The notes under the pieces: generated by a model
What the model was told of the DNA's origin: nothing
Database searches by the model: none
The model's input: only the letters and a program-made list of their open reading frames with translations
Program-made: the position numbers and the translations under genes
Assembly: GCA_964414145.1 (NCBI GenBank)
Contig: CAYPVH010000006.1
Location: 16,357-80,356 of the forward strand
Direction of reading: 5' to 3'
Length of the DNA stretch: 64,000 nt
Origin: an uncultured Gammaproteobacteria bacterium
Lineage (GTDB): Bacteria; Patescibacteriota; Microgenomatia; UBA1406
In this document: positions 1-64,000 of the stretch, piece by piece
How the letters are laid out: each line of letters opens with the position of its first letter
How positions within the stretch are numbered: position 1 is the first letter of the stretch

Positions 1-89
1 AAAAAGTTGGGCTGGAACACTCTGCTTTACAATACTGCCAACCCGGTTTTGTCTAGTAAAAAAGTTGAACAAGTTTTACAATTGTAACA

Positions 90-950
90 ATGACTTGGCC
101 AATATTAGCTGCAATTTCGATATTTTCCGTTTCAATTGCCAGCGTTATACAGAAAGTATTGATGACCAACAAGAAAAGCGATTCAATCACTTATTCAATT
201 GTTTTTCAATTTTTGTTAGGTGTAATTTTTACCGTTTATGTTTTATTTGTGGGTTTTAAAATGCCCCCGCTTGCCAAATACCCTTTTAACTACTTTGTTA
301 GCACACTTTTTTGGGGGCTGGCAACCTTTCTTTCATTTCAAGCGTTAAAATATATTTCTGCTTCACTTTTTTTAATTGTTGGTTCGTTTAGCACTCTTGT
401 AACTATGGTGGCTTCAGCAATATTTTTAAATGAACAAATATTTGGTAGGTACATAATTGGGGCAATATTAATATTACTGTCTGTTTATATAGTTTCTCGG
501 TTAAATAGTGACAAATCTGAAAATAAAAACCAAACCAAAGGCGTTTTGCTTACGCTTCTTATGGCGCTCTGCGGCGGATTAGCAGTTACCAATGATGTAT
601 TTTTGTTAAGAACCGCCGATACCGCTTCGTATTTAGCGGTTATGACATATTTGCCCGGAGTGGTTCTTTTATTATTAGCCCCAAAAAGCATTAAAAAGCT
701 GGCAACTTTTGCCCAGCCGGCAGTTTTGGGAAATATGCTAATTTTTTCGCTCTTTTACGCCGGGCAAGCTATTACATATTATATGGCGGTTAACGCCGGA
801 GCTAATCTTTCTCAAATGGCACCTATTTCGAAAGCCAGTATTGTAATTGCCGTTATACTTGAAGTAATATTTTTGAGAAACACCAAAAATATACCTGCTA
901 AATTACTGGCAACTGTTTTATTAATGTTGGGGATTTTGTTTTTAAGGTAA
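90..950 (+). CDS. EamA/DMT-family membrane transporter (10-TM-like hydrophobic protein)
   Basis: 286 aa, hydrophobic throughout, two similar halves typical of drug/metabolite transporter duplication; clean ATG at 90. Confidence 0.55.
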   Translation: MTWPILAAISIFSVSIASVIQKVLMTNKKSDSITYSIVFQFLLGVIFTVYVLFVGFKMPPLAKYPFNYFVSTLFWGLATFLSFQALKYISASLFLIVGSFSTLVTMVASAIFLNEQIFGRYIIGAILILLSVYIVSRLNSDKSENKNQTKGVLLTLLMALCGGLAVTNDVFLLRTADTASYLAVMTYLPGVVLLLLAPKSIKKLATFAQPAVLGNMLIFSLFYAGQAITYYMAVNAGANLSQMAPISKASIVIAVILEVIFLRNTKNIPAKLLATVLLMLGILFLR

Positions 951-967
951 AAAGGTATTTTTTGTTA

Positions 968-1462
968 TTAGCTCTGAACTTGGATACGTTTGTATAAATC
1001 ATAGGCGCTCCCCTCTTCCCCAGTTGGTGGCTGAAAAACCTGAAAATTCTTTTTTAACGTTTCTTTACTAACAAAGAACTCGTTAGTTTGACTATTTCTT
1101 TTGTTAACCCGTTGCCAAAGTACATTGAATGGCGTGTCTAAAAAATGCAGTTCTACTTTTGCGCCAAGCTTTTTTGCAATTTTAAGATAACCGCTTCTCT
1201 CAGACCGCGACCAAAAACCATTTTCAAGAATTACGGTTACCCCAAGTTTTAACAGCTTTTGTGCTTCTTTCCACAGAAGTTGTTCAACCGGGTCCCTTAG
1301 CCGGTGTAATTCAACCATATCTGTTGGGTCTTTAAGTACACCCATAACCCAGTCATCCGGGCAAAAACGATGAGCCTTCCGTTCAACAGCAAGCTTTTTT
1401 GAAAGGGTTGTTTTGCCGGCGCCAGGTAAGCCGCAAATTAGTATTAATGTTCCTTTTTGCAT
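968..1462 (-). CDS. P-loop NTPase / predicted kinase (AAA_33-like)
   Basis: Walker A LICGLPGAGKTTLSKKL at N-terminus; size 164 aa typical of small nucleotide/zeta-like kinases. Confidence 0.55.
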   Translation of the reverse strand: MQKGTLILICGLPGAGKTTLSKKLAVERKAHRFCPDDWVMGVLKDPTDMVELHRLRDPVEQLLWKEAQKLLKLGVTVILENGFWSRSERSGYLKIAKKLGAKVELHFLDTPFNVLWQRVNKRNSQTNEFFVSKETLKKNFQVFQPPTGEEGSAYDLYKRIQVQS

Positions 1463-1654
1463 AACAAAAATTATACCTAAAAAAACAGTAAAAATGCGTG
1501 TTCTGCAGTTTGCTAAATAGCGCCCTTGTAAACCTCGTAGGTTTGCTGGGGCTTTGTTTATTATTTAAACAACTGGCTACAAACGCCTAGCTGCATTTTT
1601 AATGATATCTAGTATCGTTTTCTCTAGATAGTATCCTGTAGTATAATATGTGAT

Positions 1655-2029
1655 ATGACAAAAGAAGTCCCTCAGCTATTTTTAGTAGACGATGATCCAG
1701 AGGTACTTGAGCTATTGGCAATGGTTCTTGAACCAGATAACCATATTGCACTAGTTGCGTCAGCTGTTGGCACGGCACTAAGACTTATTCCAGACCAAGT
1801 AATAGAATTGGGAATAGATGTGGCCATAATTGACGGGGGTCTTTTAGATGGCCGAGGAGAAGAAGTGGCTACTGCCCTAAGGGAATGTATAAAAGCAGGC
1901 ACACTGCCGGCAATAGGGATAATCGGTTATTCTTTGGATAAAGTTAGTTTTGGAGATAAAAACCTAAAAAAAGGAAGACCAACAACTGAATTAAAAAATG
2001 CTATTGCTAGTCTAATTTTACAAAAATAA
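1655..2029 (+). CDS. Stand-alone response-regulator receiver (CheY-like) domain protein
   Basis: LFLVDDDPEVLELL acidic pocket motif, ~120 aa receiver-size protein. Confidence 0.45.
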   Translation: MTKEVPQLFLVDDDPEVLELLAMVLEPDNHIALVASAVGTALRLIPDQVIELGIDVAIIDGGLLDGRGEEVATALRECIKAGTLPAIGIIGYSLDKVSFGDKNLKKGRPTTELKNAIASLILQK

Positions 2030-2040
2030 TAAGTAGATTA

Positions 2041-2643
2041 TTGAACTTAGTACAGGATTATGAGAGTTTCAAAAGGTTTGATATAATAATGCCTATGATA
2101 GAGGCTGTTGCAAACCATGAAAAAAGATTTGATGGAATTATTCGTGATATTCGGGCTACTGATATTCCCCAACTGATTCCAATTCTTGAAACATGGATAA
2201 GGAATAGAGTTACGGGCCAACTTGAAAAAGAAGAGATACAAGAAATACTAGAAGCTATAGACATATTCTTTACTAATGGAAATAAAAGACGGTTCTTTGT
2301 TGCCGAACTTAACCCAGATATAGTGATTGGTTTAATAGATTGTGGGCCAGCGAGAGAAAATATGGCAGTATATGCGATTACTCCTAACCCAGCTGAAATA
2401 TTTAATGCATACGTAGCTAAAGAACACAGAGGGGGGAAGGGAGTAGGAAAAGCACTAGTAAATAGAGTTGTTCAATGGGCTACTACTGAAGGCTATACAG
2501 AGCTACTCCTGAATAGCGGGCCAAGATATAGGTTTTCTGGTTGGCCAGCCTGGACCAGAATATTTGGCAAACCCATTACGGTAGCAGAAGATTATTACGG
2601 TGAAGGCGCGCACGCACCTGTATGGAGTAAAATTTTGAGTTAA
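2041..2643 (+). CDS. GNAT family N-acetyltransferase
   Basis: acetyl-CoA binding motif HRGGKGVGKALV (R/Q-x-x-G-x-G/A); true start may be the internal Met at ~2089. Confidence 0.6.
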   Translation: MNLVQDYESFKRFDIIMPMIEAVANHEKRFDGIIRDIRATDIPQLIPILETWIRNRVTGQLEKEEIQEILEAIDIFFTNGNKRRFFVAELNPDIVIGLIDCGPARENMAVYAITPNPAEIFNAYVAKEHRGGKGVGKALVNRVVQWATTEGYTELLLNSGPRYRFSGWPAWTRIFGKPITVAEDYYGEGAHAPVWSKILS

Positions 2644-3266
2644 TAGGAAACTTTTTTTGTTATTCCATAAACATCAACTAAAGAAAGTTTATTATTGCTG
2701 TGCTTAATTTTAATATAGCCGGTGTTTTTTATTGAACCATAGGGCAGTTGATTAAAGCTGGCAAACTTTAAATGCACAAGCAAAGAAAGCATAACGTTTG
2801 CATGAGTAACAACCAAAACATTTTTTTTAGTTACTGCGCCTGCAACGCTTGTTAAATATTTTAAAACCCGCGCTAAGGTTTCGTGAAGAGATTCCATATT
2901 GTCAACAATTTTAAATAAAAGCTGTTCTTTACCGGAAAGACTGGTAAACAAGTTGTAACGTTCTCCATGCATTTCCATCATTTCTTTACCTGTTAAGCCC
3001 TCAAGAGCACCAAAATGGCGTTCGCGCAAGTGAGGTGTTTTTATTGCCGGGATTCCCTTTTTTTTAGCAATTATTTTTGCCGTATGCGAAGCACGAGCTA
3101 AATTAGAGGTGTGGATTTCTGTTATATCTATTGAGTTAAGTAAATCAGCAAGTAATTCTGCCTGATCAATACCTTTTTTTGTGAGCGGTGGGTTTGTGCC
3201 AATTATATCGCCATTAACATTGCCTTCCGATTCGCCGTGACGAATAACATAAAAATACGTGCTCAT
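2640..3266 (-). CDS. Histidine phosphatase family protein (phosphoglycerate-mutase-like)
   Basis: N-terminal catalytic RHG motif YVIRHGESEGN, second His region VVTHANVM. Confidence 0.7.
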   Translation of the reverse strand: MSTYFYVIRHGESEGNVNGDIIGTNPPLTKKGIDQAELLADLLNSIDITEIHTSNLARASHTAKIIAKKKGIPAIKTPHLRERHFGALEGLTGKEMMEMHGERYNLFTSLSGKEQLLFKIVDNMESLHETLARVLKYLTSVAGAVTKKNVLVVTHANVMLSLLVHLKFASFNQLPYGSIKNTGYIKIKHSNNKLSLVDVYGITKKVSY

Positions 3267-3278
3267 TTACTATTAAAT

Positions 3279-3800
3279 TTAAACTTTACTTTTAGCAACA
3301 AGTTCTTGTATTTTTGAATATATGATTTTGGGATCTTTAATATCTGCAATTGTTATTCCACTTTGATTTATTTTGTCTGTCATATTTATTGCCGGCGTAG
3401 ATATGACAATAGTACCCAAGTTATGTTTTTTTTGGATTGGTCCTCTTCTTAGGCTTATTTCTTTAATATCACTATACTTTATTGTTTTTTCTTCTACAGT
3501 AATAAAGCCTTCGAAAAATTCTAAATGATCTGAATAAAAATTATAGTTAATTGCCTCGTAACTTTTCTTTTTGCTAATGAAGGCCAGAAAAGGTACACCA
3601 AAAAAGAATAAAGAACCGAAAAAAGCAAATGTAGACCAGCCCGGCAAGTTTGGAAATAATGCTTGCCTAATCATAAAAGTAAAACCACCAAAAAACATTG
3701 CACCCCATAATGTTAGAAATAACTGAATGGGCAATATAGTTAATATAGTTTGGGATGGCAGAAAAACTGGTTTTAAGGTAAAGAGCGGTTTGTTTTGCAT
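3279..3800 (-). CDS. Bacterial PH-domain (bPH_2/YdbS-like) membrane protein
   Basis: two N-terminal TM helices followed by a PH-like domain ending ...KKHNLGTIVISTP. Confidence 0.5.
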   Translation of the reverse strand: MQNKPLFTLKPVFLPSQTILTILPIQLFLTLWGAMFFGGFTFMIRQALFPNLPGWSTFAFFGSLFFFGVPFLAFISKKKSYEAINYNFYSDHLEFFEGFITVEEKTIKYSDIKEISLRRGPIQKKHNLGTIVISTPAINMTDKINQSGITIADIKDPKIIYSKIQELVAKSKV

Positions 3801-3939
3801 TTGTATATTATAGCAAACTTAAACTCTTATGAGTTTTGTTATTTTCGGATATATAACTATTACAAAATATATTGATAATTCTGCGTTTATCTTGGCAATA
3901 TTAGGAACGTAATAAATCCTTCGGATTTAAACGTTCTAT

Positions 3940-4154
3940 AGCATAATCTCTAAACTCTCCTTCGCTCTCTAGGACATGACTATGGTCTATCCCGCTTTCG
4001 CTTTCGTCCAGCGGACTTTGTCCGCCGTAGCCTGTAAATATGCCCGCCGTATTCGTGAACAAGCCTTATGGGTTTTATTCGAACACGGCTTGTTCTCTCA
4101 TTTACTGGCGGGCACTGTTGTTTCTAAGCTCGATTACTCGCTAAGAAACATCAG
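3940..4154. other. GC-rich structured non-coding segment (candidate ncRNA or chromosomal att arm); unclassified
   Basis: GC content far above surroundings. Nested complementary stems on the minus strand: GCCCGCC..AACAAGCC..GGCTTGTT..GGCGGGC, plus GCGGAC-AAA-GTCCGC, plus a 9-bp stem at 4118-4147. The only ORF here (3976-4200) has no recognisable protein features and runs into the att core. Confidence 0.3.
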
Positions 4155-4192
4155 TGCGGAGCAGTTAGGTCTAGCACCCTTGTGTCCTGATA
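4155..4192 (+). repeat. att-like core plus P' arm, copy 1 (distal island boundary)
   Basis: tgcggag + cagttaggtctagcacccttgtgtcctgata; ~90% identical to 24056-24093. Confidence 0.6.
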
Positions 4193-4329
4193 ACTGCTAA
4201 GTGCATTCCTCTATTATTTTAGCAATTTTATGTACTTATAACCGAGACAAATGGGACAGTATAAAAAAGAAGTTAAATTATAAAGTGTGTATTGACACAC
4301 ACGCACACTTATAATAAAATAGTGGCTAC

Positions 4330-5490
4330 ATGACAAACACAAAAGTACAAGTCTTAAAAACAGAAAGGGAGGATGGATATAGAATCTTTACTCTTTCACT
4401 TGAGGATGAATCCAACAACAAACGTGAATATCAGATTTACGTCTTTGATAATGACTTCCCCATACAGGAGTCTGACACAACAGAAACAATGCTTCAAGAT
4501 TTTGCCAAGAAACAAATGACTGACTGGTTAAGGGATTCGGATGGAAAATTTCCTAAAGACAAATATCGTGTTCTTGTTAACGGTGGAAGAATCACAACTG
4601 ACAATGTGAACAGCTTTCTGTCAGTACAGAAAAAAACTGCAGATCTTACTCGTACCAACGTAACCATTTCCGCACCTCTATTTGAATGGGCCAAGGCTAA
4701 GGCTAGGAAAGAAAATACTAGCTTTAGTGACTTAGTCTCCAGGGGTTTGCTAACACTTAAAGATTCGGATAAAGAAATTAATGCATGGTACAAAGCTCAA
4801 CGAGTTTTTTTCAATGAAAAACTAGGTGATTTAGGTTCCTTTGAGGTTTTTCATTACCTACCCAACAATTATGAGGTTTTTGACACCGATAAGCTAAAGG
4901 ATGTTCTCCAGAAGGTAGAAGTAAGGCGAACTGGTTGGCCAATTGGAGCGTATCTAACGGGGAGCAATCAGCGACCGTATCCACAACAGGATGGTATTAG
5001 GGCTGAGTATAACCCTACAGATTATCTAAAAGTAGATTACTGGTACGCCAAGAATAAGGGTGAGTTTTATTTTGCTCGGAATTTAGAATCTGACTCTGGA
5101 AATGGCAAAGACAAGCCCAGAACTAGTCTTTATTTTGACACCTTGATTTGGAGAATAGCTGAATCCCTTGAACATTGTCTTGCCTATTATAAAGGGCTAG
5201 AAATAGATGAAGGGGAAAGAGTTAAGATAAAACTATCTCTTGATGGACTCACTGGCAGATCGCTCAGCGCTTGGAATCAAATGAGAGCGTTAACACTAAG
5301 GCACTATGTTTGTGAGTCGGATAGGGCAACGTGGGAAATGGAGATCACGCTCGATGAGTTAGAAAAACAGTTAGATGAGTTGATTTATGACGCTACAAGA
5401 AAACTTTTGGTGATGTTTAACTTTTTTGTTCCCAACAAAGAAGTGGTACAAGATATTCTTAAAAGAGAGTACAGAAAGTCGAATCTTTAA
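4330..5490 (+). CDS. Hypothetical protein with ribbon-helix-helix-like segment (island gene)
   Basis: 386 aa; segment VTISAPLFEWAKAKARKENTSFSDLVSRGL resembles a CopG/RHH antitoxin-type motif; large uncharacterised C-terminal domain. Confidence 0.5.
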   Translation: MTNTKVQVLKTEREDGYRIFTLSLEDESNNKREYQIYVFDNDFPIQESDTTETMLQDFAKKQMTDWLRDSDGKFPKDKYRVLVNGGRITTDNVNSFLSVQKKTADLTRTNVTISAPLFEWAKAKARKENTSFSDLVSRGLLTLKDSDKEINAWYKAQRVFFNEKLGDLGSFEVFHYLPNNYEVFDTDKLKDVLQKVEVRRTGWPIGAYLTGSNQRPYPQQDGIRAEYNPTDYLKVDYWYAKNKGEFYFARNLESDSGNGKDKPRTSLYFDTLIWRIAESLEHCLAYYKGLEIDEGERVKIKLSLDGLTGRSLSAWNQMRALTLRHYVCESDRATWEMEITLDELEKQLDELIYDATRKLLVMFNFFVPNKEVVQDILKREYRKSNL

Positions 5491-5491
5491 T

Positions 5492-6322
5492 ATGAAGGCT
5501 AAAAATTATATAACTGCTAAAGCACGTCAAGATATTAGAAAACTAGCAGAATTAATTGGCGAAATCATTCCTGCCACAAGTCTTGGTAATTTTTGTTTCA
5601 AAAAAATCGCTAACCAACGGACATCTACAAAAAAATTCTGGGTTAATGGAAATAATAAGAAAGAACAAATCAGTGTTTTTTTGACCAACTTATACCGTTA
5701 CCACCCAAACCTTATATATAAAATTATTAGAGAGAGTCTTCCAAAAGGAATTGAAAGACGTTATAAAATGGGTAATCCTATTCTCCAAAGTGAAATTGGA
5801 GAACTAAATCAAGCACTTCTAGCACTAAACATAAATCTTTCTAAAGAAATCCATGATCTAAATTTACCAACAGAAAAACCTAAGATTGTTCCACCTCCTC
5901 CTGAATTCCAAAATATAATGAGGAAAATGTCACTTGATGTCAAATTAGAAGAAAATGTAAAACAACTCTACCTAGATGGACATATAAATGAGTCTGTAAG
6001 AAAGTCTCTAGAAATTTACGAAAAAGAAGTACAGGACTTAAGTAGACTAGAATTAATTGGTAAGGATTTAATGATTCGAGCCTTCAATGAAAATAGTCCA
6101 ATTATCTTAGTAGCAGATGTATCTACCAGAAGAGGAAAATCATTTCAAGAAGGTTTTAGATACATCTCGGCAGGGATAATGCTACATTGGCGAAACAAAT
6201 TCAGTCATGGAAATGAGGATCAAATTTCATACATTGATGGTTTTCAATTAATTATGGCAATAAATCAATTAATGTGTGAAATTGAAGTCAACAAAGCTTT
6301 CAAAAATAAAAACTCCTATTAG
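5492..6322 (+). CDS. Abi_C/TIGR02391-like C-terminal domain protein (possible abortive-infection component)
   Basis: ATG at 5492 lies 2 nt after the upstream stop. C-terminal HWRNKFSHG block resembles the conserved RN..HG signature of the Abi C-terminal family. The ORF track extends the frame to 5426, but 5492 is the likely start. Confidence 0.4.
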   Translation: MKAKNYITAKARQDIRKLAELIGEIIPATSLGNFCFKKIANQRTSTKKFWVNGNNKKEQISVFLTNLYRYHPNLIYKIIRESLPKGIERRYKMGNPILQSEIGELNQALLALNINLSKEIHDLNLPTEKPKIVPPPPEFQNIMRKMSLDVKLEENVKQLYLDGHINESVRKSLEIYEKEVQDLSRLELIGKDLMIRAFNENSPIILVADVSTRRGKSFQEGFRYISAGIMLHWRNKFSHGNEDQISYIDGFQLIMAINQLMCEIEVNKAFKNKNSY

Positions 6323-6438
6323 AATGGAATTTCATCATCTGATATCTCACTGCTTTCAGAATCTTCGTTTGTATTATTTCTTCCAGTAATTGATTCTGTG
6401 TTATTATTTGATCCTTCTTCTAACTTAAGCTCATTAAA

Positions 6439-7455
6439 TCAATTCTCAATATTTAATAAAGGCTGGAACCATTTAACCAACTTATCTAATTCCTTTATAT
6501 TACTAGGTATTGAGTTATCTGCTATAAATTTTGCCTTATAATACTGATTCCAATAAGCTTCGCCTGATCGTCGTGGATGCTTACCCAAAAAAGAATCATA
6601 AAAAGATTCGTGAATTTCATAATGATGAGTGTGAATAAAATCAGACCATGTTTTACGGAGTTTGTTTTGATCGGAGCCTGGGCGGCAAATTATTTCTGTT
6701 TGTTCCATATTTCTTTCTACAATATCTCCCCATCCTTCTTTTAATAGCTTTATTGCTTCAATATCTGTCTTTGGCGCACTATAGCCAAAAATGCTAACCA
6801 TAAAACATCTTTTCAAAAAACACCGTATTGCATCCCATTCTCGTTGAATAAAATCCCCATCATTATAGTTCTTATTTTCTATTGGATATAACAGTTGTGA
6901 AGGCAAAAAGTAATTTCCACATTTTTTACATTTCCTCCCTATTACACCTCTCTTTTTATCTTTGGAACAATAGCCAACTTGTACATTTCCATGTAAAAAA
7001 AATAATTTAGGGAATTTGGTCACTCCATGTGAAGCTAATCTTATTCTAGATTGCATCAAAAACGGATCCCAATTAAAAGTCGCAATAACATCTTTTTCTC
7101 TCAATGAAAGAGTAATAACATCATATAAATTTGCTTCTCTAGGTAATTTAAGATTATTAAAATATTCTGAAATTTTTTCGTTTATTATCTCTACTTCTTT
7201 AGTATTTCCATTTTTAAATAATTTAGAATAAGCATCTTCAAAATTAACCTCAGACAAGGCTTGTAATTCTGTTGGAAATAAACTTTGAAGTGATAATTGT
7301 TTTGCTAAATCTTTCATCAAAGGAACCGGTTGCCCGTTCTCGTCACCATTATGCAATGCGGCATTATTAACTCCAGCACCAAGAATTAATACATGCGGTT
7401 TACGCATAAATATTTTTCCAATTTCTTCTTTTGCTGATACATTTAGATTATCCAT
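6439..7455 (-). CDS. SIR2-like (SIR2_2/DHS-like NAD-binding) domain protein, defense-type
   Basis: three motifs in order: VLILGAGVN (GAG), IATFNWDPFL (TxNYD-like), FFLHGNV (LHG). Start overlaps the upstream gene end (operon). Confidence 0.6.
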   Translation of the reverse strand: MDNLNVSAKEEIGKIFMRKPHVLILGAGVNNAALHNGDENGQPVPLMKDLAKQLSLQSLFPTELQALSEVNFEDAYSKLFKNGNTKEVEIINEKISEYFNNLKLPREANLYDVITLSLREKDVIATFNWDPFLMQSRIRLASHGVTKFPKLFFLHGNVQVGYCSKDKKRGVIGRKCKKCGNYFLPSQLLYPIENKNYNDGDFIQREWDAIRCFLKRCFMVSIFGYSAPKTDIEAIKLLKEGWGDIVERNMEQTEIICRPGSDQNKLRKTWSDFIHTHHYEIHESFYDSFLGKHPRRSGEAYWNQYYKAKFIADNSIPSNIKELDKLVKWFQPLLNIEN

Positions 7456-8530
7456 TCTTTTTTATTAAATGCATTAAATCATCTTCTTGTTCATATGCTT
7501 TCAATCTACCTGTCAATATACCTAATCTGTAATTAACTCCATCACTCATTAGTCTCCAATTCGTATCTTTAAGAGCTGAAATAACCGTTTTCTTCAGTAT
7601 GTTTTGACTATCTCTTTCATGTCTGTCTTCCTTAGTATTGTTTACTGAAAAATCTACTATTACATACTTACCAATATTTGGTTTGCCAAATTGTAAGTCT
7701 TGATAATAATTCTTTGCAAGAGCATTAATTAATGCTCTTTTAACTTGGATAAGTGTAAGTTTCTTAAGTTTTTTTGCTTTAATGTACCTGGGGTCTTTTC
7801 TTTTTTTTTCTAGTCTTTTTTGTTCATTTCTAAAACTCTTTAATCTTTCTATTGTATATACAAATTCATCACCTTCTTTTTTACTTAAGCAAAATTTATC
7901 TCGGTACTTATTAAGTAATTCTTTGTCTTGTTTTTCTTTATCGGCTTGTTCTTTTTCCCATTTCTTGTGATCATCAATCTCTTCTATAATGTAACTACAT
8001 TGAGAACATTCATCCTTCCAAATAGTTTTAGTTTTTAATGTTCTAATAGATTGCTTTAGTACTGAATTACAGCTTGGGCACTTTGGTTTCTCATATATTA
8101 TCCTTTTTCCTAAGTGATTAATAATTATTCCTTCTTTACAATGAGGACATTTTAGAGCAAAGTGAACTTCAAGATTCTCACCAACACTTCCGTGAAGATT
8201 TCTAGCTACATATTCCATCTTTGTTTCACATTTTTCACAGAATCTAGGTGGTGGAGTCGAGCAGTCGTATAGTTCTTGTTTTACCCTATCTCTCTCCATC
8301 CATTCATTAATTATCTTTTCTTTATTACAATATCTCTCTCCTGTATATGCCCAAATTGCAAGATTAAGTACTCTCTCAAGATCCTTTTTATTTTTGTCTA
8401 AAAAATGTTTAAGTGACTTGTATTTTGGATACTTAGAATTCTTAACTTCGTCTATTAAATGAAGAACATACTGGATAGTTCCAAGATCATAGAGTTCCTC
8501 GTAATAACTTCTATCTTTTAAGTATTGCAT
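7448..8530 (-). CDS. Multi-CxxC zinc-ribbon protein with lysine-rich coiled-coil, partner of the SIR2-like gene
   Basis: CEKCETK..CPHCKEG..CPSCNS..CSQCS motifs; translationally coupled on both sides (8530 and 7448-7455 overlaps). Confidence 0.5.
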   Translation of the reverse strand: MQYLKDRSYYEELYDLGTIQYVLHLIDEVKNSKYPKYKSLKHFLDKNKKDLERVLNLAIWAYTGERYCNKEKIINEWMERDRVKQELYDCSTPPPRFCEKCETKMEYVARNLHGSVGENLEVHFALKCPHCKEGIIINHLGKRIIYEKPKCPSCNSVLKQSIRTLKTKTIWKDECSQCSYIIEEIDDHKKWEKEQADKEKQDKELLNKYRDKFCLSKKEGDEFVYTIERLKSFRNEQKRLEKKRKDPRYIKAKKLKKLTLIQVKRALINALAKNYYQDLQFGKPNIGKYVIVDFSVNNTKEDRHERDSQNILKKTVISALKDTNWRLMSDGVNYRLGILTGRLKAYEQEDDLMHLIKKNG

Positions 8531-9123
8531 TAATTTCTTAATTCATAACGATATACTGTACTGTTATCCTTGTCTTCGCTATAAACCTTGATTGAATATT
8601 TAGCTCTGTTTTTGGGATAGAAATGAAAATTCATTTCGTTAAAGAAAATTATTCGGTAGCGATAATTCCCCTTCTCTAGAACCTTATCTAGCTTGATTGA
8701 TAACTCGGAGTTGGAGAAACTACCCTGAGCTTTTGCAAAGTAACGTTTGTCGAGAGTTAGATAGTTATTTTTATATCGCGCCTCACTAATTTTGTAGAAG
8801 TGCAGAATGTAGACATATCTATCTTTGTATTTGCCGAATGTATAAGTACAATCTCTGAATTTGTTTTCTGCCCTATACTTCTCCCCATACCTAATATTTG
8901 AGAGCATTGTAACCCCAAATCCCACAATTTTGGTTTCTAACGAACGCTTTAGGTAATCCTCTCTAGTAACTAATTTTGCCTCAGGGTTCCAAGCTTTGGC
9001 AGAGCTACTAAGAATACTTGAACAGGAAGCTTTGAGTTCGTTGAATTTTCTCGTATCAAAGAACAGAGCTTTTCGAATACGATTCTCAGGCGATAACTTC
9101 TTCCACTGAGTAATGCTTTTCAT
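8530..9123 (-). CDS. Hypothetical protein, first gene of the SIR2-like operon
   Basis: 197 aa ORF whose stop overlaps the start of the next gene (8530). Confidence 0.45.
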   Translation of the reverse strand: MKSITQWKKLSPENRIRKALFFDTRKFNELKASCSSILSSSAKAWNPEAKLVTREDYLKRSLETKIVGFGVTMLSNIRYGEKYRAENKFRDCTYTFGKYKDRYVYILHFYKISEARYKNNYLTLDKRYFAKAQGSFSNSELSIKLDKVLEKGNYRYRIIFFNEMNFHFYPKNRAKYSIKVYSEDKDNSTVYRYELRN

Positions 9124-9970
9124 AATTTTATTATATACTCATACTATGAGATTAAAGGTAATATTGGTACTTGTTCTAGTAATAGCTTCAATTGTTGTCA
9201 TTACTCACAAGGAAAACTGTACAAATGCTTTTTCTGTTCAGGATTATACGGAAAGCAAGAAGGGCTCAATAAAGATTTGCGATAAAGCAGTTTATTACAA
9301 CGATTCTAAAATTGTTGATGATAAGGAAAACAGCGAGCTTTTTCACTACAAACTATCCAACAAGATAGAGGACACTAAACAATATGTAAGAATCTTTGAG
9401 GACAATAAGCAAACATATATAGGTATAATCTCAGTAATTGATTATGCATCTTGGTTCAAGTCTACTATTAGCGTATATAAAAAAGAACCAGTCGGATTTA
9501 AGGAAATTTTTAAACTGCCCTTTAAAGATGTACCCGGGAGATTCGCTAAGATTAGTTTTGTTAACTATAACTTGTTTGATTATCACAATATTGAAGTTTC
9601 TGGAGATGTTGGATACTTGGGTTGTTACGGATGTCTTATTAATTGGGTAGACTATTACCGTTGGGATAGCAAAAAACAAAACTTTGTTCTTGTTAACAAT
9701 CAACATAAGCGCGAATTTGAGGATTTACTAAAAAGATTTGAAGAACAAAATCAAAGTGCTTGTTTGGAAACTTCAGGAACTCCGGGAGTAATCTCCGAGT
9801 TATACCCTGCTCGTAAAGATAGTAAGGGTTTTTGTGATGATAGAGCCATTGTTCCTTATATAACTACTAAGCAGGCAAAAACGCTACTACAGGCAATAAG
9901 GGCTGCAAAGTTAATCATTAAGAATGATAATATTTCCAGCAAAGAAGTAAAAAATATTGTAATAGAATAG
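9113..9970 (+). CDS. Hypothetical membrane-anchored/secreted protein
   Basis: N-terminal hydrophobic helix VILVLVLVIASIVVI, Cys-rich body. Confidence 0.45.
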   Translation: MLFIILLYTHTMRLKVILVLVLVIASIVVITHKENCTNAFSVQDYTESKKGSIKICDKAVYYNDSKIVDDKENSELFHYKLSNKIEDTKQYVRIFEDNKQTYIGIISVIDYASWFKSTISVYKKEPVGFKEIFKLPFKDVPGRFAKISFVNYNLFDYHNIEVSGDVGYLGCYGCLINWVDYYRWDSKKQNFVLVNNQHKREFEDLLKRFEEQNQSACLETSGTPGVISELYPARKDSKGFCDDRAIVPYITTKQAKTLLQAIRAAKLIIKNDNISSKEVKNIVIE

Positions 9971-9981
9971 GCTATTTACTT

Positions 9982-10557
9982 TTATCTACTAGGAAAGTAC
10001 TCATTCCAAGGCAAAAGCAAGTCTTCCACATTATGTAACGATTCATCTCGATAGTATTTTCTACTCATTGTTTTAAGAACAAGTTCTGTACATTTTTCAG
10101 ACGCAATCTTAACTCGCTCTGTGAAAAGTTTATTTTCATCAACTGGATCGCTCTTTTTTTCGTTCTGAATATGGATTCTATTTCTTATTTTTCGAAGACT
10201 ATCTAATACCGAATAAAATTTAGTATCCTTTGCATCAAAGAAATCGTTACTTTTGGCGTGTTGGATATATTTATCAAGCTTGTCGATTTCTTTATTCTTT
10301 ATATACTCTATTACTATTTTAGGTACGTTTATTACTCCCTCAAAAGTATGATATTTGATTCTATGATAAAAATCATGTAGAACAGCCTCGTTTATAGACA
10401 TTAACCATATTACAATTGGTTTAATCAAGAGCATTTTAGTTTTTGCATTATCGGAATTATACAAATCATAAAAATGATTTAGAATTTCCAAATTATAAAC
10501 AACATTGTCACCCGTTTTAAAGCTCCCAAAAAAATTAGACTTAATTATGAAAGTCAT
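9982..10557 (-). CDS. Hypothetical protein, last gene of the helicase/MTase operon
   Basis: 191 aa ORF overlapping the MTase stop by 4 nt. Confidence 0.45.
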   Translation of the reverse strand: MTFIIKSNFFGSFKTGDNVVYNLEILNHFYDLYNSDNAKTKMLLIKPIVIWLMSINEAVLHDFYHRIKYHTFEGVINVPKIVIEYIKNKEIDKLDKYIQHAKSNDFFDAKDTKFYSVLDSLRKIRNRIHIQNEKKSDPVDENKLFTERVKIASEKCTELVLKTMSRKYYRDESLHNVEDLLLPWNEYFPSR

Positions 10558-13500
10558 ACTTTTTGGCTTTCGACAATTTTAATTTCTTCTTCAGTTAACT
10601 CATACAATTTATAAACCATTTGGTTGATCTTTTTTTCTAAGTTCACTTGCTCAATAGGTGGATTCTGAGGATCGTAAGAATGTTGTTTTGTTATTTCTAA
10701 AATCTGATCAACTAATTTGACAATTTTATTTTGCTTTGTTTCATCAACAAGTTTTATAGGAGTCTCCTCAAGAGGTTTTCCATAAAGTTCAAGTGAGTTA
10801 CCTTTTTTCTTTCCTCTGTAATAAAACCATAAAAAGTAAAGTTTGCTATTAAGTAGAGCCAATATATATTTAAGTTTGAAACTCTCTCTAAACTCTTCTC
10901 TTAAAGTTGTGATCATTATATCTGATTGTTCATAGTTCTTATCATTCTCGTAAGCAAATATGTTTTTCTTAGCCCTTCTAGAATTAGTTATTTTTTCTTC
11001 TTCGAAATACCACCTATCTCTTGGCCAATGAAGTGAATACCAAGGAATCCTACCGTTTTTACATTCTCGTTTCTCTTGTAATATTTTTTTATATTTTATT
11101 AGGTGCTCTTTCAAATTTGGAAAATCATCCAAGTTATGATCTTTAGTTAAATAGATTATAAAATAGTCTTCTTGTTTTAATATGTAGTATCTAAAGATAT
11201 GAGAATTTTTATAAAATGGATGAACAATTTTTCTCTCTCCATCATTCAAATTAAGATTTTTTAATTCATCTTTATTCAATACGAATATACCCTCACCTTT
11301 AACGCCATTAATTTTGTATTTCTGCATGTGTTTAGTAGTTAAAACATCGGCGCCCGACACAATACCTTGCTTTATATGACAAATATTCCCTAATAGGTAG
11401 CCTACATCTTCTATCTTATTAAGAATCTCATTTGATTTACTTTTTGAAACTCCAATTCCCTCAATTCTTAAATAGTTTTCCACTCCATCATATAAAAATT
11501 TTTGACCAACCTCATAGTAGTTTGTTTTTTTATCGTTTCCAAATAGAATGTTGTTTAATATATTTTCATCTGCTTGTCCCACTTGTTTTGTCAGAATATT
11601 TTTTGACTTCAATAAACGGTCATTATTTTTACTAAAAATAGTTATCATGTTATGTTGACCTAGCGCTGATTTAAATATTTTCAACTCATTAAAATTAATT
11701 AGATTTAGAATAACTGCTCTTTTTTTCAAATCCTCTCTCAATTTTTTAGCACCATATGCTGTGACATAATAATTGGTTGTAATAAAAGCTACATAACTAT
11801 TTTCTTTTGCAATGTTTAAGGCTAAGTGAAAAAAGAAGTAAAACAAATCCATTTTTCCCTGATAAAAGTCATTAAGGTTTCCTTTTGCAATTTCTCTAAA
11901 TATTTCTTTATTTCCCTTTTCTCCAACATAGGGTGGATTTCCAATAACTATATCGAAACCACCTTTTTCTTTAAACACATCACTAAATTCAAGTTTCCAA
12001 ATGAAAAATGGCTTAATATTTTTATGTCTAAGCTTAATTAAATTGTTAAGCTCTTTAATCTTCTTCTGCTCTTTAAATGATTCCTCAATGATTTCCCATT
12101 TTAAGTTATCAATATATTCTTTTAATGTTTGCTTCTTTGTCTTTTGTGATTCATCTACATATTGACTTATCTTATTTTGTAAATCTTCAAGTTTAATTTC
12201 TGAATTTGATTTACCAAAACCAAAAGGCAACTGCTCGGCTTTAAACTCTTTTGATTTCTTAAATATTCCCTCATCAAACAACTTAATTCCTTCATATTCT
12301 GAAATCAGACTATTACCTTGCATTATTTTGTGATCAAGGTTGGGAAGTGGACTTGGAGTAGACTCCTCTACAATAAGAGTTAGCCACAAACGTAGTTTGG
12401 CAATTTCAACTGCTCCTGGGTCTATATCAACTCCATGAATTGAATTAGAAATCGCATGTTTTTTAAGTTGATAGTCGGTTAGTCTTTTATCTAAATAAAT
12501 GTTTAGGATTTTTCTGGCTCTGACAATTTCATTAATCATCCCCAATGGAAAAGCTCCTGAGCCGACAGCTGGATCAGCAACCTTAATGTTCATTAGAAGC
12601 TCATCCAACTCATTTGCCTTTTTTATAATAGATTCAGCCAATAAGAGCTCATATTTGCCAGTATACTTATAACCTCGTTTTTGCTTTTCTCTAATCTTCT
12701 TTAAGGCAACACTATCATTTTCAATAATTCTATCGCCCGTATAAATAAAGCTCTCAATGTCTTTTCTTTCAATCCCTTCAGTTTCAGACTCTAAATAATT
12801 GATCAGACACTCTTGGCACATATAATGCACAATTTCTCTTGGGGTATAAAAGGCACCTTTGCTTTTTCTATCTCTTACTTGGAGTAAATTTTCAAAAACC
12901 TTACCAAGCATTTCTGGATCAACAGCAACTTCTTTTTCTAAAGGTTCATTTTCATTAACAGTGAAGTTATACCTATCAAAAACATCTAAGATTCCGTTAC
13001 CCTTATCTCCATTTTTTGTGGGAATATTATTGGAGAACACTTCATCTGGGATGTCGATGTTGGTAGTTTCCCATGCATAGTCATTCATTGGCTCAAACAA
13101 ACCACCATTTAAAAATGGCATCTTACAATTATTGAGTTTTGGGTAAAATGAATTCTTACCTCTATCCTGAGCTAGTGCTTCATAAAACAATGGCTCTAAT
13201 ACATCATTGAAAAAGTTTTTTCCATATTTTGATCTTCTCTCAAAAAGCTCTCTTAAAAAGTTTTTAGGTCCATCTCCCCAAGACTTATTTGGTGCAACTC
13301 CAAACCAACCTTTCTTTTGAAGAAAATACAAGAAGATAATCTGACCCATTGTCTTCTTTGCAAAATCAACAGTATCGATTTCCTTAGAACTAAACTCATC
13401 TTTAACACTTTCATCATTCAAAATGATTTTCTCTAAATTCTCTTTGAAAACTAAGAAGAGTTCTTTGTATTTTTCAAAGAACTCATTAGTTACGACTTCA

Positions 13501-14060
13501 ATGTCAAACGCAGATTCAAATTCTTCAAGGTTTGGTTTTTGATTGCTTACCAGTAAATTAACAAATCTGCTCTGTGCAGTATGTGTGCCTTCATTTTTCC
13601 CGACCAAAAAAGACCATCTTTTTGCTGGTGTAATTTCTTCTTTAGTAGTAATCTTATTATTTTTAACTTCTAGAGAATGCTCAAGTTTTATAAGTGAGAA
13701 ACGCCAATCATTTTTACTCTGAGGGATAAACGCAACTAGTGCGGCTAGTTTATTATTTGATTTTAAGTAGTCTGCAACGAAATTTCTTTGGGCTGTTCTT
13801 GCTTTATCCAGTGATTTATCATTTGTTAAATTTACTTCTAAAATATCTATCTTTTGTGACTTATTATCCTCAAAATAACCAAGCACTCTATAGTTATCAA
13901 TAAATGACTTGAAAGAATCTTTTACATACGTGTTGTCAACATTTTTATTGACTCTTGTAAAATCTTTTAGCAAATTGCTAATAAAGAGTTGAAATTTACC
14001 ATCAGTAAACTCTGTACTAAAAACTTCTTTTATTATTCTTTTTGCATCACTTTGTTTCAT
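10554..14060 (-). CDS. PglX/Type IIG/Type ISP-like N6-adenine DNA methyltransferase (Eco57I family, gamma-class) with C-terminal target-recognition region
   Basis: FYTPREIVHYM, VADPAVGSGAFP (motif I), GVDIDPGAVEIAKLRLWL, and catalytic NPPY (VIGNPPYVGEKG). N-terminal LDKARTAQRNFVADYL..ALVAF..DWRFSLIKLE resembles PglX/Type IIL N-termini. 1168 aa. Confidence 0.8.
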   Translation of the reverse strand: MKQSDAKRIIKEVFSTEFTDGKFQLFISNLLKDFTRVNKNVDNTYVKDSFKSFIDNYRVLGYFEDNKSQKIDILEVNLTNDKSLDKARTAQRNFVADYLKSNNKLAALVAFIPQSKNDWRFSLIKLEHSLEVKNNKITTKEEITPAKRWSFLVGKNEGTHTAQSRFVNLLVSNQKPNLEEFESAFDIEVVTNEFFEKYKELFLVFKENLEKIILNDESVKDEFSSKEIDTVDFAKKTMGQIIFLYFLQKKGWFGVAPNKSWGDGPKNFLRELFERRSKYGKNFFNDVLEPLFYEALAQDRGKNSFYPKLNNCKMPFLNGGLFEPMNDYAWETTNIDIPDEVFSNNIPTKNGDKGNGILDVFDRYNFTVNENEPLEKEVAVDPEMLGKVFENLLQVRDRKSKGAFYTPREIVHYMCQECLINYLESETEGIERKDIESFIYTGDRIIENDSVALKKIREKQKRGYKYTGKYELLLAESIIKKANELDELLMNIKVADPAVGSGAFPLGMINEIVRARKILNIYLDKRLTDYQLKKHAISNSIHGVDIDPGAVEIAKLRLWLTLIVEESTPSPLPNLDHKIMQGNSLISEYEGIKLFDEGIFKKSKEFKAEQLPFGFGKSNSEIKLEDLQNKISQYVDESQKTKKQTLKEYIDNLKWEIIEESFKEQKKIKELNNLIKLRHKNIKPFFIWKLEFSDVFKEKGGFDIVIGNPPYVGEKGNKEIFREIAKGNLNDFYQGKMDLFYFFFHLALNIAKENSYVAFITTNYYVTAYGAKKLREDLKKRAVILNLINFNELKIFKSALGQHNMITIFSKNNDRLLKSKNILTKQVGQADENILNNILFGNDKKTNYYEVGQKFLYDGVENYLRIEGIGVSKSKSNEILNKIEDVGYLLGNICHIKQGIVSGADVLTTKHMQKYKINGVKGEGIFVLNKDELKNLNLNDGERKIVHPFYKNSHIFRYYILKQEDYFIIYLTKDHNLDDFPNLKEHLIKYKKILQEKRECKNGRIPWYSLHWPRDRWYFEEEKITNSRRAKKNIFAYENDKNYEQSDIMITTLREEFRESFKLKYILALLNSKLYFLWFYYRGKKKGNSLELYGKPLEETPIKLVDETKQNKIVKLVDQILEITKQHSYDPQNPPIEQVNLEKKINQMVYKLYELTEEEIKIVESQKV

Positions 14061-14064
14061 AAAA

Positions 14065-17000
14065 TTAGTTACCTATAAAATATTCTGAGAGAATAATTTC
14101 CTTTTTTGCAGAAGCGTTCATATTTATTCCATTATCTGAATCTTCTAAAAATTCTGATGGAAGAGTAGTTTTTAAAATCCCCAAAATCTTGATTGGATTA
14201 TTAATAATCTCAATATTTTGAGATAGCTCTTGATAAATTTTCTGAGTTACTTTTTTAGGGATGCCTCCGTTATTAAGTTCAATGATAACTCTTCGCACAT
14301 ATTCTTCGTCATCTTCAGTAAACTTTTCATAATTTTTTACTTGCTTAGCATTTAAGATTTTAAAAAGCCTAGCGGCATTATCTCTACTTCCTCTTTTGGT
14401 TGAAAATTCATTCTCTTCATAATCTTCTACCTGATTTAACATCGAAAGATTCTTTTCAAGTAATTGGTAGAATAACTCATCAATTGTCATTTTCTTTTCG
14501 CTAACATTGGCATGCAATGTCTTTGCTGCTTCAATAAAGTCTATTTCAAGCGCATCAGTAGAAAAAGAGCTTTCGACAATAAAGAATTTCTGAATTTTTC
14601 CTTTTCTAAAGTATGTTAAAAGCTCTGTTTTATAATTCTGTGACTTTCTTGCAGTGCGAGCTTTCTTGGGGAGTCTTTTTATTTTTGCAAACAGTTTGGG
14701 ATCATTATCTCTGATATCTCTGATTTCTCGTAAGTATCCCAAGTAGCTTTTTTCATTTTGATCTTCTCCCTCAATCATTTCTTTTGAAAGTATTCGACTA
14801 AATAAACTATGTCCTTCTGGAACTTCATCGTCTGTAAGAAGCTTTGCATCAGCACCCAGTAAAGTAATAAATGCTTGAATTTTTGCTTCGGCTAGTTCTT
14901 TTAGTTTAATTTGCTCGTTGGACTGCTCAGTAGGGAATAAAGTATAGGTATAAATTTCTTTATGCTTGGTATCGACTCTATTTATACGGCCCACTCTTTG
15001 CATAATCTTGGTGGGATTCCAAGGAATATCGTAATTAATTACAACATTGGCTTGATGAAGGTTAGCACCTTCAGATAAAACGTCAGTAGTTATTAAAACT
15101 TTATAGTCATTTTTTATGACTCTGGAATTTGCATCAAAATTTTCCATCACAATTTCTCTCTCTGCTAGAGAACTACCACCTGAAAAATAAATGATTTGGT
15201 CTGGAAAAATATCTTGCAGGTTTTTTAGTAGGTATTCTGCCGTCTCTTTTGATTCAGTAAAAATAATAGACTTACCACTTTTTACTGGTTCTTCTAAAGA
15301 TAGTTTTTCTTTAAAAGCTAGAATCTTGGGATCCCTAGAGATATTAGCCCAAAGTTTCTTTATATTTCTCAAAATTTCTAAATCTTTTTGTAAATTCGTA
15401 ATATATTTTTCAGTGAAATCCTTAGACTTAAATTTTTCAGCTTTATTATTTTCTACTAATTTGTCGATAGATTCTAAATTTCCTTCATCTAAATAGTCAA
15501 ATATTTTTTGTATATGGCTTCTACTGACATATACACTTCCATTTTCATATGTTTTAATAAATTTTTCGTAGGAAGAAATAAATCGATCAATTGTTTTATT
15601 AAAAGCGTAAAAGCTACTTTCCAGTCTTTTTATCAACAGCATTTTCATGAATTTCATCATGTTTTTCTGTTTCTGTTTTTCTTGGTTAGTAATTCCTTTG
15701 TAGTATAAAAGAGGAGTGTAGCGTGAGTACTTAAAATCATTAGTAATTATTTTTAAAGTTTCAAAAAAAACAGCGTCTTCTTCTTTGCTAAATTCGTAAA
15801 ATATTGGTGCAGGATCAGCAATTTTAGGAAAACTCATTTTTCGATTTTGCAGATCATCACCATAATATTTAATAATTTCTGTTCGGGTTCTTCTTACCAT
15901 TAAATATTTAAGAACTTTTTCCCTAATCAACCTAGAATTTTCTTTTGTTACATCAATGTATCTTTGCTTATCTCTCTTTCGATCTAGATCCTTTAATTTA
16001 TTATCCAAAACCTTAAAAAATCCTTCTAAATTCGGCAAGTTAGGAATGGTACTTTGCTTTGATCTTTGAAAGAGTTTTATTTGAGACAGTAGGTCTTTTG
16101 GTGAGTTATTATATGGAGTAGCTGTAACAAGAATAACCTTTTTCCCTCGGCATATTTGAGCAAGCTTTGCATAGGTTTCAGTTTCTTCTGTGCGGAATCG
16201 ATGTGATTCATCAACTAAAACTATATTATATTCTTTATGTAAATTTTTATCGATAATTTTATCCAGCATTCCAATTGATTCACATCTATAGTCTTTAGAT
16301 CTAAAACCAAAGTTTTTAAAAGAATTTTTCCAGCTACCTTCGTTATTTTCATCAATCAAGTGCGGAGGTGCTAATACCAAAATTCTACCTGCTAGCTCTT
16401 GGCAAAGCATAGTACCCATATATGTTTTGCCAAGACCAACAACATCAGACAAAAATACACCACCATACTCGTCAACAATTTTCTTTGCGTTGATAACAGC
16501 ATGATCTTGATATTTCAGTTCTTTGAAATTATCTGGTCTGTAATTGTGACTTAGATTTTCTTCTTCATTAATTTCTTCTCTGAAGTATTCATAGAGAAAT
16601 TTCAGATAGAGTTCGTATGGTGTAATGTCTTCTCTAATCCAAGTATCCTTTTCAATTGTCTCAATATATTTTTCACAAACATCAATGCCATGTTCCCAAA
16701 GTTCATTAAATTTATTCAATGCAAATTTGTAGTCTGAAGGGTTTTTAAGCTCAACATTAAATTCTAAGTTATCTATCAAACCACTTTGTGTAAAATTACT
16801 GGAACCAGTAATGACTCTCCCAAGATCTCGATCATCTTCATTAAAGGTCATTATGTAGAGTTTTGAATGAATTTTTTCTTCAGGGTAAGCTCTTATTTCA
16901 AGCTTTCCAGACTTTGCCCATTCAAGAAACTTATGTACTCCTGTCTCAACTTCATGGTTGTTTTCACTCTTATCCATCTCATTTTTAATACTCTCACCAA

Positions 17001-17250
17001 TATCATCACCAATTTCCTTGTAGGATTTTGAGACTTGAATAAGATCGTAAGTTTGCTTATTGGTACTGATTCCGATTAAGATTCTAATCTTTTCAGTTTT
17101 TTCGAGCTGAGGGTATATAGCGTAAAAACCACTGGTATAGAAATAACCAACTAAAATATCAAATAGACGAGTATCTTTGACCAAAACATTAAATCTACTT
17201 TTTAGGTTTTCACCATTCTCATTAGTAATAAATGTTAAGTCTGTACTCAT
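14065..17250 (-). CDS. PLD-family nuclease domain fused to SF2 (DEAH/SNF2-like) helicase
   Basis: N-terminal HKD motif HSKLYIM..GSSNFTQSGL; helicase motifs GLGKTYMG (I), VLVDESHRFR (II), LVTATPYNN (III), QRVGRINR (VI); 1061 aa; 5 nt upstream of the MTase gene. Confidence 0.8.
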   Translation of the reverse strand: MSTDLTFITNENGENLKSRFNVLVKDTRLFDILVGYFYTSGFYAIYPQLEKTEKIRILIGISTNKQTYDLIQVSKSYKEIGDDIGESIKNEMDKSENNHEVETGVHKFLEWAKSGKLEIRAYPEEKIHSKLYIMTFNEDDRDLGRVITGSSNFTQSGLIDNLEFNVELKNPSDYKFALNKFNELWEHGIDVCEKYIETIEKDTWIREDITPYELYLKFLYEYFREEINEEENLSHNYRPDNFKELKYQDHAVINAKKIVDEYGGVFLSDVVGLGKTYMGTMLCQELAGRILVLAPPHLIDENNEGSWKNSFKNFGFRSKDYRCESIGMLDKIIDKNLHKEYNIVLVDESHRFRTEETETYAKLAQICRGKKVILVTATPYNNSPKDLLSQIKLFQRSKQSTIPNLPNLEGFFKVLDNKLKDLDRKRDKQRYIDVTKENSRLIREKVLKYLMVRRTRTEIIKYYGDDLQNRKMSFPKIADPAPIFYEFSKEEDAVFFETLKIITNDFKYSRYTPLLYYKGITNQEKQKQKNMMKFMKMLLIKRLESSFYAFNKTIDRFISSYEKFIKTYENGSVYVSRSHIQKIFDYLDEGNLESIDKLVENNKAEKFKSKDFTEKYITNLQKDLEILRNIKKLWANISRDPKILAFKEKLSLEEPVKSGKSIIFTESKETAEYLLKNLQDIFPDQIIYFSGGSSLAEREIVMENFDANSRVIKNDYKVLITTDVLSEGANLHQANVVINYDIPWNPTKIMQRVGRINRVDTKHKEIYTYTLFPTEQSNEQIKLKELAEAKIQAFITLLGADAKLLTDDEVPEGHSLFSRILSKEMIEGEDQNEKSYLGYLREIRDIRDNDPKLFAKIKRLPKKARTARKSQNYKTELLTYFRKGKIQKFFIVESSFSTDALEIDFIEAAKTLHANVSEKKMTIDELFYQLLEKNLSMLNQVEDYEENEFSTKRGSRDNAARLFKILNAKQVKNYEKFTEDDEEYVRRVIIELNNGGIPKKVTQKIYQELSQNIEIINNPIKILGILKTTLPSEFLEDSDNGINMNASAKKEIILSEYFIGN

Positions 17251-17520
17251 ATTTACATCCTTTTCTATATAGGTTATTCTTAACTAAATTCAATTGAACT
17301 CACATTCAATTATAAAACAAATGCTTTTACTTTTATATTATATGTGTGTGATTGCTCTGGGCCCAAAGCTTTTCACATAAATCTTTCTTTGAATTCAAAC
17401 TTAATAATCACATAAATTTTATTAACCTATAGGACTATTATAACTTAGTTTTAACAAAAAATACTCATTGGGAGAGAAAAAAAATAATTAAAAAAACACT
17501 ATAATATTAATAATGTGATG

Positions 17521-17540
17521 AATTTGGTGTTCACCAAATT
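17521..17540. promoter_or_regulatory. Perfect 9-bp-arm palindrome (candidate operator) in a divergent promoter region
   Basis: AATTTGGTGttCACCAAATT, between the divergently transcribed helicase operon and the ParB/MTase gene; tandem aatgaaaaatgaaaaatgaatgaggtgtgaggtgtag follows. Confidence 0.4.
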
Positions 17541-17693
17541 TAAGCGGTTATTGAAAACCACTGAATCACATCTCTTCAAATAATGAAAAATGAAAAATGA
17601 ATGAGGTGTGAGGTGTAGTTTTTAGTAGCCGCTTTTTTTGTTGCTGCTAAAACTTAGAAAGTAAGTGAGTTATTAACAGTTACTAGTTTAAAT

Positions 17694-19022
17694 ATGGAAA
17701 ACAAAACGAAACTTAATGTCGAATATGTCGACATAAACAAACTAAAAGCAGCGGAATATAATCCACGAAGATGGGAAAAAGCTGCAGTTACAAGTTTAAC
17801 TAAAAGCATTCAGAAACATGGCTTAGTAGACCCTGTTATAGCAAACAGCTTTCAGGAAAGATATGGAGTAGTTATTGGCGGACACTTTCGCTTAAAGGTT
17901 GCAAAGGACTTAGGTTACAAACAAATTCCAGTTGTCTGGCTAAATATTTCAGAGATTGAAAAGGAGAAAGATTTAAATCTGAGACTAAATAAGGCAGTTG
18001 GAGATTGGGACTGGGATTTATTGAAAAGCTTTGATGAGAATCTGCTTTCAGACATTGGTTTCTCCTCTGAGGAGCTCGATAAAATCTTTGATTTTGATAA
18101 CCCTGAGTTGTTTGATCTTAATAAAGAATTAGAAAAGCTGAATATAAAGGAAGTTAATACTAAAAAGGGAGATATTTATCAGCTGGGAGAGTCAAGATTA
18201 ATGTGTGGTGACAGTACAGTTGAAAGTGATGTTTTGAAGCTGATGAATGGAGAGAAGGCAGATCTGTGCCTAACAGACCCGCCATATATACTAGACTACC
18301 TTAATGGCAAGCAAAGACATGGGAAACCAACCGTTGGTTTTGGGGCAAAGAAAAACCGAAGGTATCTGGAGACGGATATTTTGCCTCCTGACTTTACTGA
18401 GAAATGGATGGCTAATATTAGCAAAGTACAAAATAAAGACTTTTCCATAATAGTATATGAGAACTGGAAAAACATAAGAACTATATGGGGTGAAATGGAG
18501 AAATACTGGAAGGTAAGAAATATGATTGTCTGGCATTTGCCAAATAGAGTTCAAGGCTTCTCAGCTAAAAGCAAGTTTTTCAATAAACACGATATTGCAA
18601 TGGTTGGAACAAGCATTAACTCAATTGATTTAAATAATGAGCAGGAAGAAGAGCTTCTTCAAAACGAATATGAGACAGCTCTCTTTGCAATATCAGGCAA
18701 GGCATACTGGGAACCATATAAAAAGGGGAAAAAACATTGCCCAACAGACTTTATTGAATACAAAGCAAGCGACGAAAAATCCTCAGGGCAAGGAGTGATC
18801 TTCGGTACAAAACCAATAGATATATTAGTTCCATATATTAAGGTATTAAGTAGAAGGGGCGATCTATTAATTGAACCTTTCTCCGGAAGCGGCAGTACTT
18901 TAATTGCAGCAACAAAGTTAAAAAGAAGGTGTTATGGTATGGAAAAGTCTCCTGTGTATTGTGAAGTAATTATTAAACGTTTTGAAAAGTTTACCGGACT
19001 GAGAGCTAAAAAAATAACATGA
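17694..19022 (+). CDS. ParB-like N-terminal nuclease domain fused to N6/N4 DNA methyltransferase (phage/plasmid-type orphan MTase)
   Basis: ParB-N block VIGGHFRLKVAKDLGYKQIPVVWL; MTase motif IV LCLTDPPYI; C-terminal SAM-binding IEPFSGSGSTLIAA typical of PF01555-type methylases. Confidence 0.75.
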   Translation: MENKTKLNVEYVDINKLKAAEYNPRRWEKAAVTSLTKSIQKHGLVDPVIANSFQERYGVVIGGHFRLKVAKDLGYKQIPVVWLNISEIEKEKDLNLRLNKAVGDWDWDLLKSFDENLLSDIGFSSEELDKIFDFDNPELFDLNKELEKLNIKEVNTKKGDIYQLGESRLMCGDSTVESDVLKLMNGEKADLCLTDPPYILDYLNGKQRHGKPTVGFGAKKNRRYLETDILPPDFTEKWMANISKVQNKDFSIIVYENWKNIRTIWGEMEKYWKVRNMIVWHLPNRVQGFSAKSKFFNKHDIAMVGTSINSIDLNNEQEEELLQNEYETALFAISGKAYWEPYKKGKKHCPTDFIEYKASDEKSSGQGVIFGTKPIDILVPYIKVLSRRGDLLIEPFSGSGSTLIAATKLKRRCYGMEKSPVYCEVIIKRFEKFTGLRAKKIT

Positions 19023-19534
19023 AAAGCATAGAGAAAAGAATCAGTAGAAACAAAAGAGAGCTTCTAAAACATTTAGAGACTATGCCAATTGTTCAGATTG
19101 CCTGCAAGAAGGAAGGTGTTGGCCGATCAACTTACTATCGTTGGCGAAAAGAAGATCCAGTGTTTTGTAGAGAAGCAGACAAAGCACTTTCGCAGGGTAA
19201 AGCACTGATGAATGATTTAGCAGAAAGTAAGTTATTAACTGGAGTAAAAGAGCAGAATATGACTGCAATAATATTTTGGTTGAAGAATAATCACCCTAAT
19301 TATATGAGTTCTTTTAACAAACTAAATAAGGATCAAATGGAAACTCTACTAGACATATTTGTCAATGCATCAACAATTAATAATTACAACAGTTTAAAAA
19401 AGATATTTAACCTAGAGATACCAGTTAAAATAATACGTCCAGTATTAAGCCTGTTAAAAATCATTGTCAGTAACAAAAGAGAGAATAATAACTACAGAAA
19501 ATTAAAATTATTGTCTGAACTCAAAGGAAAATGA
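19019..19534 (+). CDS. Phage-like HTH protein (terminase-small-subunit-like or regulator)
   Basis: GVGRSTYYRWRKEDPVF..AIIFWLKNNHP pattern common in phage small terminase/HTH proteins; start overlaps the upstream stop. Confidence 0.35.
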   Translation: MKSIEKRISRNKRELLKHLETMPIVQIACKKEGVGRSTYYRWRKEDPVFCREADKALSQGKALMNDLAESKLLTGVKEQNMTAIIFWLKNNHPNYMSSFNKLNKDQMETLLDIFVNASTINNYNSLKKIFNLEIPVKIIRPVLSLLKIIVSNKRENNNYRKLKLLSELKGK

Positions 19535-20157
19535 CAAACAAGTCTATATTCAGCAAATTCAAGTTAACAACTAAGGAAAAAGTAATTCTTACATATCTTA
19601 AAATTGAAGAAAAAAATAAGATTGTTAATCCGTATGAATTTAATATGTTAGCAGGAATTAAATCAAAAGAAGAAAAAATATCGTTTAAAAAGTGGGTTGT
19701 TGTACTAAGATATTTATTAGAGAATGATTCGACTGCAATAACATACTTCTACAAAATCTTATATCTTCACAATGTTTTACAAATAAAAAGTCAAAACAAA
19801 TCGATTACAGAGGGTATGAAAGATGCATATAAAGGATTTTTTCTTTCAGTTGCTATTTCATATTCACTCTCGCTTCTTTTTAAACGCTTAATTAATTTGA
19901 AAACATCAAAATTAATAATAGCAGTTAGGCCACTTGATGAAGGTAAGCTAGATATATCAAAAAACAAAACAAGGTTCTATAAAGAATATATTAATTATCA
20001 AAATAATATTTCAAATAGTGTTATAGATGTACTTGGAGATATTTCATATAAGTTAGAAAAGTATGAGTATATATCTGAGGCTTTAATATGCAGGTATGCA
20101 GATGAGACAATAGACTATTTAAACAGTTATGTTTTACCCTTTACAAAAAAACCTTAA
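19531..20157 (+). CDS. Hypothetical protein
   Basis: 208 aa ORF translationally coupled to the upstream gene. Confidence 0.4.
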   Translation: MTNKSIFSKFKLTTKEKVILTYLKIEEKNKIVNPYEFNMLAGIKSKEEKISFKKWVVVLRYLLENDSTAITYFYKILYLHNVLQIKSQNKSITEGMKDAYKGFFLSVAISYSLSLLFKRLINLKTSKLIIAVRPLDEGKLDISKNKTRFYKEYINYQNNISNSVIDVLGDISYKLEKYEYISEALICRYADETIDYLNSYVLPFTKKP

Positions 20158-20366
20158 ACCAAGTCTCGTACCTTTACCTTAAGTTTTTTTGCAATTCTAT
20201 TTAATAAAGGAAGTGAGGGGTTGTTTCTTCCTTGTTCAATATACCCCATATACACCCGGCTAATACCAACCATGTCTGCAAGCTCTTCTTGTGATAATTT
20301 ACGCTCAAGTCTGTATTTCTGAATTTTGTTACCGACTTTTTTAGCAACACGGCCAAGTTTACCCAT
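20154..20366 (-). CDS. XRE-family helix-turn-helix transcriptional regulator
   Basis: LSQEELADMVGISRVYMGYIEQGRNNPSLPLLNRIAKKL, a canonical HTH_3 domain; 70 aa. Confidence 0.8.
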   Translation of the reverse strand: MGKLGRVAKKVGNKIQKYRLERKLSQEELADMVGISRVYMGYIEQGRNNPSLPLLNRIAKKLKVKVRDLV

Positions 20367-20507
20367 ATTGGCATTATCGTTAGAGAAGGTGAATATATCT
20401 ACTAAGCAACACTTAGCAGTGTGTTTAGTATTGGCCTTGCAATTAACCTATTCATAATTTATTATTGTCATCAGAAATACTCTAATTTAGACTTAGCAAG
20501 AAAGGAG

Positions 20508-20980
20508 ATGAAAAGAAACTGAAAAAACTACTTAAATGGGGAGGTATAGCTTTAGTTGTGATTATTGTTATAGGTGCTGTTGCAGGTGGTGGTTCAAGTT
20601 CTACTCCCAACTCAAATACTCAGGAGGTGAAGAAAGAAAGTTCAAATACTGAGACAGAGAAAGAAGTAGCTAAAGAACCTGAAGAAATATCTGTACAAGA
20701 ACTTGCAGATGACTTTGACGGCAATCAAGTTGCAGCAGAGTCAAAATGGGGAGGAAAATTTGTAAAGTTTAGTGCTGAAATATCTAATATTACTGATACA
20801 GGTATATCCTTTACCGATGTAGCCACAAAAGATTTTTCAATGACTCAAATTAGTTGCAAGATAAAGGATAAGAATCAGCTTATGCCTCTAAAGAACGGCG
20901 AGACAGTTACAGTAAAAGGTGTTATTGGTGATCAAATGATCGGTGTAATAGAACTAAAGGAATGCGAGGTTGTTAATTAA
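20508..20980 (+). CDS. Small membrane-anchored/secreted protein; start region ambiguous
   Basis: ORF track begins at GTG 20558, but a strong RBS AAAGGAG plus ATG at 20508 sits one frame off, just upstream of an A6 run. If corrected, this gives MKRN..KKLLKWGGIALVVIIVIGAVAGGGSSS (TM anchor followed by a Ser/Thr-rich linker). Confidence 0.45.
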
Positions 20981-21000
20981 TGTAAAGACAGTCTTGTGAA

Positions 21001-21033
21001 AAACCGCTCTATAGAAGAGCGGTTTTTCTTCTG
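21001..21033. terminator. Bidirectional rho-independent terminator between convergent genes
   Basis: aaAACCGCTCTatagaaGAGCGGTTtttcttct. Confidence 0.6.
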
Positions 21034-21037
21034 TTTA

Positions 21038-21454
21038 CTACTCACTTATATTTTCATACCGTCCATCTTCATAAGGTGGGTAACAAATCTCATAAGCGGT
21101 TAAACTTGAATCATCATCTGCAAACCATTGCATTGTCTCGTCTATATTAACAATAACACTTATTGGTCTACCATCTGCTATATAAACTGTTTTTCCATTT
21201 ATCTCCAGTCTACCTTTTCCAGAAATATATCCTTCTATTGTTTTATTTCCCTTTAATACTCTCTGGAGTGGAGTATGTTTGCCAGGCGAGATACGAATAA
21301 TACCTAAGTCTCTGCTATTATCTCCTACAAATCTATAAACATCACATTCAACACCATCTATTACTTGAATTGTCTCTATAAATTCTACTGGCAATTCTTG
21401 GCCTTCAAATAGAAATACTTCTATTGGTTTAAATGGAGCTTTTTCTGCTGTCAT
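21038..21454 (-). CDS. Hypothetical small beta-rich protein
   Basis: 138 aa ORF with good start context; no recognisable motif. Confidence 0.4.
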   Translation of the reverse strand: MTAEKAPFKPIEVFLFEGQELPVEFIETIQVIDGVECDVYRFVGDNSRDLGIIRISPGKHTPLQRVLKGNKTIEGYISGKGRLEINGKTVYIADGRPISVIVNIDETMQWFADDDSSLTAYEICYPPYEDGRYENISE

Positions 21455-21556
21455 AAACTTAATTTATCAAATAGTAAGCAATAATACTAACCCAATATAA
21501 TTGAGCAACCAAAATGCATGATATAATATATTGTAGAAGCAAATTTTAAGCATTTA

Positions 21557-21587
21557 TAGCTCCGCTTTTAAGCGGGGCTTTTTTTAA
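21557..21587 (+). terminator. Orphan hairpin plus T-run (terminator-like), not after any called + strand gene
   Basis: aGCTCCGCTTttaAGCGGGGCttttttt; followed by RBS AAAGGAG plus a 52-aa ORF (21615-21773). Confidence 0.4.
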
Positions 21588-22056
21588 TAATTAAATATAA
21601 AGGAGATGAGAAAAATGAAGAAAAATAAAATAGACAGTGAAATTAAAACAAGTTCTTATTTTAAAGAGACAGAAGCATTATTTAATAAGATAGTTATAGC
21701 AGTAAATTCATTAGAGGAAAGAGTAAATATACTAGAATGTAGAGATGAACAAATCCAAGAGCAGGATAAATAAGAAAAAAGTAAATATTCGTAGCAATCT
21801 AAATTCTAACAGACTATATGAGATTGCTACGAATTATTTTGAATATATAAAGTTCTTCATCACTTGACTTCCCAAACCCTTCCGGTATTCTTGGGTTAAA
21901 TGAATGATTACAGTAATCTAAATAAGCATAAGAAGCAATTAATAAAGCTAATAAAAAGATGTGAAAACTACTTCTATAAGTACCTACTTACAGAAGACAA
22001 GGAATACATAGATAAGTTCTTTGCTATATCTGGAAAACTAAAGAGGATAATCCAAT

Positions 22057-23367
22057 ATGATAAACGGAAACAATAACATAAATTACTGTCTTTATGCCAG
22101 AAAGTCATCTGAATCAGATGAAAGACAAGCGATGAGTATAGATGGACAGCTAAAAGAAATGTACTATGTTGCCAAAAAAGAGAAACTAAATATATCAGAT
22201 GTTATTACAGAAAGTCACTCTGCGAAAGAGTCAGGTGAAAGACCAGGCTTTAATCAGTTAATAACAAAAATCACAAAAGGAGATTTTAATGCAGTCCTTA
22301 CTTGGGCACCTGACCGATTAAGCAGAAATGCGGGTGACTTAGGAAGAATAGTGGACCTAATGGATCAACAAAAGTTAGTTCAGATAAGAACTCACTCCCA
22401 ATCATTTAGTAATAATCCTAATGAAAAGTTCCTGCTTATGATTCTCTGTTCTCAAGCCAAACTAGAGAATGATAATAGGGGAATAAATGTTAAACGTGGA
22501 CTCAGAAGTAAATGCGAAGCAGGTATCCGTCCGGGTGTAGCTCCTGTTGGATATATAAATGTACATAAAGAAAATAGAATAGCAACTATTGATATTGATA
22601 AAGAAAGAGCAATGATTATTAAGGAAATGTTTAAGAAAGTTGCAAATCAAGGATATTCCGGACGAATGGTAAAGAAATGGTTAGATAATCTTGGTTTTAG
22701 AACAAAGGGTGGATACAGAATTGCTTTAAGCAAAGTATATACAATACTAAAGAATCCCTTTTACTATGGAGAATTCAAATATGGCGGTAAATGGTATCAA
22801 GGAATTCATGAGCCACTAATTACAAGAAGCCTGTTTGACAAAGTACAGATAGAACTTGAAATAACCCCAAGACAATGGAATAAACAGACATTTCCCTTCA
22901 AAAAACTATGTAAATGTGGCAGCTGTGGTGGTAGTGTAACAGCAGAGATTAAGTACAGAAGAACAAAGAATGGAAAGATTAATACTCATATATATTATCA
23001 CTGCAATAGAATTAAAAAGTATGATTGTAAAGAACCGTATATTAGAGAGGAAGACCTTATTAAACAACTAATATCTTATTTACCTAAACTTAAACTAGAT
23101 ATTAATTACTTATACAGAGAATTTGAAGTAGAAATAAAAAGACTGCAACATTTAAAAGCAACAGTTATTGATAAATATAATCCCTACAATATTCAACTCA
23201 CTCCACATAATACGAGTAGTAACAAAATGAATCTATCTAAAACTGATGTAGTGAAAGACTATGTTTTACACGTTTTAACATATGGTACACCTGAGGAGAG
23301 ATTGAAAATATTGAAAGGAGTGAAAACTAGGTTTTTGCTCTCAAAGAGAAGTCTTAAGACTATCTAA
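22057..23367 (+). CDS. Large serine recombinase (resolvase/invertase-type catalytic domain plus recombinase/Zn-ribbon extension)
   Basis: N-terminal CLYARKSSESDERQAMSIDGQ matches the YAR(V/K)S..Q catalytic-serine motif; 436 aa; Cys cluster CKCGSCGG..YHCNR in the C-terminal region. Confidence 0.75.
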   Translation: MINGNNNINYCLYARKSSESDERQAMSIDGQLKEMYYVAKKEKLNISDVITESHSAKESGERPGFNQLITKITKGDFNAVLTWAPDRLSRNAGDLGRIVDLMDQQKLVQIRTHSQSFSNNPNEKFLLMILCSQAKLENDNRGINVKRGLRSKCEAGIRPGVAPVGYINVHKENRIATIDIDKERAMIIKEMFKKVANQGYSGRMVKKWLDNLGFRTKGGYRIALSKVYTILKNPFYYGEFKYGGKWYQGIHEPLITRSLFDKVQIELEITPRQWNKQTFPFKKLCKCGSCGGSVTAEIKYRRTKNGKINTHIYYHCNRIKKYDCKEPYIREEDLIKQLISYLPKLKLDINYLYREFEVEIKRLQHLKATVIDKYNPYNIQLTPHNTSSNKMNLSKTDVVKDYVLHVLTYGTPEERLKILKGVKTRFLLSKRSLKTI

Positions 23368-23375
23368 GAAAGGTG

Positions 23376-23396
23376 GGGCGGCCTGTGGCCGCCCCT
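23376..23396. repeat. Perfect GC palindrome GGGGCGGCCtgtGGCCGCCCC immediately after the recombinase stop
   Basis: 9-bp arms, no T-run; at the junction with the GC-rich VOC gene. Confidence 0.4.
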
Positions 23397-23405
23397 GTTA
23401 TTGGA

Positions 23406-23831
23406 TCAACCGACACTGATAAACTCAAGCTTAAAAGTAAGCAGCGCCGGAATCTCCACGAACCACTTGGTTCGCTCCTTGTTGGCAGGCTCAATACGAG
23501 CCGTCATACCTGCGAGACCTGCCCACTTTTCCACTTCGTGCGCCGTCAGGTCGGCATCAAAAACCTTTATTCCGAGATGCGCTCCTGGAAGAATTGCCGG
23601 GTCATCAGGGTGACCCAGCTCTTCTGTAAGCTGTACTCGAACTTTTTGGTTCTTGGGCCTTACGAAACGCGCACATCCCCAATCGCCTTCGACCCTTGAT
23701 TCTGTGTCTTCAATCCAACCTAGATGGTTGGTAAAAAAGAACACAGCACCTCGCATCATTCCGGTTCTGACCAGGAAGGCAGCATGGTCAAGACCGGCGC
23801 CTCCAATGAGGCTCCTCAGACTCTGTGTCAT
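23406..23831 (-). CDS. VOC/glyoxalase-bleomycin-resistance-like protein, GC-rich (foreign composition)
   Basis: 141 aa. Local GC clearly above 50% against a ~33% background, which is why several spurious opposite-strand ORFs are predicted here. Gly/His-rich beta-alpha-beta style sequence (HLGIKV.., HAAFLV) consistent with the VOC fold; assignment tentative. Confidence 0.45.
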   Translation of the reverse strand: MTQSLRSLIGGAGLDHAAFLVRTGMMRGAVFFFTNHLGWIEDTESRVEGDWGCARFVRPKNQKVRVQLTEELGHPDDPAILPGAHLGIKVFDADLTAHEVEKWAGLAGMTARIEPANKERTKWFVEIPALLTFKLEFISVG

Positions 23832-23903
23832 CTGACACCTCCTCGTGATTTGGGTTCTTAACCCTATTTTGATTATACCACAAATATTATAGGCTTATAT
23901 TCT

Positions 23904-24055
23904 TAGAACCAAGCACTATTTCTAAAAGAGTTTTTTATGGAGTTTTTCATTCTCTAGGCCGTAAATAGGCTCTTGAAGGAATTATGCATTTTTCTAGCAA
24001 ACCATAAAAGGCCATAGTAAGCAGGTAGTTGGGTCTTGCGAAACTGTTGATAAAA
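23904..24055 (+). repeat. ~152-bp P arm direct repeat, copy 1
   Basis: tagaacca..tttttatggagtttttcattctcta..gttgataaaa is ~92% identical to 25149-25300; ends at core tgcggag. Confidence 0.7.
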
Positions 24056-24093
24056 TGCGGAGCAGTTGGGTCTAGCACCCTCATGTCCTGATA
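24056..24093 (+). repeat. att-like core plus P' arm, copy 2
   Basis: tgcggag + cagttgggtctagcaccctcatgtcctgata. Confidence 0.6.
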
Positions 24094-24145
24094 GTCTAAA
24101 ACAAATTGAACTCACAAAATTTAATAATCTATAATATTAGCAACA

Positions 24146-25099
24146 ATGCAGGAAGAAATAACAACAACACCCGATAACTTTGATGGAGAATTAGATTCAA
24201 AGAATAATGGTGGTGAGACTCAAAAAAGTGACAAGTTAGCTCCTTCAATTGAAAGGGCAAATAATATTCAAAGATATATTGTTACCAGAAATGGCCAGAT
24301 GGTAGAGGTAACATTTGATCAAATGACACAAGAAGAAAAATCGGTTTTTGATGATTCACCAGAACTTGTTCAATTTGATCAAGACCCTTTAATGAACCCT
24401 AGTGGATTTTTTGATTATTTAAAAGTTAAAAATCCTAATTATAAATACGATGATTTAACTTCGCCTGAGATGATTAGGAAAGCAGTGGAATGGGCTCAAG
24501 AAAAGGGATTTGATCCATCTGAACTATCACCTGCGCAAATTCTGCTTTCGCAAGATTATACGCCAGGAACAAAGACTAAAGCTGAAATCGCACAAGAAGT
24601 TATAGAAGAAAGAGTAGAAAGATTACTATCGAAAAAAAAAGAATTGGCTCATATTCTTGTTCCTACCGGAAATAGATATTTTCATGCAACGCCAGACCTA
24701 GATACTGTTAGAGCTATTTTTAAAGAAGGGCTTTACTGTGATAGTAGATTAGGCCTAGATGGATCTGCAGTTCCTCTTGCTTCTTTGCCAGCTGATTCTG
24801 GTGATGCTTCTAGAGATATGATATTAAATCTCAATGTTAGAAAACTTGCAGAACCACATCGAGGACATAGATATGAAGTTATTATAGATTTACCATCTCT
24901 TACTTCACAACAAATGGCTGATTATGAGTCTAGAGCTGCAAATGGCGAAAATGTATCAACTAGCAGTTATTTTGTTGAAACTAGAGATCATGAAGTTGGG
25001 GGAGAAGGTGCTGTAATAACTTATGATGCAACTCTACCTCCAAAATACTTAAAAGGCTATATTGACCTAAATACAGGAGAATATTATCTTAAAGAATAA
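24146..25099 (+). CDS. Hypothetical acidic protein (cargo of satellite element)
   Basis: 317 aa ORF with good ATG; no recognisable motif. Confidence 0.45.
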   Translation: MQEEITTTPDNFDGELDSKNNGGETQKSDKLAPSIERANNIQRYIVTRNGQMVEVTFDQMTQEEKSVFDDSPELVQFDQDPLMNPSGFFDYLKVKNPNYKYDDLTSPEMIRKAVEWAQEKGFDPSELSPAQILLSQDYTPGTKTKAEIAQEVIEERVERLLSKKKELAHILVPTGNRYFHATPDLDTVRAIFKEGLYCDSRLGLDGSAVPLASLPADSGDASRDMILNLNVRKLAEPHRGHRYEVIIDLPSLTSQQMADYESRAANGENVSTSSYFVETRDHEVGGEGAVITYDATLPPKYLKGYIDLNTGEYYLKE

Positions 25100-25148
25100 G
25101 TTATGACTATTAAGATCGTATAATTTAATTAAAATAACTTTCATACAT

Positions 25149-25300
25149 TAGAACCAGACGCTTTTTCTAAACAAGCTTTTTATGGAGTTTTTCATTCTCT
25201 AAGCTGTAGATAGGCTCTTGAAGGAATTATGCAATTTTCTAGCAAACCATATAAGGCCATAATAAGCAGGTAGTTGGGTCTTGTGAAACCGTTGATAAAA
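25149..25300 (+). repeat. ~152-bp P arm direct repeat, copy 2 (abuts tRNA-Ser 3' end)
   Basis: see 23904-24055. Confidence 0.7.
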
Positions 25301-25303
25301 TGC

Positions 25304-25389
25304 GGAGAGGGTGGGATTCGAACCCACGTTCGGCGTTAACCGAAACACGCTTTCGAGGCGTGCGCAATCGTCCGCTCTGCCACCTCTCC
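25304..25389 (-). tRNA. tRNA-Ser (anticodon CGA)
   Basis: minus-strand read GGAGAGG-TG-GCAGAGCGGAC..-CACGC-CTCGAAA-GCGTG-long variable arm TTTCGGTTAACGCCGAAC-GTGGG-TTCGAAT-CCCAC-CCTCTCC-G. 7-bp acceptor stem, canonical T-loop, anticodon loop CU-CGA-AA; CCA not encoded. Confidence 0.85.
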
Positions 25390-25502
25390 AATTTAGTTGT
25401 CAGTTCTCAGTTGTCAGTTATAAGATATCGGATATCAGATATCAGTTCTCAGATACCAGATATTACATAAATATTATACCTTAAGAATATCGCCTTAATG
25501 AT

Positions 25503-27437
25503 TTATAAAACGTATTTTTTTGTATTGCTTTTGATTATATAGTCAAGTAGTTCACTCAGGCTAATACTAGCGCCACAAACCACCTTGTCGGCGCCACCGT
25601 AATAAAGATAAACTAAGTCCCCTTTTTGCACAAAACCACAGGGGAAAACTACATTATTAACTACCCCTTCTTTTTCAAACCAAGCTTCTGGCTCTAAAAT
25701 TGGGTAAAGGGTACGACCAATAACTTTAGACGGGTCATTTAATTCTAGAAGTAGGGCGCCAACTCGGTAGTGCCGATCTATTTTACTTATGCCATGATAA
25801 AAAACCAACCAACCCTCTGCAGTTTTTATGGGAGGAGTGTTGATGCCTATTTTTACTGCGTCCCAGTAACCGGCGCGCGGGGTAATTATTCCTTCCGAAC
25901 CTAAAAAATGGCCTTCTTCAAATTTTAAATCGGTAACCATGTCAATAACTATGTTTGGCTCTATTCGATGAAAAAAACAGTAGTTGCCATTAATTTTTTC
26001 GGGGAACAGAACGCCATCTTTATCCATAATATTTGGGGGTGAGATGATTTTAGGTGGCGCCCAATTTTGCCAGTTACGATTTAAAAAATCGGGAACGGTA
26101 ATGTGGGTAAAGGCCAGTTGGGCTAATCGGCCATTATGGGCTGTGTAGCACATATAAATAATGTTATCAATTAACGTGAGTCTAGGGTCTTCAGCGCCAT
26201 GGGGTAAACCAGGCTCAGCAGGCAATTCGAAGGTTTCCCGAAGGGGATAAATTGGCTCTGGTAAGCGCTCATCAATATACAAGCCGTCGATACTTATTGC
26301 CAACCCCAGGTGTGAAACGTTATTTTCAGATTGCGTTCGGTAAACAATGTAAACTTTGCCATTTATTTCGACTGCCGCCGGGTTAAAAACAGCTTGGCTT
26401 TCCCAGCTGTTTTGGGGAATTCTTTCCAGAAGCGGATTATTGGGAAACTTATGGCACTTGAGTGTTGCGGCGGTATTTGTTTCCATTTTACTCAGTAAGT
26501 TGGGCAACTTAATACTGGCAACGGCACATACCGAGTCGGCGCCACCGTAGTAAACTTTTAGCTGATTGTTCTCAACCAGCGCCCCTTCTGGAAAAACTAT
26601 GTTTTCTACCTGACCCGTTTTTTCGTAGTCTGTTTGGGGAATAAGTAAGGGGTTTTCTACCCGACCAATAATTTTTTTGGGATCCTGTAAATCCAGCAAA
26701 ACGCCTTCGATACGAAATTCTGTGGGAATATTACTACTTGAATAGTGCTTCATGTATGAATATATGATAAGCCAACCCTGTTCAAGCTTTATAGGAGGCG
26801 CCCCAAATTCTACATGGTCGCTATTGACCCGTTTCAGATTAAAGGTATGCTGGTTTAAATTGGCATACCAGTCTTGCCAAAAAGACTGATCCCACAATGT
26901 TTCTATATTTTTAAATTGAGCAATGGCAGTTGAGGCAAATGGCGTATCGGTGTTTACCGAAAGCATAACTGTATACAAGTCATTTATTTTTTGTGGGAAT
27001 AAACTCATGGCCTTGGCGTTAAAAGGTGTTACCAAATGCTTTTCTTCTACATTTTCAAGGTCGCTGCTTATGGCTAAGGCAACCTTAATACCATGGCTTG
27101 AATGAGGGTAATTGGCTAGCGCGGTATAGAAAATGTAATACTTGTTGTTAATGTAAGTAACCCGCGGATCTTCACAGCCATACCTTTCCCACGAATATTT
27201 TGGTTTAATAAATTGTGTTCGATCTGTAAAGTTATAACCGTCAATACTCTCTGCTTTACCAATTGTTGATAATCTTAATTCTTTTGTATTAATGTTTACC
27301 ACGTTACTCATTGCTCGGTATAACATGGTGTATTTATTGGCTTGCTTAACCACACAACCGTTAAATGTGGCAAAGCCTTCCCAGTCGTTTTGCAAATTTG
27401 GCTTTAAAATTGGGTTTTGAGGGTAACGAATTAGCAT
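25503..27437 (-). CDS. Tandem two-domain GH130-family glycoside phosphorylase/hydrolase-like protein
   Basis: FNPAAVEINGKVYIVYRTQS..LGLAISIDG..GAEDPRLTLIDNIIYMCYTAHNG matches the GH130 (DUF377) signature nPaav..YRa..G.S.DG..EDPR..YmtYta. Present twice in 644 aa. Confidence 0.7.
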   Translation of the reverse strand: MLIRYPQNPILKPNLQNDWEGFATFNGCVVKQANKYTMLYRAMSNVVNINTKELRLSTIGKAESIDGYNFTDRTQFIKPKYSWERYGCEDPRVTYINNKYYIFYTALANYPHSSHGIKVALAISSDLENVEEKHLVTPFNAKAMSLFPQKINDLYTVMLSVNTDTPFASTAIAQFKNIETLWDQSFWQDWYANLNQHTFNLKRVNSDHVEFGAPPIKLEQGWLIIYSYMKHYSSSNIPTEFRIEGVLLDLQDPKKIIGRVENPLLIPQTDYEKTGQVENIVFPEGALVENNQLKVYYGGADSVCAVASIKLPNLLSKMETNTAATLKCHKFPNNPLLERIPQNSWESQAVFNPAAVEINGKVYIVYRTQSENNVSHLGLAISIDGLYIDERLPEPIYPLRETFELPAEPGLPHGAEDPRLTLIDNIIYMCYTAHNGRLAQLAFTHITVPDFLNRNWQNWAPPKIISPPNIMDKDGVLFPEKINGNYCFFHRIEPNIVIDMVTDLKFEEGHFLGSEGIITPRAGYWDAVKIGINTPPIKTAEGWLVFYHGISKIDRHYRVGALLLELNDPSKVIGRTLYPILEPEAWFEKEGVVNNVVFPCGFVQKGDLVYLYYGGADKVVCGASISLSELLDYIIKSNTKKYVL

Positions 27438-29141
27438 TTAGGGTTGGTAACTTACTTCTTTTATTTTAATTGAATGCATATGAATAATTTGATTGCTTTT
27501 TAATTCATTAAGAAAAGTATTGATGTTAGCAGTTGCCACACAAACTACCGAGTCGGCAGCGCCATAATAAACAAGTAGCTGATCTTTAACCTTAACCGCT
27601 CCACAAGGGTATGCAATGCCCGGTTTAAAACCGGTGTTTTCGTAGTCTTTTGTTGGCATTAAAATTGGCTGATTTGTACGATAGAGCACTTTTTCGGGCC
27701 TGTTATAATCTAGAAGCATAGCGCCAATATGGTATTTGCTAGCGTCGCGGTCATCTACGCCGTAATATATAAGCAGCCAACCGCTTTCTGTTTTTATAGG
27801 TGGTGCACCGGCGCCAATTTTACGACTGTCCCACATATCTTCCCTAACCTTTATTTGGTACTGCCCTTTCAAATATCTGTCTTTGCCTGCAAAACTTAAA
27901 TTATCTACATAATCGATTAAAATATTGGGGAAAATTCGGTGAAAAAAAACATACTTGCCGTTTACTTTTTCGGGAAGCAAACAACCGCTTTTATCAATAA
28001 CCCCGGGCCTTGAAATAAGTACCGGTTTTGACCAGTTCCAACGCTGTTTGAGAAAGTCGTCTAGATAAATATAGGTTAGGGCTAGCCGAACCGAATCCCA
28101 GCCATTAAAGGCCACATATGTCATGTAGATTTTGTTTTCAAGCAGTGTGGCTCGCGGATCTTCAACTCCGCCATAACCCCCTGCAGACATAAGATTAGGG
28201 TTAACTTTGCCCGTATCATTTGTTTCAAAACCGGCAGAGGGCTGGTAAATTGGTTTGTTAAATCGCTTTTCTATACTTACCCCGTCGCTGCTCACTGCAT
28301 AGCCAACCGATGAGATATAATCAAAACCTTGCGCTCGGTACAAAATATGAACTTTACGGTTAGCATAAACAGCAGCCGGATTAAGTGTATTAAACGCTTC
28401 CCAATCATTTTTGGGGTTTGGGGAAATAATGGGGTTATCTATATGTTTTTTTAAAGTTAATTCGCTTTTTTTAATTTGGGAAGGGTCATAAGTAAAACCA
28501 GATAAAATGATGCCAAAAATAAATTTGTTTTCAACTAACCAGTAAGTAATAATTTTACCACTAAGCATTACAACTCCTAGGGGTTTAGCGTTTTTATTTG
28601 GCCAAATATCTTTGTGATTCCAAAGTGGCTTTGTAGTTTTCCAGATTAATTTTTCGGGGTTCGTGTGGCTAAAAAGAGCAAGATAAGCCGAATAATATGT
28701 CATGCCGTTTTCAATAACTGTTTGGTAATAAAGGAGTAATATTTTATCTTTGCGTTCAAAAACCGCCCCACAACAAAGCGGGTTTGGAGCAACGATAAGC
28801 GGGTTTTGCCGCGGCTCCAATACACCATTTTTTTGGAATGCTATATTTATGCTACGGTTGCCAAAATAGGCAAATTTTTCTTTATTATTTGAATCAGCCA
28901 AAACTTCACTTAGATTTGGCAAATTTGATGGCTTTATTTCATGAGTAAATGGTTGGGTGCTTTCGGCAAAACTAAAGCCGTCGTTACTAATGGCAGTGTT
29001 TATAGAAGAGCTGCCTGTATTTTTATAATAAAGGATTACCTTGCCTTTTTTTTCGGTTATTTTGATAACAGTTATTAAAGCGCCGTTAAGAGGAGTTTCG
29101 ATGTATTTTTTTAACCTGGCTTTTATTTTTTCAATAGACAT
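27438..29141 (-). CDS. Tandem two-domain GH130-family protein (paralog)
   Basis: LNPAAVYANRKVHILYRAQG..VGYAVSSDG..GVEDPRATLLENKIYMTYVAFNG; 567 aa; directly adjacent to its paralog. Confidence 0.7.
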   Translation of the reverse strand: MSIEKIKARLKKYIETPLNGALITVIKITEKKGKVILYYKNTGSSSINTAISNDGFSFAESTQPFTHEIKPSNLPNLSEVLADSNNKEKFAYFGNRSINIAFQKNGVLEPRQNPLIVAPNPLCCGAVFERKDKILLLYYQTVIENGMTYYSAYLALFSHTNPEKLIWKTTKPLWNHKDIWPNKNAKPLGVVMLSGKIITYWLVENKFIFGIILSGFTYDPSQIKKSELTLKKHIDNPIISPNPKNDWEAFNTLNPAAVYANRKVHILYRAQGFDYISSVGYAVSSDGVSIEKRFNKPIYQPSAGFETNDTGKVNPNLMSAGGYGGVEDPRATLLENKIYMTYVAFNGWDSVRLALTYIYLDDFLKQRWNWSKPVLISRPGVIDKSGCLLPEKVNGKYVFFHRIFPNILIDYVDNLSFAGKDRYLKGQYQIKVREDMWDSRKIGAGAPPIKTESGWLLIYYGVDDRDASKYHIGAMLLDYNRPEKVLYRTNQPILMPTKDYENTGFKPGIAYPCGAVKVKDQLLVYYGAADSVVCVATANINTFLNELKSNQIIHMHSIKIKEVSYQP

Positions 29142-29347
29142 TTAAATTCACAAAATACTAAAAAGTTACACCATAAAATATCATTCACACACCACACCTA
29201 ACAACTTCAAGGTGATATAAAAAGTATGGCAAAAATTTAATTTTTTGTATACCTAATGTGTCACTTTATCTGTTATATAAGCGACCGTATTTTTTATTGG
29301 AAATAATTACCAATTGTATTTTATAAAAAATTATTTATATTAATAGT

Positions 29348-30829
29348 ATGCACAACCACGATAAAGAAACCAGTAACCAAGAAAAGAGTAAAAAAAACAC
29401 TAAGTTGTTTTTAATAGCGTTTTTATTTATGTTTTTTTTAGTTACAGGCTTTGTTACAGGTATATATTTTGAATCTACAAAAACCGTAACCAAACAGGCC
29501 GGTAACAAAATGCAGTACCAGGCAGTTAATGCCGCTCACGCTTATTCGGTTGCGCTTCTTAAAACACAGGAAGTATTTGAGCTAAAAACAAACCTAAACT
29601 ACAACCAGTGGAGTGCTAAATTAAATGAAGCAATTAATCTTTGGGCAGAAGCAGAAAATGCAACAAAAAAATTGAAAGTTGAAAGTAATAATGTAATTGC
29701 CCAAAGGCAATTAATTGATAAGTACTTAAATAATTACGTTTATGCCTCTTCTGCCCAAGAAATTATTGCAGTATTTGATTCTGCCCCGGCCGGAAAAAAA
29801 CTAAGAACTCTTGCCAAACATTTAGGAACTGATGCAAAAAGAGCCAGATCAATATTAAAAAAAGCCCAAGGAGACATTGATGCCCCCTTCTATAACAACG
29901 AAGAGAAAAGATTGGAAAAACTTGAAAATGTTTGGCGCGGTTTAAAAAGTGGCAGTAAGATTGGTCTGTATGTTGGTGGCACAATATTGTCTGGCGGGGC
30001 AACTTCCACAGCCGGTACTATTCTTGCAGAAGCCGGAGCAATCTTTGGCGGAGTAGATTTGGTCTTGGAAGTTGGTGAAGATGTATCAAATATTGCCTTT
30101 GGTTATAACAGCGAGGCTGTGGCACTGTTTAGCGGAATAAGAAAATTATCAGAACCAACAGCAACAATAATTGGTTTTGGTAATATAGGAGCCTCTTCTA
30201 CATTCGACAAACTAAGTAGCTTTATGTTTGGTGCCGAGCAAATCAATGCAGCAATTCAAGAAAATAAGTATATGGGTTTAGCTATTGACTTTAATAACAT
30301 GGCCGTTAAAGTTGAAGGTTTAAATGAAGGCCAAGCAAAAGCATGGTTAAAAGAGCAAAATATAAGCGAAAACCCAGGCAATCCAGAGTTAATTTTAGCA
30401 AACGTTGAAAATGCTTTGGTAAAAAGCATATCACCTACCCTTTCCCAAAACAAAGATAATACTTTAAGTAACAATGAAAAAGAAGAAGATAACCTAGCAG
30501 TTAAACCCAGTGGTAAGTGCAATATTTTGGGTAAGTGGAAATTAATAACTACAGTTGCTGCAAATAGTACCGTTAATGAAGGCGCCGATTGGGGCGAGGT
30601 ATTTATAGAATTTTTTGAAAACGGAGTATTAACGGCAACCGCACATGTTAATGGTGAAACCGCATCTAACAGCGGCAAATATCGATTTCAAGGTTGTGAA
30701 GGATCAATCGCATCCACAACAGATAACGCTGATAGTAATTTAGTAATTAAAGACGGAAAACTATACCAGTATATAAAAGTTATGGGGACAGGACTGTCTC
30801 ACAAGTGGATTTATGAAAAAGTTAATTAA
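29348..30829 (+). CDS. Hypothetical membrane-anchored extracellular protein
   Basis: N-terminal TM helix LFLIAFLFMFFLVTGFVTGIYF; Gly/Ala-rich middle section; 493 aa. Confidence 0.45.
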   Translation: MHNHDKETSNQEKSKKNTKLFLIAFLFMFFLVTGFVTGIYFESTKTVTKQAGNKMQYQAVNAAHAYSVALLKTQEVFELKTNLNYNQWSAKLNEAINLWAEAENATKKLKVESNNVIAQRQLIDKYLNNYVYASSAQEIIAVFDSAPAGKKLRTLAKHLGTDAKRARSILKKAQGDIDAPFYNNEEKRLEKLENVWRGLKSGSKIGLYVGGTILSGGATSTAGTILAEAGAIFGGVDLVLEVGEDVSNIAFGYNSEAVALFSGIRKLSEPTATIIGFGNIGASSTFDKLSSFMFGAEQINAAIQENKYMGLAIDFNNMAVKVEGLNEGQAKAWLKEQNISENPGNPELILANVENALVKSISPTLSQNKDNTLSNNEKEEDNLAVKPSGKCNILGKWKLITTVAANSTVNEGADWGEVFIEFFENGVLTATAHVNGETASNSGKYRFQGCEGSIASTTDNADSNLVIKDGKLYQYIKVMGTGLSHKWIYEKVN

Positions 30830-31847
30830 AAATTTTGCCTTAACGGTTTTTATTGTGCTTTTGTTTACCACTGCTTTCTTTGGGGGGAAAGCCTTGGGGC
30901 ACTTTGCCTACTACCCTCTTTTTAGTAAACAAGCAACCGTGAATACTGAACCTGTTAAAAATCAAGTTACAAGCAGCAACGCTAAACCAACAATAACCAA
31001 AGCGGTTTCGGAAACGACAACATATACAAATGAAAATTATGGCTTTTCGCTTGAGATGACACGAAATTGGCAAGATTATAAAGCAGAAGAAGAGTTACTT
31101 GGTGGGGTCTTTAATATTGCCGAGGTATATTTTATGTTAGAAAACCAAAAACTATTCTCACTTTCTGTTTTTTTAAAAGAGAGTTGGGAAGAACCGGAAC
31201 GTGACAGATCCAAAGACGACCTGTTTGGAGAAAAAATTGGTGAAAATGATACGTATGTATTTCTATATTCTCACATAAACGGTGACCCTCCCAAAAATGT
31301 TTCTGTTTTGGCAATACAAGATATGAGTAAAATAGCAAGCAGTATTAAAACATTCGCCCCAACAAATTTTGAACCAGATAAGAATGAAGCAACCGAAAAC
31401 GAACTTGAATTGTTAGCTACAGATTACAGAAATAACTCAATCAATTACTGGAATTGTAGTTACCGATATTCACTTTATTACCCGTCTAGTTTTACCAATA
31501 ATGATGCCACTTTTGAATCTAGTAAAGCTGTATTTTCGGGAACTAATATATTTGCGTCGGTTGAAGCCCACACCAGTAGTGAAACACTAACGGATTTTGC
31601 AGATAATACGGTTACTAGAATCGGCGGTGAAATAGTAGACACTAGAAATAAAGAAAGATACGGAACAAAAATAATTGCTTACGAAATGACAAATCCCGAT
31701 ATGGCTTTAATATTTTGGCAAGAGGAACAAAATATAATGGAATTTAGAATTTGGGGTAGTGAATATATAAATAACCAAGACATTGTACAAAACATGATAA
31801 CTACCCTGGAATTTAATGTAGATAATTCAAACTGTAGAGACTTTTAA
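30813..31847 (+). CDS. Hypothetical secreted protein
   Basis: N-terminal signal/TM LTVFIVLLFTTAFFGG; overlaps the upstream gene end. Confidence 0.45.
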   Translation: MKKLIKNFALTVFIVLLFTTAFFGGKALGHFAYYPLFSKQATVNTEPVKNQVTSSNAKPTITKAVSETTTYTNENYGFSLEMTRNWQDYKAEEELLGGVFNIAEVYFMLENQKLFSLSVFLKESWEEPERDRSKDDLFGEKIGENDTYVFLYSHINGDPPKNVSVLAIQDMSKIASSIKTFAPTNFEPDKNEATENELELLATDYRNNSINYWNCSYRYSLYYPSSFTNNDATFESSKAVFSGTNIFASVEAHTSSETLTDFADNTVTRIGGEIVDTRNKERYGTKIIAYEMTNPDMALIFWQEEQNIMEFRIWGSEYINNQDIVQNMITTLEFNVDNSNCRDF

Positions 31848-31913
31848 TTTATATAAAGCCTAATATTAATTAATTAATGCATAGGAAAAGAGCAAATACT
31901 GAAGGTTGTGAAG

Positions 31914-32594
31914 TTACGGACAGCGAGCAGACTTTGTGTAACCAGCAGCTTTAGCCTGTTTTTCTGAACAAAACCACTGCTCTCCCTTATCTTGTTCAAC
32001 AACTGTGGTTTTGTAGTGGACACAACCAGGAATGTAGTAAATTTTGTTATTAACCTTGCCATCAGCAAAATTGCCTTTAATATTGCAATTTAAATTAGGT
32101 GGCTTAGTATGAATGCATTCACTCCAAACGCCAAGCTTTTTTACTTTAGCCACGTCGGCCAGTCTTTTAAGCTCGCTAGCTTGAGGATTAGTATCGTGAT
32201 GATACCTAACCCAACCACTTTTTAACATCTCCGCGTTTAAGAGAGTATTGCCTACATAAACAAGGGCCATTGGCCTGCCTTTCTGATCTATAATACGTTC
32301 CCTTATATCTACATTATTTTTGCCAATTTGTTTTTCAAGTAAAGCTTTAGCTTGACTACCGCCACAGTTTTCCAATTCTGGTGCGTCCAGATTACGCAAT
32401 CTTAAACGGACTTTGTTTTCAAGAACAATTGTGTCACCATCTAAGACTGCCAAAATAGCATATTCGCCGGTCTTTTTTTTATTAACACTTGCCCCAATTT
32501 TCAAAAACATAAAAATGTTAAGAATGATTGAGGGAATAAGGAACATAATAAGAATAAGGGAAGTACTTGGTAATTTGGTTTCTTTTTTTGGCAC
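31914..32594 (-). CDS. Membrane-anchored thermonuclease (SNase-like) with C-terminal Cys-containing tail
   Basis: N-terminal TM helix; SNase core GDTIVLENKVRLRLRNLDAPE..ALVYVG..NAEMLKSGWVRYH; C-terminal YYIPGCVHY..FCSEKQAKAAGYTKSARC tail as in Bacillus YncB/YokF-type nucleases. Confidence 0.65.
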   Translation of the reverse strand: MPKKETKLPSTSLILIMFLIPSIILNIFMFLKIGASVNKKKTGEYAILAVLDGDTIVLENKVRLRLRNLDAPELENCGGSQAKALLEKQIGKNNVDIRERIIDQKGRPMALVYVGNTLLNAEMLKSGWVRYHHDTNPQASELKRLADVAKVKKLGVWSECIHTKPPNLNCNIKGNFADGKVNNKIYYIPGCVHYKTTVVEQDKGEQWFCSEKQAKAAGYTKSARCP

Positions 32595-32766
32595 TGATTA
32601 ATCATAACAATTTTATAGATTCTTTTGTATGCTACTAATCTATATTGTATTATTAAATCTGTATATATAAGCACAGGCAATATTGAGAAAAGGTTGCTGA
32701 GCAATAATTTAAATAACTACCAACCACCTTTAAACAGAACTTAGTATTTTGATATATTATTATTAT

Positions 32767-32937
32767 TATGAAAAATAATTGCGGGGCCGGAGCCGTATAT
32801 GGCTTGGGCTTTATTGGCGCAGCAATTTACTACATTCAACAAGCCGCCAGTTTTGGTGAAGGTGTGCTAGGTGTGCTGAAGGCACTTGTGTGGCCAGCTA
32901 TGCTGGTACACAAATTGCTTGGATTTTTAGGAATGTA
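32767..32937 (+). CDS. Small hydrophobic Gly/Ala-rich peptide (56 aa), GC-richer than surroundings
   Basis: MKNNCGAGAVYGLGFIGAAIYYIQQAASFGEGVLGVLKALVWPAMLVHKLLGFLGM; below the ORF-track size cutoff; sits at the edge of the repeat region. Confidence 0.3.
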
Positions 32938-32943
32938 GTAAAT

Positions 32944-33156
32944 TAAATTGCTGCATTGCTTCATTGTTACATTGCTAAAGACAATATATAATAGACAATA
33001 TTCAAAATTCATTATAAATGCACAGATGCATTTCTGATTTCTATTACTATTTTCTCATATCCAAAAACTAACTTCTTATTTATTAACTCTAAATTTTCTG
33101 TGATGGGATCCTTCGACTCGTCCGCCGGCTGGCGGACTCGCTCAGGATGACGTGGG
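32944..33156 (+). repeat. Modular MITE-like repeat, copy 1 (iteron block, B-module, GC hairpin module)
   Basis: aaattgct/gcattgct/tcattgtt/acattgct 8-bp tandem repeats; ..ttctattactattttct..ttatttattaact..; GGGATCCTTCGactcGTCCGCCggctGGCGGACtcgctcAGGATGACgtgg. Confidence 0.7.
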
Positions 33157-33221
33157 AATACTTAAACAGGCACATTTCAATACAATTGTGTGTATTTTAT
33201 GTGTATGATATAATTTTTACT

Positions 33222-33956
33222 ATGAGTTTTATTAAGGAGTCACGTCCCTTGCCAATCAATCCGATGGATACAAAAAATCGTGTTTTATATCCATTAATAG
33301 ATACTAGTTGCAAAGCTACTCATCTTACTTCATACAATCCACTTACCACAGAGGTAAGAGTTGTCGATAACGTCGTTATTTGGGCTAAACAACAAATTGA
33401 ATTGGCAAATGGTATTGAAATATTACATATATACGCAGAAAACTGTGAGTTACCAATTGTAGCAACGACAATACATCTACCTGACATGGATGACCTTGGT
33501 ATTTCGGAAATTAGTATTCGGCGTGCTTGTCTGGAAAATGAAGTTCAATTTACAATTTATTTCACAATAAAAATAGATGCTGTGGTAAATGCAACTCAAG
33601 GCACTGCTATACCTTCAACATTGCAAAACCACTGCTGGGGAGTTGCCGTAGATTTAACCGGTAATAAAAGATTTATTTGGAATCAAGACCAGAAAGGTAC
33701 CCCCCTTGCCAACTGTTTTGAAGTATGTGGAAATACACCCCAAGGCAGGCAAGTAAATACACTAATTAGCCACTTTTTACCTGAAATAGAAGAAGAAAAT
33801 GATTATATAACTTTGAACTTTACAACAAACGGACAAGTAATAAAAGTTGTGCTTCCAGTAAAACCTACAGAAACTAAAACTGTTGCCGAAGCAATTTTTA
33901 GTGGAAGGCCAATGGTAGAAAACACTGGAATAAACACACATAAATCTCACCAATAA
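33222..33956 (+). CDS. Hypothetical protein (cassette gene)
   Basis: ORF track starts at 33147 inside the repeat hairpin; the ATG at 33222 is preceded by TATAAT and is the more plausible start (MSFIKESRPL..). Confidence 0.45.
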   Translation: MSFIKESRPLPINPMDTKNRVLYPLIDTSCKATHLTSYNPLTTEVRVVDNVVIWAKQQIELANGIEILHIYAENCELPIVATTIHLPDMDDLGISEISIRRACLENEVQFTIYFTIKIDAVVNATQGTAIPSTLQNHCWGVAVDLTGNKRFIWNQDQKGTPLANCFEVCGNTPQGRQVNTLISHFLPEIEEENDYITLNFTTNGQVIKVVLPVKPTETKTVAEAIFSGRPMVENTGINTHKSHQ

Positions 33957-34031
33957 TATGTCTATAAAAAGTCACATAATAGTAAGTATTAGTCTTACAT
34001 AAAAATTACATATTCCAAATAAAATATAAAC

Positions 34032-34808
34032 ATGGTAGTAGAACAAGAAATTAGTTTAGATCGATATCTAGACACCGTAAGAAACTACGCAAATGGTATT
34101 GTAGTAGAAAGAGATACTTTTTCGGAGTTAAAAAAACTCAGATCTCCAGATAGTCGTTATTACACCTACGTACAGCCGAGTGCAAACGGATTAGGCAACA
34201 CATATATTACTTTGCTAGAAGAAGATGATAGCTTAAGGATCGTCGGAGCAAAACAAACAACCCCATACTGGCCAGGCGCACCTTATTCAGCTGTATATAT
34301 ATATGGTACACATGGTAATGTTTTAGAAGCTTCATTAGTTATTCCAAGAACAAAAGGTGGGTTAACAAACGAGGTTGTTGTTGCCAATCATATAGTTACA
34401 CAAAATAGTGTTAAAAATAGTGTTTTTCTTTCGTTGGCTGACCACTTACAAATATGGGAATTACTTGATTTGGAACAAAAAAAGAGATATCGTGATTCCT
34501 CTTTAATAGGAAGTGGTTGGTACTTAGAAGGTGTAATGGTAGATAATGAAGTAATATGGAAACTATTAAAAATAACAGGAAGGCATAATGTTAAGTTTAA
34601 TATAGGACTCGAAAACCTAGACCGAGCAGGGCTACTTAGCCATTTACCAGAAGTAACTCAAAACGGTGTTGTTTTAAACGTTTTACACACAAGCCCAATT
34701 CAAACAGCAAACATTACCCTTCCAACTGGTACTCCAAATATAAGAGAAGCCATATTAGGTCAAACTCCACTTGTGCCAAACAAGGTTCTAATTACAGGAA
34801 ATGGCTAA
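34032..34808 (+). CDS. Hypothetical protein (cassette gene)
   Basis: 258 aa ORF; no recognisable motif. Confidence 0.45.
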   Translation: MVVEQEISLDRYLDTVRNYANGIVVERDTFSELKKLRSPDSRYYTYVQPSANGLGNTYITLLEEDDSLRIVGAKQTTPYWPGAPYSAVYIYGTHGNVLEASLVIPRTKGGLTNEVVVANHIVTQNSVKNSVFLSLADHLQIWELLDLEQKKRYRDSSLIGSGWYLEGVMVDNEVIWKLLKITGRHNVKFNIGLENLDRAGLLSHLPEVTQNGVVLNVLHTSPIQTANITLPTGTPNIREAILGQTPLVPNKVLITGNG

Positions 34809-34869
34809 TTTATTTCCTTACTACATAAGAATTTTATATTATAAAGGATAATTGCTATACTAGCCCTAT

Positions 34870-36057
34870 ATGAATACACAAATTAAGTGCCCGTATTGCC
34901 ATAAACAATTTGAACCAACAGACGCTTACAAACACGAACTAGAAGAAAAATTATTAAGAGAAGAGCAAGAAAAACACAAAAAAGAACTTGAAAAACTAGC
35001 GGCAGAAAAAGAAGAACTGGCAAAGTCGAGAACTGAAGAAATTGAAAAAATAAAAAAACAAGTAGCCGAAACCGCCAAACAAGAAGCAAAAGAAAACTTA
35101 GACAAAGAATTAAAAGACAAAGAAAACCAAATTCTTTCTTTAAAAAAGCGGGCTGAGGCGGCAGAAGAAATAGAGCTTAAAGTAAGAAAAGAAAAACGTG
35201 AATTTGAAGAGTCGAAACGAAAGTTTGAACTTGAAAAACAAAGACAATTAGATGAGGAGAGGGAAAAAATTAGAGCTAAAGCCACCAAAGAAGCCGAAGA
35301 AGGCCAAGCTTTAAAAATTGCCGAGAAAGATAAAAAACTGTCGGACGCTGAAAAACAGATTCTTGAGTTACAACGAAAGATAAGGCAAGGTTCGCAACAA
35401 ACTCAGGGTGAGGTAATGGAGTTGGAAATTGAAAACATATTACGAGCTGAATTCCCCCTAGATAATATAGTCGAAGTTAAGAAAGGTCAGCGTGGTGCCG
35501 ACATATTGCAAAACGTTGTAGACAAGAAAGGCAGGAAATGCGGTGGTATATTATGGGAAAGCAAGAATGCAAAGTGGAGCCAGGGGTGGATAAGTAAATT
35601 AAAAGAAGACCAACGCCAGGCTAAAGCTCAATTGGCGGTTTTAATTGTAACCAACCCACCAGAAGACATAAAGGGTTTTGTTTTTAGAGAAGGCATTTGG
35701 GTAACTACTTGGAAGTTAGTAGTCCCGCTTGCTATGGCACTAAGATTTAATTTGGTTAATATGTTTCATGAAAAAGCAATTTCGGTAGGTAAAAACGAAA
35801 AAATGGAAGTACTTTACCAATACCTAACCAGCGTTGAATTTAAACACAGAGTTGAGGGTATTGTTGAAGCTTTTGGTTACTTGCAAACAGACATTGAACG
35901 GGAAAAAAGATGGTTTCAGACCAAATGGGCACGCCAAGAAAAAGAACTAAGAAAAGTAATAGATCACACACAGGGAATGTATGGCGACCTTCAGGGCGTG
36001 ATGGGAAGGGCTTTGCCTGAAATAAAATCTTTGGAATTACCAGGAAAAGAAGAATAA
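34870..36057 (+). CDS. DUF2130-like protein (N-terminal zinc ribbon, long K/E-rich coiled coil, C-terminal restriction-endonuclease-like fold domain)
   Basis: N-terminal MNTQIKCPYCHKQF; ~200 aa of EEKLLREEQEKHKKELEK.. coiled coil; C-terminal GQRGADILQNVVDKKGRKCGGILWESKNA. Confidence 0.5.
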   Translation: MNTQIKCPYCHKQFEPTDAYKHELEEKLLREEQEKHKKELEKLAAEKEELAKSRTEEIEKIKKQVAETAKQEAKENLDKELKDKENQILSLKKRAEAAEEIELKVRKEKREFEESKRKFELEKQRQLDEEREKIRAKATKEAEEGQALKIAEKDKKLSDAEKQILELQRKIRQGSQQTQGEVMELEIENILRAEFPLDNIVEVKKGQRGADILQNVVDKKGRKCGGILWESKNAKWSQGWISKLKEDQRQAKAQLAVLIVTNPPEDIKGFVFREGIWVTTWKLVVPLAMALRFNLVNMFHEKAISVGKNEKMEVLYQYLTSVEFKHRVEGIVEAFGYLQTDIEREKRWFQTKWARQEKELRKVIDHTQGMYGDLQGVMGRALPEIKSLELPGKEE

Positions 36058-36063
36058 AAACAA

Positions 36064-36515
36064 AATAAGCACCAAACTTCAAAAAACAATTTCCAAACAA
36101 ATAACAAATCCCAATTTATAAACATCAAGCTAATTAAGAATCTTGGAATTTGTAAATATAAATAGACACATTCTAAATCCGAAGATCGAAATCCACCGAT
36201 TCGGTGGACAGGTCCGAAATAATATTAAAGTACCAAGCACCAAAAAACAAAAACCAAAAAATGTTTCACTGTTACATTGCTTCATTGTTGAAAACTAAAA
36301 CAGAAATCCATTCTCTACTATCTAATTTCTATTACTATTTTCCTGCTTTCTAGAAACTAATTTCTTATTTATAAACTATAAACTTCAAACACAAACCAGT
36401 ATTTTTTCTATTTTAAAACTTTGTTATTTGAATTTGATTTGATGTTTGTGTAATTTGTTATTTGTGAATTTCTTAATTGTTTCGGATTTCGAGTTTGGTG
36501 CTTCGAGTTTTGCAT
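36064..36515 (+). repeat. Modular MITE-like repeat, copy 2, with imperfect terminal inverted A-modules
   Basis: A-module aataagcaccaaacttcaaaaaacaatttccaaacaaataacaaa; hairpin gaaatCCACCGattCGGTGGacagg; iterons tcactgtt/acattgct/tcattgtt; B-module; inverted A-module at 36420-36515 running into the tdk 3' end. Confidence 0.7.
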
Positions 36516-37042
36516 TGCTGAGGATGGCATTTACTACAACACGGGCCATATTTATCGGCTGCACCTAATTCTATTTGTTTTTCCTTAATTACTTTTGAAT
36601 ACGAGTGCTCTGCCCTTTTCCCACAAAAGTCACAAACAGCATATAGTTGAATAAACTCATCAGCTTGTTTTGATAAAGGCAGAGTTGCCCCAAAAGGTTT
36701 TTTGTTACTGTCGTATAAAAGCCCTGCTGCAATAACATTAATCCCTTTTTTTAACAGTTTTTTAATTTGTGGTTTAATAGCACTATATTTAAAAAAATTT
36801 AGCTCGTCAATAAAAACCGATTTTATTTGATTACTTACCGCCGGAAAAACCGGATCTGTACTGTTTAAGTTTACTGCCTTAATTGACTGCCCGTTGTGAG
36901 TAACGCATTTATTGGTGCTATAGCGAGTATCAATATTAGGTTTAAAAAATAAATAGCTTTTGTGGGGTAGTTTGTTGGCAAAATCTATTAAATATGTAGT
37001 TTTACCGGCAAACATTGGTCCACCAATTATTGTTAGCATCAA
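36473..37042 (-). CDS. tdk: Thymidine kinase
   Basis: P-loop GGPMFAGKTT, C-terminal zinc-ribbon Cys pairs (CDFCGKRAEHS..CCSKCH). The last ~13 codons (KTRSTKLEIRNN) are encoded by the inverted A-module of the repeat. Confidence 0.8.
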   Translation of the reverse strand: MMLTIIGGPMFAGKTTYLIDFANKLPHKSYLFFKPNIDTRYSTNKCVTHNGQSIKAVNLNSTDPVFPAVSNQIKSVFIDELNFFKYSAIKPQIKKLLKKGINVIAAGLLYDSNKKPFGATLPLSKQADEFIQLYAVCDFCGKRAEHSYSKVIKEKQIELGAADKYGPCCSKCHPQQCKTRSTKLEIRNN

Positions 37043-37651
37043 ATAATTCTATAACAGCAGAATATATTTTGATAAACTAATTTTTATTAATGAATAATAT
37101 CAGTCACTATTTTTACCCTCTATACCAAAGATTCGAACAAGAATTTTTTGTAACCTTATAAAGGGCGGTAAAAGAAGATTATCATTTTGTTGGTACGAAT
37201 GAGGATAAAGAGTATTTTTTAAAAGCACTGCTCTGTTTTCAGGTTGCTAAAGATTACCGAACTCCACTGGAAGCTGTAAAAAATCATTTATCACCTGAAA
37301 CTGATATCGCCCAAATTAATAAACAGGTAAAAGAGCAAGGTTTTAATATTGATTCTTCTTGGGTCATATGGAGCAGTGATTTAGAACTTATAAAATTAGC
37401 TAAACAAATATATAAATCTAAACTTGATATTAACGGAAGCAGTGCTGAATTTGATGAATTTGTACTTCGCTATTTGATTTCTGCTTGGTTAGTTGCCTGG
37501 CAAGGACCACTTTTTATGATTTTGAAAAATATCATTGGAAACAAGGGTAACGTTAACTTAAAAACACTTAACGGACTGATGAAAAAGTGGGACTTTACTA
37601 ATATATTTAGTTAGTATATACTGATACTATTAGTAGTTTGTATTTTTAAAT

Positions 37652-38770
37652 ATGAAAAGTATAATTTTAGATTCAAAAACAAATTTAGAATTAAGTGGTA
37701 TTAACCGCCAAAAACATATATTCATTAGTGGTTTGCCGGGAAACGGTGTGGCAACTTACGTTTGCAATTTAATTAGCCAAGACGTTGAAAGCAAGCAAAC
37801 AACAATAGTTTTAGATTACTATGGTGACCTTTATAAAAAAGTAAAAAATACCACCAGCTACACTGATAATTTGGGTTATATTAAGCTAGGCGAAAATAAT
37901 TTTTCTTTGAACATCTTTGAAAACGTTGAAACCGAAACAGAAAAAATACTTTTAGTAAAAACTATTCTTGGGCAGTTAAGAAAATTGTTTGATCCACAAA
38001 GTTTAGGAATTATTGGACCACGATTTGAACAAGCAACAAGAAGCGCCATACTGGCAGTACTCTACGACAAAGAACCATCTTTTTTAAAGGTAGTAAAGTG
38101 CTTTACCGATAGCTCATACCTAAATCAATTACTCCTTAAAATTAAAGATCCAATGTTAAAAAATTACTTTGGAAAAGTAAAGGAAGGGCCAATTAGAAAT
38201 AATGACATTGGTGTTTTTATTACTTCTAAATTACTTCCTTTGGTTAGTGACTCAAGGATACAGTTGTTACTGAAAAGCAGCGACTACAGCAGAATTTTAG
38301 AAGAAGTAATTAAAAACAAACAAGCAATTATTTTAGATATGAGTATCTTTAAACACGAGGAAGATATGGAAGAATTTATTTATAGCTTGTTACTTTTTAA
38401 GCTAGAGCAAATTTTACAGAAAGACAAATCGGATAATAAAATTTCTGTTTATGTAGATGAAGTGCAATCTGCAGGGGAGGAATTAGCTAGTCTTTATAGG
38501 TTTAGCGGTAAGTACGGTTTAGCAATAACAGCTATAAGCACAAGGGCTTTACTAATTCCGGAATACTTACAATACGAAATTACCCGATCAGGCACAGTAG
38601 TTAGTTTTAGGCAATCTGTTTATGATAATCATTTTGTTGAAGAGTTGTTTGAAAATGAGGGCATTAAAAATGAAATAAAATTGTTAAACCTGCCGCAATT
38701 TAGTGTTTATATAAAAACACTAAACAATAAAGGCGGAACAAAGATTGAAAGACTAGATTTAAGTAAGTAG
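37652..38770 (+). CDS. P-loop ATPase of unknown function (cassette gene)
   Basis: Walker A-like HIFISGLPGNGVATYVCNL near the N-terminus; 372 aa. Confidence 0.4.
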   Translation: MKSIILDSKTNLELSGINRQKHIFISGLPGNGVATYVCNLISQDVESKQTTIVLDYYGDLYKKVKNTTSYTDNLGYIKLGENNFSLNIFENVETETEKILLVKTILGQLRKLFDPQSLGIIGPRFEQATRSAILAVLYDKEPSFLKVVKCFTDSSYLNQLLLKIKDPMLKNYFGKVKEGPIRNNDIGVFITSKLLPLVSDSRIQLLLKSSDYSRILEEVIKNKQAIILDMSIFKHEEDMEEFIYSLLLFKLEQILQKDKSDNKISVYVDEVQSAGEELASLYRFSGKYGLAITAISTRALLIPEYLQYEITRSGTVVSFRQSVYDNHFVEELFENEGIKNEIKLLNLPQFSVYIKTLNNKGGTKIERLDLSK

Positions 38771-38849
38771 ACATATTTTTATAATCAGTAACAGAACATC
38801 CTTAACGAGCAAAGGATTCCTTTGATAAATTTAAAGTTTAAAGTTAATT

Positions 38850-39012
38850 AATAGAAATTGGTTTCTGGAAATTAGAAAATAGTAATAGAAATTAGATAGT
38901 AGAGAATGGATTACTGCTTTTGTATCTTAATTTATACTTCAAAATTAATCTTTGTTTGTTTATTGTAGTTTGAGATTTGTTTGGAAATTGCTTTTTGGAT
39001 TTTGGTGCTTAT
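38850..39012 (-). repeat. Modular MITE-like repeat, copy 3 (inverted orientation; B- and A-modules)
   Basis: reverse complement of ..ccattctctactatctaatttctattactattttctaatttccagaaaccaatttct.. and of aataagcaccaaaatccaaaaagcaatttccaaacaaatctcaaac. Confidence 0.65.
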
Positions 39013-39268
39013 TTACTTATTCTTATATTCTTAAATTCGCAAATTCATAAATTTTTATTTTTTCGTTTGCTTTTATTTGTATTTTGTTATACCTTATTAA
39101 AATTAATATTTATTTTTAACAATCAAAAATAATAAAAATATTTGCTGCCCAGAGTTTGACCCCAGTTTGTGGAACGAAAAAAAACATATGTGGAAGAATA
39201 AGCTATTTATAAAATCGTCAATTCCGGTATTTTTTCACATTCCCCTACCTTTCCTGGTTGGCAATATA

Positions 39269-39610
39269 ATGACAAAATTATGGAAAACAGCTGAAAAAGC
39301 TGGCGCTACCCCCAGTAAAAATGGCTTTCTCTGCTTAACATACGATCCCAACCCATTTGTAAGTGAATATTACATGCATGTAACCAAAGAAGTATCAGAC
39401 ATAAAAAATGTTAAACTTTCGGGTGAATTTATTAGCAAAGTTTATGATGGACCATTCAGTGAAGTTAATAATTGGTTAAAAGATATGACCGGTTATATTG
39501 AATCGCTTGGCAAAAATGTTTACCGAAATTTTTTATACTTTACCACTTGCCCCGAATGTGCCAAAAAATACAAGCATAATTATGTTGTGGTAGTAACTGA
39601 GACGGAATAA
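39269..39610 (+). CDS. Hypothetical protein (cassette gene)
   Basis: ORF track starts at 39167; the ATG at 39269 directly follows a TATAAT and gives MTKLWKTAEKAG.. (a leaderless start is plausible). Confidence 0.4.
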   Translation: MTKLWKTAEKAGATPSKNGFLCLTYDPNPFVSEYYMHVTKEVSDIKNVKLSGEFISKVYDGPFSEVNNWLKDMTGYIESLGKNVYRNFLYFTTCPECAKKYKHNYVVVVTETE

Positions 39611-39666
39611 ATTGCTACATTGTTAAATTGTTAAAAGTAAGAGTTATGATTTATGAGTTAAGAGAA

Positions 39667-40073
39667 ATAAGCACCAAGATCCAAAAAACCCCACTTCGCC
39701 AATGCTTCGAGGGGCAGGTAATTTCCAAACAAATATCAAACTACAAATAACAAACAAAGGTAGGAATTTAAGAATTTGTATTATGTCATATTGAACGCTA
39801 GTGAAATATCCCATGGGATCCTTCGGTTACTTCGCTCCCTCGAGGATGACATATAAAGATCCTATGGGATTCCCGCCAAAGGCGGGCAAGTCCTCCGAAT
39901 CGGAGGGCAGGCTTCTGTTAAATCAGAATGACTAGTTAAATTGCTAAATTGCTGCATTGTTCCATTGTTTCATTGTTGAAAACAAAAACAGAAATCCATT
40001 CTCTACTTTCTTATTTCTATTACTATTTTCTAATTTCCAGAAACCAATTTCTAATTTATTAACTGTGAATTTT
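39667..40073 (+). repeat. Modular MITE-like repeat, copy 4 (A-module, ~110-nt GC-rich multi-hairpin module, iteron block, B-module)
   Basis: hairpins CCCATGGGATCCTT..AAGATCCTATGGG enclosing CCTCGAGG, then CCCGCCaaaGGCGGG, then CCTCCGaaTCGGAGG; iterons aaattgct/aaattgctg/cattgttc/cattgttt/cattgttg. Confidence 0.7.
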
Positions 40074-40185
40074 AAATTATTAATTTTAATTTAACTACTT
40101 ATCAGATATTTATAATAGCTCTACCCTTTCAGGTAAAAGTTGTTTATGTACCACTGGTCACATTTTATGGTAAAATTCTGCTTCT

Positions 40186-40470
40186 ATGAAAGAAATTCTT
40201 ACTGATAATGGGCAAAGCAAAGAAATAACCCCGGGGCAGACCGCTTGGATTTATGAAGGAGCAATTATTTATTTGTTTGGTAATACCAAAAGGCACTTAA
40301 TAGTTTCTGTTGGATTCGAAGCAGAATTTATCCGTCAAGAAGGTAATTTGTATTTTTTTATAATTACAAATGTTGCTACTGTTTTTAATTCTGACCAATC
40401 AAGCACTCAGTCGCTTAACCCGGGAATATCTTTTGCGGTTGCTAAAACAGCCTTCAAAAAACTCGCCTAA
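40186..40470 (+). CDS. Hypothetical small protein
   Basis: 94 aa ORF downstream of repeat copy 4. Confidence 0.35.
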   Translation: MKEILTDNGQSKEITPGQTAWIYEGAIIYLFGNTKRHLIVSVGFEAEFIRQEGNLYFFIITNVATVFNSDQSSTQSLNPGISFAVAKTAFKKLA

Positions 40471-40521
40471 AAATATATGGGCTTACAAATGAGGCGAAAA
40501 TTTAGTATATTAGTTTAAAAA

Positions 40522-42273
40522 ATGGACCAGATAGAAGAGATAAAAAGAAAACTAGATATTGTTGAGTTTATCAATAAATACACCCCTTTAACTAAACTTG
40601 GGCGAAACTTTAAGGCCAACTGCCCATTCCACAGTGAAAAAACCCCCTCGTTTGTTGTTTCACCCGAGCGGCAAATTTGGCACTGTTTTGGTGCTTGCAA
40701 CGAAGGTGGTGATATTTTTAAATTTTTAATGAAGTGGGACAATATTAGCTTTTTTGAAGCAGCACAAATTTTGGCAGAAGAGGCTGGAATTAAACTGGAG
40801 ATGAGCAAAAGCAAAGATAATACTTATAGTCAAAAGTCTCGAATTTATACGATTAATCAAATCGCGGCCGACTTCTATGCCTACATATTAAATGAACATA
40901 AAATTGGTAGTAAAGCCAGAGAGTATTTAAAGTTAAGGGGCGTTTCAGAAAAAACCAGAAAACACTTTCAGCTTGGCTATTCACCCAATTCCTGGGATTC
41001 TTTACTAAAATATCTACAAAAAAAGGGTTATACCAATGAAGAAATTGTAAACGCTGGTCTTTCAATAAAGTCCGGTAAAGGCCGAGTTTACGATCGGTTT
41101 CGAAGTCGTATTATGTTTCCGCTTACAACAAGTCGAGGAGAAGTTATTGGTTTTGGTGGCAGAACCCTGAATCAAAGTCAGAAAGAAGCCAAGTATATTA
41201 ATACTCCCGAAACACTTGTTTACAAAAAAAGAGAGCATCTTTACGGATTACAATTTGCTCAAAACAGTATAAGAGAGAAAAAAGAAGTAATTGTGGTGGA
41301 AGGTGAATTCGATGCAATATTAGCCCATCAAAACGGCTATAGCAATACCGTTGCCATAAAAGGTTCGGCCTTAACTAATGATCATTTAAAATTTTTAAGA
41401 CGTATCAGTGAAGTTATTGTCTTCGCCCTTGATATGGACTTGGCCGGTAGTGAAGCAGTTAAACGCGGCATAGTTGAGGCAGAAAAATTCGATTTCCAAA
41501 TGGAAGTAATACAACTTACGGGCAATAAAGACCCAGCCTACGTTTTCTTAAAAGACCCGCTAATATTTAAAGAGGCATATAAAAAAAGAAGTACTATTTA
41601 CGATTTTTTAATTAACTCCAGTCAAAAAAATCATAACATTAAAACTGCCTATGGCAAAAAAAGGGTAGCTGAAGAAGTAATGCCCTATTTATTAAGAATA
41701 AAGAATCCGATTGTTCAGGATTACTATTTAAAACAATTAGCTAACCAATGTGACATTCCCTTCGATTCATTAAAACGTTCCTTATTTTTATTGGAAAGAA
41801 AAATCAGCAGTAAAGATTTAAATAAAACTCTGGTAACTGTTAAAGATAAAAGACCAATTGACGAAATGCTAGAGGAACATTTGATTGCACTTTTAGTACA
41901 AGCCGATTCACCCAGGGTTTTTTTTAGTCAGGTAGACAAACACTTATCTCTTGCCGACTTCAACAGCCCCTCAACTTTTAAATTAATCCAGATTGCCAAA
42001 AATAAATTCGAGAAAGAAGGAATTAAATATTTGGAAGAACTTGAAAAAGATATTCCCAAGGAGTTAATCGAACTATACAATAAAGCCCATCTGCTTGAAT
42101 TTAAAAAACAAAACAATAATTGGGAAAAAGAAATTAAAAAAACAGTACTCTCTGTTAAGAAATATTCATTAAAAAAACAAATTCAAAAAATAATGAATTC
42201 AGTGGATGAAAAGGGCTTAACTGATAAAATGATTTTGCTAAAAGAAGTGGACAAATCGCTCTCAATATTATAA
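40522..42273 (+). CDS. dnaG: DNA primase
   Basis: CHC2 zinc finger [34 protein letters not shown]; TOPRIM region [17 protein letters not shown]; immediately upstream of rpoD (conserved dnaG-rpoD arrangement). Confidence 0.9.
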
Positions 42274-42274
42274 A

Positions 42275-43381
42275 ATGATACATAATATGGCAGTTTCTGC
42301 AAAAATATTCCCCAAGTCTGTTCGAGCATTTATTAAAGACGGCGCAATCGCCGGATTTGTAGTACTTGACGACATACTTTCTTTATACCCGGAGCCAGAA
42401 AAAAATGTTGAAGAGTTAGACAATTTATTTGATTACCTCCTTGAACACAAGACAGATGTATTTGAAAACGTTTCCACCAGAGAAGAACAAGAAGCTAAAA
42501 AAAGTACCGAAGAGTTGGAAAAGGAACTTGAAGGTATGATAAAGCTTGAGAAAGGTGAATCGCTGGACCCAATAAAAATTTACTTAAAAGAAATTGGTTC
42601 GCACCCTCTGTTAACTTTTCAGGAAGAAATTGAACTGGCCAAAGGCTATGAGCAGGAAAACGAAGCCGCTAGACGAAAATTAATTGTTTCAAATTTACGT
42701 TTAGTTGTTTCTGTTGCCAAGAAACACATCGGTCGAGGTCTATCGTTTTTAGATTTAATTCAGGAAGGTAATCAGGGATTAATGAAGGCAGTTGAAAAAT
42801 ATGACTGGCGCCGAGGTTATAAATTTTCTACATATGCAACTTGGTGGATTAGGCAAGCTATTACTCGTGCCATTGCTGACCAATCCAGAACAATTAGAAT
42901 TCCGGTTCACATGGTAGAAAACATTAATAAGCTGTATAAAACTCAGAGAAAATTAATGCAAAAATATAACCGAACCCCGAGTGTAAAGGAATTGTCTAAA
43001 GAACTAGAGATGAAAGAAGATGAGGTTAAAAATCTTTTTAGAATTAGCCAAAGAACCACTTCATTGTCAACAGCAATCAATGACGAAGAAGACGCAACCT
43101 TAGAGGACTTTATAAAAGACCCAAACCAAAGTAGTATTTATGATAATGTAACTAACAAATTTATTAAGGAATACCTGTTTGAAGTACTAGACACTTTAAC
43201 ACCTCGGGAAAGAAAAGTTTTAGTTTTAAGATACGGCTTGGAAGATGGAAAACCACGAACCCTTGAGGAAGTTGGTCGCCAATTTAGCGTAACTCGCGAA
43301 AGAATTAGGCAAATTGAAGCCAAGGCAATTCGTAAATTAAAACATCCGTCCCGGGCTAAAAAACTTAGGGGTTTAATGTAA
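42275..43381 (+). CDS. rpoD: RNA polymerase primary sigma factor (sigma-70 family)
   Basis: region 2 [37 protein letters not shown]; region 4 [27 protein letters not shown]. Confidence 0.9.
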
Positions 43382-43392
43382 ATTTTTTGATT

Positions 43393-44478
43393 CTACAGTT
43401 CAATTTTACTGATACTACCTTTGACTAACTTAACTATTTCCCAATCTGCAGTTGTTATTAGACTCTGATAGTTATTGGCTATTGTAAGCGCCAGTTCTGC
43501 GTTTTCCCTATCCAGTTCCGAAAAACAGTCATCGAGCAAAAAAATTGGTTTTTTACCCAAACGTTTTTCCAAATAACTTAATTCAGATACTTTTAGCCAT
43601 AAAACTACCAAACGCTGTTCACTTCTTGACCCGTATAAACTAAGATCTTTTTTCACATCTGACTTTAATTTGAAGAAAGCAAAGTCATCAAGTTGCGGCC
43701 CAATCAAAGTTTTTCCCATTTCTAATTCTTTTTTCTGAAACAGAGCAGCTCGTTCCATATTAAATATACTGGCTCTATATTCTATGTTAAAACTTACCGT
43801 AGTTAATTTATTTTGTGAATTTAAATATTCAACAAAGGCTTTTCGTTGTTCATAAATAACAAGAGCATTCTTAATTAAGAAAGTATCCCAAAACCGAAGT
43901 ACTTCTAAAAAGTTATCAGCTTTATATTTTTTCTGATTCTCGAGTAATTTATTCCTTTTGTACAAACCCTTACTATAATTATTCTTTGCTTGATAATAAG
44001 TATAGTTAACTCTTTCTAAGATTTGATTAACATAATCCCGTCTTAAACTTGGTGATCCGGTAATAATAGCAATGTCGGATGGTTGAAATAAAACAGTGGG
44101 AATAGTACGAGAAACATAGTCTTTATAGCTTTTTTTTAAATCATTAACAAAAAAATACTTCTCTGTTTTATTTTTCTGTTTTTGTAGTCGAATAGAAAAA
44201 TAAAACTCTTCATTATCTTCTTTATCAAAATACTTTGCTTTTACTAATGCACTTTCCCGACTGTTTTCAAGAAGATTGTCTAATTGTTTTTCACGAAATC
44301 CATGGCAGTTATTTAAAAAGTAAACAGCTTCTAGTAGATTTGTTTTGCCAATAGCATTTTTGCCAATGATTAGTGTTTGCTTATCGTTAAAACTAAAAAC
44401 AGTTTTTTTTAAGAAATTTCTAAAACCTTCAATAGTAATTGACTTTAATATCATAGCTGATGTCACCACAAAACCCAC
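43393..44478 (-). CDS. recF: DNA replication/repair protein RecF
   Basis: N-terminal ILKSITIEGFRNF..IIGKNAIGKTNLLEAV (Walker A); C-terminal ..PIFLLDDCFSELD (Walker B/D-loop). Confidence 0.85.
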   Translation of the reverse strand: MGFVVTSAMILKSITIEGFRNFLKKTVFSFNDKQTLIIGKNAIGKTNLLEAVYFLNNCHGFREKQLDNLLENSRESALVKAKYFDKEDNEEFYFSIRLQKQKNKTEKYFFVNDLKKSYKDYVSRTIPTVLFQPSDIAIITGSPSLRRDYVNQILERVNYTYYQAKNNYSKGLYKRNKLLENQKKYKADNFLEVLRFWDTFLIKNALVIYEQRKAFVEYLNSQNKLTTVSFNIEYRASIFNMERAALFQKKELEMGKTLIGPQLDDFAFFKLKSDVKKDLSLYGSRSEQRLVVLWLKVSELSYLEKRLGKKPIFLLDDCFSELDRENAELALTIANNYQSLITTADWEIVKLVKGSISKIEL

Positions 44479-44480
44479 CT

Positions 44481-45794
44481 TTATTGATTTTTCTTTAATA
44501 AGTATATGGTTTCGATAGCTGAGGGAAGCTTAAAATATTTACGTGCTACAGATATAGATTGAATAGAGTTAAACAACCTATCCCAAAAACCTTGGGAAAA
44601 AACAGAAAGATGAGAAGGGTCGTCGCCATGAGTAAAGTGCAATAGTGAGTTTTCTTTCGTATAGATTTTGTGTAAAACACTTTTTTTAGCTACCCGTACT
44701 GTTTCTTTTGCGGCTTTTTTTAAATTTGACCTTTCCAGGTGTTCAAGCACATCAAAAGTAACCACCATATCGAAAGAATTATTTTTAAACGGTAGTTTTA
44801 AAACATCTCCCTTTATTAGAAACGGTTGCACTTCCTCGTTGGCAAGTTCTAAGGCCTCTTTAGATATTTCTACTCCCTTGGCGTCTACACCCAATCTTCG
44901 TAACGCCGAGACTAATTCGCCGGTACCGCAACCTACATCTAGTAAAGTTTTTGGATTAAATTGGGTTTTAATGTAGAGTGCCCTGTACCAAGCAGCTAAC
45001 TTGCGCATTGAGTTATTAATGAAATTAGAGTTAATATAATACTTGTATTCACCTTTCCCCCCGAAATAATAATCGCGATTATAATAAGCAGCTGACACTT
45101 CATAAGGTCTGATTACAGAACCCTTAAAACTTTCGCCGTCAAGTATACGCTGTAAGTTTCTAAAGTCGTCACCTTTTGTAATAATAGTTGTTAAGTCTAG
45201 TGCTTTTGCAAGTTGCGCTGCGACCGGATCAAATGGCGCCGACAGGCCCGGAACCCATTTGTCACCAACTAAAGTTTCGTAATACTTCCAGGTAGTTTTT
45301 TCTATTTTTTGCGCGTTCTTGAACTTTCTTGGATCTTTGTCATAAACCCAGTAAATATTGGAAAGATTAATAATAAGACTGGCCCCATAATCTCTGGCCA
45401 TGATTACTGCGTCGTAATCGGTTGACCAACCCGGTTTCCAACCACCACCAATAACAATTGGTTCTTTTAAATTATAAATTTTTCGGTCATAGTTTTCTAC
45501 AATTCGATTATGAGCTACATCTCTAAAAATTGTACGTAAAAGATGTGCATTAAGCCGAGTGGCGTGAATTCCCAACCAATCCAAGTCTTCGTCTGTAAGT
45601 TTGTCTACAACATCACGGCCCGAATCAATATAATGCCTTGCTGTTTTGCCACCGCCAGCTATTAAGAAAAACCGCCTATTCTTGGAAATGTTACTTCTGA
45701 TAAAACGATTTAATTTGCTTAGAAAGTCGGTATTTGGTCCGCCATTTGGAACAATAAGCGAACCACCAACCGAAATAACAATTGATTCCTTCAT
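44481..45794 (-). CDS. Fusion protein: PyrH-like (amino-acid-kinase family, UMP-kinase-like) domain plus class I SAM-dependent methyltransferase domain
   Basis: N-terminal IVISVGGSLIVP..LIAGGGKTAR.. (aa-kinase fold, ~230 aa); C-terminal LLDVGCGTGELV (motif I)..FDMVVTFDVLEHL (motif II/III). Confidence 0.55.
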   Translation of the reverse strand: MKESIVISVGGSLIVPNGGPNTDFLSKLNRFIRSNISKNRRFFLIAGGGKTARHYIDSGRDVVDKLTDEDLDWLGIHATRLNAHLLRTIFRDVAHNRIVENYDRKIYNLKEPIVIGGGWKPGWSTDYDAVIMARDYGASLIINLSNIYWVYDKDPRKFKNAQKIEKTTWKYYETLVGDKWVPGLSAPFDPVAAQLAKALDLTTIITKGDDFRNLQRILDGESFKGSVIRPYEVSAAYYNRDYYFGGKGEYKYYINSNFINNSMRKLAAWYRALYIKTQFNPKTLLDVGCGTGELVSALRRLGVDAKGVEISKEALELANEEVQPFLIKGDVLKLPFKNNSFDMVVTFDVLEHLERSNLKKAAKETVRVAKKSVLHKIYTKENSLLHFTHGDDPSHLSVFSQGFWDRLFNSIQSISVARKYFKLPSAIETIYLLKKNQ

Positions 45795-45814
45795 TTTATT
45801 ATTTTATTTTCACC

Positions 45815-45852
45815 GAAAAAAAAACCGCCCTTACGGCGGTTGTCATTTTTTG
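45815..45852. terminator. Bidirectional rho-independent terminator downstream of recJ
   Basis: aaaaaaaAACCGCCcttacGGCGGTTgtcatttttt. Confidence 0.6.
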
Positions 45853-46012
45853 TTTTTTCAAAACAAAAAAACATAATTTTTAATTTGGCTTTTCCTAATC
45901 TGCATAAGTTGGTGACTCATTTGTAATTTTCAATTATAAAGTATCTTCTGTGTTTGTGCAAACCGGATTTGTCTTTTTTTAACTACATTTTTTGTATTTT
46001 TTTATATAAAAA

Positions 46013-47692
46013 CTAATCTTTACTGCTTTGCACAATATGCTTTACATTTAATTGTGGTTCAACTCTGCCATTCCACCTATTTATTTCCACAGTATAGGCA
46101 ATGCTGAGCGCTTCTTCACTTGATAAATTATTAAGAACAGTTTTGAAGTTAAAAGCTATTGCCTTACTTAATTTATTCGAGACCGGTTCTAAAATAGATA
46201 TTTGATAGTGATTGCCATTTTTACCTACCGGTCGTTTATACACTAGCTGAGTATTTTTACTTAAAAATATCGGTTTTTTGTTACCTTCTCCATATGGTTC
46301 AAGAGTTTCAAGTAATTCAGCAAGTTCCAAGCTAATATTCTCGAGTGATAGAGCCAGATCAATAACTATTTCCTTTTTTTGTATTATTTCTTTTTGTTTT
46401 TTTAATATTGTTTTTAGTAATTGGTTTTTAAAATCCTTAATATTTTCCTTTAGCAAACTAAATCCTGCAGCTTTAGCATGACCCCCACAACTTTCAAGAA
46501 GTGATTTATTTTTGGCAAGAATATCAACCAAATTTAAACCGTCTATTGATCTGGCACTTCCTTTAACAATTTTTTCTTTTATTGCGGCTACAAAAACCGG
46601 TTTACCGTATTTATCCACTAATTTTGATGCCAATAACCCAACTATGCCTTCGTCAAACTTTTCCGAATAAACAAATATACAACTATTGTCTTTCTGTAGC
46701 TTTGCCATTTCAAGAGCAATAACCACTTGTTCTTGCATTTTCTTTTGTCTGTTTTGATTAACCTGTATCAGTTCTTCTGCCAATACCTGTGCTTGAGTTT
46801 TGCTTCTGGTACACAACAAGCGTAGTGCATTCATTGCCGACCCCATTCTGCCTGCCGCATTAATTCTTGGCGCAATAGTATAACCGATGTCATTTGCAGA
46901 ATATTTTGCTTTTTTACCTAAGCCACAAGAATTAATTAATGCTGGAAGACCAGGTAAGCTTGAGTGCTTAATCCGCTTTAATGCAAAATAAGCCAAACTT
47001 CTTGAAACACCGACTAAAGGTACAAGATCGGCAATTATGCCAATTCCGGCAAAAACAAGAAAATCATTTTCCAACATTTTTTTTAAACGACTACTTTTAT
47101 AATGATTATCTAGAGCAGCACAAAAATAATAGGCAATTCCGGATGCGCTTGTTTTTTGAGAATGAATTATAGAAAGTGCACTACGGGGCAAAGAACTTCC
47201 CACTTGGTGGTGATCAACTACAATAGTGTCGATATTCTTATTTTTTAGTGTCTTAATATATGATTCTCCGGTAATTCCGTGGTCCAGTGAGATAATTAAT
47301 TTTGGCGAAAATTCATTTATAACATTTTTTATTCCGGCATGAGTAAAACCATAGCCTTCTTCTTCCCGACTACCAATATATGGCATTACTTTAAAACCTA
47401 AAATATCTAATGCTTGCCATAATATTGCCGCACTGGTAATGCCGTCTGCGTCGTAATCGCTATAAATAACAACCCGTTCCGAATTTTTTTTTGCCTTAAT
47501 TAATCTTTGAATACTTTTAGTAATTTGGGTTTTACTTATACCTAAGGTTTCGAGAGAAAAATTACTGGGGTTGGGCGGGTTAATAAACGAGTCATGATTT
47601 TCGTCGGGTATACCTCTATTCCTCAGTAGAGTTGATATAATATTCTTTGGTTGGTAAAACGACGTAATCTGATCTAATATATTGAATTGCAT
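46013..47692 (-). CDS. recJ: Single-stranded-DNA-specific exonuclease RecJ (DHH/DHHA1)
   Basis: DHH motifs VVIYSDYDADGITSAAIL, IISLDHGIT, VVDHHQ; GGH motif CGGHAKAAGF in the DHHA1 region. Confidence 0.85.
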   Translation of the reverse strand: MQFNILDQITSFYQPKNIISTLLRNRGIPDENHDSFINPPNPSNFSLETLGISKTQITKSIQRLIKAKKNSERVVIYSDYDADGITSAAILWQALDILGFKVMPYIGSREEEGYGFTHAGIKNVINEFSPKLIISLDHGITGESYIKTLKNKNIDTIVVDHHQVGSSLPRSALSIIHSQKTSASGIAYYFCAALDNHYKSSRLKKMLENDFLVFAGIGIIADLVPLVGVSRSLAYFALKRIKHSSLPGLPALINSCGLGKKAKYSANDIGYTIAPRINAAGRMGSAMNALRLLCTRSKTQAQVLAEELIQVNQNRQKKMQEQVVIALEMAKLQKDNSCIFVYSEKFDEGIVGLLASKLVDKYGKPVFVAAIKEKIVKGSARSIDGLNLVDILAKNKSLLESCGGHAKAAGFSLLKENIKDFKNQLLKTILKKQKEIIQKKEIVIDLALSLENISLELAELLETLEPYGEGNKKPIFLSKNTQLVYKRPVGKNGNHYQISILEPVSNKLSKAIAFNFKTVLNNLSSEEALSIAYTVEINRWNGRVEPQLNVKHIVQSSKD

Positions 47693-49111
47693 AATAACAG
47701 CACTAATAATAACAAAAAAATGGAAATAAATTTACCCATAAAAGCAAAAAAAATAATAACATTTTTTGAGAAAAATGGTTTTAGTTGCTATGTTGTTGGC
47801 GGCTTTATTAGAGACAGTTTAATTACAAACAAAGTAGCTGATAATTCAAGTATTGATTTTGCCACAAACGCCACACCGGAAGAAATGTTAAAAATTTTAC
47901 CTGAAGGAAAGTATGAAAACCGCTTTGGTACCGTTATTTTTTCTCTAAAAAAAATAGGCGAGAAAATCGGACTGACTAAAAAGGATTTTAACGAAGAGGA
48001 TATTTTTGAGATTACAACATTTCGTTCTGAAGATAACTACATAGATCATCGCCATCCGGATAAAGTTAATTGGGGCAACTCCATAGAAGAGGATTTAGAA
48101 AGAAGAGATTTTACCATTAATGCTATTGCTTATAACAAAAGTGCATTAATTGACCCGTTTAAAGGAATAAACGACATAAAAGAAAAAACTATTAAGGCTG
48201 TTGGTAACCCTTTGGTGCGCTTTAAAGAAGACGCTCTGCGAATGTTAAGAGCGGTTCGTTTTGCCTGTACACTAGACTTTACTATTGAAGAAAAAACATT
48301 ATTTGCTATTGACCAAAGCAGTCAACTGTTAAAAAATATAAGTTTTGAAAGAATTAGAGACGAGTTTTTTAAAATACTGAGTTCGGAAAGACCAGATAAA
48401 GGTGTATTGCTTTTGAGAAAAGTAGGATTATTAAAAGAGTTTTTACCGGAACTAAATGCCACTTTTGGTGTTTCTCAGAAAAGCCCAAAAAGGCACCATA
48501 TATATGACGTTGGTACTCATTTGGTAAAAACCTTGGCAGCATGTGAACCAACCGACCCAATTGTTAGATTGGCATGCCTTTTGCACGACATTGGTAAAAG
48601 CCAGGTTAGAGAAGTTAATCAGGAAGGCATTGTTACTTTTTATAACCATGAAATTATTGGCACCGAAGTTGCTTACGAGATCGGTAAAAGACTTAGGCTT
48701 TCTAAAGCAGATCTACATCGATTAACCAAGTTGGTAAGATTTCATCAGTTTTCTGTTACTGAAAAACAGACCGATAAAGCAATTCGTCGCTTTATTCGGC
48801 AAGTTGGCAAAGAAAATTTAAATGATATGTTAAGCTTGCGTACAGCAGATCGCATTGGCTCTGGTGCTACACCCACTTCCTGGAGAACCAATCTTTTTAA
48901 AGAAAAGTTAATTGAAGTACAAAAAAAACCATTTATAGTTTCTGATTTAAAAATCAATGGCTTAGATGTTATGAGGGTATTTAAGATTAAACCTGGCCCA
49001 GAAGTTGGTAGAATACTTAATAATACTTTCGAAGAGGTTGCTAACAACAACCTTGAAAACAAGAAAACAACACTGCTTAAATACTTAGAAAAGCTAAAAA
49101 AGGATTCTTAA
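47687..49111 (+). CDS. cca: CCA-adding tRNA nucleotidyltransferase with HD domain
   Basis: Pol-beta NT head YVVGGFIRDSL..DIDFAT; ..RDFTINAIAY; HD domain LLHDIGK; true start possibly the Met at ~47720. Confidence 0.8.
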   Translation: MHNNSTNNNKKMEINLPIKAKKIITFFEKNGFSCYVVGGFIRDSLITNKVADNSSIDFATNATPEEMLKILPEGKYENRFGTVIFSLKKIGEKIGLTKKDFNEEDIFEITTFRSEDNYIDHRHPDKVNWGNSIEEDLERRDFTINAIAYNKSALIDPFKGINDIKEKTIKAVGNPLVRFKEDALRMLRAVRFACTLDFTIEEKTLFAIDQSSQLLKNISFERIRDEFFKILSSERPDKGVLLLRKVGLLKEFLPELNATFGVSQKSPKRHHIYDVGTHLVKTLAACEPTDPIVRLACLLHDIGKSQVREVNQEGIVTFYNHEIIGTEVAYEIGKRLRLSKADLHRLTKLVRFHQFSVTEKQTDKAIRRFIRQVGKENLNDMLSLRTADRIGSGATPTSWRTNLFKEKLIEVQKKPFIVSDLKINGLDVMRVFKIKPGPEVGRILNNTFEEVANNNLENKKTTLLKYLEKLKKDS

Positions 49112-49335
49112 ATTTTAGCGACCGCTTTTTTTAGCTCATCTACCAAATCGATAGGAACATTTACACCTTTTTTCGTTGGGATTTCTGTTCCGTCTTCTGT
49201 AATTACATAGGTACGAATATCTACATAATCCTTGCCTTTGAAAGTGGATTTTCGCACCTTTATAACCTCGCGCTCATTTTTAGGAAATGTGGCGATTATA
49301 CCTTCGTCTTTTTCTTGCACATCTTTGTCTGTCAT
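49108..49335 (-). CDS. PC4/p15-like single-stranded-DNA-binding small protein
   Basis: 75 aa; ..IKVRKSTFKGKDYVDIRTYV..TKKGVNVPI pattern of bacterial PC4-like proteins. Confidence 0.45.
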   Translation of the reverse strand: MTDKDVQEKDEGIIATFPKNEREVIKVRKSTFKGKDYVDIRTYVITEDGTEIPTKKGVNVPIDLVDELKKAVAKI

Positions 49336-49414
49336 AAATTGTTTATTAACTGTTAATTGTGAATAGTTTATATATATTAATTATTTTTCTCAACTTATTA
49401 TTATGCTCAATAAT

Positions 49415-50497
49415 TTAAGAAACAACCTGTCGACAAGTTTCTAGTATTTGCTCTGCTGTTTTTTCCCACGAAAATATTTTAAGTCTTGCTGTTCCCTTCG
49501 AAATTAATTCATTTTTTTTGCTTTCTACTATTTTCATTTTATTAACAAGGTCGGAAACATTTTCGGGTTCAAAATATAAAGCAGCGTTGCCGGCAATTTC
49601 AGGTAGTGCTCCACTATTAGATGCAATGACGGGTACTTTGTGTAAATATGCTTCAAGAAGAGGTAAACCAAAACCTTCGTAAAACCCGGGCATAATTAAT
49701 GCTGACGCCCGGTTAAGCAAATTAGCCTTTTTTTCTTCACTTAGGTAATCTGTAAAAATTACTTTGTCGGTTAACTTTCTTTGTTTAACCAAGTTAAATA
49801 TTTCAGTGTATAACCAGCCCTTTTTACCGACAATGTAAAAATTGTAGTTTGGTTTATTTTGTATAAACCGATGAAAGGCTAAAATGGTGTTTTCCAGATT
49901 TTTTCGGGGTTGGATTGTGCCAATGTATATAAAATATGGTTTCTTTTGGGCTTGCTCGTTAGTGCTGTTAATAGAAGTTTTTTGATCGAATCCATTATGA
50001 ATTACCCTTATCTTTTCTTCTTTAATATTATAATTTTTTATTATGTCTTCTTTGGTATTATTTGAAACCGCAATTATTCTGCTGGCTTTTTTTACTGAGT
50101 ATGCTGTCCAATTTTTTAGCTGATATAAGTCTTTTGATAAAAAACTTTCTGGATAATAAAAATAAGACAGGTCATGAATAACAACGACAGACTTACAAAA
50201 ACAGACGCGGGGTAAATAATGTGCCAATGCTAAAAATACATCAATATTTTTATGAAATAGAAATAGGTGTAAAGGTAAATCCAACTGGCTCCATATAGTT
50301 TTTTTAGGAATAATAATATACTTAAAATATTTTGACTCAGTTGGTAGATCAGAATGTGGACTTTCTTTAAGAAAAATGTGTAAAGTACAACTGCTATTTG
50401 CCTGTTTTTTAAACTGATGTAGTAGATGATAGGCATACCAAGAAACCCCAACTCTATTTGCAACATTGGCTTCGTTACCATCAATTCCAATTATCAT
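49415..50497 (-). CDS. Glycosyltransferase family 4 (GT-B, retaining)
   Basis: C-terminal EGFGLPLLEAYLHKVPVIASNSGALPE (E-x7-E region). Confidence 0.75.
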   Translation of the reverse strand: MIIGIDGNEANVANRVGVSWYAYHLLHQFKKQANSSCTLHIFLKESPHSDLPTESKYFKYIIIPKKTIWSQLDLPLHLFLFHKNIDVFLALAHYLPRVCFCKSVVVIHDLSYFYYPESFLSKDLYQLKNWTAYSVKKASRIIAVSNNTKEDIIKNYNIKEEKIRVIHNGFDQKTSINSTNEQAQKKPYFIYIGTIQPRKNLENTILAFHRFIQNKPNYNFYIVGKKGWLYTEIFNLVKQRKLTDKVIFTDYLSEEKKANLLNRASALIMPGFYEGFGLPLLEAYLHKVPVIASNSGALPEIAGNAALYFEPENVSDLVNKMKIVESKKNELISKGTARLKIFSWEKTAEQILETCRQVVS

Positions 50498-50503
50498 TTT
50501 TAT

Positions 50504-51598
50504 TTAATAAGCAGATAGCGCTTCTTCTATTTGCTTAAAACTATTATTCCAACTAAATTTGATTGCTGCCTTCTTTCCTTTGATTGATAAGTTTTTCCTT
50601 AATTGTTGATCTGTACTTAATTTAATTATTGCTTGGCTTATATCTGCTGTGCTTTCAGGATTAAAAAGATATGCGGCGCCATTACTACCAATTTCTTTGA
50701 GTGAAGAGTTATTGGAAGCGGCGGTTGCTGCCCCAAGCTGCATTGCCTCGATTAATGGATAACCAAAACCTTCCCAAATGGAAGGCATAATAAAAAAAAG
50801 GGCAGATTTATAAAGCGAAAAAAGAGCTTTATCGGGAACATGTCCAAGAAAATGAATATTATTCTGCTTAGTATTCAACTGTTGCCAACCCGCTTGACCA
50901 ACAACAACCAAATCTATGCCCGATAGTTGCGCGTTAGTAAACGCCTCAATAAGACGCTTTATATTTTTTCTGGGTTCAATTTTTCCTACCGTTAGTATGA
51001 AAGGCTTTTTTAGTTTGTAACTAAAACGCGTTTTTTCTTGTTCTTTCTGACTTGGTTCATAAGTTGATACACCCGGGTAGACCACTTTAATTTTTTTTTC
51101 ACTGATGTTTAAAAAATTTATTATATCTGCTTTTGTACTTTCTGAGTCGGCAAAAATAAGGTTGGATTCTTTACAAACATGAATAAACCGGCTTTGCTGA
51201 GTTTTAAGAATTTTCCACTCTACCGTTTCTGGGTAGCGCAGAAAAGCCAGGTCGTGTACAACCGTTGCTTTTTTGACACATTTAGTTGGTGGTTCGGTCC
51301 AGTCTGACGTGATAAACCAGTCAAGCGGGCCGGTAAAAGTTTCAAGATCAATAATATGTAGCCGGTTCCAAATAAAAGACAGAGCAGTTGGTGGCAGTGG
51401 TAATTTATAAATGCTTAAACCCTTCTCTTTAATTTCAGATTTCAGCTGACTGCTAATTTTTTTTCGAAAGGAAGAATAAAAAAAAGACCAGTCGTTATTT
51501 GTATTACTATTAAGTATCGCCTTCACCAATCCTTCGGTGTACCTGGCCACTCCTGTTCCCTTATATACGATTTGTGAAATATCTATGGCAATTTTCAT
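50504..51598 (-). CDS. Glycosyltransferase family 4
   Basis: EGFGYPLIEAMQLGAATAASNNSSLKE. Confidence 0.75.
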   Translation of the reverse strand: MKIAIDISQIVYKGTGVARYTEGLVKAILNSNTNNDWSFFYSSFRKKISSQLKSEIKEKGLSIYKLPLPPTALSFIWNRLHIIDLETFTGPLDWFITSDWTEPPTKCVKKATVVHDLAFLRYPETVEWKILKTQQSRFIHVCKESNLIFADSESTKADIINFLNISEKKIKVVYPGVSTYEPSQKEQEKTRFSYKLKKPFILTVGKIEPRKNIKRLIEAFTNAQLSGIDLVVVGQAGWQQLNTKQNNIHFLGHVPDKALFSLYKSALFFIMPSIWEGFGYPLIEAMQLGAATAASNNSSLKEIGSNGAAYLFNPESTADISQAIIKLSTDQQLRKNLSIKGKKAAIKFSWNNSFKQIEEALSAY

Positions 51599-51600
51599 GT

Positions 51601-52800
51601 TTAGGTTCTGATTTTTTTATACTCCGCTTCCAGTTTTTTAGCAATGCTCTTCCAACTATAAGTTTCCCTAACTAAATTATAGGCGTTCTTTTGAATTTGA
51701 TTAAAAAGCTTTTGATTATTTAATATTTCTTTGATTTCATTGGCAAATTGTTCCGGATTATTTGCCAACAATACATTTTTTTTGTTTTCAAGACCCAAAC
51801 CTTCAACACCTGTTGTGGTTGAGATAATTGGAAGCCCGGCTGCCATTGCCGCCAAAATTTTTAGTCTGGTACCACCCGGCCCGTATATGGGTGAAGCAAA
51901 AACAGTAGCTTCTTGATATAGTTTTTTTACAGTTTTTATATCGTTTGGCTCAATATTAACTATTTCCATATTTGCTGTACTTTGATATTTAAGTTTATTT
52001 TTTGCGTTTTGCCCAGCCACTACCAGTTTAATTTTCTTATTCTTTATTTGTTTAATTAATGGATAGATTTCTTTTATTAAAATTGTTGCCGCTTCTACGT
52101 TTTGTAACCAATAAAAATTGCCAATGAATAAGATAACTGCTTTATTTAAGTTTTTCTTTCTTAGGGGAATTTGAAGCATGTCGTCGCCGGCCCCATTTGG
52201 AATAGTTACCGGATTAATATTTTTTTCTAAAGAAATTATCTTCTTACGATCTTCCTCCGACACCGCCGCAACTAGGCTAGCCTTTTGCCAATAAAAACGT
52301 TCCCAATATATAAGTTTTAAAATATCCATGTAAAAAAGAGGTTGTATAAATATAGGCAAGGTTTTTACAAAGTGTTGATAAACTTTGTACTCGATAGTCT
52401 GTTCTACTAAAACTATTGGCACCGTTGTTTTTGGCAAATGAGGCATTATATAAAATGTTTCGGCATGTATTACGTCATAAACTTCTTTTTTTAATAGTTT
52501 TTCTGCCGTTTCTTTGGCTTGCTCTGAAAAATTCCGAACAATTAAAAAGGGTTTGGCAGAAAATATTGCACCACTAATATTTTTTAGTTGCCAAGGATTT
52601 TCGGCACGCTTACATAGATAAATTTCGTGACAATATTTTTTAAGATACTGTACATATTCTCGCTCATACTCAAACTTATAAAGAGAAATCAGGGTAATCT
52701 TATGTTTCTGACTTAAGTATTTTAGCAAGTTATATGTTCTGATTTGACCGCCACTCGAGGGCGGGTAGGGTAAATAAGGAGTTAGCATTAAAATCTTCAT
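51601..52800 (-). CDS. Glycosyltransferase family 4
   Basis: N-terminal LTPYLPYPPSSGGQIRTYNL; C-terminal GGTRLKILAAMAAGLPIISTTTGVEG. Confidence 0.75.
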   Translation of the reverse strand: MKILMLTPYLPYPPSSGGQIRTYNLLKYLSQKHKITLISLYKFEYEREYVQYLKKYCHEIYLCKRAENPWQLKNISGAIFSAKPFLIVRNFSEQAKETAEKLLKKEVYDVIHAETFYIMPHLPKTTVPIVLVEQTIEYKVYQHFVKTLPIFIQPLFYMDILKLIYWERFYWQKASLVAAVSEEDRKKIISLEKNINPVTIPNGAGDDMLQIPLRKKNLNKAVILFIGNFYWLQNVEAATILIKEIYPLIKQIKNKKIKLVVAGQNAKNKLKYQSTANMEIVNIEPNDIKTVKKLYQEATVFASPIYGPGGTRLKILAAMAAGLPIISTTTGVEGLGLENKKNVLLANNPEQFANEIKEILNNQKLFNQIQKNAYNLVRETYSWKSIAKKLEAEYKKIRT

Positions 52801-54233
52801 AATTTGAAGATTAAAACCTTATCATTTTCAAAAACCAAACCATAAGTGTCTTCAAGTTTTTCTTTGTAAGATAAATCAGCTGTTACGAAATAATCCGCGC
52901 CCTGTTTTTTTAAATCCGGAAACGGTTTATAAGGAGCGGGGTAACCGCGTCTGTCCGATAGGTAAAGTAAGGTTGTGTCTCCAGTTGTATCTGTTACTAA
53001 AACATCTGTTGGTTTAGTAAGTGACCGAATAACGTCTGCTACCAGTATTTGGTCATTATTCTGAAGGTAGTAATCTTTAACTTGGTAGTAAGAAAAAAAT
53101 ATAGATAAAACAAAAATAATTAAAACTCCAAAAATCCGCAGAAAAAGTGAACCAAAATTTTTTCGGCGAATAAAATCACCAATACCAACCCCAACTAGAA
53201 GTGCAATTGTTGGGGTAATAATAATCTGATAATAATCATGTTGTACATTGCCACCTTGAAAAGTAAAAAGATAAAATAAACTAGCAATTAAAAATGGTAT
53301 ATGCAATGGAATTTTATTTTTTACATTACCTACAAAGATTGCCATAAAAACAAATACAGTTAAATACCCACCCAGTATTAAGTTATTTATTCTTTCAAAA
53401 AATATCCATCGAAAAAAAGCCGGTCTAAAAAAAACAGTTTGTAAACCTCCCCCAGTGTTTACTGCAGTTAAAAGCCATTGGCTGGCAGGAATACCTTCCG
53501 GAAACTGTAAAATATAAAGCCGCCATAAAATAAGAGGTAGAAAAGCAATAATTGAAAAAACAAATAACAGGATTAATTTTTTATAGTTTTTGATATTTTT
53601 CCTTAATAGCAAATAAAGAAAAATAATCGAGTAGAATATGACTACCGGCTTAACAAGTAGCGCAAGAGCAAAAAGACCGGCCGACAACAAAAAATTATAA
53701 GCCCTGCCTTTTACAAACCGATAGAAAAAAAAGATAGCCAGCATTGTAAGCGAAATTGCCGGCATATCGGGTAATATAGAGCGGGAATAGTAAACAATAT
53801 ACGGTGCTACAGCGAAAAATAAGCCACCAAAAAATGCTTCCAGTTGCCCGTATTCTTTTTTAAGTAAATAATATATAACTGCCAATGAAGTAACCGATAA
53901 AATTGCAGTTGTTAGTCTTGCCCAAACTTCAAGAGAAAACAAACCAAGATATTGATAAAGAAAAGCAAATATACCGCTATAAAGTGGAAATTCTACAAAG
54001 CGTAAACCTTCGGGATTATCAAGGCCCGATTGTATATTTGATAAGTCGTAATACCTAGGTTTTAAAAATTTAAAACCGTTTTTAATTAAGAACCTGCCAA
54101 CAGCTGCCGTGTCGGTTTGCCGCCAAGAAAACCATTCCGTTAATGTGTTGTCTATTTTATAAAGTCGAAGTAAAAAGGCAATAATAACGAGTACTGCTAA
54201 AACCAATAATGTTAATCGATTTTTTTTACTCAT
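52797..54233 (-). CDS. Polytopic membrane glycosyltransferase-like protein (ArnT/PMT/GT39-83 fold-like)
   Basis: ~11 predicted TM segments in the N-terminal 400 aa plus a C-terminal soluble domain; family assignment tentative. Confidence 0.45.
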   Translation of the reverse strand: MSKKNRLTLLVLAVLVIIAFLLRLYKIDNTLTEWFSWRQTDTAAVGRFLIKNGFKFLKPRYYDLSNIQSGLDNPEGLRFVEFPLYSGIFAFLYQYLGLFSLEVWARLTTAILSVTSLAVIYYLLKKEYGQLEAFFGGLFFAVAPYIVYYSRSILPDMPAISLTMLAIFFFYRFVKGRAYNFLLSAGLFALALLVKPVVIFYSIIFLYLLLRKNIKNYKKLILLFVFSIIAFLPLILWRLYILQFPEGIPASQWLLTAVNTGGGLQTVFFRPAFFRWIFFERINNLILGGYLTVFVFMAIFVGNVKNKIPLHIPFLIASLFYLFTFQGGNVQHDYYQIIITPTIALLVGVGIGDFIRRKNFGSLFLRIFGVLIIFVLSIFFSYYQVKDYYLQNNDQILVADVIRSLTKPTDVLVTDTTGDTTLLYLSDRRGYPAPYKPFPDLKKQGADYFVTADLSYKEKLEDTYGLVFENDKVLIFKL

Positions 54234-55779
54234 TTGAAAAGACTTCTTTCAGCTGCGGTTTTTTGTAATTAGTTAATTTTAATGTTAACCCCCATAAAAA
54301 CCAAACCACAAATGCAACCTTAGACGCCTCAAATACATCAATGTACAGTGCATTAATAAGTAACGCCAAAATACCTGCAATAACACTTAAATAGAAAGCT
54401 CTGTATTCTTTTGATATTGATTTAAATTTTTTAAAGATTTTAATGGTTAAACTAAAAATAACAAAAAAGAATAAACCAAAACCCAACAACCCAACTTCAC
54501 CCAATGATCTCAAGAAATCATTATCTGTAGCTTCAGTAATTGATGATGGGCCAGTACCAATAAACGGATTTTTTAAGAAGGCTTTAATAGCCCTTGGCCA
54601 TTCAACCTGAAGCCGGGTGGCAAATGAAATATCGGGTAAAACCGAACTGACGGGGGAAAACTCGGCGAAAGCCTGATCGACTAAAGACTCCAGCTCACTT
54701 TCTGTAAGTACCTTCCCCGACCTTCTAGCTTGTTCGGCAATGCTGTTGCGAAGTTCTTTTTTTACCTGCTTTACTTCTTTGTCACTGCCTTGTTCACTAC
54801 TATCTGTACTTTTTTTATTTTTAATAACAAAGTCGCCGGGGGGTAAGTCGTTTGCCGTTATTTCTCTGGGAACAATGGTTTGACCACTTTCATTAACCCA
54901 GACCAATTCTTGCCTGAATGTTCGGTTAATTCTTTTGGTAAGGTCTTGTGAAATTGGAGTCAGCAAAAGTGTTGCCAAAATAACAAATACCAGTAATTTA
55001 AATTTTCTTAAATAAAGTAAAAGTAGTGGTACTGCCACAAGATAGGCAACAAAACTTGCACGCGAGGCGGTAAGTATTAAAGCAGTAAGAGCAGCGGTAA
55101 AGGCAATTAAGTACCATCTTTTTTTAGTACTTATATACATTCCCAGGGAAAGTGGCATTAATACAATTAGGTATGCTGCCAAGTCGTAATGACCACCGAA
55201 GGTTGAAGAAATACGGGCATTAGCGTCTAGTGTAAGCAAATAACCCTTAGCGTAATGAGGATTCATCGTTTGAATCGCCGGCCACCCCAAGTACTTTTGA
55301 CCAATACCATAAAGACTGACAATTAAAAGTACGAGAACCAAACTTTTTAAAAGCAATTTTGCTTGTTTAGGTAGGTTTACCGCTTGGTAAACAATAAAAA
55401 AGATAATCATATATTCGACACGCCTTAGGCTGTGCAGTAGCCCTAGCTCAAGAGTTTTAACTGTATTTAAAAAGTAAAAACCGACCATTGTAGAGACAAC
55501 TACCACAAGCCAAAAAAGAACTATTGGAAGAAATAAGGGGGTTTGCCAAAACTTGGTTTTATTTTTAAGAGTATCAAATAAAAAAACCAAAACAATCAAA
55601 GCGATAAACAAATCTTCAAAGCGAATTGCAATGTAAGTATAATTAATAGGTACAAGCGGTAGTTTAGGCCAAAGAGGGATAAAGAAAACATACAATAACA
55701 ACAGTAAGTGTATCAACCTAAAATTATAGCTTTTATATTTACTAATAAAACCACTAAACAAGTTTGTTAGCTTCTGCAT
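54226..55779 (-). CDS. O-antigen ligase/polymerase (Wzy_C)-like polytopic membrane protein
   Basis: multi-TM protein with a large loop; family assignment tentative. Confidence 0.4.
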   Translation of the reverse strand: MQKLTNLFSGFISKYKSYNFRLIHLLLLLYVFFIPLWPKLPLVPINYTYIAIRFEDLFIALIVLVFLFDTLKNKTKFWQTPLFLPIVLFWLVVVVSTMVGFYFLNTVKTLELGLLHSLRRVEYMIIFFIVYQAVNLPKQAKLLLKSLVLVLLIVSLYGIGQKYLGWPAIQTMNPHYAKGYLLTLDANARISSTFGGHYDLAAYLIVLMPLSLGMYISTKKRWYLIAFTAALTALILTASRASFVAYLVAVPLLLLYLRKFKLLVFVILATLLLTPISQDLTKRINRTFRQELVWVNESGQTIVPREITANDLPPGDFVIKNKKSTDSSEQGSDKEVKQVKKELRNSIAEQARRSGKVLTESELESLVDQAFAEFSPVSSVLPDISFATRLQVEWPRAIKAFLKNPFIGTGPSSITEATDNDFLRSLGEVGLLGFGLFFFVIFSLTIKIFKKFKSISKEYRAFYLSVIAGILALLINALYIDVFEASKVAFVVWFLWGLTLKLTNYKKPQLKEVFSNE

Positions 55780-56626
55780 AAGTTTCTTTTAAATATTTAT
55801 TGTTTATAAACGCTCCTAAAGTATAACCGACCATAGCCTTAGTTTTCAACAATAGCTTTAGTATATAGTTTTCATTTTTATTATGGTGCTTTTGATAAAA
55901 ATAAATAAAGCCCTTGTATACATTTATGATTGGCTCTTTGCGACCCTGGCTAGAGGCACTACCATAATGAAGTACCTTAGCGCCGGGATAGAAACCAACC
56001 TGATAACCTATTTTTCTTGCCCGATAAAAAAGATCTATTTCTTCCATATACATGAATATGTTTTCATCAAAGCCACCGACCGCATTATAATACTTTTTTT
56101 TGGTAATAAAACAGGCCCCCGAAACCCAGTCTACAGCTCGACTTTTATTTGGTGAATAACGGGTAATGCCAAAATAGTCACCCTTTAAAAACAGGGCAAC
56201 AAAAATTATCAATAATGAGTAAAAAGGCCCGGCTGAATACTGAACAGTTAAATCCTTGTTAAATAACTTGGGCCCGATAAACTGGTACCGAGCCTCTGTT
56301 TTTAAAAAATAATCATAGAGCTTGAATATGCCATTATTAATGATTTTCGTGTCTGAATTTAGAAAAACCAACACTTCCCCACTAGCCTTTTTAACCAGAT
56401 AATTATTGCCTTTTCCAAACCCCAAATTTTCTTTAAGAGCAAAGAGTTTTACTTTGTTTTTAAACTCTTTTTTTATAGAAGAAACGCTATTGTCTGTTGA
56501 ATTATTGTCTAGAAGCAATACTTCGTACTTTATTTTTGTGTCTTTTAAGCTTTTAAATAAGGACCGCAGTGCATCGAGTGTTAGTTTTTTGGTATTATAA
56601 GAAATTATGAGAATCGATAAGTCCAT
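55754..56626 (-). CDS. Glycosyltransferase family 2
   Basis: ILIISYNTKKLT..LLLDNNSTDNS..VFLNSDT (DxD region). Confidence 0.75.
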   Translation of the reverse strand: MDLSILIISYNTKKLTLDALRSLFKSLKDTKIKYEVLLLDNNSTDNSVSSIKKEFKNKVKLFALKENLGFGKGNNYLVKKASGEVLVFLNSDTKIINNGIFKLYDYFLKTEARYQFIGPKLFNKDLTVQYSAGPFYSLLIIFVALFLKGDYFGITRYSPNKSRAVDWVSGACFITKKKYYNAVGGFDENIFMYMEEIDLFYRARKIGYQVGFYPGAKVLHYGSASSQGRKEPIINVYKGFIYFYQKHHNKNENYILKLLLKTKAMVGYTLGAFINNKYLKETYAEANKLV

Positions 56627-57827
56627 AATAGCTTATTTTAACAGATATTTGCCAATTCTATTAGTCTTTATTACCAGTAGTTTAGTTATTTTTACCCTAT
56701 TCCCCAACATTCCCAAGAATGTTTCTTTTGATGAAATCGAATTTACAAAATTAGCATTATCTTTAGAAAATAAATTTAGCCTGTTTTCTAAAGAAGCTAC
56801 CGGTCACGCTACCCCATATTTTTACTTAATATTAGTCTCGCTTAAAATTTTTGGAGTTAATTTGTTTGCGCTTCGCCTGCCCGCTGCCATATTTGCAATT
56901 CTAAATTCACTTTTAGTGTTCTTGTTACTTAAGCTGCATTTTAAAAAGCAGACCGCCTTTTTTGGTGCCTTTATTTTTTCAACATTAAGATGGGCTTTTA
57001 GTTTTGGTAGATTTTCATTTGAAGCCACTTACTTATTTTTTTGGGAACTATTGAGTGTTTATACAATCTATATTTTTGTGAAAAAGAAAAACAAATTATT
57101 TTTGGTACTTTCCATTGTTGCCACCATTTTGGCTTTCTATTCTTATTTACCAGGAAGAATATTCTTTTTAGTTCCTTTGGCATATTTGCTTTTCAATAAA
57201 AAATATCAGTCGGCAATAATATTCATAGTTTTTGTGGTATTGGCTGCTTCACCACTTATCCATAGCAGTAGAATTGAAAGCCGAGTAGACAGCTTAACTT
57301 TTATTACAGATAATGCTTTGGCTTTAAGCAGTAAAGCTTTGTATTTTATTGAAAACGTATGGAAAACCTTACTAATGTTTAGTTTTAAGGGTGACTTAAA
57401 CGGTAGACATAATTATCCGGGCAAAAGCGCATTAAACCCACTACTGGGTATATCAATGTTGTTTGGGTTATTTTTGGTATTAAGAAAAAGAGATAAAAAC
57501 AATTCTTTGATATTATTTTGGCTGGTTGTTTCTATTTTCCCGGCACTCTTGACTTACCCAGTAGAGAACCCACATTTTTTACGAACCTATACTTCAATTT
57601 TTGCAGTTATTTTTTTGATTAGCACTTCCATTAATACTTTTATTTTAAAAAACAAGAAACGATTATGTTTGTGGGTTTTTATATTATTGATCTTAGCTTC
57701 CTCGATATACGAGCTTAGAACCTACTTTTATTATCAGCCAAAGGTATTTAAAAACGCATTTGAATTCAAGGCAAGTGATCTTGAAAAGTTTAGTAATCAA
57801 GAATTTTCGACTATACCTAAAAAGTGA
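56607..57827 (+). CDS. ArnT/PMT-like (GT39/GT83-type) membrane glycosyltransferase
   Basis: N-terminal GHATPYFYLILVSLKIFGVNLFALRLPAAIFAIL pattern of the dolichyl/undecaprenyl-phosphate-sugar transferase family; multi-TM. Confidence 0.5.
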   Translation: MRIDKSIIAYFNRYLPILLVFITSSLVIFTLFPNIPKNVSFDEIEFTKLALSLENKFSLFSKEATGHATPYFYLILVSLKIFGVNLFALRLPAAIFAILNSLLVFLLLKLHFKKQTAFFGAFIFSTLRWAFSFGRFSFEATYLFFWELLSVYTIYIFVKKKNKLFLVLSIVATILAFYSYLPGRIFFLVPLAYLLFNKKYQSAIIFIVFVVLAASPLIHSSRIESRVDSLTFITDNALALSSKALYFIENVWKTLLMFSFKGDLNGRHNYPGKSALNPLLGISMLFGLFLVLRKRDKNNSLILFWLVVSIFPALLTYPVENPHFLRTYTSIFAVIFLISTSINTFILKNKKRLCLWVFILLILASSIYELRTYFYYQPKVFKNAFEFKASDLEKFSNQEFSTIPKK

Positions 57828-58453
57828 CCAACATCAAGTGACGCTTTTCCAACCAAAACTCCATCAAAACCGGCAGCACTAAAATTAAGCACATTACCTT
57901 CGTTAACACTGCCCCCATAAAACACTTTCTGAGCTGGTAAATCCTTTTGAATATTGCTAACCTTTTCAAAACTATTATACGGGTCTTCTGCAATACCGGT
58001 TCCTATTGCTGCAGTGGGTTCGTAAGCTAAGGCGTAAATTTGACCGATATATTTTTCCATTTTTTCAATACAAAGAATTACCGGAATTTGATAAAGGTTA
58101 GCCAACTTTATTTTTTGCTGAATTTGTTCAAAACTTTCTGCTCTGTTAATACGACGTTCAGAATGACCAATCAGCACAAAGCTAACAATGTCTGCCAACA
58201 TTGGAGCCGTAACTTCACCGGTATACTGGCCCTTTTCAAATGCCGAAACATCTTGAGCGCCAATAAAAACATTGCTTAAGTTTTTCAGCTCTTTGGCAAA
58301 TAACATTAGATATGGAAAAGGTGGGCAAATTATTATTTGTTTTTCTTTTGTGTTGTATGAAGAAAATTTGTTTTTAAATTCTGTTATCCAGTTATGGATT
58401 TCTTTTGTGTCTTGTACTGCTTTTAAATTGGCGATAATTGTTTTGATCTGCAT
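57797..58453 (-). CDS. tpiA: Triosephosphate isomerase (short form)
   Basis: IGHSERR, AYEPTAAIGTG, YGGSV, GAQDVSAFEKGQYTGEV. Confidence 0.85.
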   Translation of the reverse strand: MQIKTIIANLKAVQDTKEIHNWITEFKNKFSSYNTKEKQIIICPPFPYLMLFAKELKNLSNVFIGAQDVSAFEKGQYTGEVTAPMLADIVSFVLIGHSERRINRAESFEQIQQKIKLANLYQIPVILCIEKMEKYIGQIYALAYEPTAAIGTGIAEDPYNSFEKVSNIQKDLPAQKVFYGGSVNEGNVLNFSAAGFDGVLVGKASLDVGHFLGIVENS

Positions 58454-58509
58454 TTGTTAAGATATTAAATACATTTAAACTCTTATAAAGAATAATATCA
58501 AATTTAACT

Positions 58510-60282
58510 ATGACATTAAACTTTCTTAATAAATTAAATAGTGAACAAAAAAAAGCTGTTAGTTATACCGGCGGACCATCAATAGTCTTGGCCGGAGCCG
58601 GTTCTGGAAAAACCAGGGTGCTAACCTACAAAGCAATGTATTACCTAATGCAGGAAAAGGTGAATCCCGAAAATATACTCATGTTAACCTTCACTAACAA
58701 AGCGGCAGATGAGATGAAAAACAGAATTATTAGATATATCGACCACGAGTATAATCCAGAAGTAATTACCGCAACAACATTCCATTCCTTCAGTTGCAGA
58801 ATGCTTCGTAGATTCGGAAATACTAAAGGGAATCGGGATTTTGCAATCTTTGACAGTCAGGACCAACAAAGTTTGGTTAAAGAAATTGTTAAGGACAGCC
58901 AATTTAAAATTAAAATCAGCCCCAATTCGTTGCTTTACAAAATATCGGAATTTAAGAATAGATTAATACTGCCCGATGAACTAATTAAAAACAGTGAAGA
59001 TATAATGCAGGAAGTTATTGCACAACTATACCTAGAGTACAATAAAAGACTGATTAACATGAATGCCCTAGACTTTGACGACTTACTTCTTGAAATGGTT
59101 ACCCTGCTTAGCGATAAACCAAAAATTTTAAAAGATGTTCAGGAAAAATACAGATACCTACTAATCGATGAGTATCAAGACACCAATCACGCCCAGTACT
59201 TAATTGCCAAAAAAATTGCTGAGGAGAAACAAAATATAACTATTGTTGGCGATTTTTCGCAAAGTATTTATTCTTGGCGAGGAGCCGACTTTGAAAACCT
59301 GGAAAAATTTAGACGAGATTTTAATAATACACAAGTTTTCAATTTAGAACAAAATTACCGTAGTTCCCAACCTATTCTGGATTTTGCCTATTCTTTGATT
59401 TCCAAAAATGTAACCCACCCAATACTAAAACTTTGGACCGAAAAAAAAGAAGGTAACGAAGTAATAATTTCGGTACTACGAAGTGCCGAGGAAGAAGCAC
59501 AATTTGTAGTTGGTAAAGCACAAGAACTAAATTTATCGGGTGAATATTCACTAAGTGATATGGCAATACTCTACCGAACCAATGCTCAGTCGAGGGTTAT
59601 TGAAGAAGCTTGTTTAAACCTAGGACTACCATATAAAATTTATGGCGGCTTTCGATTTTATGAACGAAAGGAAATTAAAGATATTCTGGCTTTTTTAAGG
59701 TACATGGTAAATAAAAAAGACAAGGTGTCTTTGTCTAGAATTTACAAGCTGGGAAAAAGAAGAGCAGAAAAAATTATTGAAGTAATAAACAAGCAAGACT
59801 TAAATAATTCACCACAAGTAATTATTCAAAATATATTAAAAGACTCGCCATATATGAGTATGTTTGATGAATACGATGAAGAAGACACCGCCCGAATTGA
59901 AAACATTCAAGAATTGGTTAACGTTTCGTATAATTTTAAAACTCTGACCGAATTTTTAGATACGGTAGTATTAATTGAAACCGGTTATGAATTTGATGAG
60001 GGCGACGACAACAGGTTAAGTATAATGACCTTGCATTCGGCCAAGGGTTTGGAATTTTCGACCGTTTTTATAGTTGGGGTTGAAGAAGGCATACTACCCC
60101 ATTCACGTTCTGTTAGTTCTTTGCAAGAACTTGAAGAAGAACGACGACTGTTTTATGTAGGAATTACCCGAGCTAAAAAGGAATTGTTTATTACTCACTG
60201 TGAACGCCGGTTTTTATATGGTCGGGTTCAGTATAATTCCCCTTCCCAGTTTTTAATTGAAACAGGGTATGTGGAGTATTAG
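58510..60282 (+). CDS. uvrD: UvrD/PcrA-like SF1 DNA helicase (compact form)
   Basis: motif I VLAGAGSGKTRVLT, Ia MLTFTNKAADEM, II LLIDEYQDTN, III IVGDFSQSIYSWRGA, V/VI MTLHSAKGLEFSTVFIVG..FYVGITRAKKEL. Confidence 0.85.
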   Translation: MTLNFLNKLNSEQKKAVSYTGGPSIVLAGAGSGKTRVLTYKAMYYLMQEKVNPENILMLTFTNKAADEMKNRIIRYIDHEYNPEVITATTFHSFSCRMLRRFGNTKGNRDFAIFDSQDQQSLVKEIVKDSQFKIKISPNSLLYKISEFKNRLILPDELIKNSEDIMQEVIAQLYLEYNKRLINMNALDFDDLLLEMVTLLSDKPKILKDVQEKYRYLLIDEYQDTNHAQYLIAKKIAEEKQNITIVGDFSQSIYSWRGADFENLEKFRRDFNNTQVFNLEQNYRSSQPILDFAYSLISKNVTHPILKLWTEKKEGNEVIISVLRSAEEEAQFVVGKAQELNLSGEYSLSDMAILYRTNAQSRVIEEACLNLGLPYKIYGGFRFYERKEIKDILAFLRYMVNKKDKVSLSRIYKLGKRRAEKIIEVINKQDLNNSPQVIIQNILKDSPYMSMFDEYDEEDTARIENIQELVNVSYNFKTLTEFLDTVVLIETGYEFDEGDDNRLSIMTLHSAKGLEFSTVFIVGVEEGILPHSRSVSSLQELEEERRLFYVGITRAKKELFITHCERRFLYGRVQYNSPSQFLIETGYVEY

Positions 60283-60418
60283 TAACTAAAAATCAAAAGT
60301 TAGAATAGAAAAAGAGAGTTTAAAGTATAAAATCAAGAGTTAAAAATTAGAGGAAAAAAAGTGAAAAATCAAATTCAAAATTCAAAGCACAACACAAATA
60401 CTATCTTTATTCACCTGA

Positions 60419-61819
60419 TTGATCAACAACTTAGCAGTATTCTGTTATAATTTAGTTATGATCGTACCTGTTAAACTGCTTTTAGCTCTGGTTTTGGGTG
60501 CTGTAATTGGTTTAGAGCGAGAAGCATATGAGCGCTTTCTAGTAGGCCAAGGCACAGTGGTTAAAAAAGATACCAGAGGCAGCTTAGGGGTGAGAACTTT
60601 TTCTTTAATCACCAGCCTCGGCGCACTTTCTGGGCTTTTGTACACAGAATTCTTTTCTTTGTTTTTGCTGATAAATATTACCTTTATGACACTTCTGATT
60701 TGTTACTATGTTGTTGGTAGTATATTTACCAAAGACAACGGCTTAACCACCGAAATAGCTATTATTTTTGCCTACCTTATTGGTTTATTGCTTGCCCTTG
60801 AAGTATTTCCAATACAAATCTTGCTTTCAATGACAATTGTATTAATACTTATTCTGTCTCAGAAAGAAGCAGTTCAAACTGCTATTTCCAACATTAAAAA
60901 ATTTGAAGTCCGGTCTTTTATTAGTTACGCTTTGATAGCTTTAGTTATTTTACCCTTTTTACCAAACACAATTTACAAAGTTGTTGATATTCCCGGAATT
61001 ACCACCATACTTAACGCTTATGGCATAAACATTGAAAACTTTATACAAACCGAATTATTTAATCCGTATAAACTGTGGTTTATTGTGGCTTTGATTACTG
61101 GAGTAGAAATACTTGGCTATGTACTTGAAAAAACCGTTGGTCAGAAAAAGGGTTGGTTATTTACCAGTATTGCTGGTGGTTTTGTTTCGTCAACTGCCGT
61201 AACACAGTCACTCGCCCAAAAAAGCAAAACAACAAATACCATCAATCAGCTGGTAGCAGCTGCAATTTTTTCTAAAATGGCTAGTTTTTTCCAGTTGTTT
61301 ATATTAATCGCTTCGGTTAATAGTTTATTTTTAGTTAGAAGTACCGGTTTTATTATCGCAATTATTTTAAGTAGTTTAATCATGGGATTATTTTTTTATT
61401 TTAAAAAAGAAACTAAAACATTAACTGACACAGACCTTGAGGAAACAAAGAAAAAACTAAACGAAAACCACAAAATTTTTTCTTTGAAACCAGCCTTAAA
61501 ATTTGCCTTCTTATTTTTAATTATTGGAATTGCGTCTAAAATTGCCTTATCTGTGTTTGGTGAGACCGGATTTATTGCTACTTCGGCGATAGCTTCCGTT
61601 ACCGGCTTAGACGCAGTAACATTAAACCTTTCCGACTTAGTTGGTAGTACAATTGGTTTTAACTTGGGGGTGCTAACACTAATTATCATTAATGCAGTTA
61701 ACTTGTTTGCCAAGGTATTTTATAGTTACTTTCAAGGAAAACGGGAATTTACTATCAAGCTGGGTTTATCGGTATTAGTTATTGTTGCCTCTAGCTTTTT
61801 GGGGCTATTGTTTGTTTAG
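60419..61819 (+). CDS. MgtC/SapB-family membrane protein with DUF4010-like C-terminal domain
   Basis: N-terminal LLALVLGAVIGLEREAYER MgtC signature; ~10 TM helices. Confidence 0.55.
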   Translation: MINNLAVFCYNLVMIVPVKLLLALVLGAVIGLEREAYERFLVGQGTVVKKDTRGSLGVRTFSLITSLGALSGLLYTEFFSLFLLINITFMTLLICYYVVGSIFTKDNGLTTEIAIIFAYLIGLLLALEVFPIQILLSMTIVLILILSQKEAVQTAISNIKKFEVRSFISYALIALVILPFLPNTIYKVVDIPGITTILNAYGINIENFIQTELFNPYKLWFIVALITGVEILGYVLEKTVGQKKGWLFTSIAGGFVSSTAVTQSLAQKSKTTNTINQLVAAAIFSKMASFFQLFILIASVNSLFLVRSTGFIIAIILSSLIMGLFFYFKKETKTLTDTDLEETKKKLNENHKIFSLKPALKFAFLFLIIGIASKIALSVFGETGFIATSAIASVTGLDAVTLNLSDLVGSTIGFNLGVLTLIIINAVNLFAKVFYSYFQGKREFTIKLGLSVLVIVASSFLGLLFV

Positions 61820-61821
61820 TT

Positions 61822-62454
61822 ATGATTGAAAAAGTAGATATATTAATTCCGCCCCTTTTTGAAAAAAGTGGTATTGTAAAAACAAAGAAGCAAGCATTAA
61901 TTGATCAAGACTGGTTGGGCAGCTTCCATTTATGGATTGTACAAACCAAGCCGTTCCACAGTATTCTTTTTCAGGAACGGAGCCAAGCTTCTACATTTGG
62001 TGGCAAACTAGATATTACCGCAGCGGGCCATTTAAGAGCAGGTGAAACCACCAAGGACGGCTTAAGAGAAGTAAAGGAAGAAATTGGAAAAGATTACAAA
62101 CTTAGTGACTTAACATATTTGGGAAGAAAAATCTTTGTTGGTATTGATAAAAGAGTTGGTAATATTCACACAATCAGTTCGGTATATATGTTAAAAGACA
62201 ACAGCCCCCTAAATACATTTAAACTTCAGAAATTGGAATTAAACGGCTTGTATAGAATAAAAATAAGCGATTTAATAAACGTGTTTACAAAAAAAGATTA
62301 CCGTTTTAGCACTCGTTTTATTGATAATAAAGGCATCTATGGAATGAAGGAATTAACAAGAGAAAATTTTATTGAAAATTGGGATAACTACCAGCTTAAA
62401 ATCGCCCATTTGGCAAAGAATTTTATGAAAGGAAAAAAAGATTTACATTATTAA
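61822..62454 (+). CDS. Nudix hydrolase
   Basis: Nudix box GHLRAGETTKDGLREVKEEIG (G-x5-E-x7-REvxEExG). Confidence 0.6.
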   Translation: MIEKVDILIPPLFEKSGIVKTKKQALIDQDWLGSFHLWIVQTKPFHSILFQERSQASTFGGKLDITAAGHLRAGETTKDGLREVKEEIGKDYKLSDLTYLGRKIFVGIDKRVGNIHTISSVYMLKDNSPLNTFKLQKLELNGLYRIKISDLINVFTKKDYRFSTRFIDNKGIYGMKELTRENFIENWDNYQLKIAHLAKNFMKGKKDLHY

Positions 62455-62471
62455 CTTAAATTAACACAAAT

Positions 62472-62801
62472 ATGGGAAGAATAAATTTTGACGACTTTAA
62501 GAAATTAGATATTCGAATTGGCACAATAACCGAAATTAAAAAGGTAGATGGAGCTGATAAATTACTTTGCTTGAAAGTAAATTTAGGAAACGAAGAACGG
62601 CAAATAGTTACCGGTATTTATGAGTTTTACCCAAACTATCAAGAGTTAGTTGGAAAACAAGTGCCAATATTAGCTAATCTCGAACCTCGAATTATACGTG
62701 GCTTGGAAAGTCAGGGAATGATATTGGCTGCAGATTCTGAAGACAAAGCAGTACTACTCTACCCCAGCGAAAAAGTAATCAGTGGCAGTAAAGTAAGATA
62801 G
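62472..62801 (+). CDS. tRNA-binding domain protein (CsaA/Trbp111/EMAP-like OB fold)
   Basis: KLDIRIGTITEIKKVDGADKLLCLKVNLGNE..QIVTGI. Confidence 0.7.
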   Translation: MGRINFDDFKKLDIRIGTITEIKKVDGADKLLCLKVNLGNEERQIVTGIYEFYPNYQELVGKQVPILANLEPRIIRGLESQGMILAADSEDKAVLLYPSEKVISGSKVR

Positions 62802-62813
62802 CCTTAAAGATAT

Positions 62814-63476
62814 TTATAAAACCTCTAGGCTATTTAGAACATTAGTGCTAATTTGTTTATAGTTAGCACTGTCTTGTGGTTGAATAACTTCTGTTATTTC
62901 AATTACTTGAGAGCTGGGTGAAATATAATAGTACCGACTTATACCCATTTCACCGTCTACTGTAAAAGTAAAGCCGGAATGACTACCAATATTAGTTGAG
63001 TTAACACTACTTACGCTTTCGGTTGTTTCCTGGCTTTGAATTTGAGTCCGTCTTTCATTAACAAACTCTTGTAGTGATTGATTGTTTTGGGGTTGATATG
63101 CATTAAAAATCAGAACCAGGCCATCTGTCAATTCGGTTTGTTGTTTTTGTTCTTCTCCTATAATACTAATTCGAAGATCACTCTCCGGTTGATTTTGATT
63201 AACTTCCGCGCCTGGTGGGTACATTACAGTAAGGTTAAGAGTATCTGAGGTAAGAGTTTGCCACCCCCGAGTTTGACCAGCGCCATTTGTTACTGCAGGA
63301 GTAAGTGGCGGTGTTCCTCGATTACGACCGGGTGGTATTATGGTGATTGCTTCGGTTGGACTAGGAACTGTATCATTATTATCCATTTGCTCTTGATTTT
63401 GATTAATCAATAGGGCAACTACAATAAGGAGTAACACCAAAATAGTAGCTCCCAATACTTGTTGTCTTCTATCCAT
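62814..63476 (-). CDS. Hypothetical membrane-anchored protein
   Basis: N-terminal TM helix ATILVLLLIVVALLI; Gln/Thr-rich. Confidence 0.45.
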   Translation of the reverse strand: MDRRQQVLGATILVLLLIVVALLINQNQEQMDNNDTVPSPTEAITIIPPGRNRGTPPLTPAVTNGAGQTRGWQTLTSDTLNLTVMYPPGAEVNQNQPESDLRISIIGEEQKQQTELTDGLVLIFNAYQPQNNQSLQEFVNERRTQIQSQETTESVSSVNSTNIGSHSGFTFTVDGEMGISRYYYISPSSQVIEITEVIQPQDSANYKQISTNVLNSLEVL

Positions 63477-63553
63477 ACAAAAATATTATGGTATAAAACT
63501 GAAAGAGCTAAGTTAGAGAGAAGTAAATAAACAGTAAGGTGGTGCTGATTTTG

Positions 63554-64000
63554 TTATGTAAGAATGTATTTGGCACCCTTTGTTTTACCTATTTTTTTAA
63601 TCAACTTGTTTTCGATTAATTCACTCAAATCACGCAAAACCGTATCATCGGAAAAATCGGGAAAAAGCGAAGCAAAAGCTTTATTTTGCAAATAACCAAT
63701 TTCTTGAATGTATTCAATTATTTTGGTTTGTCGTTCGTTTAAAAAAACCTGGCGACCACCAAGCTTTTGTTTAAGATGAGTGTCTGAAGACAATTTCTGG
63801 ATTTTTGTTTTTATCTTTTCAAGCTCTGCCGCCAACCCTTGCACAAAATAATCAAGCCAAGGTGTTAAATCACCACTACCGGCTTTTTGTAAATATTGGT
63901 AATAGCGAAGCGGGTCTTTATCGAAATATTCCTCTAGCGAAAAAAAACGCCGAATATCGTAACCTTCACTGTAGAGTATTAATGTTGCTATTGCTCTTGC
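63554..64000 (-). CDS. Fic/DOC-family protein, C-terminal portion (gene continues beyond window end)
   Basis: in-frame continuation upstream of the track ORF gives ..AIATLILYSEGYDIRRFFSLEEYFDKDPLRYYQYLQKAGSGDLTPWLDYFVQGLAAELEKIK.. (post-Fic-motif helices with the DLTPW block), followed by a wHTH tail; the catalytic HPFx(D/E)GNGR motif would lie outside the window. Confidence 0.45.
   Translation of the reverse strand, partial: ARAIATLILYSEGYDIRRFFSLEEYFDKDPLRYYQYLQKAGSGDLTPWLDYFVQGLAAELEKIKTKIQKLSSDTHLKQKLGGRQVFLNERQTKIIEYIQEIGYLQNKAFASLFPDFSDDTVLRDLSELIENKLIKKIGKTKGAKYILT

Follow-up and report, generated by a model that had tools for sequence, protein, structure and literature searches.

Two related elements probably in tandem at the 3' end of a tRNA-Ser(CGA) gene, with a large serine recombinase of a tRNA-targeting Patescibacteria family

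In the window, which is the whole 64-kb stretch of DNA that was analysed, an intact tRNA-Ser(CGA) gene lies at one end of a region containing three copies of a 7-bp core, TGCGGAG, and two kinds of longer repeats, called here the P and P' arms. The question is what produced this arrangement. It is likely that two related elements, X and Y, lie head-to-tail at the 3' end of the tRNA gene and were placed there through site-specific recombination by a tRNA-targeting large serine recombinase (LSR) of Patescibacteria. The junctions, arms and flanks are as follows.

3940..4154, no strand assigned: left arm of chromosomal DNA (B side of attL), non-coding, with high G+C and strong predicted structure
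4155..4161, plus strand: core copy C (TGCGGAG), predicted crossover region of attL
4162..4192, plus strand: P' arm copy C, T-arm and acceptor mimic (CAGTTAGGTCTAGCACCC...), 28/31 identical to 24063-24093
23903..24055, plus strand: P arm copy A, right end of element X; blocks conserved in L027 and L110; GGGTCTTG at 24031-24038, 17 nt before the core
24056..24062, plus strand: core copy A; junction A (P-core-P'), spanned by L024, L106 and L107
24063..24093, plus strand: P' arm copy A, left end of element Y, from the repeat comparison with copy C
25148..25300, plus strand: P arm copy B, right end of element Y; GGGTCTTG at 25276-25283
25301..25307, plus strand: core copy B, predicted crossover region of attR; overlaps the tRNA 3' end
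25302..25389, minus strand: tRNA-Ser(CGA), intact, integration target, B' side (ARAGORN; Rfam tRNA at 25303-25389, 55.8 bits)

The preliminary description placed a common core at 4155, 24056 and 25301, and all three positions were confirmed (4155-4161 at junction C, 24056-24062 at junction A, 25301-25307 at junction B). A fourth TGCGGAG is present at 16361, and the 7-mer by itself is not significant. Read on the tRNA strand, the core is CTCCGCA, in which the final 4 nt of the acceptor stem are followed by the discriminator G and 2 trailer nt. The earlier reading of the last copy as the acceptor-stem 3' end plus discriminator was thus nearly exact, missing the two trailer nucleotides. The P arm copies (23903-24055 and 25148-25300) are 90.1% identical over 152 nt without gaps and 92.4% identical over 144 nt by blastn (E=2.8e-53), with 11 differing positions. 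The core plus P' arm (4155-4192 against 24056-24093) matches at 35/38 positions (92.1%, E=4e-9), and the 31-nt P' arm without the core at 28/31 (90.3%). The preliminary description had given ~92% for the P arm and ~90% for the P' arm. The next-best match of junction A within the window has an E-value of 0.23. A degenerate pattern covering all junction types shows exactly 3 matches in the window and 0 in 100 shuffles.

The core with P' copy C is identical to the tRNA 3' end at 17/25 positions in direct reading. Judged from sequence, the P' arm copies the acceptor and T-arm of the tRNA in degenerate form. GGGT in P and ACCC in P' and B' lie 22-25 nt to each side of the core's left edge, and other dyad symmetry is weak. 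The shared 7-bp core is compatible with the short att sites of LSRs, in which attP and attB have a central crossover dinucleotide in common and show imperfect dyad symmetry. Junction A is attP-like, as it reads P-core-P'. The left arm, described earlier as GC-rich, has 47% G+C against about 34-37% around it, and its minus strand is predicted to fold at -73.4 kcal/mol (z=-5.1). In this arm (3940-4154), metagenome contigs have no called ORF, and there is neither an Rfam match nor a P-arm motif. The P' arm coincides exactly with the boundary in composition and gene content; the G+C content of element X is 0.324, compared with 0.344-0.366 in the flanks. Together, the intact tRNA at one end, the core repeat at 4155 and the LSR gene inside (22057-23367) show the layout of a tRNA-integrated island.

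A mis-join or a collapsed repeat in the assembly could mimic a tandem arrangement, and short-read contigs do break at the repeat edges (L003 stops at 4193 and L109 at 24063). This explanation has practically no chance of being correct. Junctions C, A and B all recur in independent contigs from ten samples (seven JGI and three SRA) at 99.95-100% identity, which opposes the assembly artefact that the preliminary description had named as a possible refutation. Junction C is found in L001, L003 and L104, of which L001 and L104 span it; junction A is found in and spanned by L024, L106 and L107; and L024, from a different sample, spans both A and B on one contig. The two P copies are also distinguishable because of their 11 differences.

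Element X was described earlier as an island of ~20 kb with defence systems, a serine recombinase and phage-like genes, and its gene content is as described.

4162..24055, no strand assigned: element X, LSR-bearing defence island, 19.9 kb, bounded by junctions C and A
5426..6322, plus strand: Hypoth_Ymh/HEPN-like protein, cargo (PF09509, 64 bits; weak PADLOC HEPN matches)
10554..14060, minus strand: type IIG restriction-modification enzyme, cargo (PADLOC REase_MTase_IIG, 1.6e-192; Pfam Eco57I, MmeI_Mtase, TaqI_C)
14065..17250, minus strand: PLD(HKD)-SNF2 helicase, defence-like cargo (PLDc_2, ResIII, Helicase_C; PADLOC "HKD+Snf2", 3e-50)
17694..19022, plus strand: fusion of a ParB N-terminal domain and a DNA methyltransferase, family backbone (PF02195, PF01555; phrog_498, 1.8e-81)
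19019..19534, plus strand: small-terminase-like (TerS) HTH protein, family backbone (phrog_309, 2.4e-9)
20558..20980, plus strand: OB-fold (tRNA_anti-like) protein (PF12869; phrog_8545, 7e-11), resembling superinfection-exclusion proteins
22057..23367, plus strand: LSR, 436 aa, intact (PF00239, PF07508, PF13408; phrog_95 integrase, 1.6e-64)
23406..23831, minus strand: 141-aa cargo ORF in a segment of 53% G+C, in a variable slot between LSR and P arm

Homologues of the ParB-methylase are present at the equivalent position in L030, L034, L044, L046-L048 and contig154, and restriction or defence cargo to the left of the ParB-methylase is also seen in relatives. The TerS-like protein shows 38-54% identity to the product of the gene upstream of TerL in L030, L034, L044, L046 and L048. 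Relatives carry TerS together with TerL (phrog_38, 2e-79), and no structural genes were detected in them between the ParB-methylase and the LSR. In the window, neither TerL nor a TerL remnant is present, so element X may no longer be transferable. Among the ORFs scanned, the only PHROGs match of the structural and packaging kind in the window is the TerS-like one, and a tyrosine recombinase is not found. No conjugation genes are present here. The 141-aa ORF at 23406-23831 has no family or PDB match. Without TerL or virion genes among the ORFs scanned, element X does not qualify as a functional prophage.

The recombinase appears intact. It has the resolvase catalytic domain with its serine, followed C-terminally by the recombinase and zinc-ribbon domains that define LSRs (PF00239, 76.8 bits against a cut-off of 23.3; PF07508, 59.4 against 21.1; PF13408, 36.8 against 25.3). 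The catalytic motif YARKSSESD is present. Every residue invariant across 26 homologues is kept, including Y13, R15, S17 and S18, and the zinc-ribbon cysteines are invariant in the same set. More than 120 homologue clusters show 63-80% identity to this LSR and come from Patescibacteria wherever the source gives a name. Membership of the LSR in a large clade of Patescibacteria LSRs is supported by these similarities. The host of the elements is an uncultured Patescibacteria (CPR) bacterium. Among 50,697 deposited phage records, no LSR exceeds 27% identity to the LSR of the window.

In this clade, a tRNA in the opposite orientation, in most cases tRNA-Ser, lies 0.1-5.6 kb downstream of the LSR gene. 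At 57 homologue loci there are 0 tRNAs in 285 kb upstream of the LSR and 25 in 185 kb downstream. The first tRNA downstream lies on the opposite strand in 18/18 loci having one; by type, the first downstream tRNAs are Ser (11), Gln (4), Glu (2), Asp (1) and Trp (1). The P-arm motif GGGTCTWS-N17-18-T(G)GC lies directly against the tRNA 3' end at loci whose LSRs are 45-80% identical. Since this motif between LSR and tRNA ends at the tRNA 3' terminus, junctions A and B represent genuine right ends of elements. In L027 and L110, the closest relatives, conservation extends over the full ~165 nt of the P arm.

P and P' could instead be conserved regulatory repeats, tRNA-linked or intergenic, with the island boundaries elsewhere. 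The P arm is far longer, at ~165 nt, than an LSR needs for attP, and it contains conserved blocks, including the inverted pair TTAGAA...TTCTAG. An empty site, in which 3940-4154 abuts the tRNA, was not found either. Nevertheless, regulatory repeats are an extremely unlikely explanation. P arms were seen only tRNA-proximal to LSR genes of the family, beside four tRNA-Ser isoacceptors and one tRNA-Gln in different organisms; they thus move together with the LSR instead of being tied to a single tRNA. P' sits exactly at the compositional and gene-content boundary. The preliminary description had named common intergenic repeats as a refutation; within the 64-kb window there is no P-arm or P'-like site beyond the three junctions.

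Site-specific placement by the LSR family is also consistent with the arrays of its relatives. P-core-P' junctions with a T-arm-like P' are present in L066, L046 and L048. On one viral contig (L066/L057), three co-oriented LSR-like genes precede a tRNA-Ser, and a P-core-P' junction follows the first of them. In L066, the ParB-methylase of a downstream element lies 1.1 kb past the junction, in a region that contains two more LSR-like genes and ends at the tRNA-Ser. This contig indicates that tandem arrays recur in the LSR family. The attL of any other family member was not recovered among the loci searched, so the conservation of P' rests on the three internal junctions. Also against the site-specific reading, neither an empty site nor a circular junction or excision product turned up in the contigs searched. 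The source organism has no close relative in any of the collections searched, and the nearest relatives of the flanks are at most 52% identical on the GH130 side and at most 52% on the bPH_2 side, without synteny. The degenerate attB/attP/attL/attR pattern matched only two unrelated tRNA-Ser genes in metagenomes and had no match in viral contigs.

Element Y consists of a P' arm, one ORF and a P arm.

24063..25300, no strand assigned: element Y, 1,238 bp; a single ORF framed by P' and P arms, non-autonomous, no recombinase gene
24146..25099, plus strand: 317-aa ORF, with a promoter-like site at 24106-24135 (promoter scan)

The product of this ORF has no Pfam, PDB or PHROG match and no recombinase domain. 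It has 36 remote relatives, one of which is the C-terminal domain of a 4375-aa protein. No homologue was found in other elements of the family. The only close homologue (L103) has flanks without significant similarity to P or P'. Element Y may be a decayed family member, or a cassette dependent on an LSR supplied in trans. The second, tiny element proposed earlier at 24.06-25.30 kb thus stands as an arm-bounded unit of 1,238 bp, but it lacks a recombinase and may be a decayed remnant.

The lack of a recombinase or backbone gene in Y, together with the lack of any sign of its mobility, would also fit a rearranged piece of X, if homologous or illegitimate recombination inside one element had duplicated P and made the P-P' junction. 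Such an internal event is very unlikely. The exact join of P to P' across the 7-bp core fits circularisation or tandem integration, not unequal crossing-over, and like junctions exist in L066, L046 and L048. The arm copies are ~8-10% apart, while the population is nearly clonal outside the arms (1 SNP in 2 kb).

If the elements were placed by the LSR, the circular form of an element would carry attP as P-core-P'. P would be the conserved ~165-nt arm with the inner part GGGTCTTG-N17, and the core TG(G)CGG... would match the tRNA terminus. attB would consist of the last tRNA nucleotides and the trailer. Exchange within TGCGGAG would produce attL (chromosome-core-P', junction C) and attR (P-core-tRNA, junction B), with the crossover point probably at TG/GC of the tRNA terminus. 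Because attP and attB do not differ in the exchanged nucleotides, the tRNA would remain intact. Element X carries the LSR, the ParB-methylase and TerS-like backbone, and the restriction and defence cargo. Three att sites are found in direct orientation, the middle one being a hybrid of the right arm of X and the left arm of Y. Junction A (P of X, core, P' of Y) would then be the signature of tandem accretion. The canonical reaction left to the array would be attL (C) with attR (B), aided by a directionality factor, which would release X and Y as one circle with two attP sites.

Canonical LSRs, of the phiC31 and Bxb1 type, recombine attP with attB only, or attL with attR in the presence of a directionality factor. 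Given this selectivity, accretion requires a less selective enzyme or a cointegrate. Since a first integration destroys attB, either a second one used attL or attR, outside the canonical range of LSRs, or a single event brought in a cointegrate with two attP sites. Two successive integrations into the same attB had been proposed earlier. The tRNA-associated LSR family and the P-arm motif support site-specific tandem insertion, but "the same attB" is imprecise.

The one-step version, in which an X+Y cointegrate circle entered an intact attB through one of its two attP sites, is rather unlikely. It leads to the identical final structure with only canonical attP x attB chemistry, and LSR directionality disfavours attP x attL and attP x attR. 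The cointegrate could be an earlier X+Y excision product, as canonical excision of the present array through attL (C) and attR (B) would itself release such a circle, or a heterodimer formed by homologous recombination of related elements. Contigs with multiple LSRs do exist in the family. However, the cointegrate must itself have arisen, which only moves accretion back in time. The ~8-10% difference between the arm copies also weighs against it, and shows that X and Y did not arise recently from a single element.

The locus resembles the tRNA and tmRNA islands and prophages of the Islander type in its site at a tRNA 3' end, the tRNA kept intact by element-borne sequence, the tRNA-end repeat at the far boundary, the integrase gene inside and the defence cargo. 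Those islands use tyrosine integrases, whereas an LSR is found here; a passage of the Islander study attributes integration into tDNA to tyrosine integrases (PMC4383910). Exact identity at the present locus is only 7 bp, and the remainder is an element-borne degenerate T-arm mimic rather than a displaced host fragment.

Serine-integrase phages (phiC31, Bxb1, A118, TP901-1 and pneumococcal phages) share the three-domain integrase, the short common core and the int gene beside attP. They mostly integrate inside protein-coding genes (PMC5357655), and tRNA is not mentioned in an article on them (PMC10083194). Unlike in these phages, no virion genes were found in the window. Phage satellites and PICI-like islands are a possible parallel, being likewise small integrative elements with a TerS-like gene and no full virion module. 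The present elements differ in that neither a helper phage nor a gene for capsid remodelling nor a primase-replication module could be identified for them.

Accretion by ICESt1/ICESt3 of Streptococcus thermophilus and by streptococcal IMEs and CIMEs gives the same pattern of three direct att repeats with an attP-like hybrid in the middle. In both cases, one member has no recombinase of its own and might be moved in cis by its neighbour. A passage of PMC5357655, citing Pavlovic 2004 and Bellanger 2011, presents accretion via attL or attR as an established route to tandem arrays, and decayed elements are common in accretion (PMC5357655). The ICE/IME arrays depend on tyrosine integrases that tolerate attL and attR as targets, while the present array has an LSR. 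Their sites are the 3' ends of protein genes (fda, rpsI, rpmG) or tRNA-Lys, in contrast to tRNA-Ser, and they are conjugative or mobilisable elements, whereas conjugation genes are lacking here.

SCCmec and composite SCC islands are driven by the LSRs CcrAB and CcrC and lie at the 3' end of a conserved housekeeping gene that is kept active. Repeated att sequences divide their tandem arrays into full and recombinase-less (pseudo-SCC) elements. The present locus shares with them the LSR, the gene 3' end left intact as a target, the recombinase-less partner and the repeated att. The best NCBIfam match of the window LSR is CcrB, but its 101.7 bits are far below the equivalog cut-off of 900, so it is not a Ccr recombinase; CcrA (53.5 against 700 bits) and CcrC (48.9 against 900) match less well, and the target is tRNA-Ser, not rlmH. 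SCC elements use rlmH (orfX) in Staphylococcus, in contrast to a tRNA in Patescibacteria. Overall, the arrangement is of an ordinary mobile-DNA kind, unusual mainly in having a serine and not a tyrosine recombinase at a tRNA. The clade of tRNA-targeting LSRs in CPR bacteria is the more notable by-product of the comparison.

The heptamer TGCGGAG occurs at 4155, 24056 and 25301 of the window. The last copy overlaps the 3' end of tRNA-Ser(CGA) (25302-25389, minus strand), the sole tRNA placed by ARAGORN and Rfam. On the tRNA strand it reads CTCCGCA, which corresponds to the last four bases of the acceptor stem, the discriminator G and two bases of the trailer. The preliminary description had equated it with the acceptor stem and discriminator; the two trailer bases are to be added. 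The right-end arm, P, is duplicated to the left of the cores at 24056 and 25301 (23903-24055 and 25148-25300). Its copies are 90% identical over 152 nt without gaps, and blastn aligns 144 nt at 92.4% identity (E=2.8e-53). The left-end arm of 31 nt, P', is duplicated to the right of the cores at 4155 and 24056, with 28 of 31 positions identical. Core and P' together are identical at 35 of 38 positions (E=4e-9), and elsewhere in the window junction A matches at best with E=0.23. A degenerate pattern allowing every combination of arms matched the three junctions and nothing else in the window, and matched in none of 100 shuffles. There are no further P- or P'-like sites elsewhere in the 64-kb window.

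Sites, elements and genes of the locus
4155: junction C, chromosome-core-P', predicted attL
4162-24055: element X, defence island with a large serine recombinase (LSR)
22057-23367, plus strand, in element X: intact LSR of 436 aa; Resolvase, Recombinase and Zn_ribbon_recom domains all above Pfam cut-offs
In element X: HEPN-like Hypoth_Ymh protein
In element X: type IIG restriction-modification enzyme (PADLOC, 1.6e-192)
In element X: HKD-SNF2 helicase
In element X: ParB-methyltransferase fusion
In element X: small-terminase-like protein
In element X: OB-fold protein, superinfection-exclusion-like
24056: junction A, P-core-P', attP-like
24063-25300: element Y, mini-element
25301: junction B, P-core-tRNA, predicted attR

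The three junctions, with their shared 7-bp core and duplicated arms, are confirmed by the pattern scan, blastn and independent contigs. Junction C is reproduced in contigs L001, L003 and L104, and junction A in L024, L106 and L107; L024 covers both A and B. Identity to the window is 99.95-100% throughout. These contigs are independent assemblies from ten samples (seven from JGI and three from SRA; source metagenomes include JGI 3300076254, 3300076266, 3300076582, 3300076587, 3300076591 and 3300076594, and SRR12447078, SRR12447092 and SRR12447101), and since they reproduce all junctions, the structure is not an assembly artefact. Exact look-up of five window proteins returned same-strain contigs alone, with identical junctions. 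The sole difference between L001 and the window is a 39-nt versus 10-nt replacement in a GNAT acetyltransferase gene (window 2416-2454).

Read on the tRNA strand, core and P' (GGGTGCTAGACCTAACTGCTCCGCA) share 17 of 25 positions with the authentic 3' end of the tRNA (GGGTTCGAATCCCACCCTCTCCGCA). P' is a degenerate mimic of the tRNA T-arm and acceptor. A crossover in the T-loop, leaving a displaced host tRNA fragment at junction C, is ruled out because identity to the tRNA ends after TGCGGAG, and the exchange is therefore placed inside the core.

The G+C content of element X is 0.324, compared with 0.344-0.366 outside. Its genes agree, by Pfam and PADLOC, with the island of defence systems, serine recombinase and phage-like genes that had been proposed. 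No tyrosine recombinase was found among the ORFs scanned, and a tyrosine-integrase island was rejected on this ground. An IS element or transposon was also rejected, as neither a transposase nor terminal inverted repeats were found. TerL, which follows TerS in relatives (phrog_38, 2e-79 in L034), is missing from element X. Element X may therefore be a defective derivative.

A run of unannotated ORFs (338, 360, 197, 285 and 191 aa, the second with a hint of a zinc ribbon) occupies 6439-10557 on the minus strand and 9113-9970 on the plus strand. It shares the orientation of the type IIG restriction enzyme and HKD-SNF2 helicase, sits directly upstream of them and may form a defence module not described before. 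Between the LSR and the P arm there is a variable cargo slot. In the window it holds a 490-bp stretch (23373-23860) at 53% G+C within the 32% G+C island, with a 141-aa minus-strand ORF lacking matches to any family or PDB entry. This stretch is set apart from the LSR gene by a perfect 9-bp G+C hairpin (23375-23395). In L110, whose LSR is the closest relative (80% identical), the slot contains a TIR-domain protein (3385-4047), so the slot seems to gather defence-type genes.

LSR homologues form over 120 clusters at 63-80% identity, labelled Patescibacteria wherever the source gives a name. Genomic contexts were examined for clusters P0003, P0004, P0005 and P0014, and for P0150 in the case of the ORF of element Y; 58 viral-contig loci were retrieved with an alignment of 26 LSR homologues. 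P0014 is carried by a groundwater population, and contigs with LSR homologues include BOKR01000001.1 and IMG/VR 3300033402_000781, 3300025154_002045 and 3300032737_000190. Among 57 non-redundant LSR loci, 285 kb of upstream sequence contain no tRNA, against 25 in 185 kb of downstream sequence. The first downstream tRNA is on the opposite strand in all 18 loci that have one, as in the window. Target tRNAs in those loci are Ser (11), Gln (4), Glu (2), Asp (1) and Trp (1). The motif GGGTCT(T/A)(G/C)-N17-18-T(G)GC abuts the tRNA 3' end and is conserved across LSRs from 45% to 80% identical. In L027 and L110, whose LSRs are 78-80% identical and each beside a tRNA-Ser, the entire P arm of ~165 nt aligns with both window copies. 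The alignment begins at a conserved TTAGAACCA block, which is the start of the duplication in the window. This conservation of motif and arm indicates that P is a discrete right-end module moving with the LSR rather than with a particular tRNA.

The conservation over ~165 nt extends well beyond the need of an LSR attP. All four aligned arms have an invariant inverted pair, TTAGAA...TTCTAG, ~85 nt apart (window 23910-23919/24004-24012 and 25155-25164/25249-25257). The arm may serve as an accessory-protein site, a promoter or a terminator. Consensus folding of the four arms gives weak structures of -4.9 and -13.3 kcal/mol in which compensatory pairs are few. At 70-100 nt ahead of the real tRNA, some P arms in the family include either an additional T-arm-like stretch or a hairpin in which two T-arm-like halves are inverted, GTTCGAATCCC...GGGATTCGAAC (L057 15805-15852, L066 7214-7266, L053 ~5038 and L060 ~13404). 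They may be relics of earlier integration or accessory sites. A serine tRNA with A34 is unusual among bacteria; ARAGORN places tRNA-Ser genes with anticodon ACT, adjoining ordinary tRNA-Ser(GCT) genes, in several Patescibacteria contigs (L030 12826-12913, L034 21138-21225 and L057 15917-16004).

The backbone of the family is ordered ParB-methylase, optional second methylase, TerS, TerL (phrog_38, 2e-79) and LSR (L034 5766-7322, L046 2612-4012, L048 8484-9839 and L071 218-1615). In L048 the LSR directly follows TerL. Between ParB-methylase and LSR, these loci showed no capsid, portal or tail genes. This gene content suggests satellite-like elements, not complete prophages.

The type of junction A, in which the P motif, T(G)GCGG and a T-arm-like sequence are joined without a tRNA, is also present in L046, L048 and L066. 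L066, the most informative of these, lies in IMG/VR contig 3300000970_000154. Its first LSR gene (3352-4596) is followed by P-core-P' at ~7293-7340 and, 1.1 kb past it, by ParB-methylase, the backbone gene of the downstream element. Beyond it come another LSR of the family (19844-21085) and, third, a more distant LSR-like gene, and the array ends in a P arm abutting tRNA-Ser. In its gene and site order, this contig has the architecture of the window, with at least one full-size downstream element replacing the mini-element. Three more viral contigs carry two family LSRs each in the same orientation. In L057, a locus of the tandem contig, the region past P-core-P' (4547-9715) has a reverse transcriptase (phrog_1423, 9.6e-126) beside a helicase and a methyltransferase, and the third, more distant LSR-like gene (14401-15756) lies directly upstream of the P arm and tRNA.

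Neither an empty site nor a circular junction was found with degenerate-pattern, GH130 and bPH_2 searches or in same-strain contigs. The degenerate attB/attP/attL/attR pattern had no match in viral contigs. In metagenome contigs, from which the contig of the window is absent, it matched just two unrelated tRNA-Ser genes (L004 and L005). A genome-contig search with the flanking GH130 returned homologues 45-52% identical from assorted CPR and DPANN MAGs, with no tRNA-Ser synteny; relatives of the bPH_2 flank reach at most 52% identity. No attL of other family members was recovered. Repeats of the tRNA end are absent from the 10 kb preceding the LSR in 18 loci and from the complete viral contig of 19.8 kb that was rebuilt from L044 and L045. 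TGCGGAG at 9673 of L025 was rejected as a junction, as it sits in a conserved terminator hairpin that precedes the LSR.

In the proposed mechanism, attP on the circular element would be P-core-P' and attB the tRNA terminus with its trailer. LSR dimers would bring the sites together and exchange strands at a dinucleotide within TGCGGAG, giving junction C as attL and junction B as attR and leaving the tRNA unaltered. The invariant spacing from GGGTCTWS to T(G)GC suggests an axis at or near TG/GC of the tRNA terminus. GGGT in P and ACCC in P' and B', the tRNA side of attB, lie 22-25 nt on either side of the left edge of the core. Junction A would link X's right arm with Y's left arm over one core, the hallmark of a tandem array, and either order of arrival would yield the same product.

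Classical LSRs recombine attP with attB only, which leaves three possible routes to the array. The LSR clade possibly accepts attL or attR as a target, which are tolerated by Ccr recombinases and many tyrosine integrases. Alternatively, attL may serve as a pseudo-attB, its P' mimicking the tRNA. The third possibility is that a two-attP cointegrate came in at one step. Of canonical excisions, only attL(C) x attR(B) is now possible, and it would free X and Y jointly. The predicted empty attB is CGCTAAGAAACATCAG-TGCGGAG-AGGGTGGGATTCGAACCC, and the predicted circles are GAAACTGTTGATAAAA-TGCGGAG-CAGTTAGGTCTAGCACCCTTG for X, GAAACCGTTGATAAAA-TGCGGAG-CAGTTGGGTCTAGCACCCTCA for Y and GAAACCGTTGATAAAA-TGCGGAG-CAGTTAGGTCTAGCACCCTTG for X and Y together. 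The tandem att-site interpretation has strong indirect support, subject to these mechanistic caveats. As to two successive integrations at tRNA-Ser, the tandem att pattern stands, and the claim is qualified by the attP x attB rule.

Element Y contains a single 317-aa ORF (24146-25099) with its own promoter-like site, and nothing more. The ORF has no match in Pfam, PHROG, PADLOC, NCBIfam or PDB, and its AlphaFold model has a pLDDT of 45. It belongs to a small uncharacterised family of 36 representatives with invariant H180, T182, G195, L196, H238, P250 and G304. In one relative, the matching domain sits at the extreme C-terminus of a 4375-aa protein, a placement reminiscent of polymorphic-toxin domains. 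Around its one close homologue (L103) there are no significant P/P' arms, the flanks scoring below shuffled controls.

The island is flanked by bPH_2 and histidine phosphatase genes on the left and two GH130 phosphorylase genes on the right, and these flanks look chromosomal. The nearest GH130 relatives, from Moraniibacteriota and other CPR MAGs, are just ~50% identical, and the host is thus an uncultured Patescibacteria bacterium without close sequenced relatives. The G+C-rich left arm (3940-4154) folds on the minus strand at -73.4 kcal/mol (z=-5.1 versus shuffles) into a structure with a long hairpin whose loop contains GTTCGAAT. Rfam has no match for the left arm or the P arm. The left arm, which an empty site would place directly downstream of tRNA-Ser, may represent a trailer structure or a small RNA that has escaped annotation. 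The tRNA-Ser gene is immediately preceded (25395-25463) by ~ten tandem heptamers with consensus AGTTATC and a 14-nt super-period.

A wider reading, which we consider rather doubtful, is an undescribed, virion-less integrative family across Patescibacteria that combines tRNA-3'-end LSRs, a T-arm-mimic P' and ParB-methylase/TerS/TerL, with the window as one instance. LSR sub-clades would target Ser, Gln, Glu, Asp and Trp tRNAs. As P' would mimic the tRNA acceptor and T-arm, each integration would leave a distal pseudo-attB (chromosome-core-T-arm mimic). If true, this would explain tandem arrays and decayed remnants at tRNAs despite normal LSR directionality. Restriction and defence cargo without virion genes suggests, in such a family, satellite-like transfer in CPR bacteria.

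Mobile elements of CPR bacteria are poorly charted, and the exact ends of one putatively mobile defence island are defined here. The locus also suggests how a recombinase-less passenger gene could ride with the island. There is no conceptual surprise, as tandem accretion, tRNA targeting and LSR islands are each well known. The part deserving follow-up is the CPR clade of tRNA-directed LSRs with a T-arm-mimicking attP. Its short, predictable att sites on the near-universal T-arm/acceptor end would interest the mobile-element biology of reduced genomes, and the clade might also supply integrases whose natural landing sites are conserved.

Textbooks assign integration into tRNA genes to tyrosine integrases, while the known targets of serine integrases mostly lie inside protein-coding genes. 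In the literature searched, PMC4383910 attributes tDNA integration to tyrosine integrases, serine integrases are described with protein genes as targets (PMC5357655), and a large LSR survey (PMC10083194) does not mention tRNA. TIGER/Islander-type resources may already list serine-integrase islands at tRNA genes. The arrangement in the window works likewise to that of tRNA-integrated genomic islands and to the tandem accretion of ICEs and IMEs with CIMEs (PMC5357655). No deposited phage integrase is more than 27% identical to the LSR. With CcrB at 101.7 bits versus a cut-off of 900, the system is not of the Ccr type; among LSR systems, the arrangement most resembles the composite SCCmec islands.

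Follow-up and report, generated by a model that had tools for sequence, protein, structure and literature searches.

An overlooked SIR2-fold protein from a Patescibacteria island is a candidate self-contained NAD+-consuming defence protein

The window, a 64,000-nucleotide stretch of DNA, carries a run of three minus-strand genes, here called A, B and C, and the last of these encodes a SIR2-fold protein which is overlooked by standard domain libraries. We favour, with a probability of about 0.55, the reading that C is a candidate defence protein of the SIR2 type, self-contained and NAD+-consuming, from an unnamed SIR2/sirtuin branch, and that A and B are not its obligatory partners. The SIR2 fold, the invariant Asn, Asp and His residues, the solitary habit of the gene, its defence and mobile context and the precedent of a stand-alone Sir2 protein count for this reading. 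The lack of a match to any PADLOC model and the 52-69% identity across phyla, which is unusual for a defence protein, count against it.

Gene A (8530-9123, minus strand, 197 aa), gene B (7448-8530, minus strand, 360 aa) and gene C (6439-7455, minus strand, 338 aa) form the tight operon described in the initial annotation. At the A/B junction, TAATG, the TAA stop of A shares 1 nt with the ATG of B, and the coordinates of B and C give an 8-nt overlap. Same-length homologues of A, B and C were found elsewhere, so all three are genes and not chance ORFs. A TATAAT-like box is situated directly upstream of A; the promoter and terminator scan returned fewer sites than shuffled sequence. A restriction-methylase of type IIG is encoded in the flanks (PADLOC E 1.6e-192), together with an HKD-Snf2 helicase, a large serine recombinase and a ParB-methyltransferase, and because of these genes the mobile defence island setting proposed earlier is supported. 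Among the window neighbours tested, the search for TIR, HerA and Argonaute domains was negative, in agreement with the earlier remark that the usual SIR2 partners are missing. In compact Patescibacteria genomes, tight gene overlap alone does not define a system. The packing of A, B and C is attributed to the compact island, with at most a facultative accessory relationship between B and C.

Protein C has the Rossmann-type fold with an inserted small domain that is expected in the SIR2 superfamily, and it possesses the superfamily motifs (GAG loop, (T)xN.D and His-Gly) in the proper order. Residue conservation analysis across 41 homologues showed that the NAD-pocket motif G26-A-G28, T126-F-N-W-D130-P and H155-G156 are invariant, with N128, D130 and H155 as the catalytic-type residues. 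A degenerate zinc knuckle of the Cys3Asp type (C163/D166/C176/C179) is present at the canonical sirtuin position. Further along lie the segment FGYSAPxTDxEA (223-234) and, over about 80 aa, a C-terminal region in which H275, H278 and H293-P-R-R296 do not vary. When the C-family profile was aligned by hhalign with Sir2Tm (a sequence identical to PDB 1yc5_A), N128/D130 were paired with N99/D101, H155 with H116, and C163/D166/C176/C179 with the zinc cysteines Cys124/127/148/151. Across the 41 homologues, conservation of the paired residues of C is complete or no lower than 90%; the alignment score (probability 14%, E 0.0019) is weak by itself. The Pfam scan of the window protein gave no match to SIR2 (PF02146) or SIR2_2 (PF13289) at E<=1, and none of the 41 family members matched either profile even at E<=10. 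Similarly, a PDB sequence-profile search with the family did not find SIR2, and C had no match in Pfam, NCBIfam, PADLOC or PHROGs, so that its relationship with SIR2 is visible only by structure and hhalign. The closest structural matches are defence NADases and not deacylases. The protein had been annotated as SIR2_2-like from its GAG, TFNWD and LHG motifs; the motif order, the SIR2 fold and the catalytic N/D/H were borne out, while the SIR2_2 profile itself does not match.

The closest known systems include SIR2-HerA (Nezha; PsSIR2, PDB 8w9l, also 8yhx and 8j4u), Thoeris ThsA (a SIR2-SLOG NADase, PDB 7uxt), KomC of the Kongming system (PDB 8zsf, 9v0g), SIR2-STAND Avs5 and the filament-forming human FAM118B sirtuins. 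Unlike the SIR2 of SIR2-HerA, C has no coupled ATPase in the window, and no HerA/FtsK-type family was present among the 25 listed of the 98 Pfam families from 138 neighbours; C also differs from the SIR2 of that system in falling beneath SIR2-profile detection and in its zinc knuckle and HPRR C-terminal region. It lacks the SLOG or Macro signal-binding domain of ThsA, and with no adjacent TIR ThsB in the window and no PADLOC match it does not belong to Thoeris. The KomA and KomB partners of KomC and the STAND NTPase of Avs5 are likewise missing. With its 338 aa, in which no further domain is recognised, and without an Argonaute nearby, C also falls outside SPARSA and SIR2-APAZ-pAgo. DSR1 and DSR2 are proteins of about 1000 aa in which an N-terminal SIR2 is joined to a long C-terminal sensor, whereas C-family proteins have 317-386 aa and C has no PADLOC match, which separates it from these as well. 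Among functional precedents for a SIR2 gene on its own, the nearest is "sole-Sir2", which, like C, is a single small Sir2-domain protein. This stand-alone protein is reported to convert NAD+ to ADPR, with protection against T2 and T4 by a homologue; as described, it has about 440 aa, the Sir2 domain being C-terminal and DSR2-like and preceded by an extra domain at the N-terminus (bioRxiv 10.1101/2024.12.27.630466). In C, of 338 aa, the SIR2 domain comes first and is followed by a short C-terminal region.

The C family comprises at least 1305 clusters and at least 588 metagenome loci. The 120 clusters listed all have 317-386 aa without a Pfam domain, are all unnamed or "hypothetical protein", and include members from Ktedonobacterales, Saccharibacteria and Acidimicrobiales. 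Homologues were also found on plasmids of Legionella, Vibrio and Stenotrophomonas; the GenBank phage collection contained none. In 29 of the 47 distinct loci, C has no same-strand neighbour within 40 nt on either side, and no recurrent partner was found among the 138 neighbours. On plasmid pLPL the homologue is flanked by umuDC and a type I-F CRISPR-Cas, and on pOCN014 by a SLATT/ATPase cluster and by mobile mystery proteins with McrBC. One further locus adjoins Bub and a type I RM, and another a serine recombinase and DUF2779. As about one third of the neighbours are ordinary metabolic genes, the association of C with defence islands is qualitative. A TIR gene lies a few kb from C, uncoupled to it, in one locus only (L007/L008), and a Thoeris-like TIR association was rejected on this ground. 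The family is thus strongly conserved, patchy across phyla and plasmids and mostly solitary, and often placed amid defence and mobile genes.

On being triggered, C would bind NAD+ and cleave its nicotinamide-ribose bond, by analogy with the structurally similar defence sirtuins, namely the SIR2 of SIR2-HerA, ThsA, KomC and Avs5. NAD+ would then fall, or a target would be ADP-ribosylated, and phage replication would be aborted. Sensing and control would reside within the C polypeptide or its oligomer, probably through H275, H278 and the HPRR of 293-296. In a more speculative form, to which we give rather little credence, C would represent a Pfam-invisible class that joins sensing and NAD+ destruction in a single chain of 340 aa, which probably acts as an oligomer or filament; B would recruit C in some lineages and mark a cargo hotspot in phage-satellite-like Patescibacteria islands. 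The His-rich and HPRR C-terminal region perhaps senses a conserved nucleotide or a DNA-damage-linked signal.

The high conservation of C and its retained zinc knuckle would also fit a protein-modifying sirtuin. There is a small though appreciable chance that C is not an immune NADase but a sirtuin-type deacylase or ADP-ribosyltransferase whose target is conserved and belongs to the cell or to a mobile element, with a possible link to the DNA-damage response. The deacetylase Sir2Tm aligns with C at the positions of the zinc module and over the PNLYD / TFNWD / HG core, the conservation across phyla is unusually high, and genes for LexA/UmuD-type S24 peptidases are found directly upstream of C in two loci (L011, L202); on pLPL, umuDC is upstream. 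Against this, the best structural matches are the defence NADases, and C is patchy and borne on plasmids and islands, without a conserved substrate-type neighbour like the macrodomain/GcvH-L of SirTM. The cofactor-loop motif GIPDFR of sirtuins is also missing from the C alignment. Compared with the classical deacylases (Sir2Tm 1yc5, Af1-Sir2 1ici, SIRT1-7), C lies below Pfam SIR2 detection, has one zinc Cys replaced by Asp, carries an extra C-terminal region and shows an accessory, mobile genomic habit.

Protein B is composed of an N-terminal helical bundle (residues 1-90), a double zinc ribbon (95-187), long coiled-coil helices (188-253) and a ferredoxin-like C-terminal domain (260-357) with NWRLMSDG..YRLGIL.GRL. 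The four CxxC pairs (C98/101, C128/131, C151/154 and C175/178) and the coiled coil had been noted before and were found as described; across 45 homologues, conservation of C131 is at least 90% and the other seven of the eight cysteines do not vary. Searches of Pfam, NCBIfam, PADLOC and PHROGs with B gave weak zinc-ribbon matches only, and in long forms of about 700 aa an AAA_33 kinase was the sole Pfam match in the C-terminal extensions. The analysed B-anchored loci number 85 (80 of the 285 genome matches and 5 viral). Among the 80, an upstream neighbour is coupled to B in 46 and a downstream one in 33, and its identity varies: protease, nuclease, SAVED, HamA and SduA-type proteins are among the tightly coupled ones. 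B recurs in Patescibacteria islands together with a serine recombinase, a ParB-methyltransferase, a TerS-like gene and ever-changing defence cargo. Two look-alikes were rejected: in L017 a 341-aa gene follows B but is DUF4209-type and not a C homologue, and in L015 a 300-aa gene precedes B but bears no resemblance to A. B is a recurrent Patescibacteria island gene and not a dedicated SIR2 partner.

Where B and C do meet outside the window, their order is opposite to that seen here. The cassette S24 peptidase-C-B is found in L011/L012 and L202/L203, and C followed by B in L108, where the upstream gene is unlike that of the cassette. The adjacency is facultative and comprises two independent arrangements of opposite order; as it arose at least twice, B may have a role in the function of C. 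We consider it doubtful, however, that B and C form a two-gene system in which B senses or regulates the SIR2-like C and pairs elsewhere with other effectors. The 8-nt overlap, as translational coupling, and the fact that two rare families came together twice independently speak for such a system, and the variable, tightly coupled neighbours of B are what a conserved module with swappable effectors should show. Nevertheless, the proposed co-occurrence of the zinc-ribbon protein with the SIR2-like protein failed at all 85 B-anchored loci, none of which has C within 8 kb, and B is present at only about 3 of at least 55 other distinct C loci. B is missing beside P0044 (81%), P0067 (77%) and P0063 (74%), which are closely related to the C proteins linked to B. 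The neighbours of B include complete self-sufficient systems, suggesting hotspot co-residence and not partnership, and no recognisable sensor or enzymatic domain was found in B.

Gene A had no match in Pfam, NCBIfam, PADLOC or PHROG, and the PADLOC check proposed for the three proteins gave nothing for A or C. Only 7 homologues of A were found in 1.84e9 representatives, the best being 48% identical. Of the two contigs examined, one has the homologue adjoining an HD-domain gene and the other has it after an ATPase and a gene of 233 aa; neither has B or C beside it. A looks like independent island cargo from a very small family. That A and B sense infection while C depletes NAD+ as one three-gene system is highly improbable: the ORFs overlap on one strand behind a TATAAT-like box, and partner domains of known SIR2 systems are absent nearby, but about 200 B or C loci held no A homologue apart from two found via A itself, and the unit was seen nowhere else except in copies of the same sequence. 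The claim of a conserved three-gene system does not hold, since the trio did not co-occur in unrelated genomes, the outcome named beforehand as speaking against it, the 85 B-anchored loci analysed lack C within 8 kb, and most C loci are solitary. The best reading of A and B is as separate island genes and not as obligatory partners of C.

Few immune effectors are as common as SIR2 enzymes, which surveys detect through Pfam or PADLOC profiles. The C family, with more than 1000 clusters in many phyla and on Legionella and Vibrio plasmids, evades the SIR2 profiles and its annotated copies seen are "hypothetical protein", so current censuses of NAD+-targeting immunity miss it. Being small, solitary and highly conserved, C is an easy candidate for cloning, NADase assay and phage challenge. 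Since sirtuin features, the zinc knuckle among them, have been retained, the family could help to connect housekeeping sirtuins with immune NADases.

The three consecutive minus-strand ORFs proposed in the initial annotation, A (8530-9123, 197 aa), B (7448-8530, 360 aa) and C (6439-7455, 338 aa, all lengths from ORF translation), are borne out by their coordinates, overlaps and homologues. The stop of A and the start of B share one base (TAATG), and the coordinates of B and C place 8 nt in both genes. Each gene has full-length homologues elsewhere and the N-terminus of C is in register with those of its relatives in the family alignment, so the gene calls and starts are credible. The four CxxC pairs described for B are present and their cysteines are conserved across 45 homologues, seven of the eight being invariant and C131 at least 90% conserved; a long coiled coil was also found. 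In C, the GAG, TFNWD and LHG motifs occur in the reported order and are invariant among 41 homologues. Divergent from A lies a plus-strand ORF (9113-9970) whose start is probably the ATG at 9146 (MRLKVILVLVLVIASIVV...), leaving a gap of only about 22 bp to the A start. It has a signal-peptide or transmembrane-like N-terminus, gave no match in a domain search and has homologues at three other B loci (L035, L036 and L087).

The SIR2 assignment of C held at the level of structure and failed at the level of sequence profiles. C had no match in Pfam, NCBIfam or PADLOC, the Pfam SIR2 and SIR2_2 models matched none of the 41 family members with the cutoff relaxed to E<=10, and the family profile retrieved no SIR2 chain from PDB sequences. 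The AlphaFold2 model built from the family alignment was confident (pLDDT 88.7, pTM 0.89). Its best structural matches were PsSIR2 of SIR2-HerA (14.2), another SIR2-HerA SIR2 (13.1), ThsA (13.0), KomC (12.8 and 12.2), Af1-Sir2 (11.5) and Avs5 (11.4), followed by SIRT1, SIRT2 and SIRT6 (10.4-11.0) and FAM118B (9.5), against 6.9 for the best non-SIR2 match. Profile-sequence alignment (hhalign) of the family with Thermotoga Sir2 (sequence identical to PDB 1yc5_A) paired T126-F-N128-W-D130 with T97-Q-N99-I-D101, H155-G with the catalytic H116-G, and C163, D166, C176 and C179 with the zinc cysteines C124, C127, C148 and C151. Taken by itself this alignment has weak statistics (E 0.0019, probability 14%); its residue pairing agrees both with the structural matches and with the invariance of the paired residues in the family. 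Together these three lines indicate that C is a divergent member of the sirtuin superfamily. It retains the sirtuin zinc knuckle in a Cys3Asp form. A conserved region of about 80 residues is added at the C-terminus, with invariant H275, H278 and H293-P-R-R296 in the family alignment.

With a cutoff of E<=1e-3, the protein search returned at least 1305 C clusters. Its 120 best are 317-386 aa long with 52-69% identity to the C of the window, contain no Pfam domain and, where a source names them at all, are called 'hypothetical protein'; their sources include Ktedonobacterales, Saccharibacteria and Acidimicrobiales. C was also found in at least 588 metagenome loci and 14 IMG/VR contigs, and was absent from GenBank phages. 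Plasmid-borne copies come from Legionella pneumophila, Vibrio coralliilyticus and Stenotrophomonas, and C also sits on a Pseudoalteromonas replicon. On Legionella pLPL (L179) C stands alone, with umuD-umuC before it and an HTH gene and then a type I-F CRISPR-Cas locus after it. On pOCN014 it again stands alone, with a SLATT/ATPase cluster on one side and 'mobile mystery proteins' plus McrBC on the other. Other loci place C beside a Bub ubiquitin-like system and type I RM, within a DUF4357-DUF6994-C-DUF2779 string adjoining a serine recombinase, before a T5orf172 gene, or alone with TIR genes 2 kb off. Of the 47 distinct loci where both flanks could be assessed, 29 had no same-strand neighbour within 40 nt of C on either side. 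A Pfam scan of 138 neighbours revealed no recurrent partner; the commonest families were DUF5677 (4), FRG (2) and HNH_5 (2), beside scattered restriction, methylase and reverse-transcriptase genes and ordinary metabolic genes. C thus has the habits of a solitary accessory gene moved by horizontal transfer.

SIR2 immune effectors are known in ThsA, SIR2-HerA, DSR2, KomC and Avs5. By analogy with these, activated C would consume NAD+ and cause abortive infection, and its control would reside in the protein itself or in its oligomer. The distribution of C is solitary, mobile, and island- and plasmid-borne, and its NAD-pocket and catalytic-type residues are intact, with a zinc-knuckle remnant. A one-gene SIR2 system has a precedent in 'sole-Sir2', reported as a stand-alone Sir2 defence protein of about 440 aa with NADase activity (bioRxiv 10.1101/2024.12.27.630466); C shares its single-gene habit but differs in architecture. 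The main alternative, that C is a protein-modifying sirtuin (deacylase or ADP-ribosyltransferase), is unlikely; the unusually strong conservation of C, its preserved zinc site and the presence of LexA/UmuD-type genes ahead of it in several loci speak in its favour.

The mobile defence island proposed as the setting is supported by a restriction-methylase, a helicase, a ParB-methyltransferase and a serine recombinase nearby. On the minus strand within 10554-17250 lie an HKD(PLD)-Snf2 helicase (1061 aa; PADLOC candidate 'HKD+Snf2', E 3e-50) and a type IIG restriction-methylase (1168 aa; PADLOC E 1.6e-192), together with a coupled 191-aa protein of no assigned function (within 9982-17250). The same helicase/methylase pair adjoins B in L013/L019, L036, L082 and L083. 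On the plus strand within 17694-19534, a ParB-domain DNA methyltransferase (phrog_498, E 1.8e-81) is followed by p171, a terminase-small-subunit-like (TerS-like) 171-aa protein (phrog_309, E 2.4e-9). Convergent with C (plus strand, within 4330-6322), a 386-aa protein (phrog_38563, unknown function) and a Hypoth_Ymh protein, whose PADLOC matches are weak and of HEPN type (PD-Lambda-3_B, Aga_HEPN), may form another small defence module. A large serine recombinase (22057-23367, plus; Resolvase, Recombinase and Zn_ribbon_recom), separated by 2 kb from a tRNA-Ser(CGA) (25302-25389, minus), is likely the integrase marking the end of the island; the two tandem GH130 genes just past the tRNA (25503-29141, minus; mannooligosaccharide phosphorylase-type) are presumably ordinary chromosome outside it.

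B formed 146 clusters in a word-indexed protein search and was found at 285 genome loci in GTDB species representatives, of which the best 80 are overwhelmingly from Patescibacteria. Its tightly coupled neighbours are a mixed assortment: ResIII/HsdR helicases, trypsin-like proteases, DUF2779, SAVED, SMODS, HamA, SduA_C, DUF4238, DUF4209, DUF3644 and HNH. Long forms of about 556 aa (L057, L061, L072, L076, L080, L095 and others) and about 700 aa (L029, L031, L050) are extended at the C-terminus by a conserved segment that contains a fifth zinc ribbon (TCGxC...WWNLDGxxCxxC) and a conserved basic domain; in the forms of about 700 aa an AAA_33 P-loop kinase is present as well. About 85 B loci include 26 with a homologue of the ParB-methyltransferase of the window and 23 with a homologue of p171 (drawn from L029-L096, L199 and L200); for the methyltransferase, the figure among about 100 C loci is 1. 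The pair is oriented divergently upstream of B except in L074, L083 and L199 (downstream). Its distance from B ranges from 243 nt to over 7 kb and is 9.1 kb in the window, and varying defence cargo lies between. B loci also hold serine recombinase homologues (14; also in 5 C loci), type IIG methylases (15) and DUF2779 (15). This arrangement looks like a conserved insertion hotspot. B is taken to be a frame gene, or a resident one, in a Patescibacteria island family, possibly phage-satellite-like, whose interior receives defence genes.

B and C are adjacent in four distinct loci, B preceding C in the window and C preceding B in the S24-peptidase-C-B cassettes of L011/L012 (4315-7223) and L202/L203 and in L108, where the upstream gene differs. 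In the cassettes the S24 peptidase is of LexA/CI type; such genes, like umuDC, may link expression of C to DNA damage or mobile-element repressors. The three non-window C proteins share 76-87% identity with one another and about 55% with window C, and their B proteins 65% and 27-32%, respectively; the juxtaposition therefore arose at least twice independently, with opposite gene order. In the 85 fetched B-anchored loci (80 genomic, best of 285; 5 viral), no homologue of C lies within 8 kb of B. A B-C partnership is an unlikely minority rival, since C proteins that are related just as closely (P0044, 81%; P0067, 77%; P0063, 74%) have no B beside them.

The three-gene A-B-C system was not upheld as a conserved unit. 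HMMER, run exhaustively over 1.84 billion representatives, gave 7 relatives of A; the two contigs read hold neither B nor C, one lying by an HD-domain gene and the other behind an ATPase and a 233-aa gene, and no A relative was found in about 200 fetched B or C loci. In L181 the closest relative (48% identity) precedes the HD-domain gene (SpoT/RelA-type hydrolase-like), and in L182 (3-1784) a distant one (33%) stands last after the ATPase C-terminus and the 233-aa protein. A may belong to other small modules.

In the window, C adjoins an unrelated Patescibacteria island gene, B, and a rare orphan, A. The C family is a sizeable, profile-invisible, solitary SIR2 family and a candidate immune effector of a known type, close in concept to known SIR2 NADases; it is of use to censuses of defence systems and lends itself to easy testing.

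Follow-up and report, generated by a model that had tools for sequence, protein, structure and literature searches.

A PLD nuclease–helicase gene and an Eco57I-family methyltransferase gene as a conserved two-gene module, probably a two-subunit ATP-dependent restriction-modification system

The stretch of DNA analysed here (64 kb in total, hereafter the window) carries three genes, designated A, B and C, in the same orientation on the minus strand. The locus comprises the following features:

14065..17250, minus strand: gene A (1061 aa), an N-terminal single-HKD PLD nuclease, an SF2/Snf2-like ATPase motor and a ~260-aa C-terminal region without an assigned fold
16696..17118, minus strand: PLD/HKD nuclease domain of gene A (residues 45–185), with H128, K130 and G149-S-S-N152
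14911..16521, minus strand: SF2 ATPase core of gene A (residues 244–780), with GLGKT, DESH, TATP and QRVGRINR
10554..14060, minus strand: gene B (1168 aa), a conserved N-terminal module, an Eco57I-family gamma-class N6-adenine methyltransferase (MTase) and a variable target-recognition region (TRD)
12783..14060, minus strand: N-terminal module of B (residues 1–426), an alpha/beta domain (~30–155) followed by a helical domain
11661..12863, minus strand: MTase catalytic core of B (residues ~400–800), with FYTPREIV, DPAVGSGAF and NPPY
10656..11663, minus strand: target-recognition region of B (residues ~800–1135)
9982..10557, minus strand: gene C (191 aa), a HEPN-fold accessory with invariant R125-N-R-x-H129
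17251..17693, no strand assigned: 443-bp intergenic region separating A from a divergent ParB-MTase gene, as read from the sequence

The three reading frames correspond exactly (1061, 1168 and 191 aa) to those of the original prediction, and every motif that it quoted for A and B is present. The tight coupling of the genes, which it also described, is evident at both junctions: the TAA stop codon of A is separated by 4 nt (tttt) from the ATG of B, and the stop codon of B overlaps the start codon of C as ATGA. Gene C is co-transcribed with A and B. The 443-bp intergenic region presumably holds a candidate promoter; a promoter scan was at chance level (37 found, 36.5 expected). The A-B-C locus is of low GC content (28–32%) and is carried by an island bordered by a serine recombinase and tRNA-Ser. 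Judging from the homologues that exist for A (72 loci), for the N-terminus of B (3222) and for C (21), all three are real genes and not chance ORFs.

The nuclease motifs of A, read from the sequence, are HSK (residues 128–130) and GSSN (149–152), and its ATPase motifs are GLGKT (Walker A, 272–276), DESH (347–350), TATP (376–379) and QRVGRINR (751–758). Pfam searches located PLDc_2 (5e-9) and RE_NgoFVII (9e-8) at residues 45–185, ResIII (3e-9) at residues 244–380 and Helicase_C (1e-22) at residues 655–759, in agreement with the initial view of A as an HKD motif of the PLD type fused to a complete SF2 motor. In PADLOC, A matched 'HKD+Snf2' (3e-50) and DrmD (1.5e-36). Its best profile matches were the defence Snf2 helicases DrmD, BrxH and HmaA, together with the MANTIS-type PLD helicase. 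The last of these (NF042964) was the best match in NCBIfam, with 147.9 bits against a cut-off of 1100, and the DrmD family (NF038317) scored 139.8 bits against a cut-off of 610; the best 60 of 88 PDB matches were generic DEAD-box and Snf2 proteins. Full-length homologues of A were found in 72 loci (41–96% identity). The N-terminal 240 aa matched 155 clusters (50%-identity) at E≤1e-30, and among the best 150 of these the full-length matches are mostly of 1023–1144 aa. Comparison of 57 full-length homologues revealed at least 95% conservation of H128, K130 and TGSSN, and likewise of GLGKT, DE.H, ATP.NN and QR.GR..R in the motor. No SRA/DUF3427-type reader matched residues 783–1061, and no modification-reader domain was recognisable in A (Pfam, E≤10). 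With one HKD per chain, A would need to dimerise to form a single active site, by analogy with the established PLD nucleases BfiI, SauUSI and MtsD (bioRxiv 10.64898/2026.09.23.753747).

Gene B contains FYTPREIV (residues 404–411), the AdoMet motif DPAVGSGAF (496–504) and NPPY (708–711). These motifs and the Pfam match to Eco57I (1.4e-36, beside MmeI_Mtase at 4e-12 and TaqI_C at 1e-7) uphold its assignment as a gamma-class adenine MTase of the Eco57I family. B also matched, over its full length, a Type IIG profile built from REBASE (PADLOC REase_MTase_IIG, PDLC03596, 1.6e-192) and matched the profiles of DrmMI (PADLOC, 5e-30) and PglX (NF033452, 82.7 bits, cut-off 500). A phmmer search of all PDB chains returned only CamA, PglX and BseCI, of which CamA matched residues 700–1135 at 1e-33. 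Across 44 homologues, conservation of YTPR, GSGAF and NPPY is 95% or higher.

The MTase and TRD-like region of the first description of B are both present; what it omitted is the 426-aa N-terminal module, which is better conserved than any other part of B and whose divergence parallels that of A. The helical domain of this module resembles the N-terminal domains of HsdM, PglX, MmeI and DrdV, and its alpha/beta domain (residues ~30–155) is of uncertain fold and has no conserved catalytic triad. No nuclease domain, MmeI_N included, was detected in B with Pfam (E≤10). In the 44 homologues a PD-(D/E)xK-type triad is not conserved in the N-terminal domain: none of the first 85 positions holds an acidic or Lys residue conserved to at least 95%, the expected (D/E) position is occupied by G/D/I/A, and position 74, where Lys is expected, is Leu in 28 of the 44 and another hydrophobic residue in the remainder. 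We propose that the N-terminal module serves as a docking or activation platform for A.

In about 57 of the 72 related loci A is followed immediately by B, with a gap of −22 to +18 nt in most of the paired loci. The hosts include Clostridia, Methanomicrobia, Methanobacteria, Bdellovibrionales, CPR and others, i.e. both bacteria and archaea. The distribution is patchy, and MAGs binned differently carry an A with 96% identity. In a reverse test, all three homologues picked solely by similarity to the N-terminus of B were found to follow a PLD+SNF2 gene of ~1065 aa, immediately in two cases and with one intervening 71-aa gene in the third (L076). In two loci (L077 and L078) B is interrupted by IS elements or fragmented into multiple ORFs, whereas A keeps its full length, which fits a system whose restriction needs B. 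All-against-all clustering of the flanking ORFs yielded no third family common to the 72 loci. On this comparative evidence, A+B is a conserved two-gene module. The pairing has been noticed in passing in one paper; we found no paper that characterises it, and no experiments in the literature in which this family methylates DNA, restricts or forms an A-B complex.

The three-gene module originally predicted is thus correct as far as A and B are concerned, whereas the 191-aa ORF counted as its third member occurs in none of the 72 related loci, not even where A is 96% identical. Gene C matches no family in Pfam, PADLOC, NCBIfam or PHROG; only 21 homologues were found (42–77% identity), and it also occurs behind an unrelated helicase/MTase pair. 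It has a HEPN helical fold, in which R125, N126, R127 and H129 are invariant and R122 nearly so; R122-x6-H129 fits the Rx4-6H motif, and R125-x3-H129 is one residue short of it. Gene C is a putative RNase and a rare HEPN-fold accessory, not a core part of the module. It is comparable to the HEPN genes embedded in helicase/MTase systems (e.g. HEC-08 in Hma), being small, with a HEPN fold and a conserved Arg/His motif, and forming the last gene, co-directional with the others, of a helicase/MTase operon. Such embedded genes defend on their own (bioRxiv 10.1101/2024.01.29.577857); gene C differs in matching no family in the databases named above, with 21 homologues and a putative activity.

The TRD of B is a mosaic, exchanged independently of the rest of the system. 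It is only 20–48% identical to that of B in L001, L002 and L008, yet residues 1–750 are 84–100% identical, and the best TRD matches (45–49%) sit in loci where A is only 42–44% identical. Identity of the TRD is not significantly correlated with that of A (rho 0.17), and no TRD residue is conserved to at least 95% in the 44 homologues. In contrast, the identities of A and of residues 1–426 of B run at about 1:1 (96/96, 72/67, 64/65, 52/49 and 44/45; rho 0.71, p 1e-7). At 90% identity the cluster of A has 28 members and that of B has 1. The co-divergence of A with the N-terminus of B could reflect mere shared operon history, and not physical contact.

Taken together, the synteny in about 57 loci, the conserved catalytic residues, the lack of a triad in B, the swapping of TRDs and the lack of extra partners argue for A and B as one unit. 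We consider it probable that this unit is a two-subunit ATP-dependent restriction-modification (RM) enzyme, Type ISP-like in its logic, in which A is the motor-nuclease and B the reader-methylase. The split RM module of the original prediction therefore stands as a motor-nuclease gene and an MTase-TRD gene forming one ATP-dependent RM-like unit, but not as a set of three genes, nor as a homologue of Type ISP. In the mechanism that we infer, which would involve physical A-B contact, hemimethylation, translocation, a site-orientation rule and DNA cleavage, B would be a self-sufficient sequence reader and N6-adenine methyltransferase that marks the host sites. Since its C-terminal half is homologous to CamA, B probably acts as a monomer that reads a short asymmetric site and methylates only one of the strands. 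A would supply the SF2/Snf2-like ATP motor and a PLD nuclease needing dimerisation. At an unmodified site B would recruit or license A via the conserved N-terminal module, and A, using ATP, would then move along or remodel the DNA. A cut would be made where two A protomers meet, with sites in inverted orientation most likely favoured, as in Type ISP, Type III and MANTIS. A change of specificity would amount to a TRD swap in B, and gene C would be a separate HEPN passenger or backup effector (putative RNase) outside the core.

Type ISP enzymes (LlaGI, LlaBIII) present the same order of functions as A+B, i.e. nuclease, SF2 motor, gamma N6-adenine MTase and C-terminal TRD. Their logic, which relies on an asymmetric site, methylation of one strand and ATP-driven communication between sites (PMC3874165), would by analogy be expected for A+B too. 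However, Type ISP enzymes are single polypeptides, whereas A+B consists of two ORFs, a split repeated in about 57 related loci; their nuclease is of the Mrr-type PD-(D/E)xK class, whereas that of A is a metal-independent PLD/HKD nuclease (PLDc_2/RE_NgoFVII, HxK and GSSN); and B, unlike them, has the extra 426-aa N-terminal module. No Type ISP chain was recovered when B was compared with all PDB chains (phmmer), and the likeness, as judged from sequence, is architectural and not ancestral. The Type ISP-like reading first proposed is consequently retained for the domain order and for the replacement of Mrr by PLD, and abandoned for homology, the PDB matches of B being CamA, PglX and BseCI.

As regards the nuclease, A resembles SauUSI (Type IV) and CglI/NgoAVII (ATP-dependent Type II), in which a PLD nuclease is likewise coupled to an SF2 helicase-like ATPase; A matches the NgoFVII PLD family, as noted above (9e-8). 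SauUSI has its own reader of modified DNA and attacks methylated DNA, whereas recognition here would be delegated to the N6A MTase-TRD protein B. In CglI, DNA recognition lies within the nuclease subunit and a separate MTase, a C5 MTase, is present, whereas here recognition lies in B.

With Type IIG/IIL enzymes (MmeI, DrdV, Eco57I and, by description, Cj0031) B shares the MTase and TRD in a single chain and the swapping of TRDs, and it matches their profile (REase_MTase_IIG). Cj0031 itself restricts phage in vivo (PMC4889913), and relatives of B homologous to it also occur solitary (Milman et al.). Alternatively, B may be an autonomous Type IIG RM enzyme with an N-terminal nuclease. A would then be a neighbour acting independently, either as an auxiliary or backup effector or as a modification-dependent enzyme like SauUSI. 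We regard this as unlikely: B matches the Type IIG profile without conserved nuclease residues in its chain, having neither a conserved PD-(D/E)xK-type triad in the 44 homologues nor a nuclease Pfam domain, and A and B, which co-diverge, are neighbours in about 57 loci of bacteria and archaea alike. Furthermore, A is without a recognisable modification reader, and an A that targets methylated DNA beside a methylase would be self-destructive. B also differs from Type IIG enzymes in its obligate partnership with a motor-nuclease gene, and by implication in depending on ATP.

The matches of A to NF042964 and DrmD, which are its best curated ones, and those of B to DrmMI and PglX would also be compatible with a reduced or partial system related to BREX (MANTIS/BR type 2) or with DISARM, the partners of which (a DUF499/BrxC ATPase or DrmA/DrmB) reside elsewhere. 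The layout of A points the same way, as HKD ahead of Snf2 is the hallmark of BR type-2 helicases (PMC12839542). We searched for partners by scanning the neighbours with Pfam and PADLOC, by inspecting ORF sizes across the 64-kb window and by analysing the flanking families in the 72 loci. BrxC, PglZ, DrmA, DrmB (DUF1998) and DUF499 were all absent from the window, where the ORFs of at least 550 aa other than A and B encode two GH130 enzymes, DnaG, RecJ and UvrD; DrmA and DrmB were absent from the 72 related loci as well. The initial statement that PglZ, BrxC and DUF1998 partners are lacking thus agrees with all three scans. Canonical BREX was rejected on the PglX score of B, which is below the cut-off, and the absence of PglZ and BrxC, and canonical class 1 DISARM on the DrmD score and the absence of DrmA and DrmB. 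A partial system is improbable too: the three scores lie far under their cut-offs (147.9 vs 1100, 139.8 vs 610 and 82.7 vs 500), B is of the Eco57I type with its own TRD and not DUF1156, the window has no large partner ORF, and the 72 loci share no third family.

Class 1 DISARM (DrmA, DrmB, DrmC, DrmD, DrmMI) comprises the same three activities as A+B, namely a PLD nuclease (DrmC-like), an Snf2 helicase (DrmD-like) and an Eco57I-family adenine MTase (DrmMI-like), with the difference that PLD and Snf2 are fused in A. MANTIS (also Gao_RL or BREX-related type 2; MtsABCD) sets a precedent: its PLD-helicase effector takes direction from an MTase that is a separate protein. Its effector shares with A the layout of an N-terminal HKD nuclease and an SF2/Snf2-like ATPase, acts downstream of a separate target-defining adenine MTase and forms the PLD active site by dimerisation, an arrangement that we liken to A+B. 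MANTIS differs in having four genes instead of two, an MTase of the DUF1156 type, whereas B is of the Eco57I/CamA type with its own TRD, and a DUF499 AAA+ loader (MtsA) and the small MtsB, both of them missing from the window and not conserved in the related loci. For MtsB, PMC12839542 gives DUF3780 and the MANTIS preprint (bioRxiv 10.64898/2026.09.23.753747) DUF3870. For MANTIS, the closest studied analogue, the same preprint reports that attempts to reconstitute cleavage by the related MtsD in vitro were unsuccessful, and that MtsD was not detected in complex with MtsABC.

A role outside defence, with B as an epigenetic (orphan-like) MTase and A as a housekeeping Snf2/RapA-like remodeller, appears very improbable. 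Among solved proteins, the C-terminal half of B is most closely related to CamA, an orphan MTase whose PDB deposition describes it only as a site-specific adenine DNA methyltransferase, and A does match RapA weakly (1.5e-14). However, this match reaches 53 bits against a cut-off of 576, so that the housekeeping assignment (e.g. RapA) named at the outset as the outcome that would count against a defence module was not obtained, and A has a conserved PLD nuclease. The patchy spread, the 96%-identical A in differently binned MAGs, the shuffled TRD, the island and the frequent decay are typical of mobile defence genes.

A+B is therefore best described as a widespread but unnamed RM-like defence module; it is not a new principle, being made of known parts recombined in an understood RM logic. 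Current tools split the pair, labelling the MTase as 'RM Type IIG' and the helicase as a stray DrmD-like or 'helicase-related protein', and the unit consequently goes unrecognised. Tentatively, and with somewhat less confidence than in the two-subunit enzyme itself, A+B may represent a widespread and as yet unnamed class of ATP-dependent restriction enzymes with two subunits, found in bacteria and archaea and akin to MANTIS and BREX-related systems but minimal and independent of a loader. In such a class B would be an autonomous Type IIG-like MTase whose triad-less, conserved N-terminus recruits and licenses a dimeric PLD-Snf2 motor-nuclease, and exchangeable backup effectors (HEPN here) would settle in the slot behind the MTase gene. 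Should A+B act in the way suggested, no simpler system would be known in which a separate methyltransferase directs a PLD-helicase effector, and the pair would be a tractable two-protein model for the MANTIS/DISARM/BREX-type licensing of effectors at unmethylated sites, a step not reconstituted for MANTIS (bioRxiv 10.64898/2026.09.23.753747). Thousands of listed Type IIG 'restriction enzymes' may then be without a nuclease of their own, so that their annotation would need revising, and the swappable TRDs of the family would be on offer for engineering.

All three ORFs of the original prediction were found on the minus strand, at exactly the positions it had assigned to them:

17250-14065, minus strand: gene A (1061 aa), a phospholipase D (PLD) nuclease domain with a single HKD motif joined to an SF2/Snf2-like ATPase
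14060-10554, minus strand: gene B (1168 aa), an Eco57I-type N6-adenine methyltransferase (MTase) with a C-terminal target-recognition region (TRD)
10557-9982, minus strand: gene C (191 aa), an accessory gene 3' of B

In the sequence, four bases separate the TAA stop codon of A from the ATG of B, and the stop codon of B and the start codon of C share an ATGA overlap. All of the quoted motifs are present, both in A (H128-S-K130; GSSN, 149-152; GLGKT, 272-276; DESH, 347-350; TATP, 376-379; QRVGRINR, 751-758) and in B (FYTPREIV, 404-411; DPAVGSGAF, 496-504; NPPY, 708-711). Pfam analysis bore out the predicted nuclease, helicase and MTase domains, with matches to PLDc_2/RE_NgoFVII, ResIII and Helicase_C in A, and to Eco57I, MmeI_Mtase and TaqI_C in B. 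Gene C had no Pfam match, and nothing credible was detected for C, the C-terminus of A or the N-terminus of B even at E<=10; the PLD domain of A alone had no match in the PDB sequence search. A promoter and terminator scan remained at chance level, and the region 9900-17750, inspected for phase-variable tracts, inversion repeats and shufflon-like structure, contained only chance-level short repeats.

A scan with A as the query (one genome per species) yielded 72 related loci, whose full-length A matches showed 41 to 96% identity, apart from one outlier (29%), and whose hosts include Clostridia, Bacilli, Bdellovibrionales, Planctomycetota, CPR bacteria, Methanoculleus, Methanobrevibacter and Methanosphaera. 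In about 57 of these a B homologue lies immediately downstream of A, mostly with a gap of -22 to +18 nt; a few loci carry an inserted gene. All-against-all clustering of every flanking ORF revealed no third gene family common to the loci, the remaining clusters being antisense noise or limited to near-identical relatives. The genes 3' of B differ from locus to locus (DUF2779/Cas4-like, DUF4145, Maf, unknowns), and neither C nor any other gene tested across the related loci was found to be a conserved third component. A reverse test was performed with three proteins chosen solely by similarity to the N-terminus of B, located on contigs of 0.8-2.4 Mb. All three come just after a PLD+SNF2 gene (1063-1076 aa), two of them immediately 3' of it and the third (locus L076) with one 71-aa gene between. 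Since the synteny, the lack of a third shared family and the reverse test agree, the module consists of two genes, A and B, and not of three, as originally proposed. More distant pairs, in which A is about 29-30% identical, are found on Bacteroidales replicons; in these, a helicase-related or SNF2-related protein comes first and an "N-6 DNA methylase" (about 1100 aa) second.

A homologue of gene C (197 aa) was observed elsewhere, at locus L075 (2913-8594), overlapping the 3' end of another two-gene pair, which comprises an HSDR_N+ResIII+SWI2_SNF2 protein (858 aa) and an N6_Mtase/Eco57I/Methylase_S fusion (840 aa); this arrangement is flanked by SLFN/AlbA_2 (upstream) and HARE-HTH (downstream) genes.

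Near-identical copies of A (93-96%) were detected in six of the related loci (L001-L004, L008, L059), in MAGs from bins of unrelated taxa (Pseudomonadales, Syntrophomonadaceae, Pseudobdellovibrionaceae), which reflects either recent transfer of the element or mis-binned contigs.

Conservation reaches at least 95% for H128, K130, TGSSN and every ATPase motif in A (57 full-length homologues), and likewise for YTPR, GSGAF and NPPY in B (44 full-length homologues); in the same 44 proteins, no residue of the 800-1168 part of B reaches this level. When B was compared with the B proteins of three loci with A 93-96% identical, residues 1-750 showed 84-100% identity and residues 800-1100 only 20-48%, and the closest TRD matches (45-49%) came from loci with A just 42-44% identical. 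B is a mosaic. Between A and residues 1-426 of B, identities follow each other nearly 1:1 (96/96, 72/67, 64/65, 52/49, 44/45; Spearman 0.71, p 1e-7); TRD identity showed no correlation with that of A (0.17, not significant). Clusters at 90% identity comprise 28 members for A and a single one for B. This pattern of conservation and mosaicism is the hallmark of a specificity subunit that is linked to a conserved partner and is itself subject to diversifying exchange.

The N-terminal module of B (residues 1-426) is its best-conserved part, with 3222 homologues, the best 120 of which are 51-72% identical. To the original reading of B as an MTase with a TRD-like region, this module has to be added as an important third element. 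An AF2 model of the N-terminus (pLDDT 77) contains an alpha/beta domain (approximately residues 30-155) followed by a helical domain; a Foldseek search against the PDB gave no match at E<=0.001, and a REase fold for residues 30-155 is not claimed. In 44 homologues the first 85 positions include no conserved acidic or lysine residue: Asp occupies position 65 in 35 of them, G/D/I/A are seen at position 72, and at position 74, the expected place of the lysine of a (D/E)xK motif, 28 have Leu and the rest another hydrophobic residue. The conserved features of this part are AR..QR (87-92) and WR.S (119-122). Because no acidic or lysine residue is conserved and position 74 is mostly Leu, B very probably lacks a canonical nuclease; the sole recognisable nuclease of the pair is the PLD domain of A.

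The affiliation of the pair with known systems was analyzed using curated NCBIfam models.

Scores of A and B against NCBIfam models, with the cut-off of each model
B against PglX: 82.7 bits, cut-off 500
A against DrmD: 139.8 bits, cut-off 610
A against the MANTIS-type "phospholipase D-like anti-phage protein": 147.9 bits, cut-off 1100
A against RapA: 53 bits, cut-off 576

Scanning of the neighbouring genes with Pfam, PADLOC and PHROGs revealed no PglZ, BrxC, DUF1998, DrmA, DUF499 or DUF3780, in agreement with the predicted absence of BREX and DISARM partners. With scores far under the cut-offs and the partner genes absent from the scanned neighbours, BREX, DISARM, MANTIS and a housekeeping remodeller such as RapA were rejected. 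The BREX-related type-2 systems, composed of a DUF499 ATPase, a DUF1156 MTase, an HKD-Snf2 helicase and a DUF3780 protein (Rakesh and Krishnan, PMC12839542), were renamed MANTIS by Shaw et al. (bioRxiv 10.64898/2026.09.23.753747), who show that asymmetric sites are hemimethylated, that inverted sites are preferred and that the PLD-helicase effector, which is related to SauUSI, is dimeric; cleavage was not reconstituted in vitro. The present pair includes an effector of this kind, but its MTase is different and self-targeting and there is no loader ATPase. The only relatives of B among PDB sequences were CamA (1e-33, residues 700-1135), PglX and BseCI. As no Type ISP chain is among them, the proposed likeness to Type ISP enzymes stands for architecture and not for ancestry; this comparison, like that with MANTIS, was made by profile scores, the PDB search and published descriptions. 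For A, PADLOC ranked "C3a139 HKD+Snf2" first; this label was set aside, as it denotes no defined system but only a cluster seen four times beside type III CRISPR loci (PMC6546367).

Apart from A and B, the window ORFs of at least 550 aa encode two GH130 enzymes, DnaG, RecJ and UvrD; since the last three are present, the window is chromosomal. The GC content at the module is 28-32%, versus 33-40% in the flanks, and the module apparently lies inside a genomic island, which also holds a ParB-N6/N4 MTase gene, a terminase-small-like gene, a Hypoth_Ymh/HEPN-like gene and an unknown three-gene operon. The features of this region are:

968-1462, minus strand: AAA_33/zeta-toxin-like kinase (164 aa), outside the island
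5426-6322, plus strand: Hypoth_Ymh domain protein (1e-17), with weak PADLOC matches to PD-Lambda-3_B and Argonaute-associated HEPN
6439-9123, minus strand: three overlapping ORFs (197, 360 and 338 aa)
17694-19534, plus strand, divergent from A: ParB_N-N6_N4 methyltransferase fusion (442 aa), then a terminase-small-subunit-like HTH protein (171 aa)
22057-23367, plus strand: large serine recombinase (Resolvase, Recombinase and Zn_ribbon_recom domains)
25302-25389, minus strand: tRNA-Ser(CGA), about 2 kb from the serine recombinase

The serine recombinase/tRNA-Ser region is probably the edge of the island. The ParB-MTase and terminase-small-like pair is also present upstream of A in L001, L003, L008 and L059 (32-49% identity), and resembles an orphan MTase cassette of phage origin that moves together with the module. 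The three overlapping ORFs had no Pfam, PADLOC or PHROGs match save weak zinc-ribbon matches in the 360-aa protein, a homologue of which (34% identity) is encoded in a relative's island (L001, 21956-23059); this set, adjoining the module, could be an unknown defence operon. The Hypoth_Ymh protein is the second HEPN-like gene of the island.

CamA methylates one strand at an asymmetric site. One-strand methylation has been described for Type ISP enzymes (PMC3874165), as well as for MANTIS (bioRxiv 10.64898/2026.09.23.753747) and BREX, and because of this, together with the homology of B to CamA, we suggest that the TRD of B would recognise a short asymmetric site, at which B would methylate one adenine. 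At an unmodified site B may contact A via the conserved N-terminal module, as we infer from the co-divergence of A and B residues 1-426. ATP hydrolysis by A would then drive DNA translocation or remodelling. Two protomers of A would be needed, their single HKD motifs pairing into one active site, as established for BfiI, SauUSI and MtsD (bioRxiv 10.64898/2026.09.23.753747), and cleavage would probably be favoured between converging enzymes at inverted sites.

In the three metagenomic genomes of the reverse test, B is split and the upstream PLD-SNF2 gene is full-length in each case:

L076, 8001-11206: B as ORFs of 433 and 594 aa
L077, 8001-17377: B interrupted by IS21, IS110 and DDE_3 transposases
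L078, 8001-11616: B in three ORFs (possible frameshifts)

It seems that the MTase often decays and the motor-nuclease stays intact. The finding of B broken by ISs (L077) or divided into several ORFs (L078) downstream of an intact A is consistent with, though no proof of, a design in which restriction would need B, so that its loss would be harmless.

In the literature, the pairing was encountered only as a table entry of Milman et al. 2023; no named two-gene PLD-helicase/Eco57I system and no characterising paper were found. Among the names seen, NCBI calls a member of the 90%-identity cluster of A, and likewise most of its plasmid relatives, "helicase-related protein". The core of the original interpretation is retained, with changes in the number of genes, the Type ISP ancestry and the N-terminal module of B: A and B are predicted to form an ATP-dependent restriction-modification enzyme, in which a PLD-Snf2 effector is combined with a self-targeting Type IIG-like MTase. 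The pair is widespread and, as yet uncharacterised in the literature found, is of use to specialists rather than startling.

Follow-up and report, generated by a model that had tools for sequence, protein, structure and literature searches.

Cis-mobilizable elements (CIMEs) and tandem accretion were first described for ICESt1 and ICESt3 of Streptococcus thermophilus (Pavlovic et al. 2004, as related in PMC3146451). Such elements are flanked by the att sites of a neighbour, lack recombination and transfer genes and lie in tandem with a competent element; they are thought to be born by deletion and to move as part of a composite. It has also been proposed that 15 ssrA islands of Dehalococcoides without an integration module are CIMEs moved by accretion with islands that encode a CcrB-like large serine recombinase (LSR) (PMC3146451). 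The psiSCC, ACME and COMER units, which have no recombinase, are bounded by direct repeats and lie in tandem with an LSR cassette, are mobilised by the serine recombinases of that cassette, and their excision as a composite has been measured (PMC7029739; bioRxiv 10.1101/336396). ACME is described as mobilised by the ccrAB genes encoded on SCCmec, and SCCmec/ACME composites have been shown to excise (PMC7029739). The sites on which LSRs act are short, of ~40-50 bp, with a short common core that holds the crossover dinucleotide (on the length needed, PMC12286644), and the directionality rules of serine integrases are outlined in PMC5499577.

In the window analysed here, a whole stretch of 64,000 nt of DNA, a one-gene segment of 1.25 kb (24056-25300) lies between a defence island of ~20 kb and a tRNA-Ser(CGA) gene, an arrangement that is in itself already known from other bacteria. 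The segment resembles CIMEs in its flanks, in its lack of recombination and transfer genes and in its tandem position. Unlike classical CIMEs, which go with tyrosine integrases and attL-type sites usable as targets, it is associated with an LSR, its internal junction is of attP type, and its mobility is only predicted. The Dehalococcoides ssrA islands, whose recombinase DsiB is CcrB-like, resemble this locus in that LSR islands follow one another where a tRNA-like gene ends, bounded by repeats of the 3' end of that gene, and in that their integration module contains a ParB-domain protein and a DNA-modification gene (PMC3146451). The Dehalococcoides target is the tmRNA gene, with a 20-bp repeat and crossover in the T-loop, whereas the present elements target tRNA-Ser, where the 7-bp core falls in the acceptor stem and the half-site is a diverged tRNA-like sequence; this locus also differs in having no second small recombinase equivalent to DsiA, in its host phylum, the Patescibacteria, and in its arm with a fixed length of 153 nt.

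The likeness to psiSCC, ACME and COMER lies in the recombinase-less, repeat-bounded unit in tandem with an LSR cassette. Those units are tens of kb long and are targeted to rlmH (orfX) by CcrAB or CcrC, whereas here the unit is 1.25 kb, the target is tRNA-Ser and the recombinase is a distant relative of CcrB, its best NCBIfam match, at 101.7 bits against a cut-off of 900. Membership of the SCC/psiSCC family was rejected on this target and this score. An earlier note on this DNA had likened the segment to phage satellites and CALINs. Phage satellites such as P4 and PICI, and CALINs, do have in common with it a dependence on the functions of another element, and CALINs are also without a recombinase, but both are poor analogies, and CIMEs and units of the psiSCC/ACME type fit. 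A phage satellite has its own integrase and hijacks the capsid of a helper, whereas the segment has no integrase and neither it nor the island ORFs scanned gave a virion-type match in PHROGs or Pfam. A CALIN has folded attC sites and belongs with a tyrosine integron integrase; the repeats here, tRNA-3'-like sequence together with a 153-nt arm, do not fold in a convincingly conserved way, and the sole recombinase is of the serine type.

The tandem array at tRNA-Ser(CGA)

The big island (~19.9 kb, 4162-24055), which was delimited by copies of the core and annotated from Pfam and PADLOC matches, carries a type IIG restriction-modification enzyme, an HKD-Snf2 helicase, a ParB-methylase, HTH proteins, a serine recombinase, a variable cargo gene and a P arm. 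The recombinase (436 aa, 22057-23367, forward strand) is the only one in the locus. It has the Pfam domains of an LSR (Resolvase PF00239, 2.3e-21; Recombinase PF07508, 4.5e-16; Zn_ribbon_recom PF13408, 5.3e-09), and its relatives of 69-72% identity all lie upstream of tRNA-Ser wherever the contig reaches that far. The island ORFs scanned gave no tyrosine integrase and no Phage_integrase domain, so a lambda-type attP with arm sites was rejected; P and P' arms in the lambda sense are a misnomer at this locus, because its recombinase is an LSR by Pfam.

The core TGCGGAG (7 bp) is present at 4155, 24056 and 25301, the copy at 25301 being the 3' end of tRNA-Ser(CGA). A repeat search gave a direct repeat of 178 nt (23903-24080 and 25148-25325, at a spacing of 1245 nt) and a repeat of 38 nt (4155-4192 and 24056-24093). 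These repeats define three junctions. The left outer junction (4155-4192) is of attL type and joins the chromosomal flank to the core (4155-4161) and the P' half-site of the big island (4162-4192; P' profile E=1.4e-11). The middle junction (24056-24093), of attP type, consists of the core (24056-24062) and the P' half-site of the small unit (24063-24093; E=2.5e-10). In the right outer junction (25301-25389, reverse strand), of attR type, the core (25301-25307) shares bases with the 3' end of a tRNA-Ser(CGA) gene that is intact, at 25302-25389 (ARAGORN; Rfam tRNA model, 55.8 bits). The small unit thus has P1-core-P'2, of attP type, on its left and P2-core-tRNA, of attR type, on its right, and the attP reconstructed for it (P2-core-P'2) differs from that of the island at ~5 of 50 central positions.

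The configuration recurs in contigs from other samples at 99-100% identity: one (L002) reads through both junctions of the 1.25-kb unit, two (L021 and L022) through the middle junction and one (L018) through the left. In JGI samples 3300076594 and 3300076582 and Logan run SRR12447078 the junctions recur at 100% identity, with one contig covering both, and identical junctions are present in at least five independent assemblies. Exact-protein look-ups of the flanking genes returned just short sister-sample contigs of the same configuration, and one look-up gave no match. Two sister-sample contigs stop exactly at att boundaries, at window positions 24063 and 4193.

The P arms of the big island (23903-24055) and of the small unit (25148-25300) are identical at 138 of 153 positions (90%), as against 34 of 100 directly outside, and the P' segments (4162-4192 and 24063-24093) at 28 of 31 (90%), as against 36 of 100 outside. 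That identity falls so sharply to background right at the edges of the arms suggests that they are under constraint and not drifting. The P arm is a right-end module of fixed length in all 11 family copies, with a mean column identity of 83% and a constant spacing of 128 nt from TTAGAACCAA to GGGTCTTG; the small unit has it in full length, with the TTAGAACCA-to-GGGTCTTG spacing also at 128 nt. At 153 nt the conserved arm is far above the ~50 bp that serine integrases are known to need, as given in the outline in PMC12286644. As a structured RNA it was rejected after weak RNAalifold results (-14.0 and -5.3 kcal/mol on the two strands, with little covariation), and Rfam matched nothing but the tRNA. 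A micro-ORF, in a frame ending ...WF* on the tRNA strand, is unconvincing in view of an in-frame stop in L015 and many non-synonymous changes.

The left arm of the small unit is reduced to the core-proximal ~38 nt and is without the distal box GACAAATGGGAC(AGTATAAAAA) at ~90 nt from the core. In the big island this left-end box GACAAATGGGACAGTATAAAAA is at 4246-4267, and it is kept in locus L033, again ~90 nt from the core, and in two cassettes of locus L005 (exact 12-mer at 4246 and at L005 17188 and 19533). If the box matters, the unit could fall short of full competence even in cis. The half-site that is left (24063-24093) is identical at 16 of 31 positions, in register, to the T-arm region of the tRNA (shuffle p=0.0013) and fits a profile built on 6 sites from 3 genomes or contigs; a scan with the P' profile gave no further copies in the window or loci.

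The L005 junctions M1 and M2 have dyad symmetry centred on GC[GG]AG, from which the crossover dinucleotide would be the GG within GCGGAG. In the window-type junction, hand inspection found a direct GGGTCT repeat (24031 and 24068) that is not mirrored, and hence not the inverted half-sites of an attP. The chromosomal (B) halves of four sites have only the base before the core in common. The recombinase thus apparently tolerates any sequence on the B side, which makes secondary integration beside a resident element plausible.

The segment itself has a single ORF of at least 60 aa wholly within it (24146-25099, forward strand), encoding an acidic protein of 317 aa (pI 4.68) for which no match in Pfam, PHROGs, NCBIfam or PADLOC reached the threshold; by the same searches recombinase and transfer genes are absent from the unit. 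The interior has no sequence in common with the big island and no remnant of a recombinase gene. Much of what the earlier note had claimed about this anatomy is borne out, namely the cores, the lone acidic, domain-less ORF without a recombinase and the recombinase of the large neighbour; of its complete P and P' arms, the right one stands and the left one is truncated.

Origin and mobility of the 1.25-kb segment

We consider it probable that the segment is a recombinase-less, CIME-like cassette with ends from a close sibling of the 19.9-kb island, arranged in tandem with it at the tRNA-Ser(CGA) 3' end and carried in cis. Comparable segments without a recombinase lie beside related elements of other Patescibacteria, one of 3.0 kb in locus L009 and an array of three cassettes in locus L005. 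It is bounded by att sequences of the co-resident element, with both arms fitting the family-wide consensus, and it has neither recombinase nor transfer functions. The stop codon of its ORF is 48 nt before the P arm, which is the variable-cargo slot of full elements; the gene between recombinase and P arm differs in every family element and is on the other strand in one (L010). This position of the 317-aa gene just inside the P arm points to an origin by deletion, in which a full-size sibling would most likely have lost everything between the left half-site and the recombinase-distal cargo gene. Counting against such an origin, the unit holds no trace of internal element genes. The tandem could have formed by non-canonical integration of one element beside the other, or by a homologous exchange inside the ~150-nt P arm.

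The present layout is attL (4155), island, attP-type junction (24056), cassette and attR (25301, at the tRNA). As the recombinase of the neighbour is an LSR, the junction between the two units is a complete attP-type site. A canonical serine integrase with its directionality factor would recombine only attL with attR (4155 with 25301), and since only this outer pair is excisable under canonical rules, the small unit would go in cis with the island and not excise alone in trans. The cassette would leave and re-enter the chromosome only within a composite circle of 21.1 kb that holds the island and two attP sites, and any such mobility at present is putative. Canonical LSR rules explain the formation of any tandem poorly, which counts against this model, as does the failure to find an excision product, an empty site or an alternative junction. 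Some LSRs, the Ccr recombinases, are described as less strict, so that excision of the cassette on its own could still occur.

It is unlikely, though it deserves some weight, that the unit is instead the fixed scar of an old integration, immobile even with the island, and that its arms persist by chance or, for example, as the 3' flank of the tRNA gene. The P arms differ by 10%, which indicates that the tandem is not recent, and the same configuration is found in all sampled assemblies; the GC content of the ORF (35%) matches that of the host (34%). Beside a related element in locus L009 there is an analogous recombinase-less segment of 3.0 kb with a tRNA-side P arm decayed to 16 nt, from which it is clear that tandem partners do decay in this family, and the Dehalococcoides study also regards some tandem islands as now fixed (PMC3146451). 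However, the outer attL and attR of the present array look intact and the recombinase ORF is full-length, so that excision of the composite would take the unit along, and the sharp edges of the 90% identity argue for constraint on the arms.

Rather improbable, in our view, is that the unit leaves as a circle of its own and also inserts alone, in the manner of a satellite, through the serine recombinase of the neighbour acting in trans. Such movement would need recombination between an attP-type and an attR-type site, which canonical serine integrases would refuse with or without a directionality factor, if the rules as outlined in PMC5499577 extend to mixed pairs. Both core-proximal half-sites are intact, the reconstructed attP is close to that of the island and the P arm is complete and in register with the family module, all of which would suit independent movement, but the distal left-end box is missing. 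If the B-side sequence is indeed free, a mini-circle could enter the attR of the island and would then take the tRNA-proximal place, as is observed. Further points in favour are an array of three small recombinase-less cassettes in a row in locus L005, the description of ACME as mobilised by ccrAB from SCCmec (PMC7029739) and the two sister-sample contigs that end at att boundaries, which could reflect branching of the assembly graph. A look for independent copies of the ORF with arms gave none, and island-type arms are absent around the three homologues with DNA read (49%, 51% and 37% identity), the contigs of which are only 1-1.8 kb. No circular junction was seen, and the metagenome-wide scan with a degenerate 35-nt pattern for empty, single-element and circle junctions, which found only two unrelated tRNA-Ser genes and, the source being absent from that collection, did not recover even the window's own sites, says nothing either way. 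Of the mobilizable mini-element proposed by the earlier note, therefore, the anatomy stands, with ends like those of the neighbour on either side of a unit that has no recombinase, whereas solo excision in trans is mechanistically doubtful.

An assembly artefact or recent tandem duplication of the island end, which the ~180-nt repeat in two copies 1245 nt apart might suggest and which the earlier note had named as a case against itself, has a negligible probability, being refuted by the independent contigs that reproduce the junctions, by 15 differences in 153 positions between the arm copies and by the unique sequence between them.

Related elements and a possible docking site

Mobile elements of the Patescibacteria (candidate phyla radiation) are poorly described, and this locus, together with its relatives, defines a family of islands with defence genes in which a serine recombinase targets tRNA-Ser. 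Related elements directly abut tRNA-Ser in loci L003, L004, L005, L007, L008 and L010. Scans of IMG/VR with the P-arm and P' patterns returned the known locus L003, one further left end (L033) and two chance matches of high GC. Among genomes that carry the flanking GH130 gene, the closest have it at only 65% identity and are not syntenic, and a search for an empty site by synteny found none, the nearest loci with a GH130 homologue having no tRNA-Ser beside the gene.

Taken with the SCC elements and the Dehalococcoides ssrA islands, these loci show that LSR islands at tRNA-Ser, too, gather partner cassettes without a recombinase. It is conceivable, although quite doubtful, that the tRNA-like P' half-site is a portable docking site which, together with an enzyme blind to the B half, would let circles, including recombinase-less mini-circles of one gene, stack at tRNA-Ser. 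The 1.25-kb unit and the L005 array would then represent integron-like cassette capture by a serine recombinase, and the 153-nt P arm would be an extra cis module, for example a platform for the directionality factor. The half-site on which this idea is built is not only in register with the tRNA T-arm, but also conserved across genomes. The long right arm and the tRNA-mimicking left half-site bear on site choice by serine integrases and on the formation of tandem arrays, and are relevant to tools for genome engineering.

The cargo protein

The 317-aa protein belongs to a small uncharacterised family, with 41 representatives among 1.84 billion proteins in a full HMM search. A protein search of 5.8 billion proteins gave one homologue at 49% identity, and a word-indexed search with the family alignment gained just one further protein. 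Residues conserved in the family include H180, T182, G195, L196, H238, P250, G304 and D307. The AlphaFold model predicts a fold with confidence (pLDDT 87.6), and for this predicted fold no structural neighbour was detected in PDB or BFVD. Just 5' of the ORF, at 24106-24135 on the forward strand, a consensus scan found a promoter-like site (TTGAAC-18-TATAAT), a consensus match only, at 10 of 12 positions. The -35 region of this putative promoter has an exact 13-mer in common with position 17292 of the big island.

Organisation of the locus and its junctions

The only tRNA gene of the window is tRNA-Ser(CGA) (25302-25389, minus strand; ARAGORN; 55.8 bits with the Rfam tRNA model), and the 7-bp core TGCGGAG, the reverse complement of the last bases of its acceptor stem, is present at the tRNA 3' end (25301) and in two further copies upstream, at 24056 and 4155. 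The P arms at 23903-24055 and 25148-25300 are identical at 138 of 153 positions, with only 34/100 matching just outside, and the P' segments, each 31 nt long and directly right of the cores at 4155 and 24056, agree at 28 of 31 (36/100 outside). These core copies and the two homologous arm pairs therefore give the order chromosomal flank, core, P'1, E1 (19.9 kb, 4162-24055), P1, core, P'2, E2 (1.25 kb, between the cores at 24056 and 25301), P2, core and tRNA. The only ORF of any size in E2 (24146-25099) encodes a protein of 317 aa (pI 4.68; 55 acidic and 34 basic residues), with a promoter-like TTGAAC-18-TATAAT just upstream (24106-24135). The coordinates and description of E2 in the earlier note proved right. 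The exact 13-mer AATTGAACTCACA has two copies only in the 64 kb (two matches arose in 1 of 100 shuffles), one within the main divergent intergenic region of E1 (17292-17304) and one forming the -35 region of the promoter-like site before the 317-aa ORF (24104-24116); the pair may be a shared operator or promoter. Directly left of the outer junction, 3976-4154 is GC-rich, by inspection clearly above the ~34% of the genome, and is covered by a 74-aa ORF without a Pfam match; the stretch has no match in Rfam.

Exact-protein look-ups gave short contigs that derive from further assemblies of this population, and these were compared with the window by BLAST. Contig L002 (JGI 3300076594) covers 23550-25605 and spans both E2 junctions, L021 (Logan SRR12447078) and L022 (JGI 3300076582) span the 24056 junction and L018 (JGI 3300076591) spans that at 4155, each being 99-100% identical to the window. 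Reproduction of the junctions in these contigs rules out an assembly artefact, and a collapsed or duplicated assembly repeat is ruled out because 15 mismatches separate the two P arms. Two sister-sample contigs stop exactly at att boundaries, L024 at 24063 and L020 at 4193; such ends are weak evidence: they may mark a point where the assembly graph branches, with some cells having a different junction, or be coincidence.

E1 is a defence island, encoding a type IIG restriction-modification enzyme (10554-14060; PADLOC 1.6e-192), an HKD-Snf2/DrmD-like helicase (14065-17250), a ParB-N6/N4 methylase fusion (17694-19022) and HTH proteins; the search for virion genes in it found none. The related element of contig L003 likewise keeps the ParB-methylase gene, at about 68% DNA identity. 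The ORF at 22057-23367 has Resolvase, Recombinase and Zn_ribbon_recom domains and is a large serine recombinase (LSR); in NCBIfam it comes closest to CcrB and XisF, in both cases scoring far below the cut-off of the model. As the recombinase is of the serine type and no E1 ORF scanned has a tyrosine integrase domain, the terms P arm and P' arm do not have their lambda meaning here.

The element family and its attachment sites

Recombinases 69-72% identical to that of E1 are encoded by one IMG/VR contig (L003) and by MAGs of Patescibacteria (L004-L011, L015), annotated among others as Woesebacteria. The GH130 gene in the flank has its nearest homologues under the annotation Levybacteria or Roizmanbacteria, and both sets of annotations make the host probably a member of the Microgenomates group of the Patescibacteria. 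On every contig that extends far enough, the recombinase gene is followed by a minus-strand tRNA-Ser, with anticodon GCT, GGA, CGA or an odd ACT. The ACT anticodon is carried by the island-adjacent tRNA-Ser of two MAGs (L004, 6691-6778; L005, 12820-12907), both of which have a normal tRNA-Ser(GCT) a few kb away.

The interval between recombinase and tRNA always holds a gene that changes from element to element and in L010 lies on the other strand. After it comes a right module of fixed length that begins TTAGAACCAA; GGGTCTTG follows at a distance of exactly 128 nt, about 20 nt short of the core. Across 11 aligned copies its mean column identity is 83%, making it more conserved than the recombinase gene (about 68% DNA identity), and both window copies, including that of E2, are full and in register. 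At ~153 nt the right arm is far longer than the known need of serine integrases, whose sites, according to PMC12286644, should require only ~40-50 bp. No convincing conserved RNA fold of the module was found on either strand, nor does the short reading frame on the tRNA strand look convincingly coding. The variable slot between recombinase and P arm in E1 holds a 141-aa ORF (23406-23831, minus strand) of 52% GC, compared with about 33-34% for the genome, which has no match in Pfam, PHROGs, NCBIfam or PADLOC and looks to have been recently acquired from a high-GC source.

The left half-site has the form GCGGAG-CA...yGGGTCTrGmACC; besides the window copies at 4155 and 24056 there are three in L005 and one in the IMG/VR contig L033. 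Searched against the window and the other loci, a profile built from these same six sites recovered exactly those six and no others. The half-site is in register with the T-arm region of the tRNA; outside the core, 16/31 positions match (shuffle p = 0.0013). Full-size left ends (E1, L033 and L005 cassettes A and C) have in addition a distal box, GACAAATGGGAC(AGTATAAAAA), about 90 nt from the core, which is absent from E2 and L005 cassette B. The left arm of E2 is therefore shorter than that of full elements, with the part to which a recombinase subunit would bind still intact. In the four attL-type or empty sites seen (4155, L005 19619, L033 and L008 13298), the chromosomal halves share only the base before the core, and for this reason the recombinase seems indifferent to the chromosomal (B) side of its site, which fits the use of four different tRNA-Ser isoacceptors. 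Dyad symmetry at the internal junctions of L005 (AGTTCGAATCC / GGTTCCAGACC), centred on GC[GG]AG, suggests that GG is the crossover dinucleotide.

In L003, L004, L005, L007, L008 and L010 the island directly abuts the tRNA. In L009, a complete P arm and core are followed by a degenerate tRNA-like half-site (11994) and a 3.0-kb segment with genes for DUF5320, DUF134 and a membrane protein of 630 aa; beyond it, at 15016, comes the real tRNA-Ser(GCT), preceded by just 16 nt of P arm, and the segment is an analogous, decayed tandem partner. Downstream of a second tRNA-Ser(GCT), L005 carries three recombinase-less cassettes (15838-19619; 1.45, 0.9 and 1.4 kb) that encode a Na/Ca exchanger, flavodoxin plus cupin, and bPH_2 plus Hsp20, and are divided by ~55-nt attP-like sites. 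Since these units likewise have no recombinase, the architecture seen in the window recurs in the family, and this speaks for E2 being a real feature.

Possible mobilisation of E2 in cis or in trans

Serine integrases recombine attP with attB unaided but need a directionality factor to recombine attL with attR; without it the hybrid sites are auto-inhibited via coiled-coil motifs (PMC5499577, PMC5814800). The ends of E2 are attP-type (P1-core-P'2) and attR-type (P2-core-tRNA), not a canonical pair, and those of E1, attL-type and attP-type, likewise form none. On an extension of this directionality model made here, mixed pairs such as attP x attR would not be substrates. The one canonical pair is 4155 x 25301 (attL x attR), recombination of which would yield a 21.1-kb circle with two attP sites that carries both E1 and E2; whichever attP then served for re-integration, E1 and E2 would stay linked. 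Since no other pair is canonical, mobilisation in cis, by CIME-like accretion, is favoured over satellite-like solo mobilisation in trans.

Solo mobilisation of E2 by the recombinase of E1, as the earlier note proposed, keeps some probability because Ccr-type serine recombinases mobilise recombinase-less partners such as ACME, and excision has been measured both for SCCmec alone and for the SCCmec/ACME composite (PMC7029739). This route would, however, need an attP-type x attR-type pair, which is not canonical. We found no positive evidence of independent movement: the three homologues of the 317-aa gene with readable contexts (L001, L025 and L026; contigs of 1-1.8 kb only) have no E2-type arms around them, and the collections searched contained no relatives close enough to reveal an empty site. 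The proposal of a recombinase-less mini-element moved in trans is thus upheld in its anatomy and fails as to the class of the recombinase, an LSR, and probably also as to solo mobility. E2 is neither a phage satellite nor a CALIN, nor a lambda-type attP.

The tandem could have arisen by non-canonical integration, made plausible by B-side tolerance of the enzyme or by the tRNA-like P' serving as surrogate target, or by homologous recombination of two sibling elements through their P arms (~150 nt). The E2 gene occupies the variable-cargo slot of full elements, 48 nt before the P arm, a position that fits an origin of E2 by a deletion that began just inside P' and took away all sequence up to and including the recombinase gene.

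Among known systems, the nearest precedents are CIMEs with accretion, the psiSCC/ACME units of SCC composite islands and the Dehalococcoides ssrA islands, which are tandem islands of the CcrB-like LSR type at the tmRNA gene. The latter are delimited by repeats of the tmRNA 3' end, their integration module includes a ParB-domain protein and a DNA-modification gene, and 15 islands without the module were explicitly proposed as CIMEs (PMC3146451). Unlike these precedents, the window has a tRNA-Ser acceptor stem as target, a 7-bp core with a diverged tRNA-like half-site, a long arm of fixed length, a very small partner unit and a host of another phylum. E2 is best read as a CIME-like partner of an LSR island in an under-studied phylum. 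That the locus represents a serine-recombinase cassette-accretion system with the tRNA-mimicking half-site as a portable docking site is an unlikely reading.

The 317-aa cargo protein

The 317-aa protein is cargo, and nothing was seen that links it with recombination. A search of 5.8 billion clustered proteins turned up one close relative only (49% identity), and a full HMM search of 1.84 billion representatives gave 41 hits. The AlphaFold model of the protein, from a 35-sequence alignment, is confident, with a mean pLDDT of 87.6, with the N-terminal ~40 residues disordered. Foldseek gave no neighbour of the model in the PDB (best E = 0.25) or BFVD (best E = 0.02, TM about 0.1), and there was no sequence-profile match in the PDB or Pfam. 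Nearly invariant residues in the family (H180, T182, G195, L196, A208, H238, L249, P250, G304 and D307) suggest that the protein is an enzyme. The homologue in L001 adjoins a gene fragment that we guess, by translation, to be PhzF-like. L025 begins with GC-rich hairpins (1-97) ending in CCTTCCGCCA, about 35 nt before the gene for the 51%-identical homologue P0003; this stretch looks like a tRNA-Ser-like 3' end cut by the contig end, and Rfam gave no tRNA match there. Some relatives (P0011, P0014) are fused to a PP2C phosphatase domain or form the C-terminus of a 4375-aa multidomain protein with PP2C and GNAT domains.
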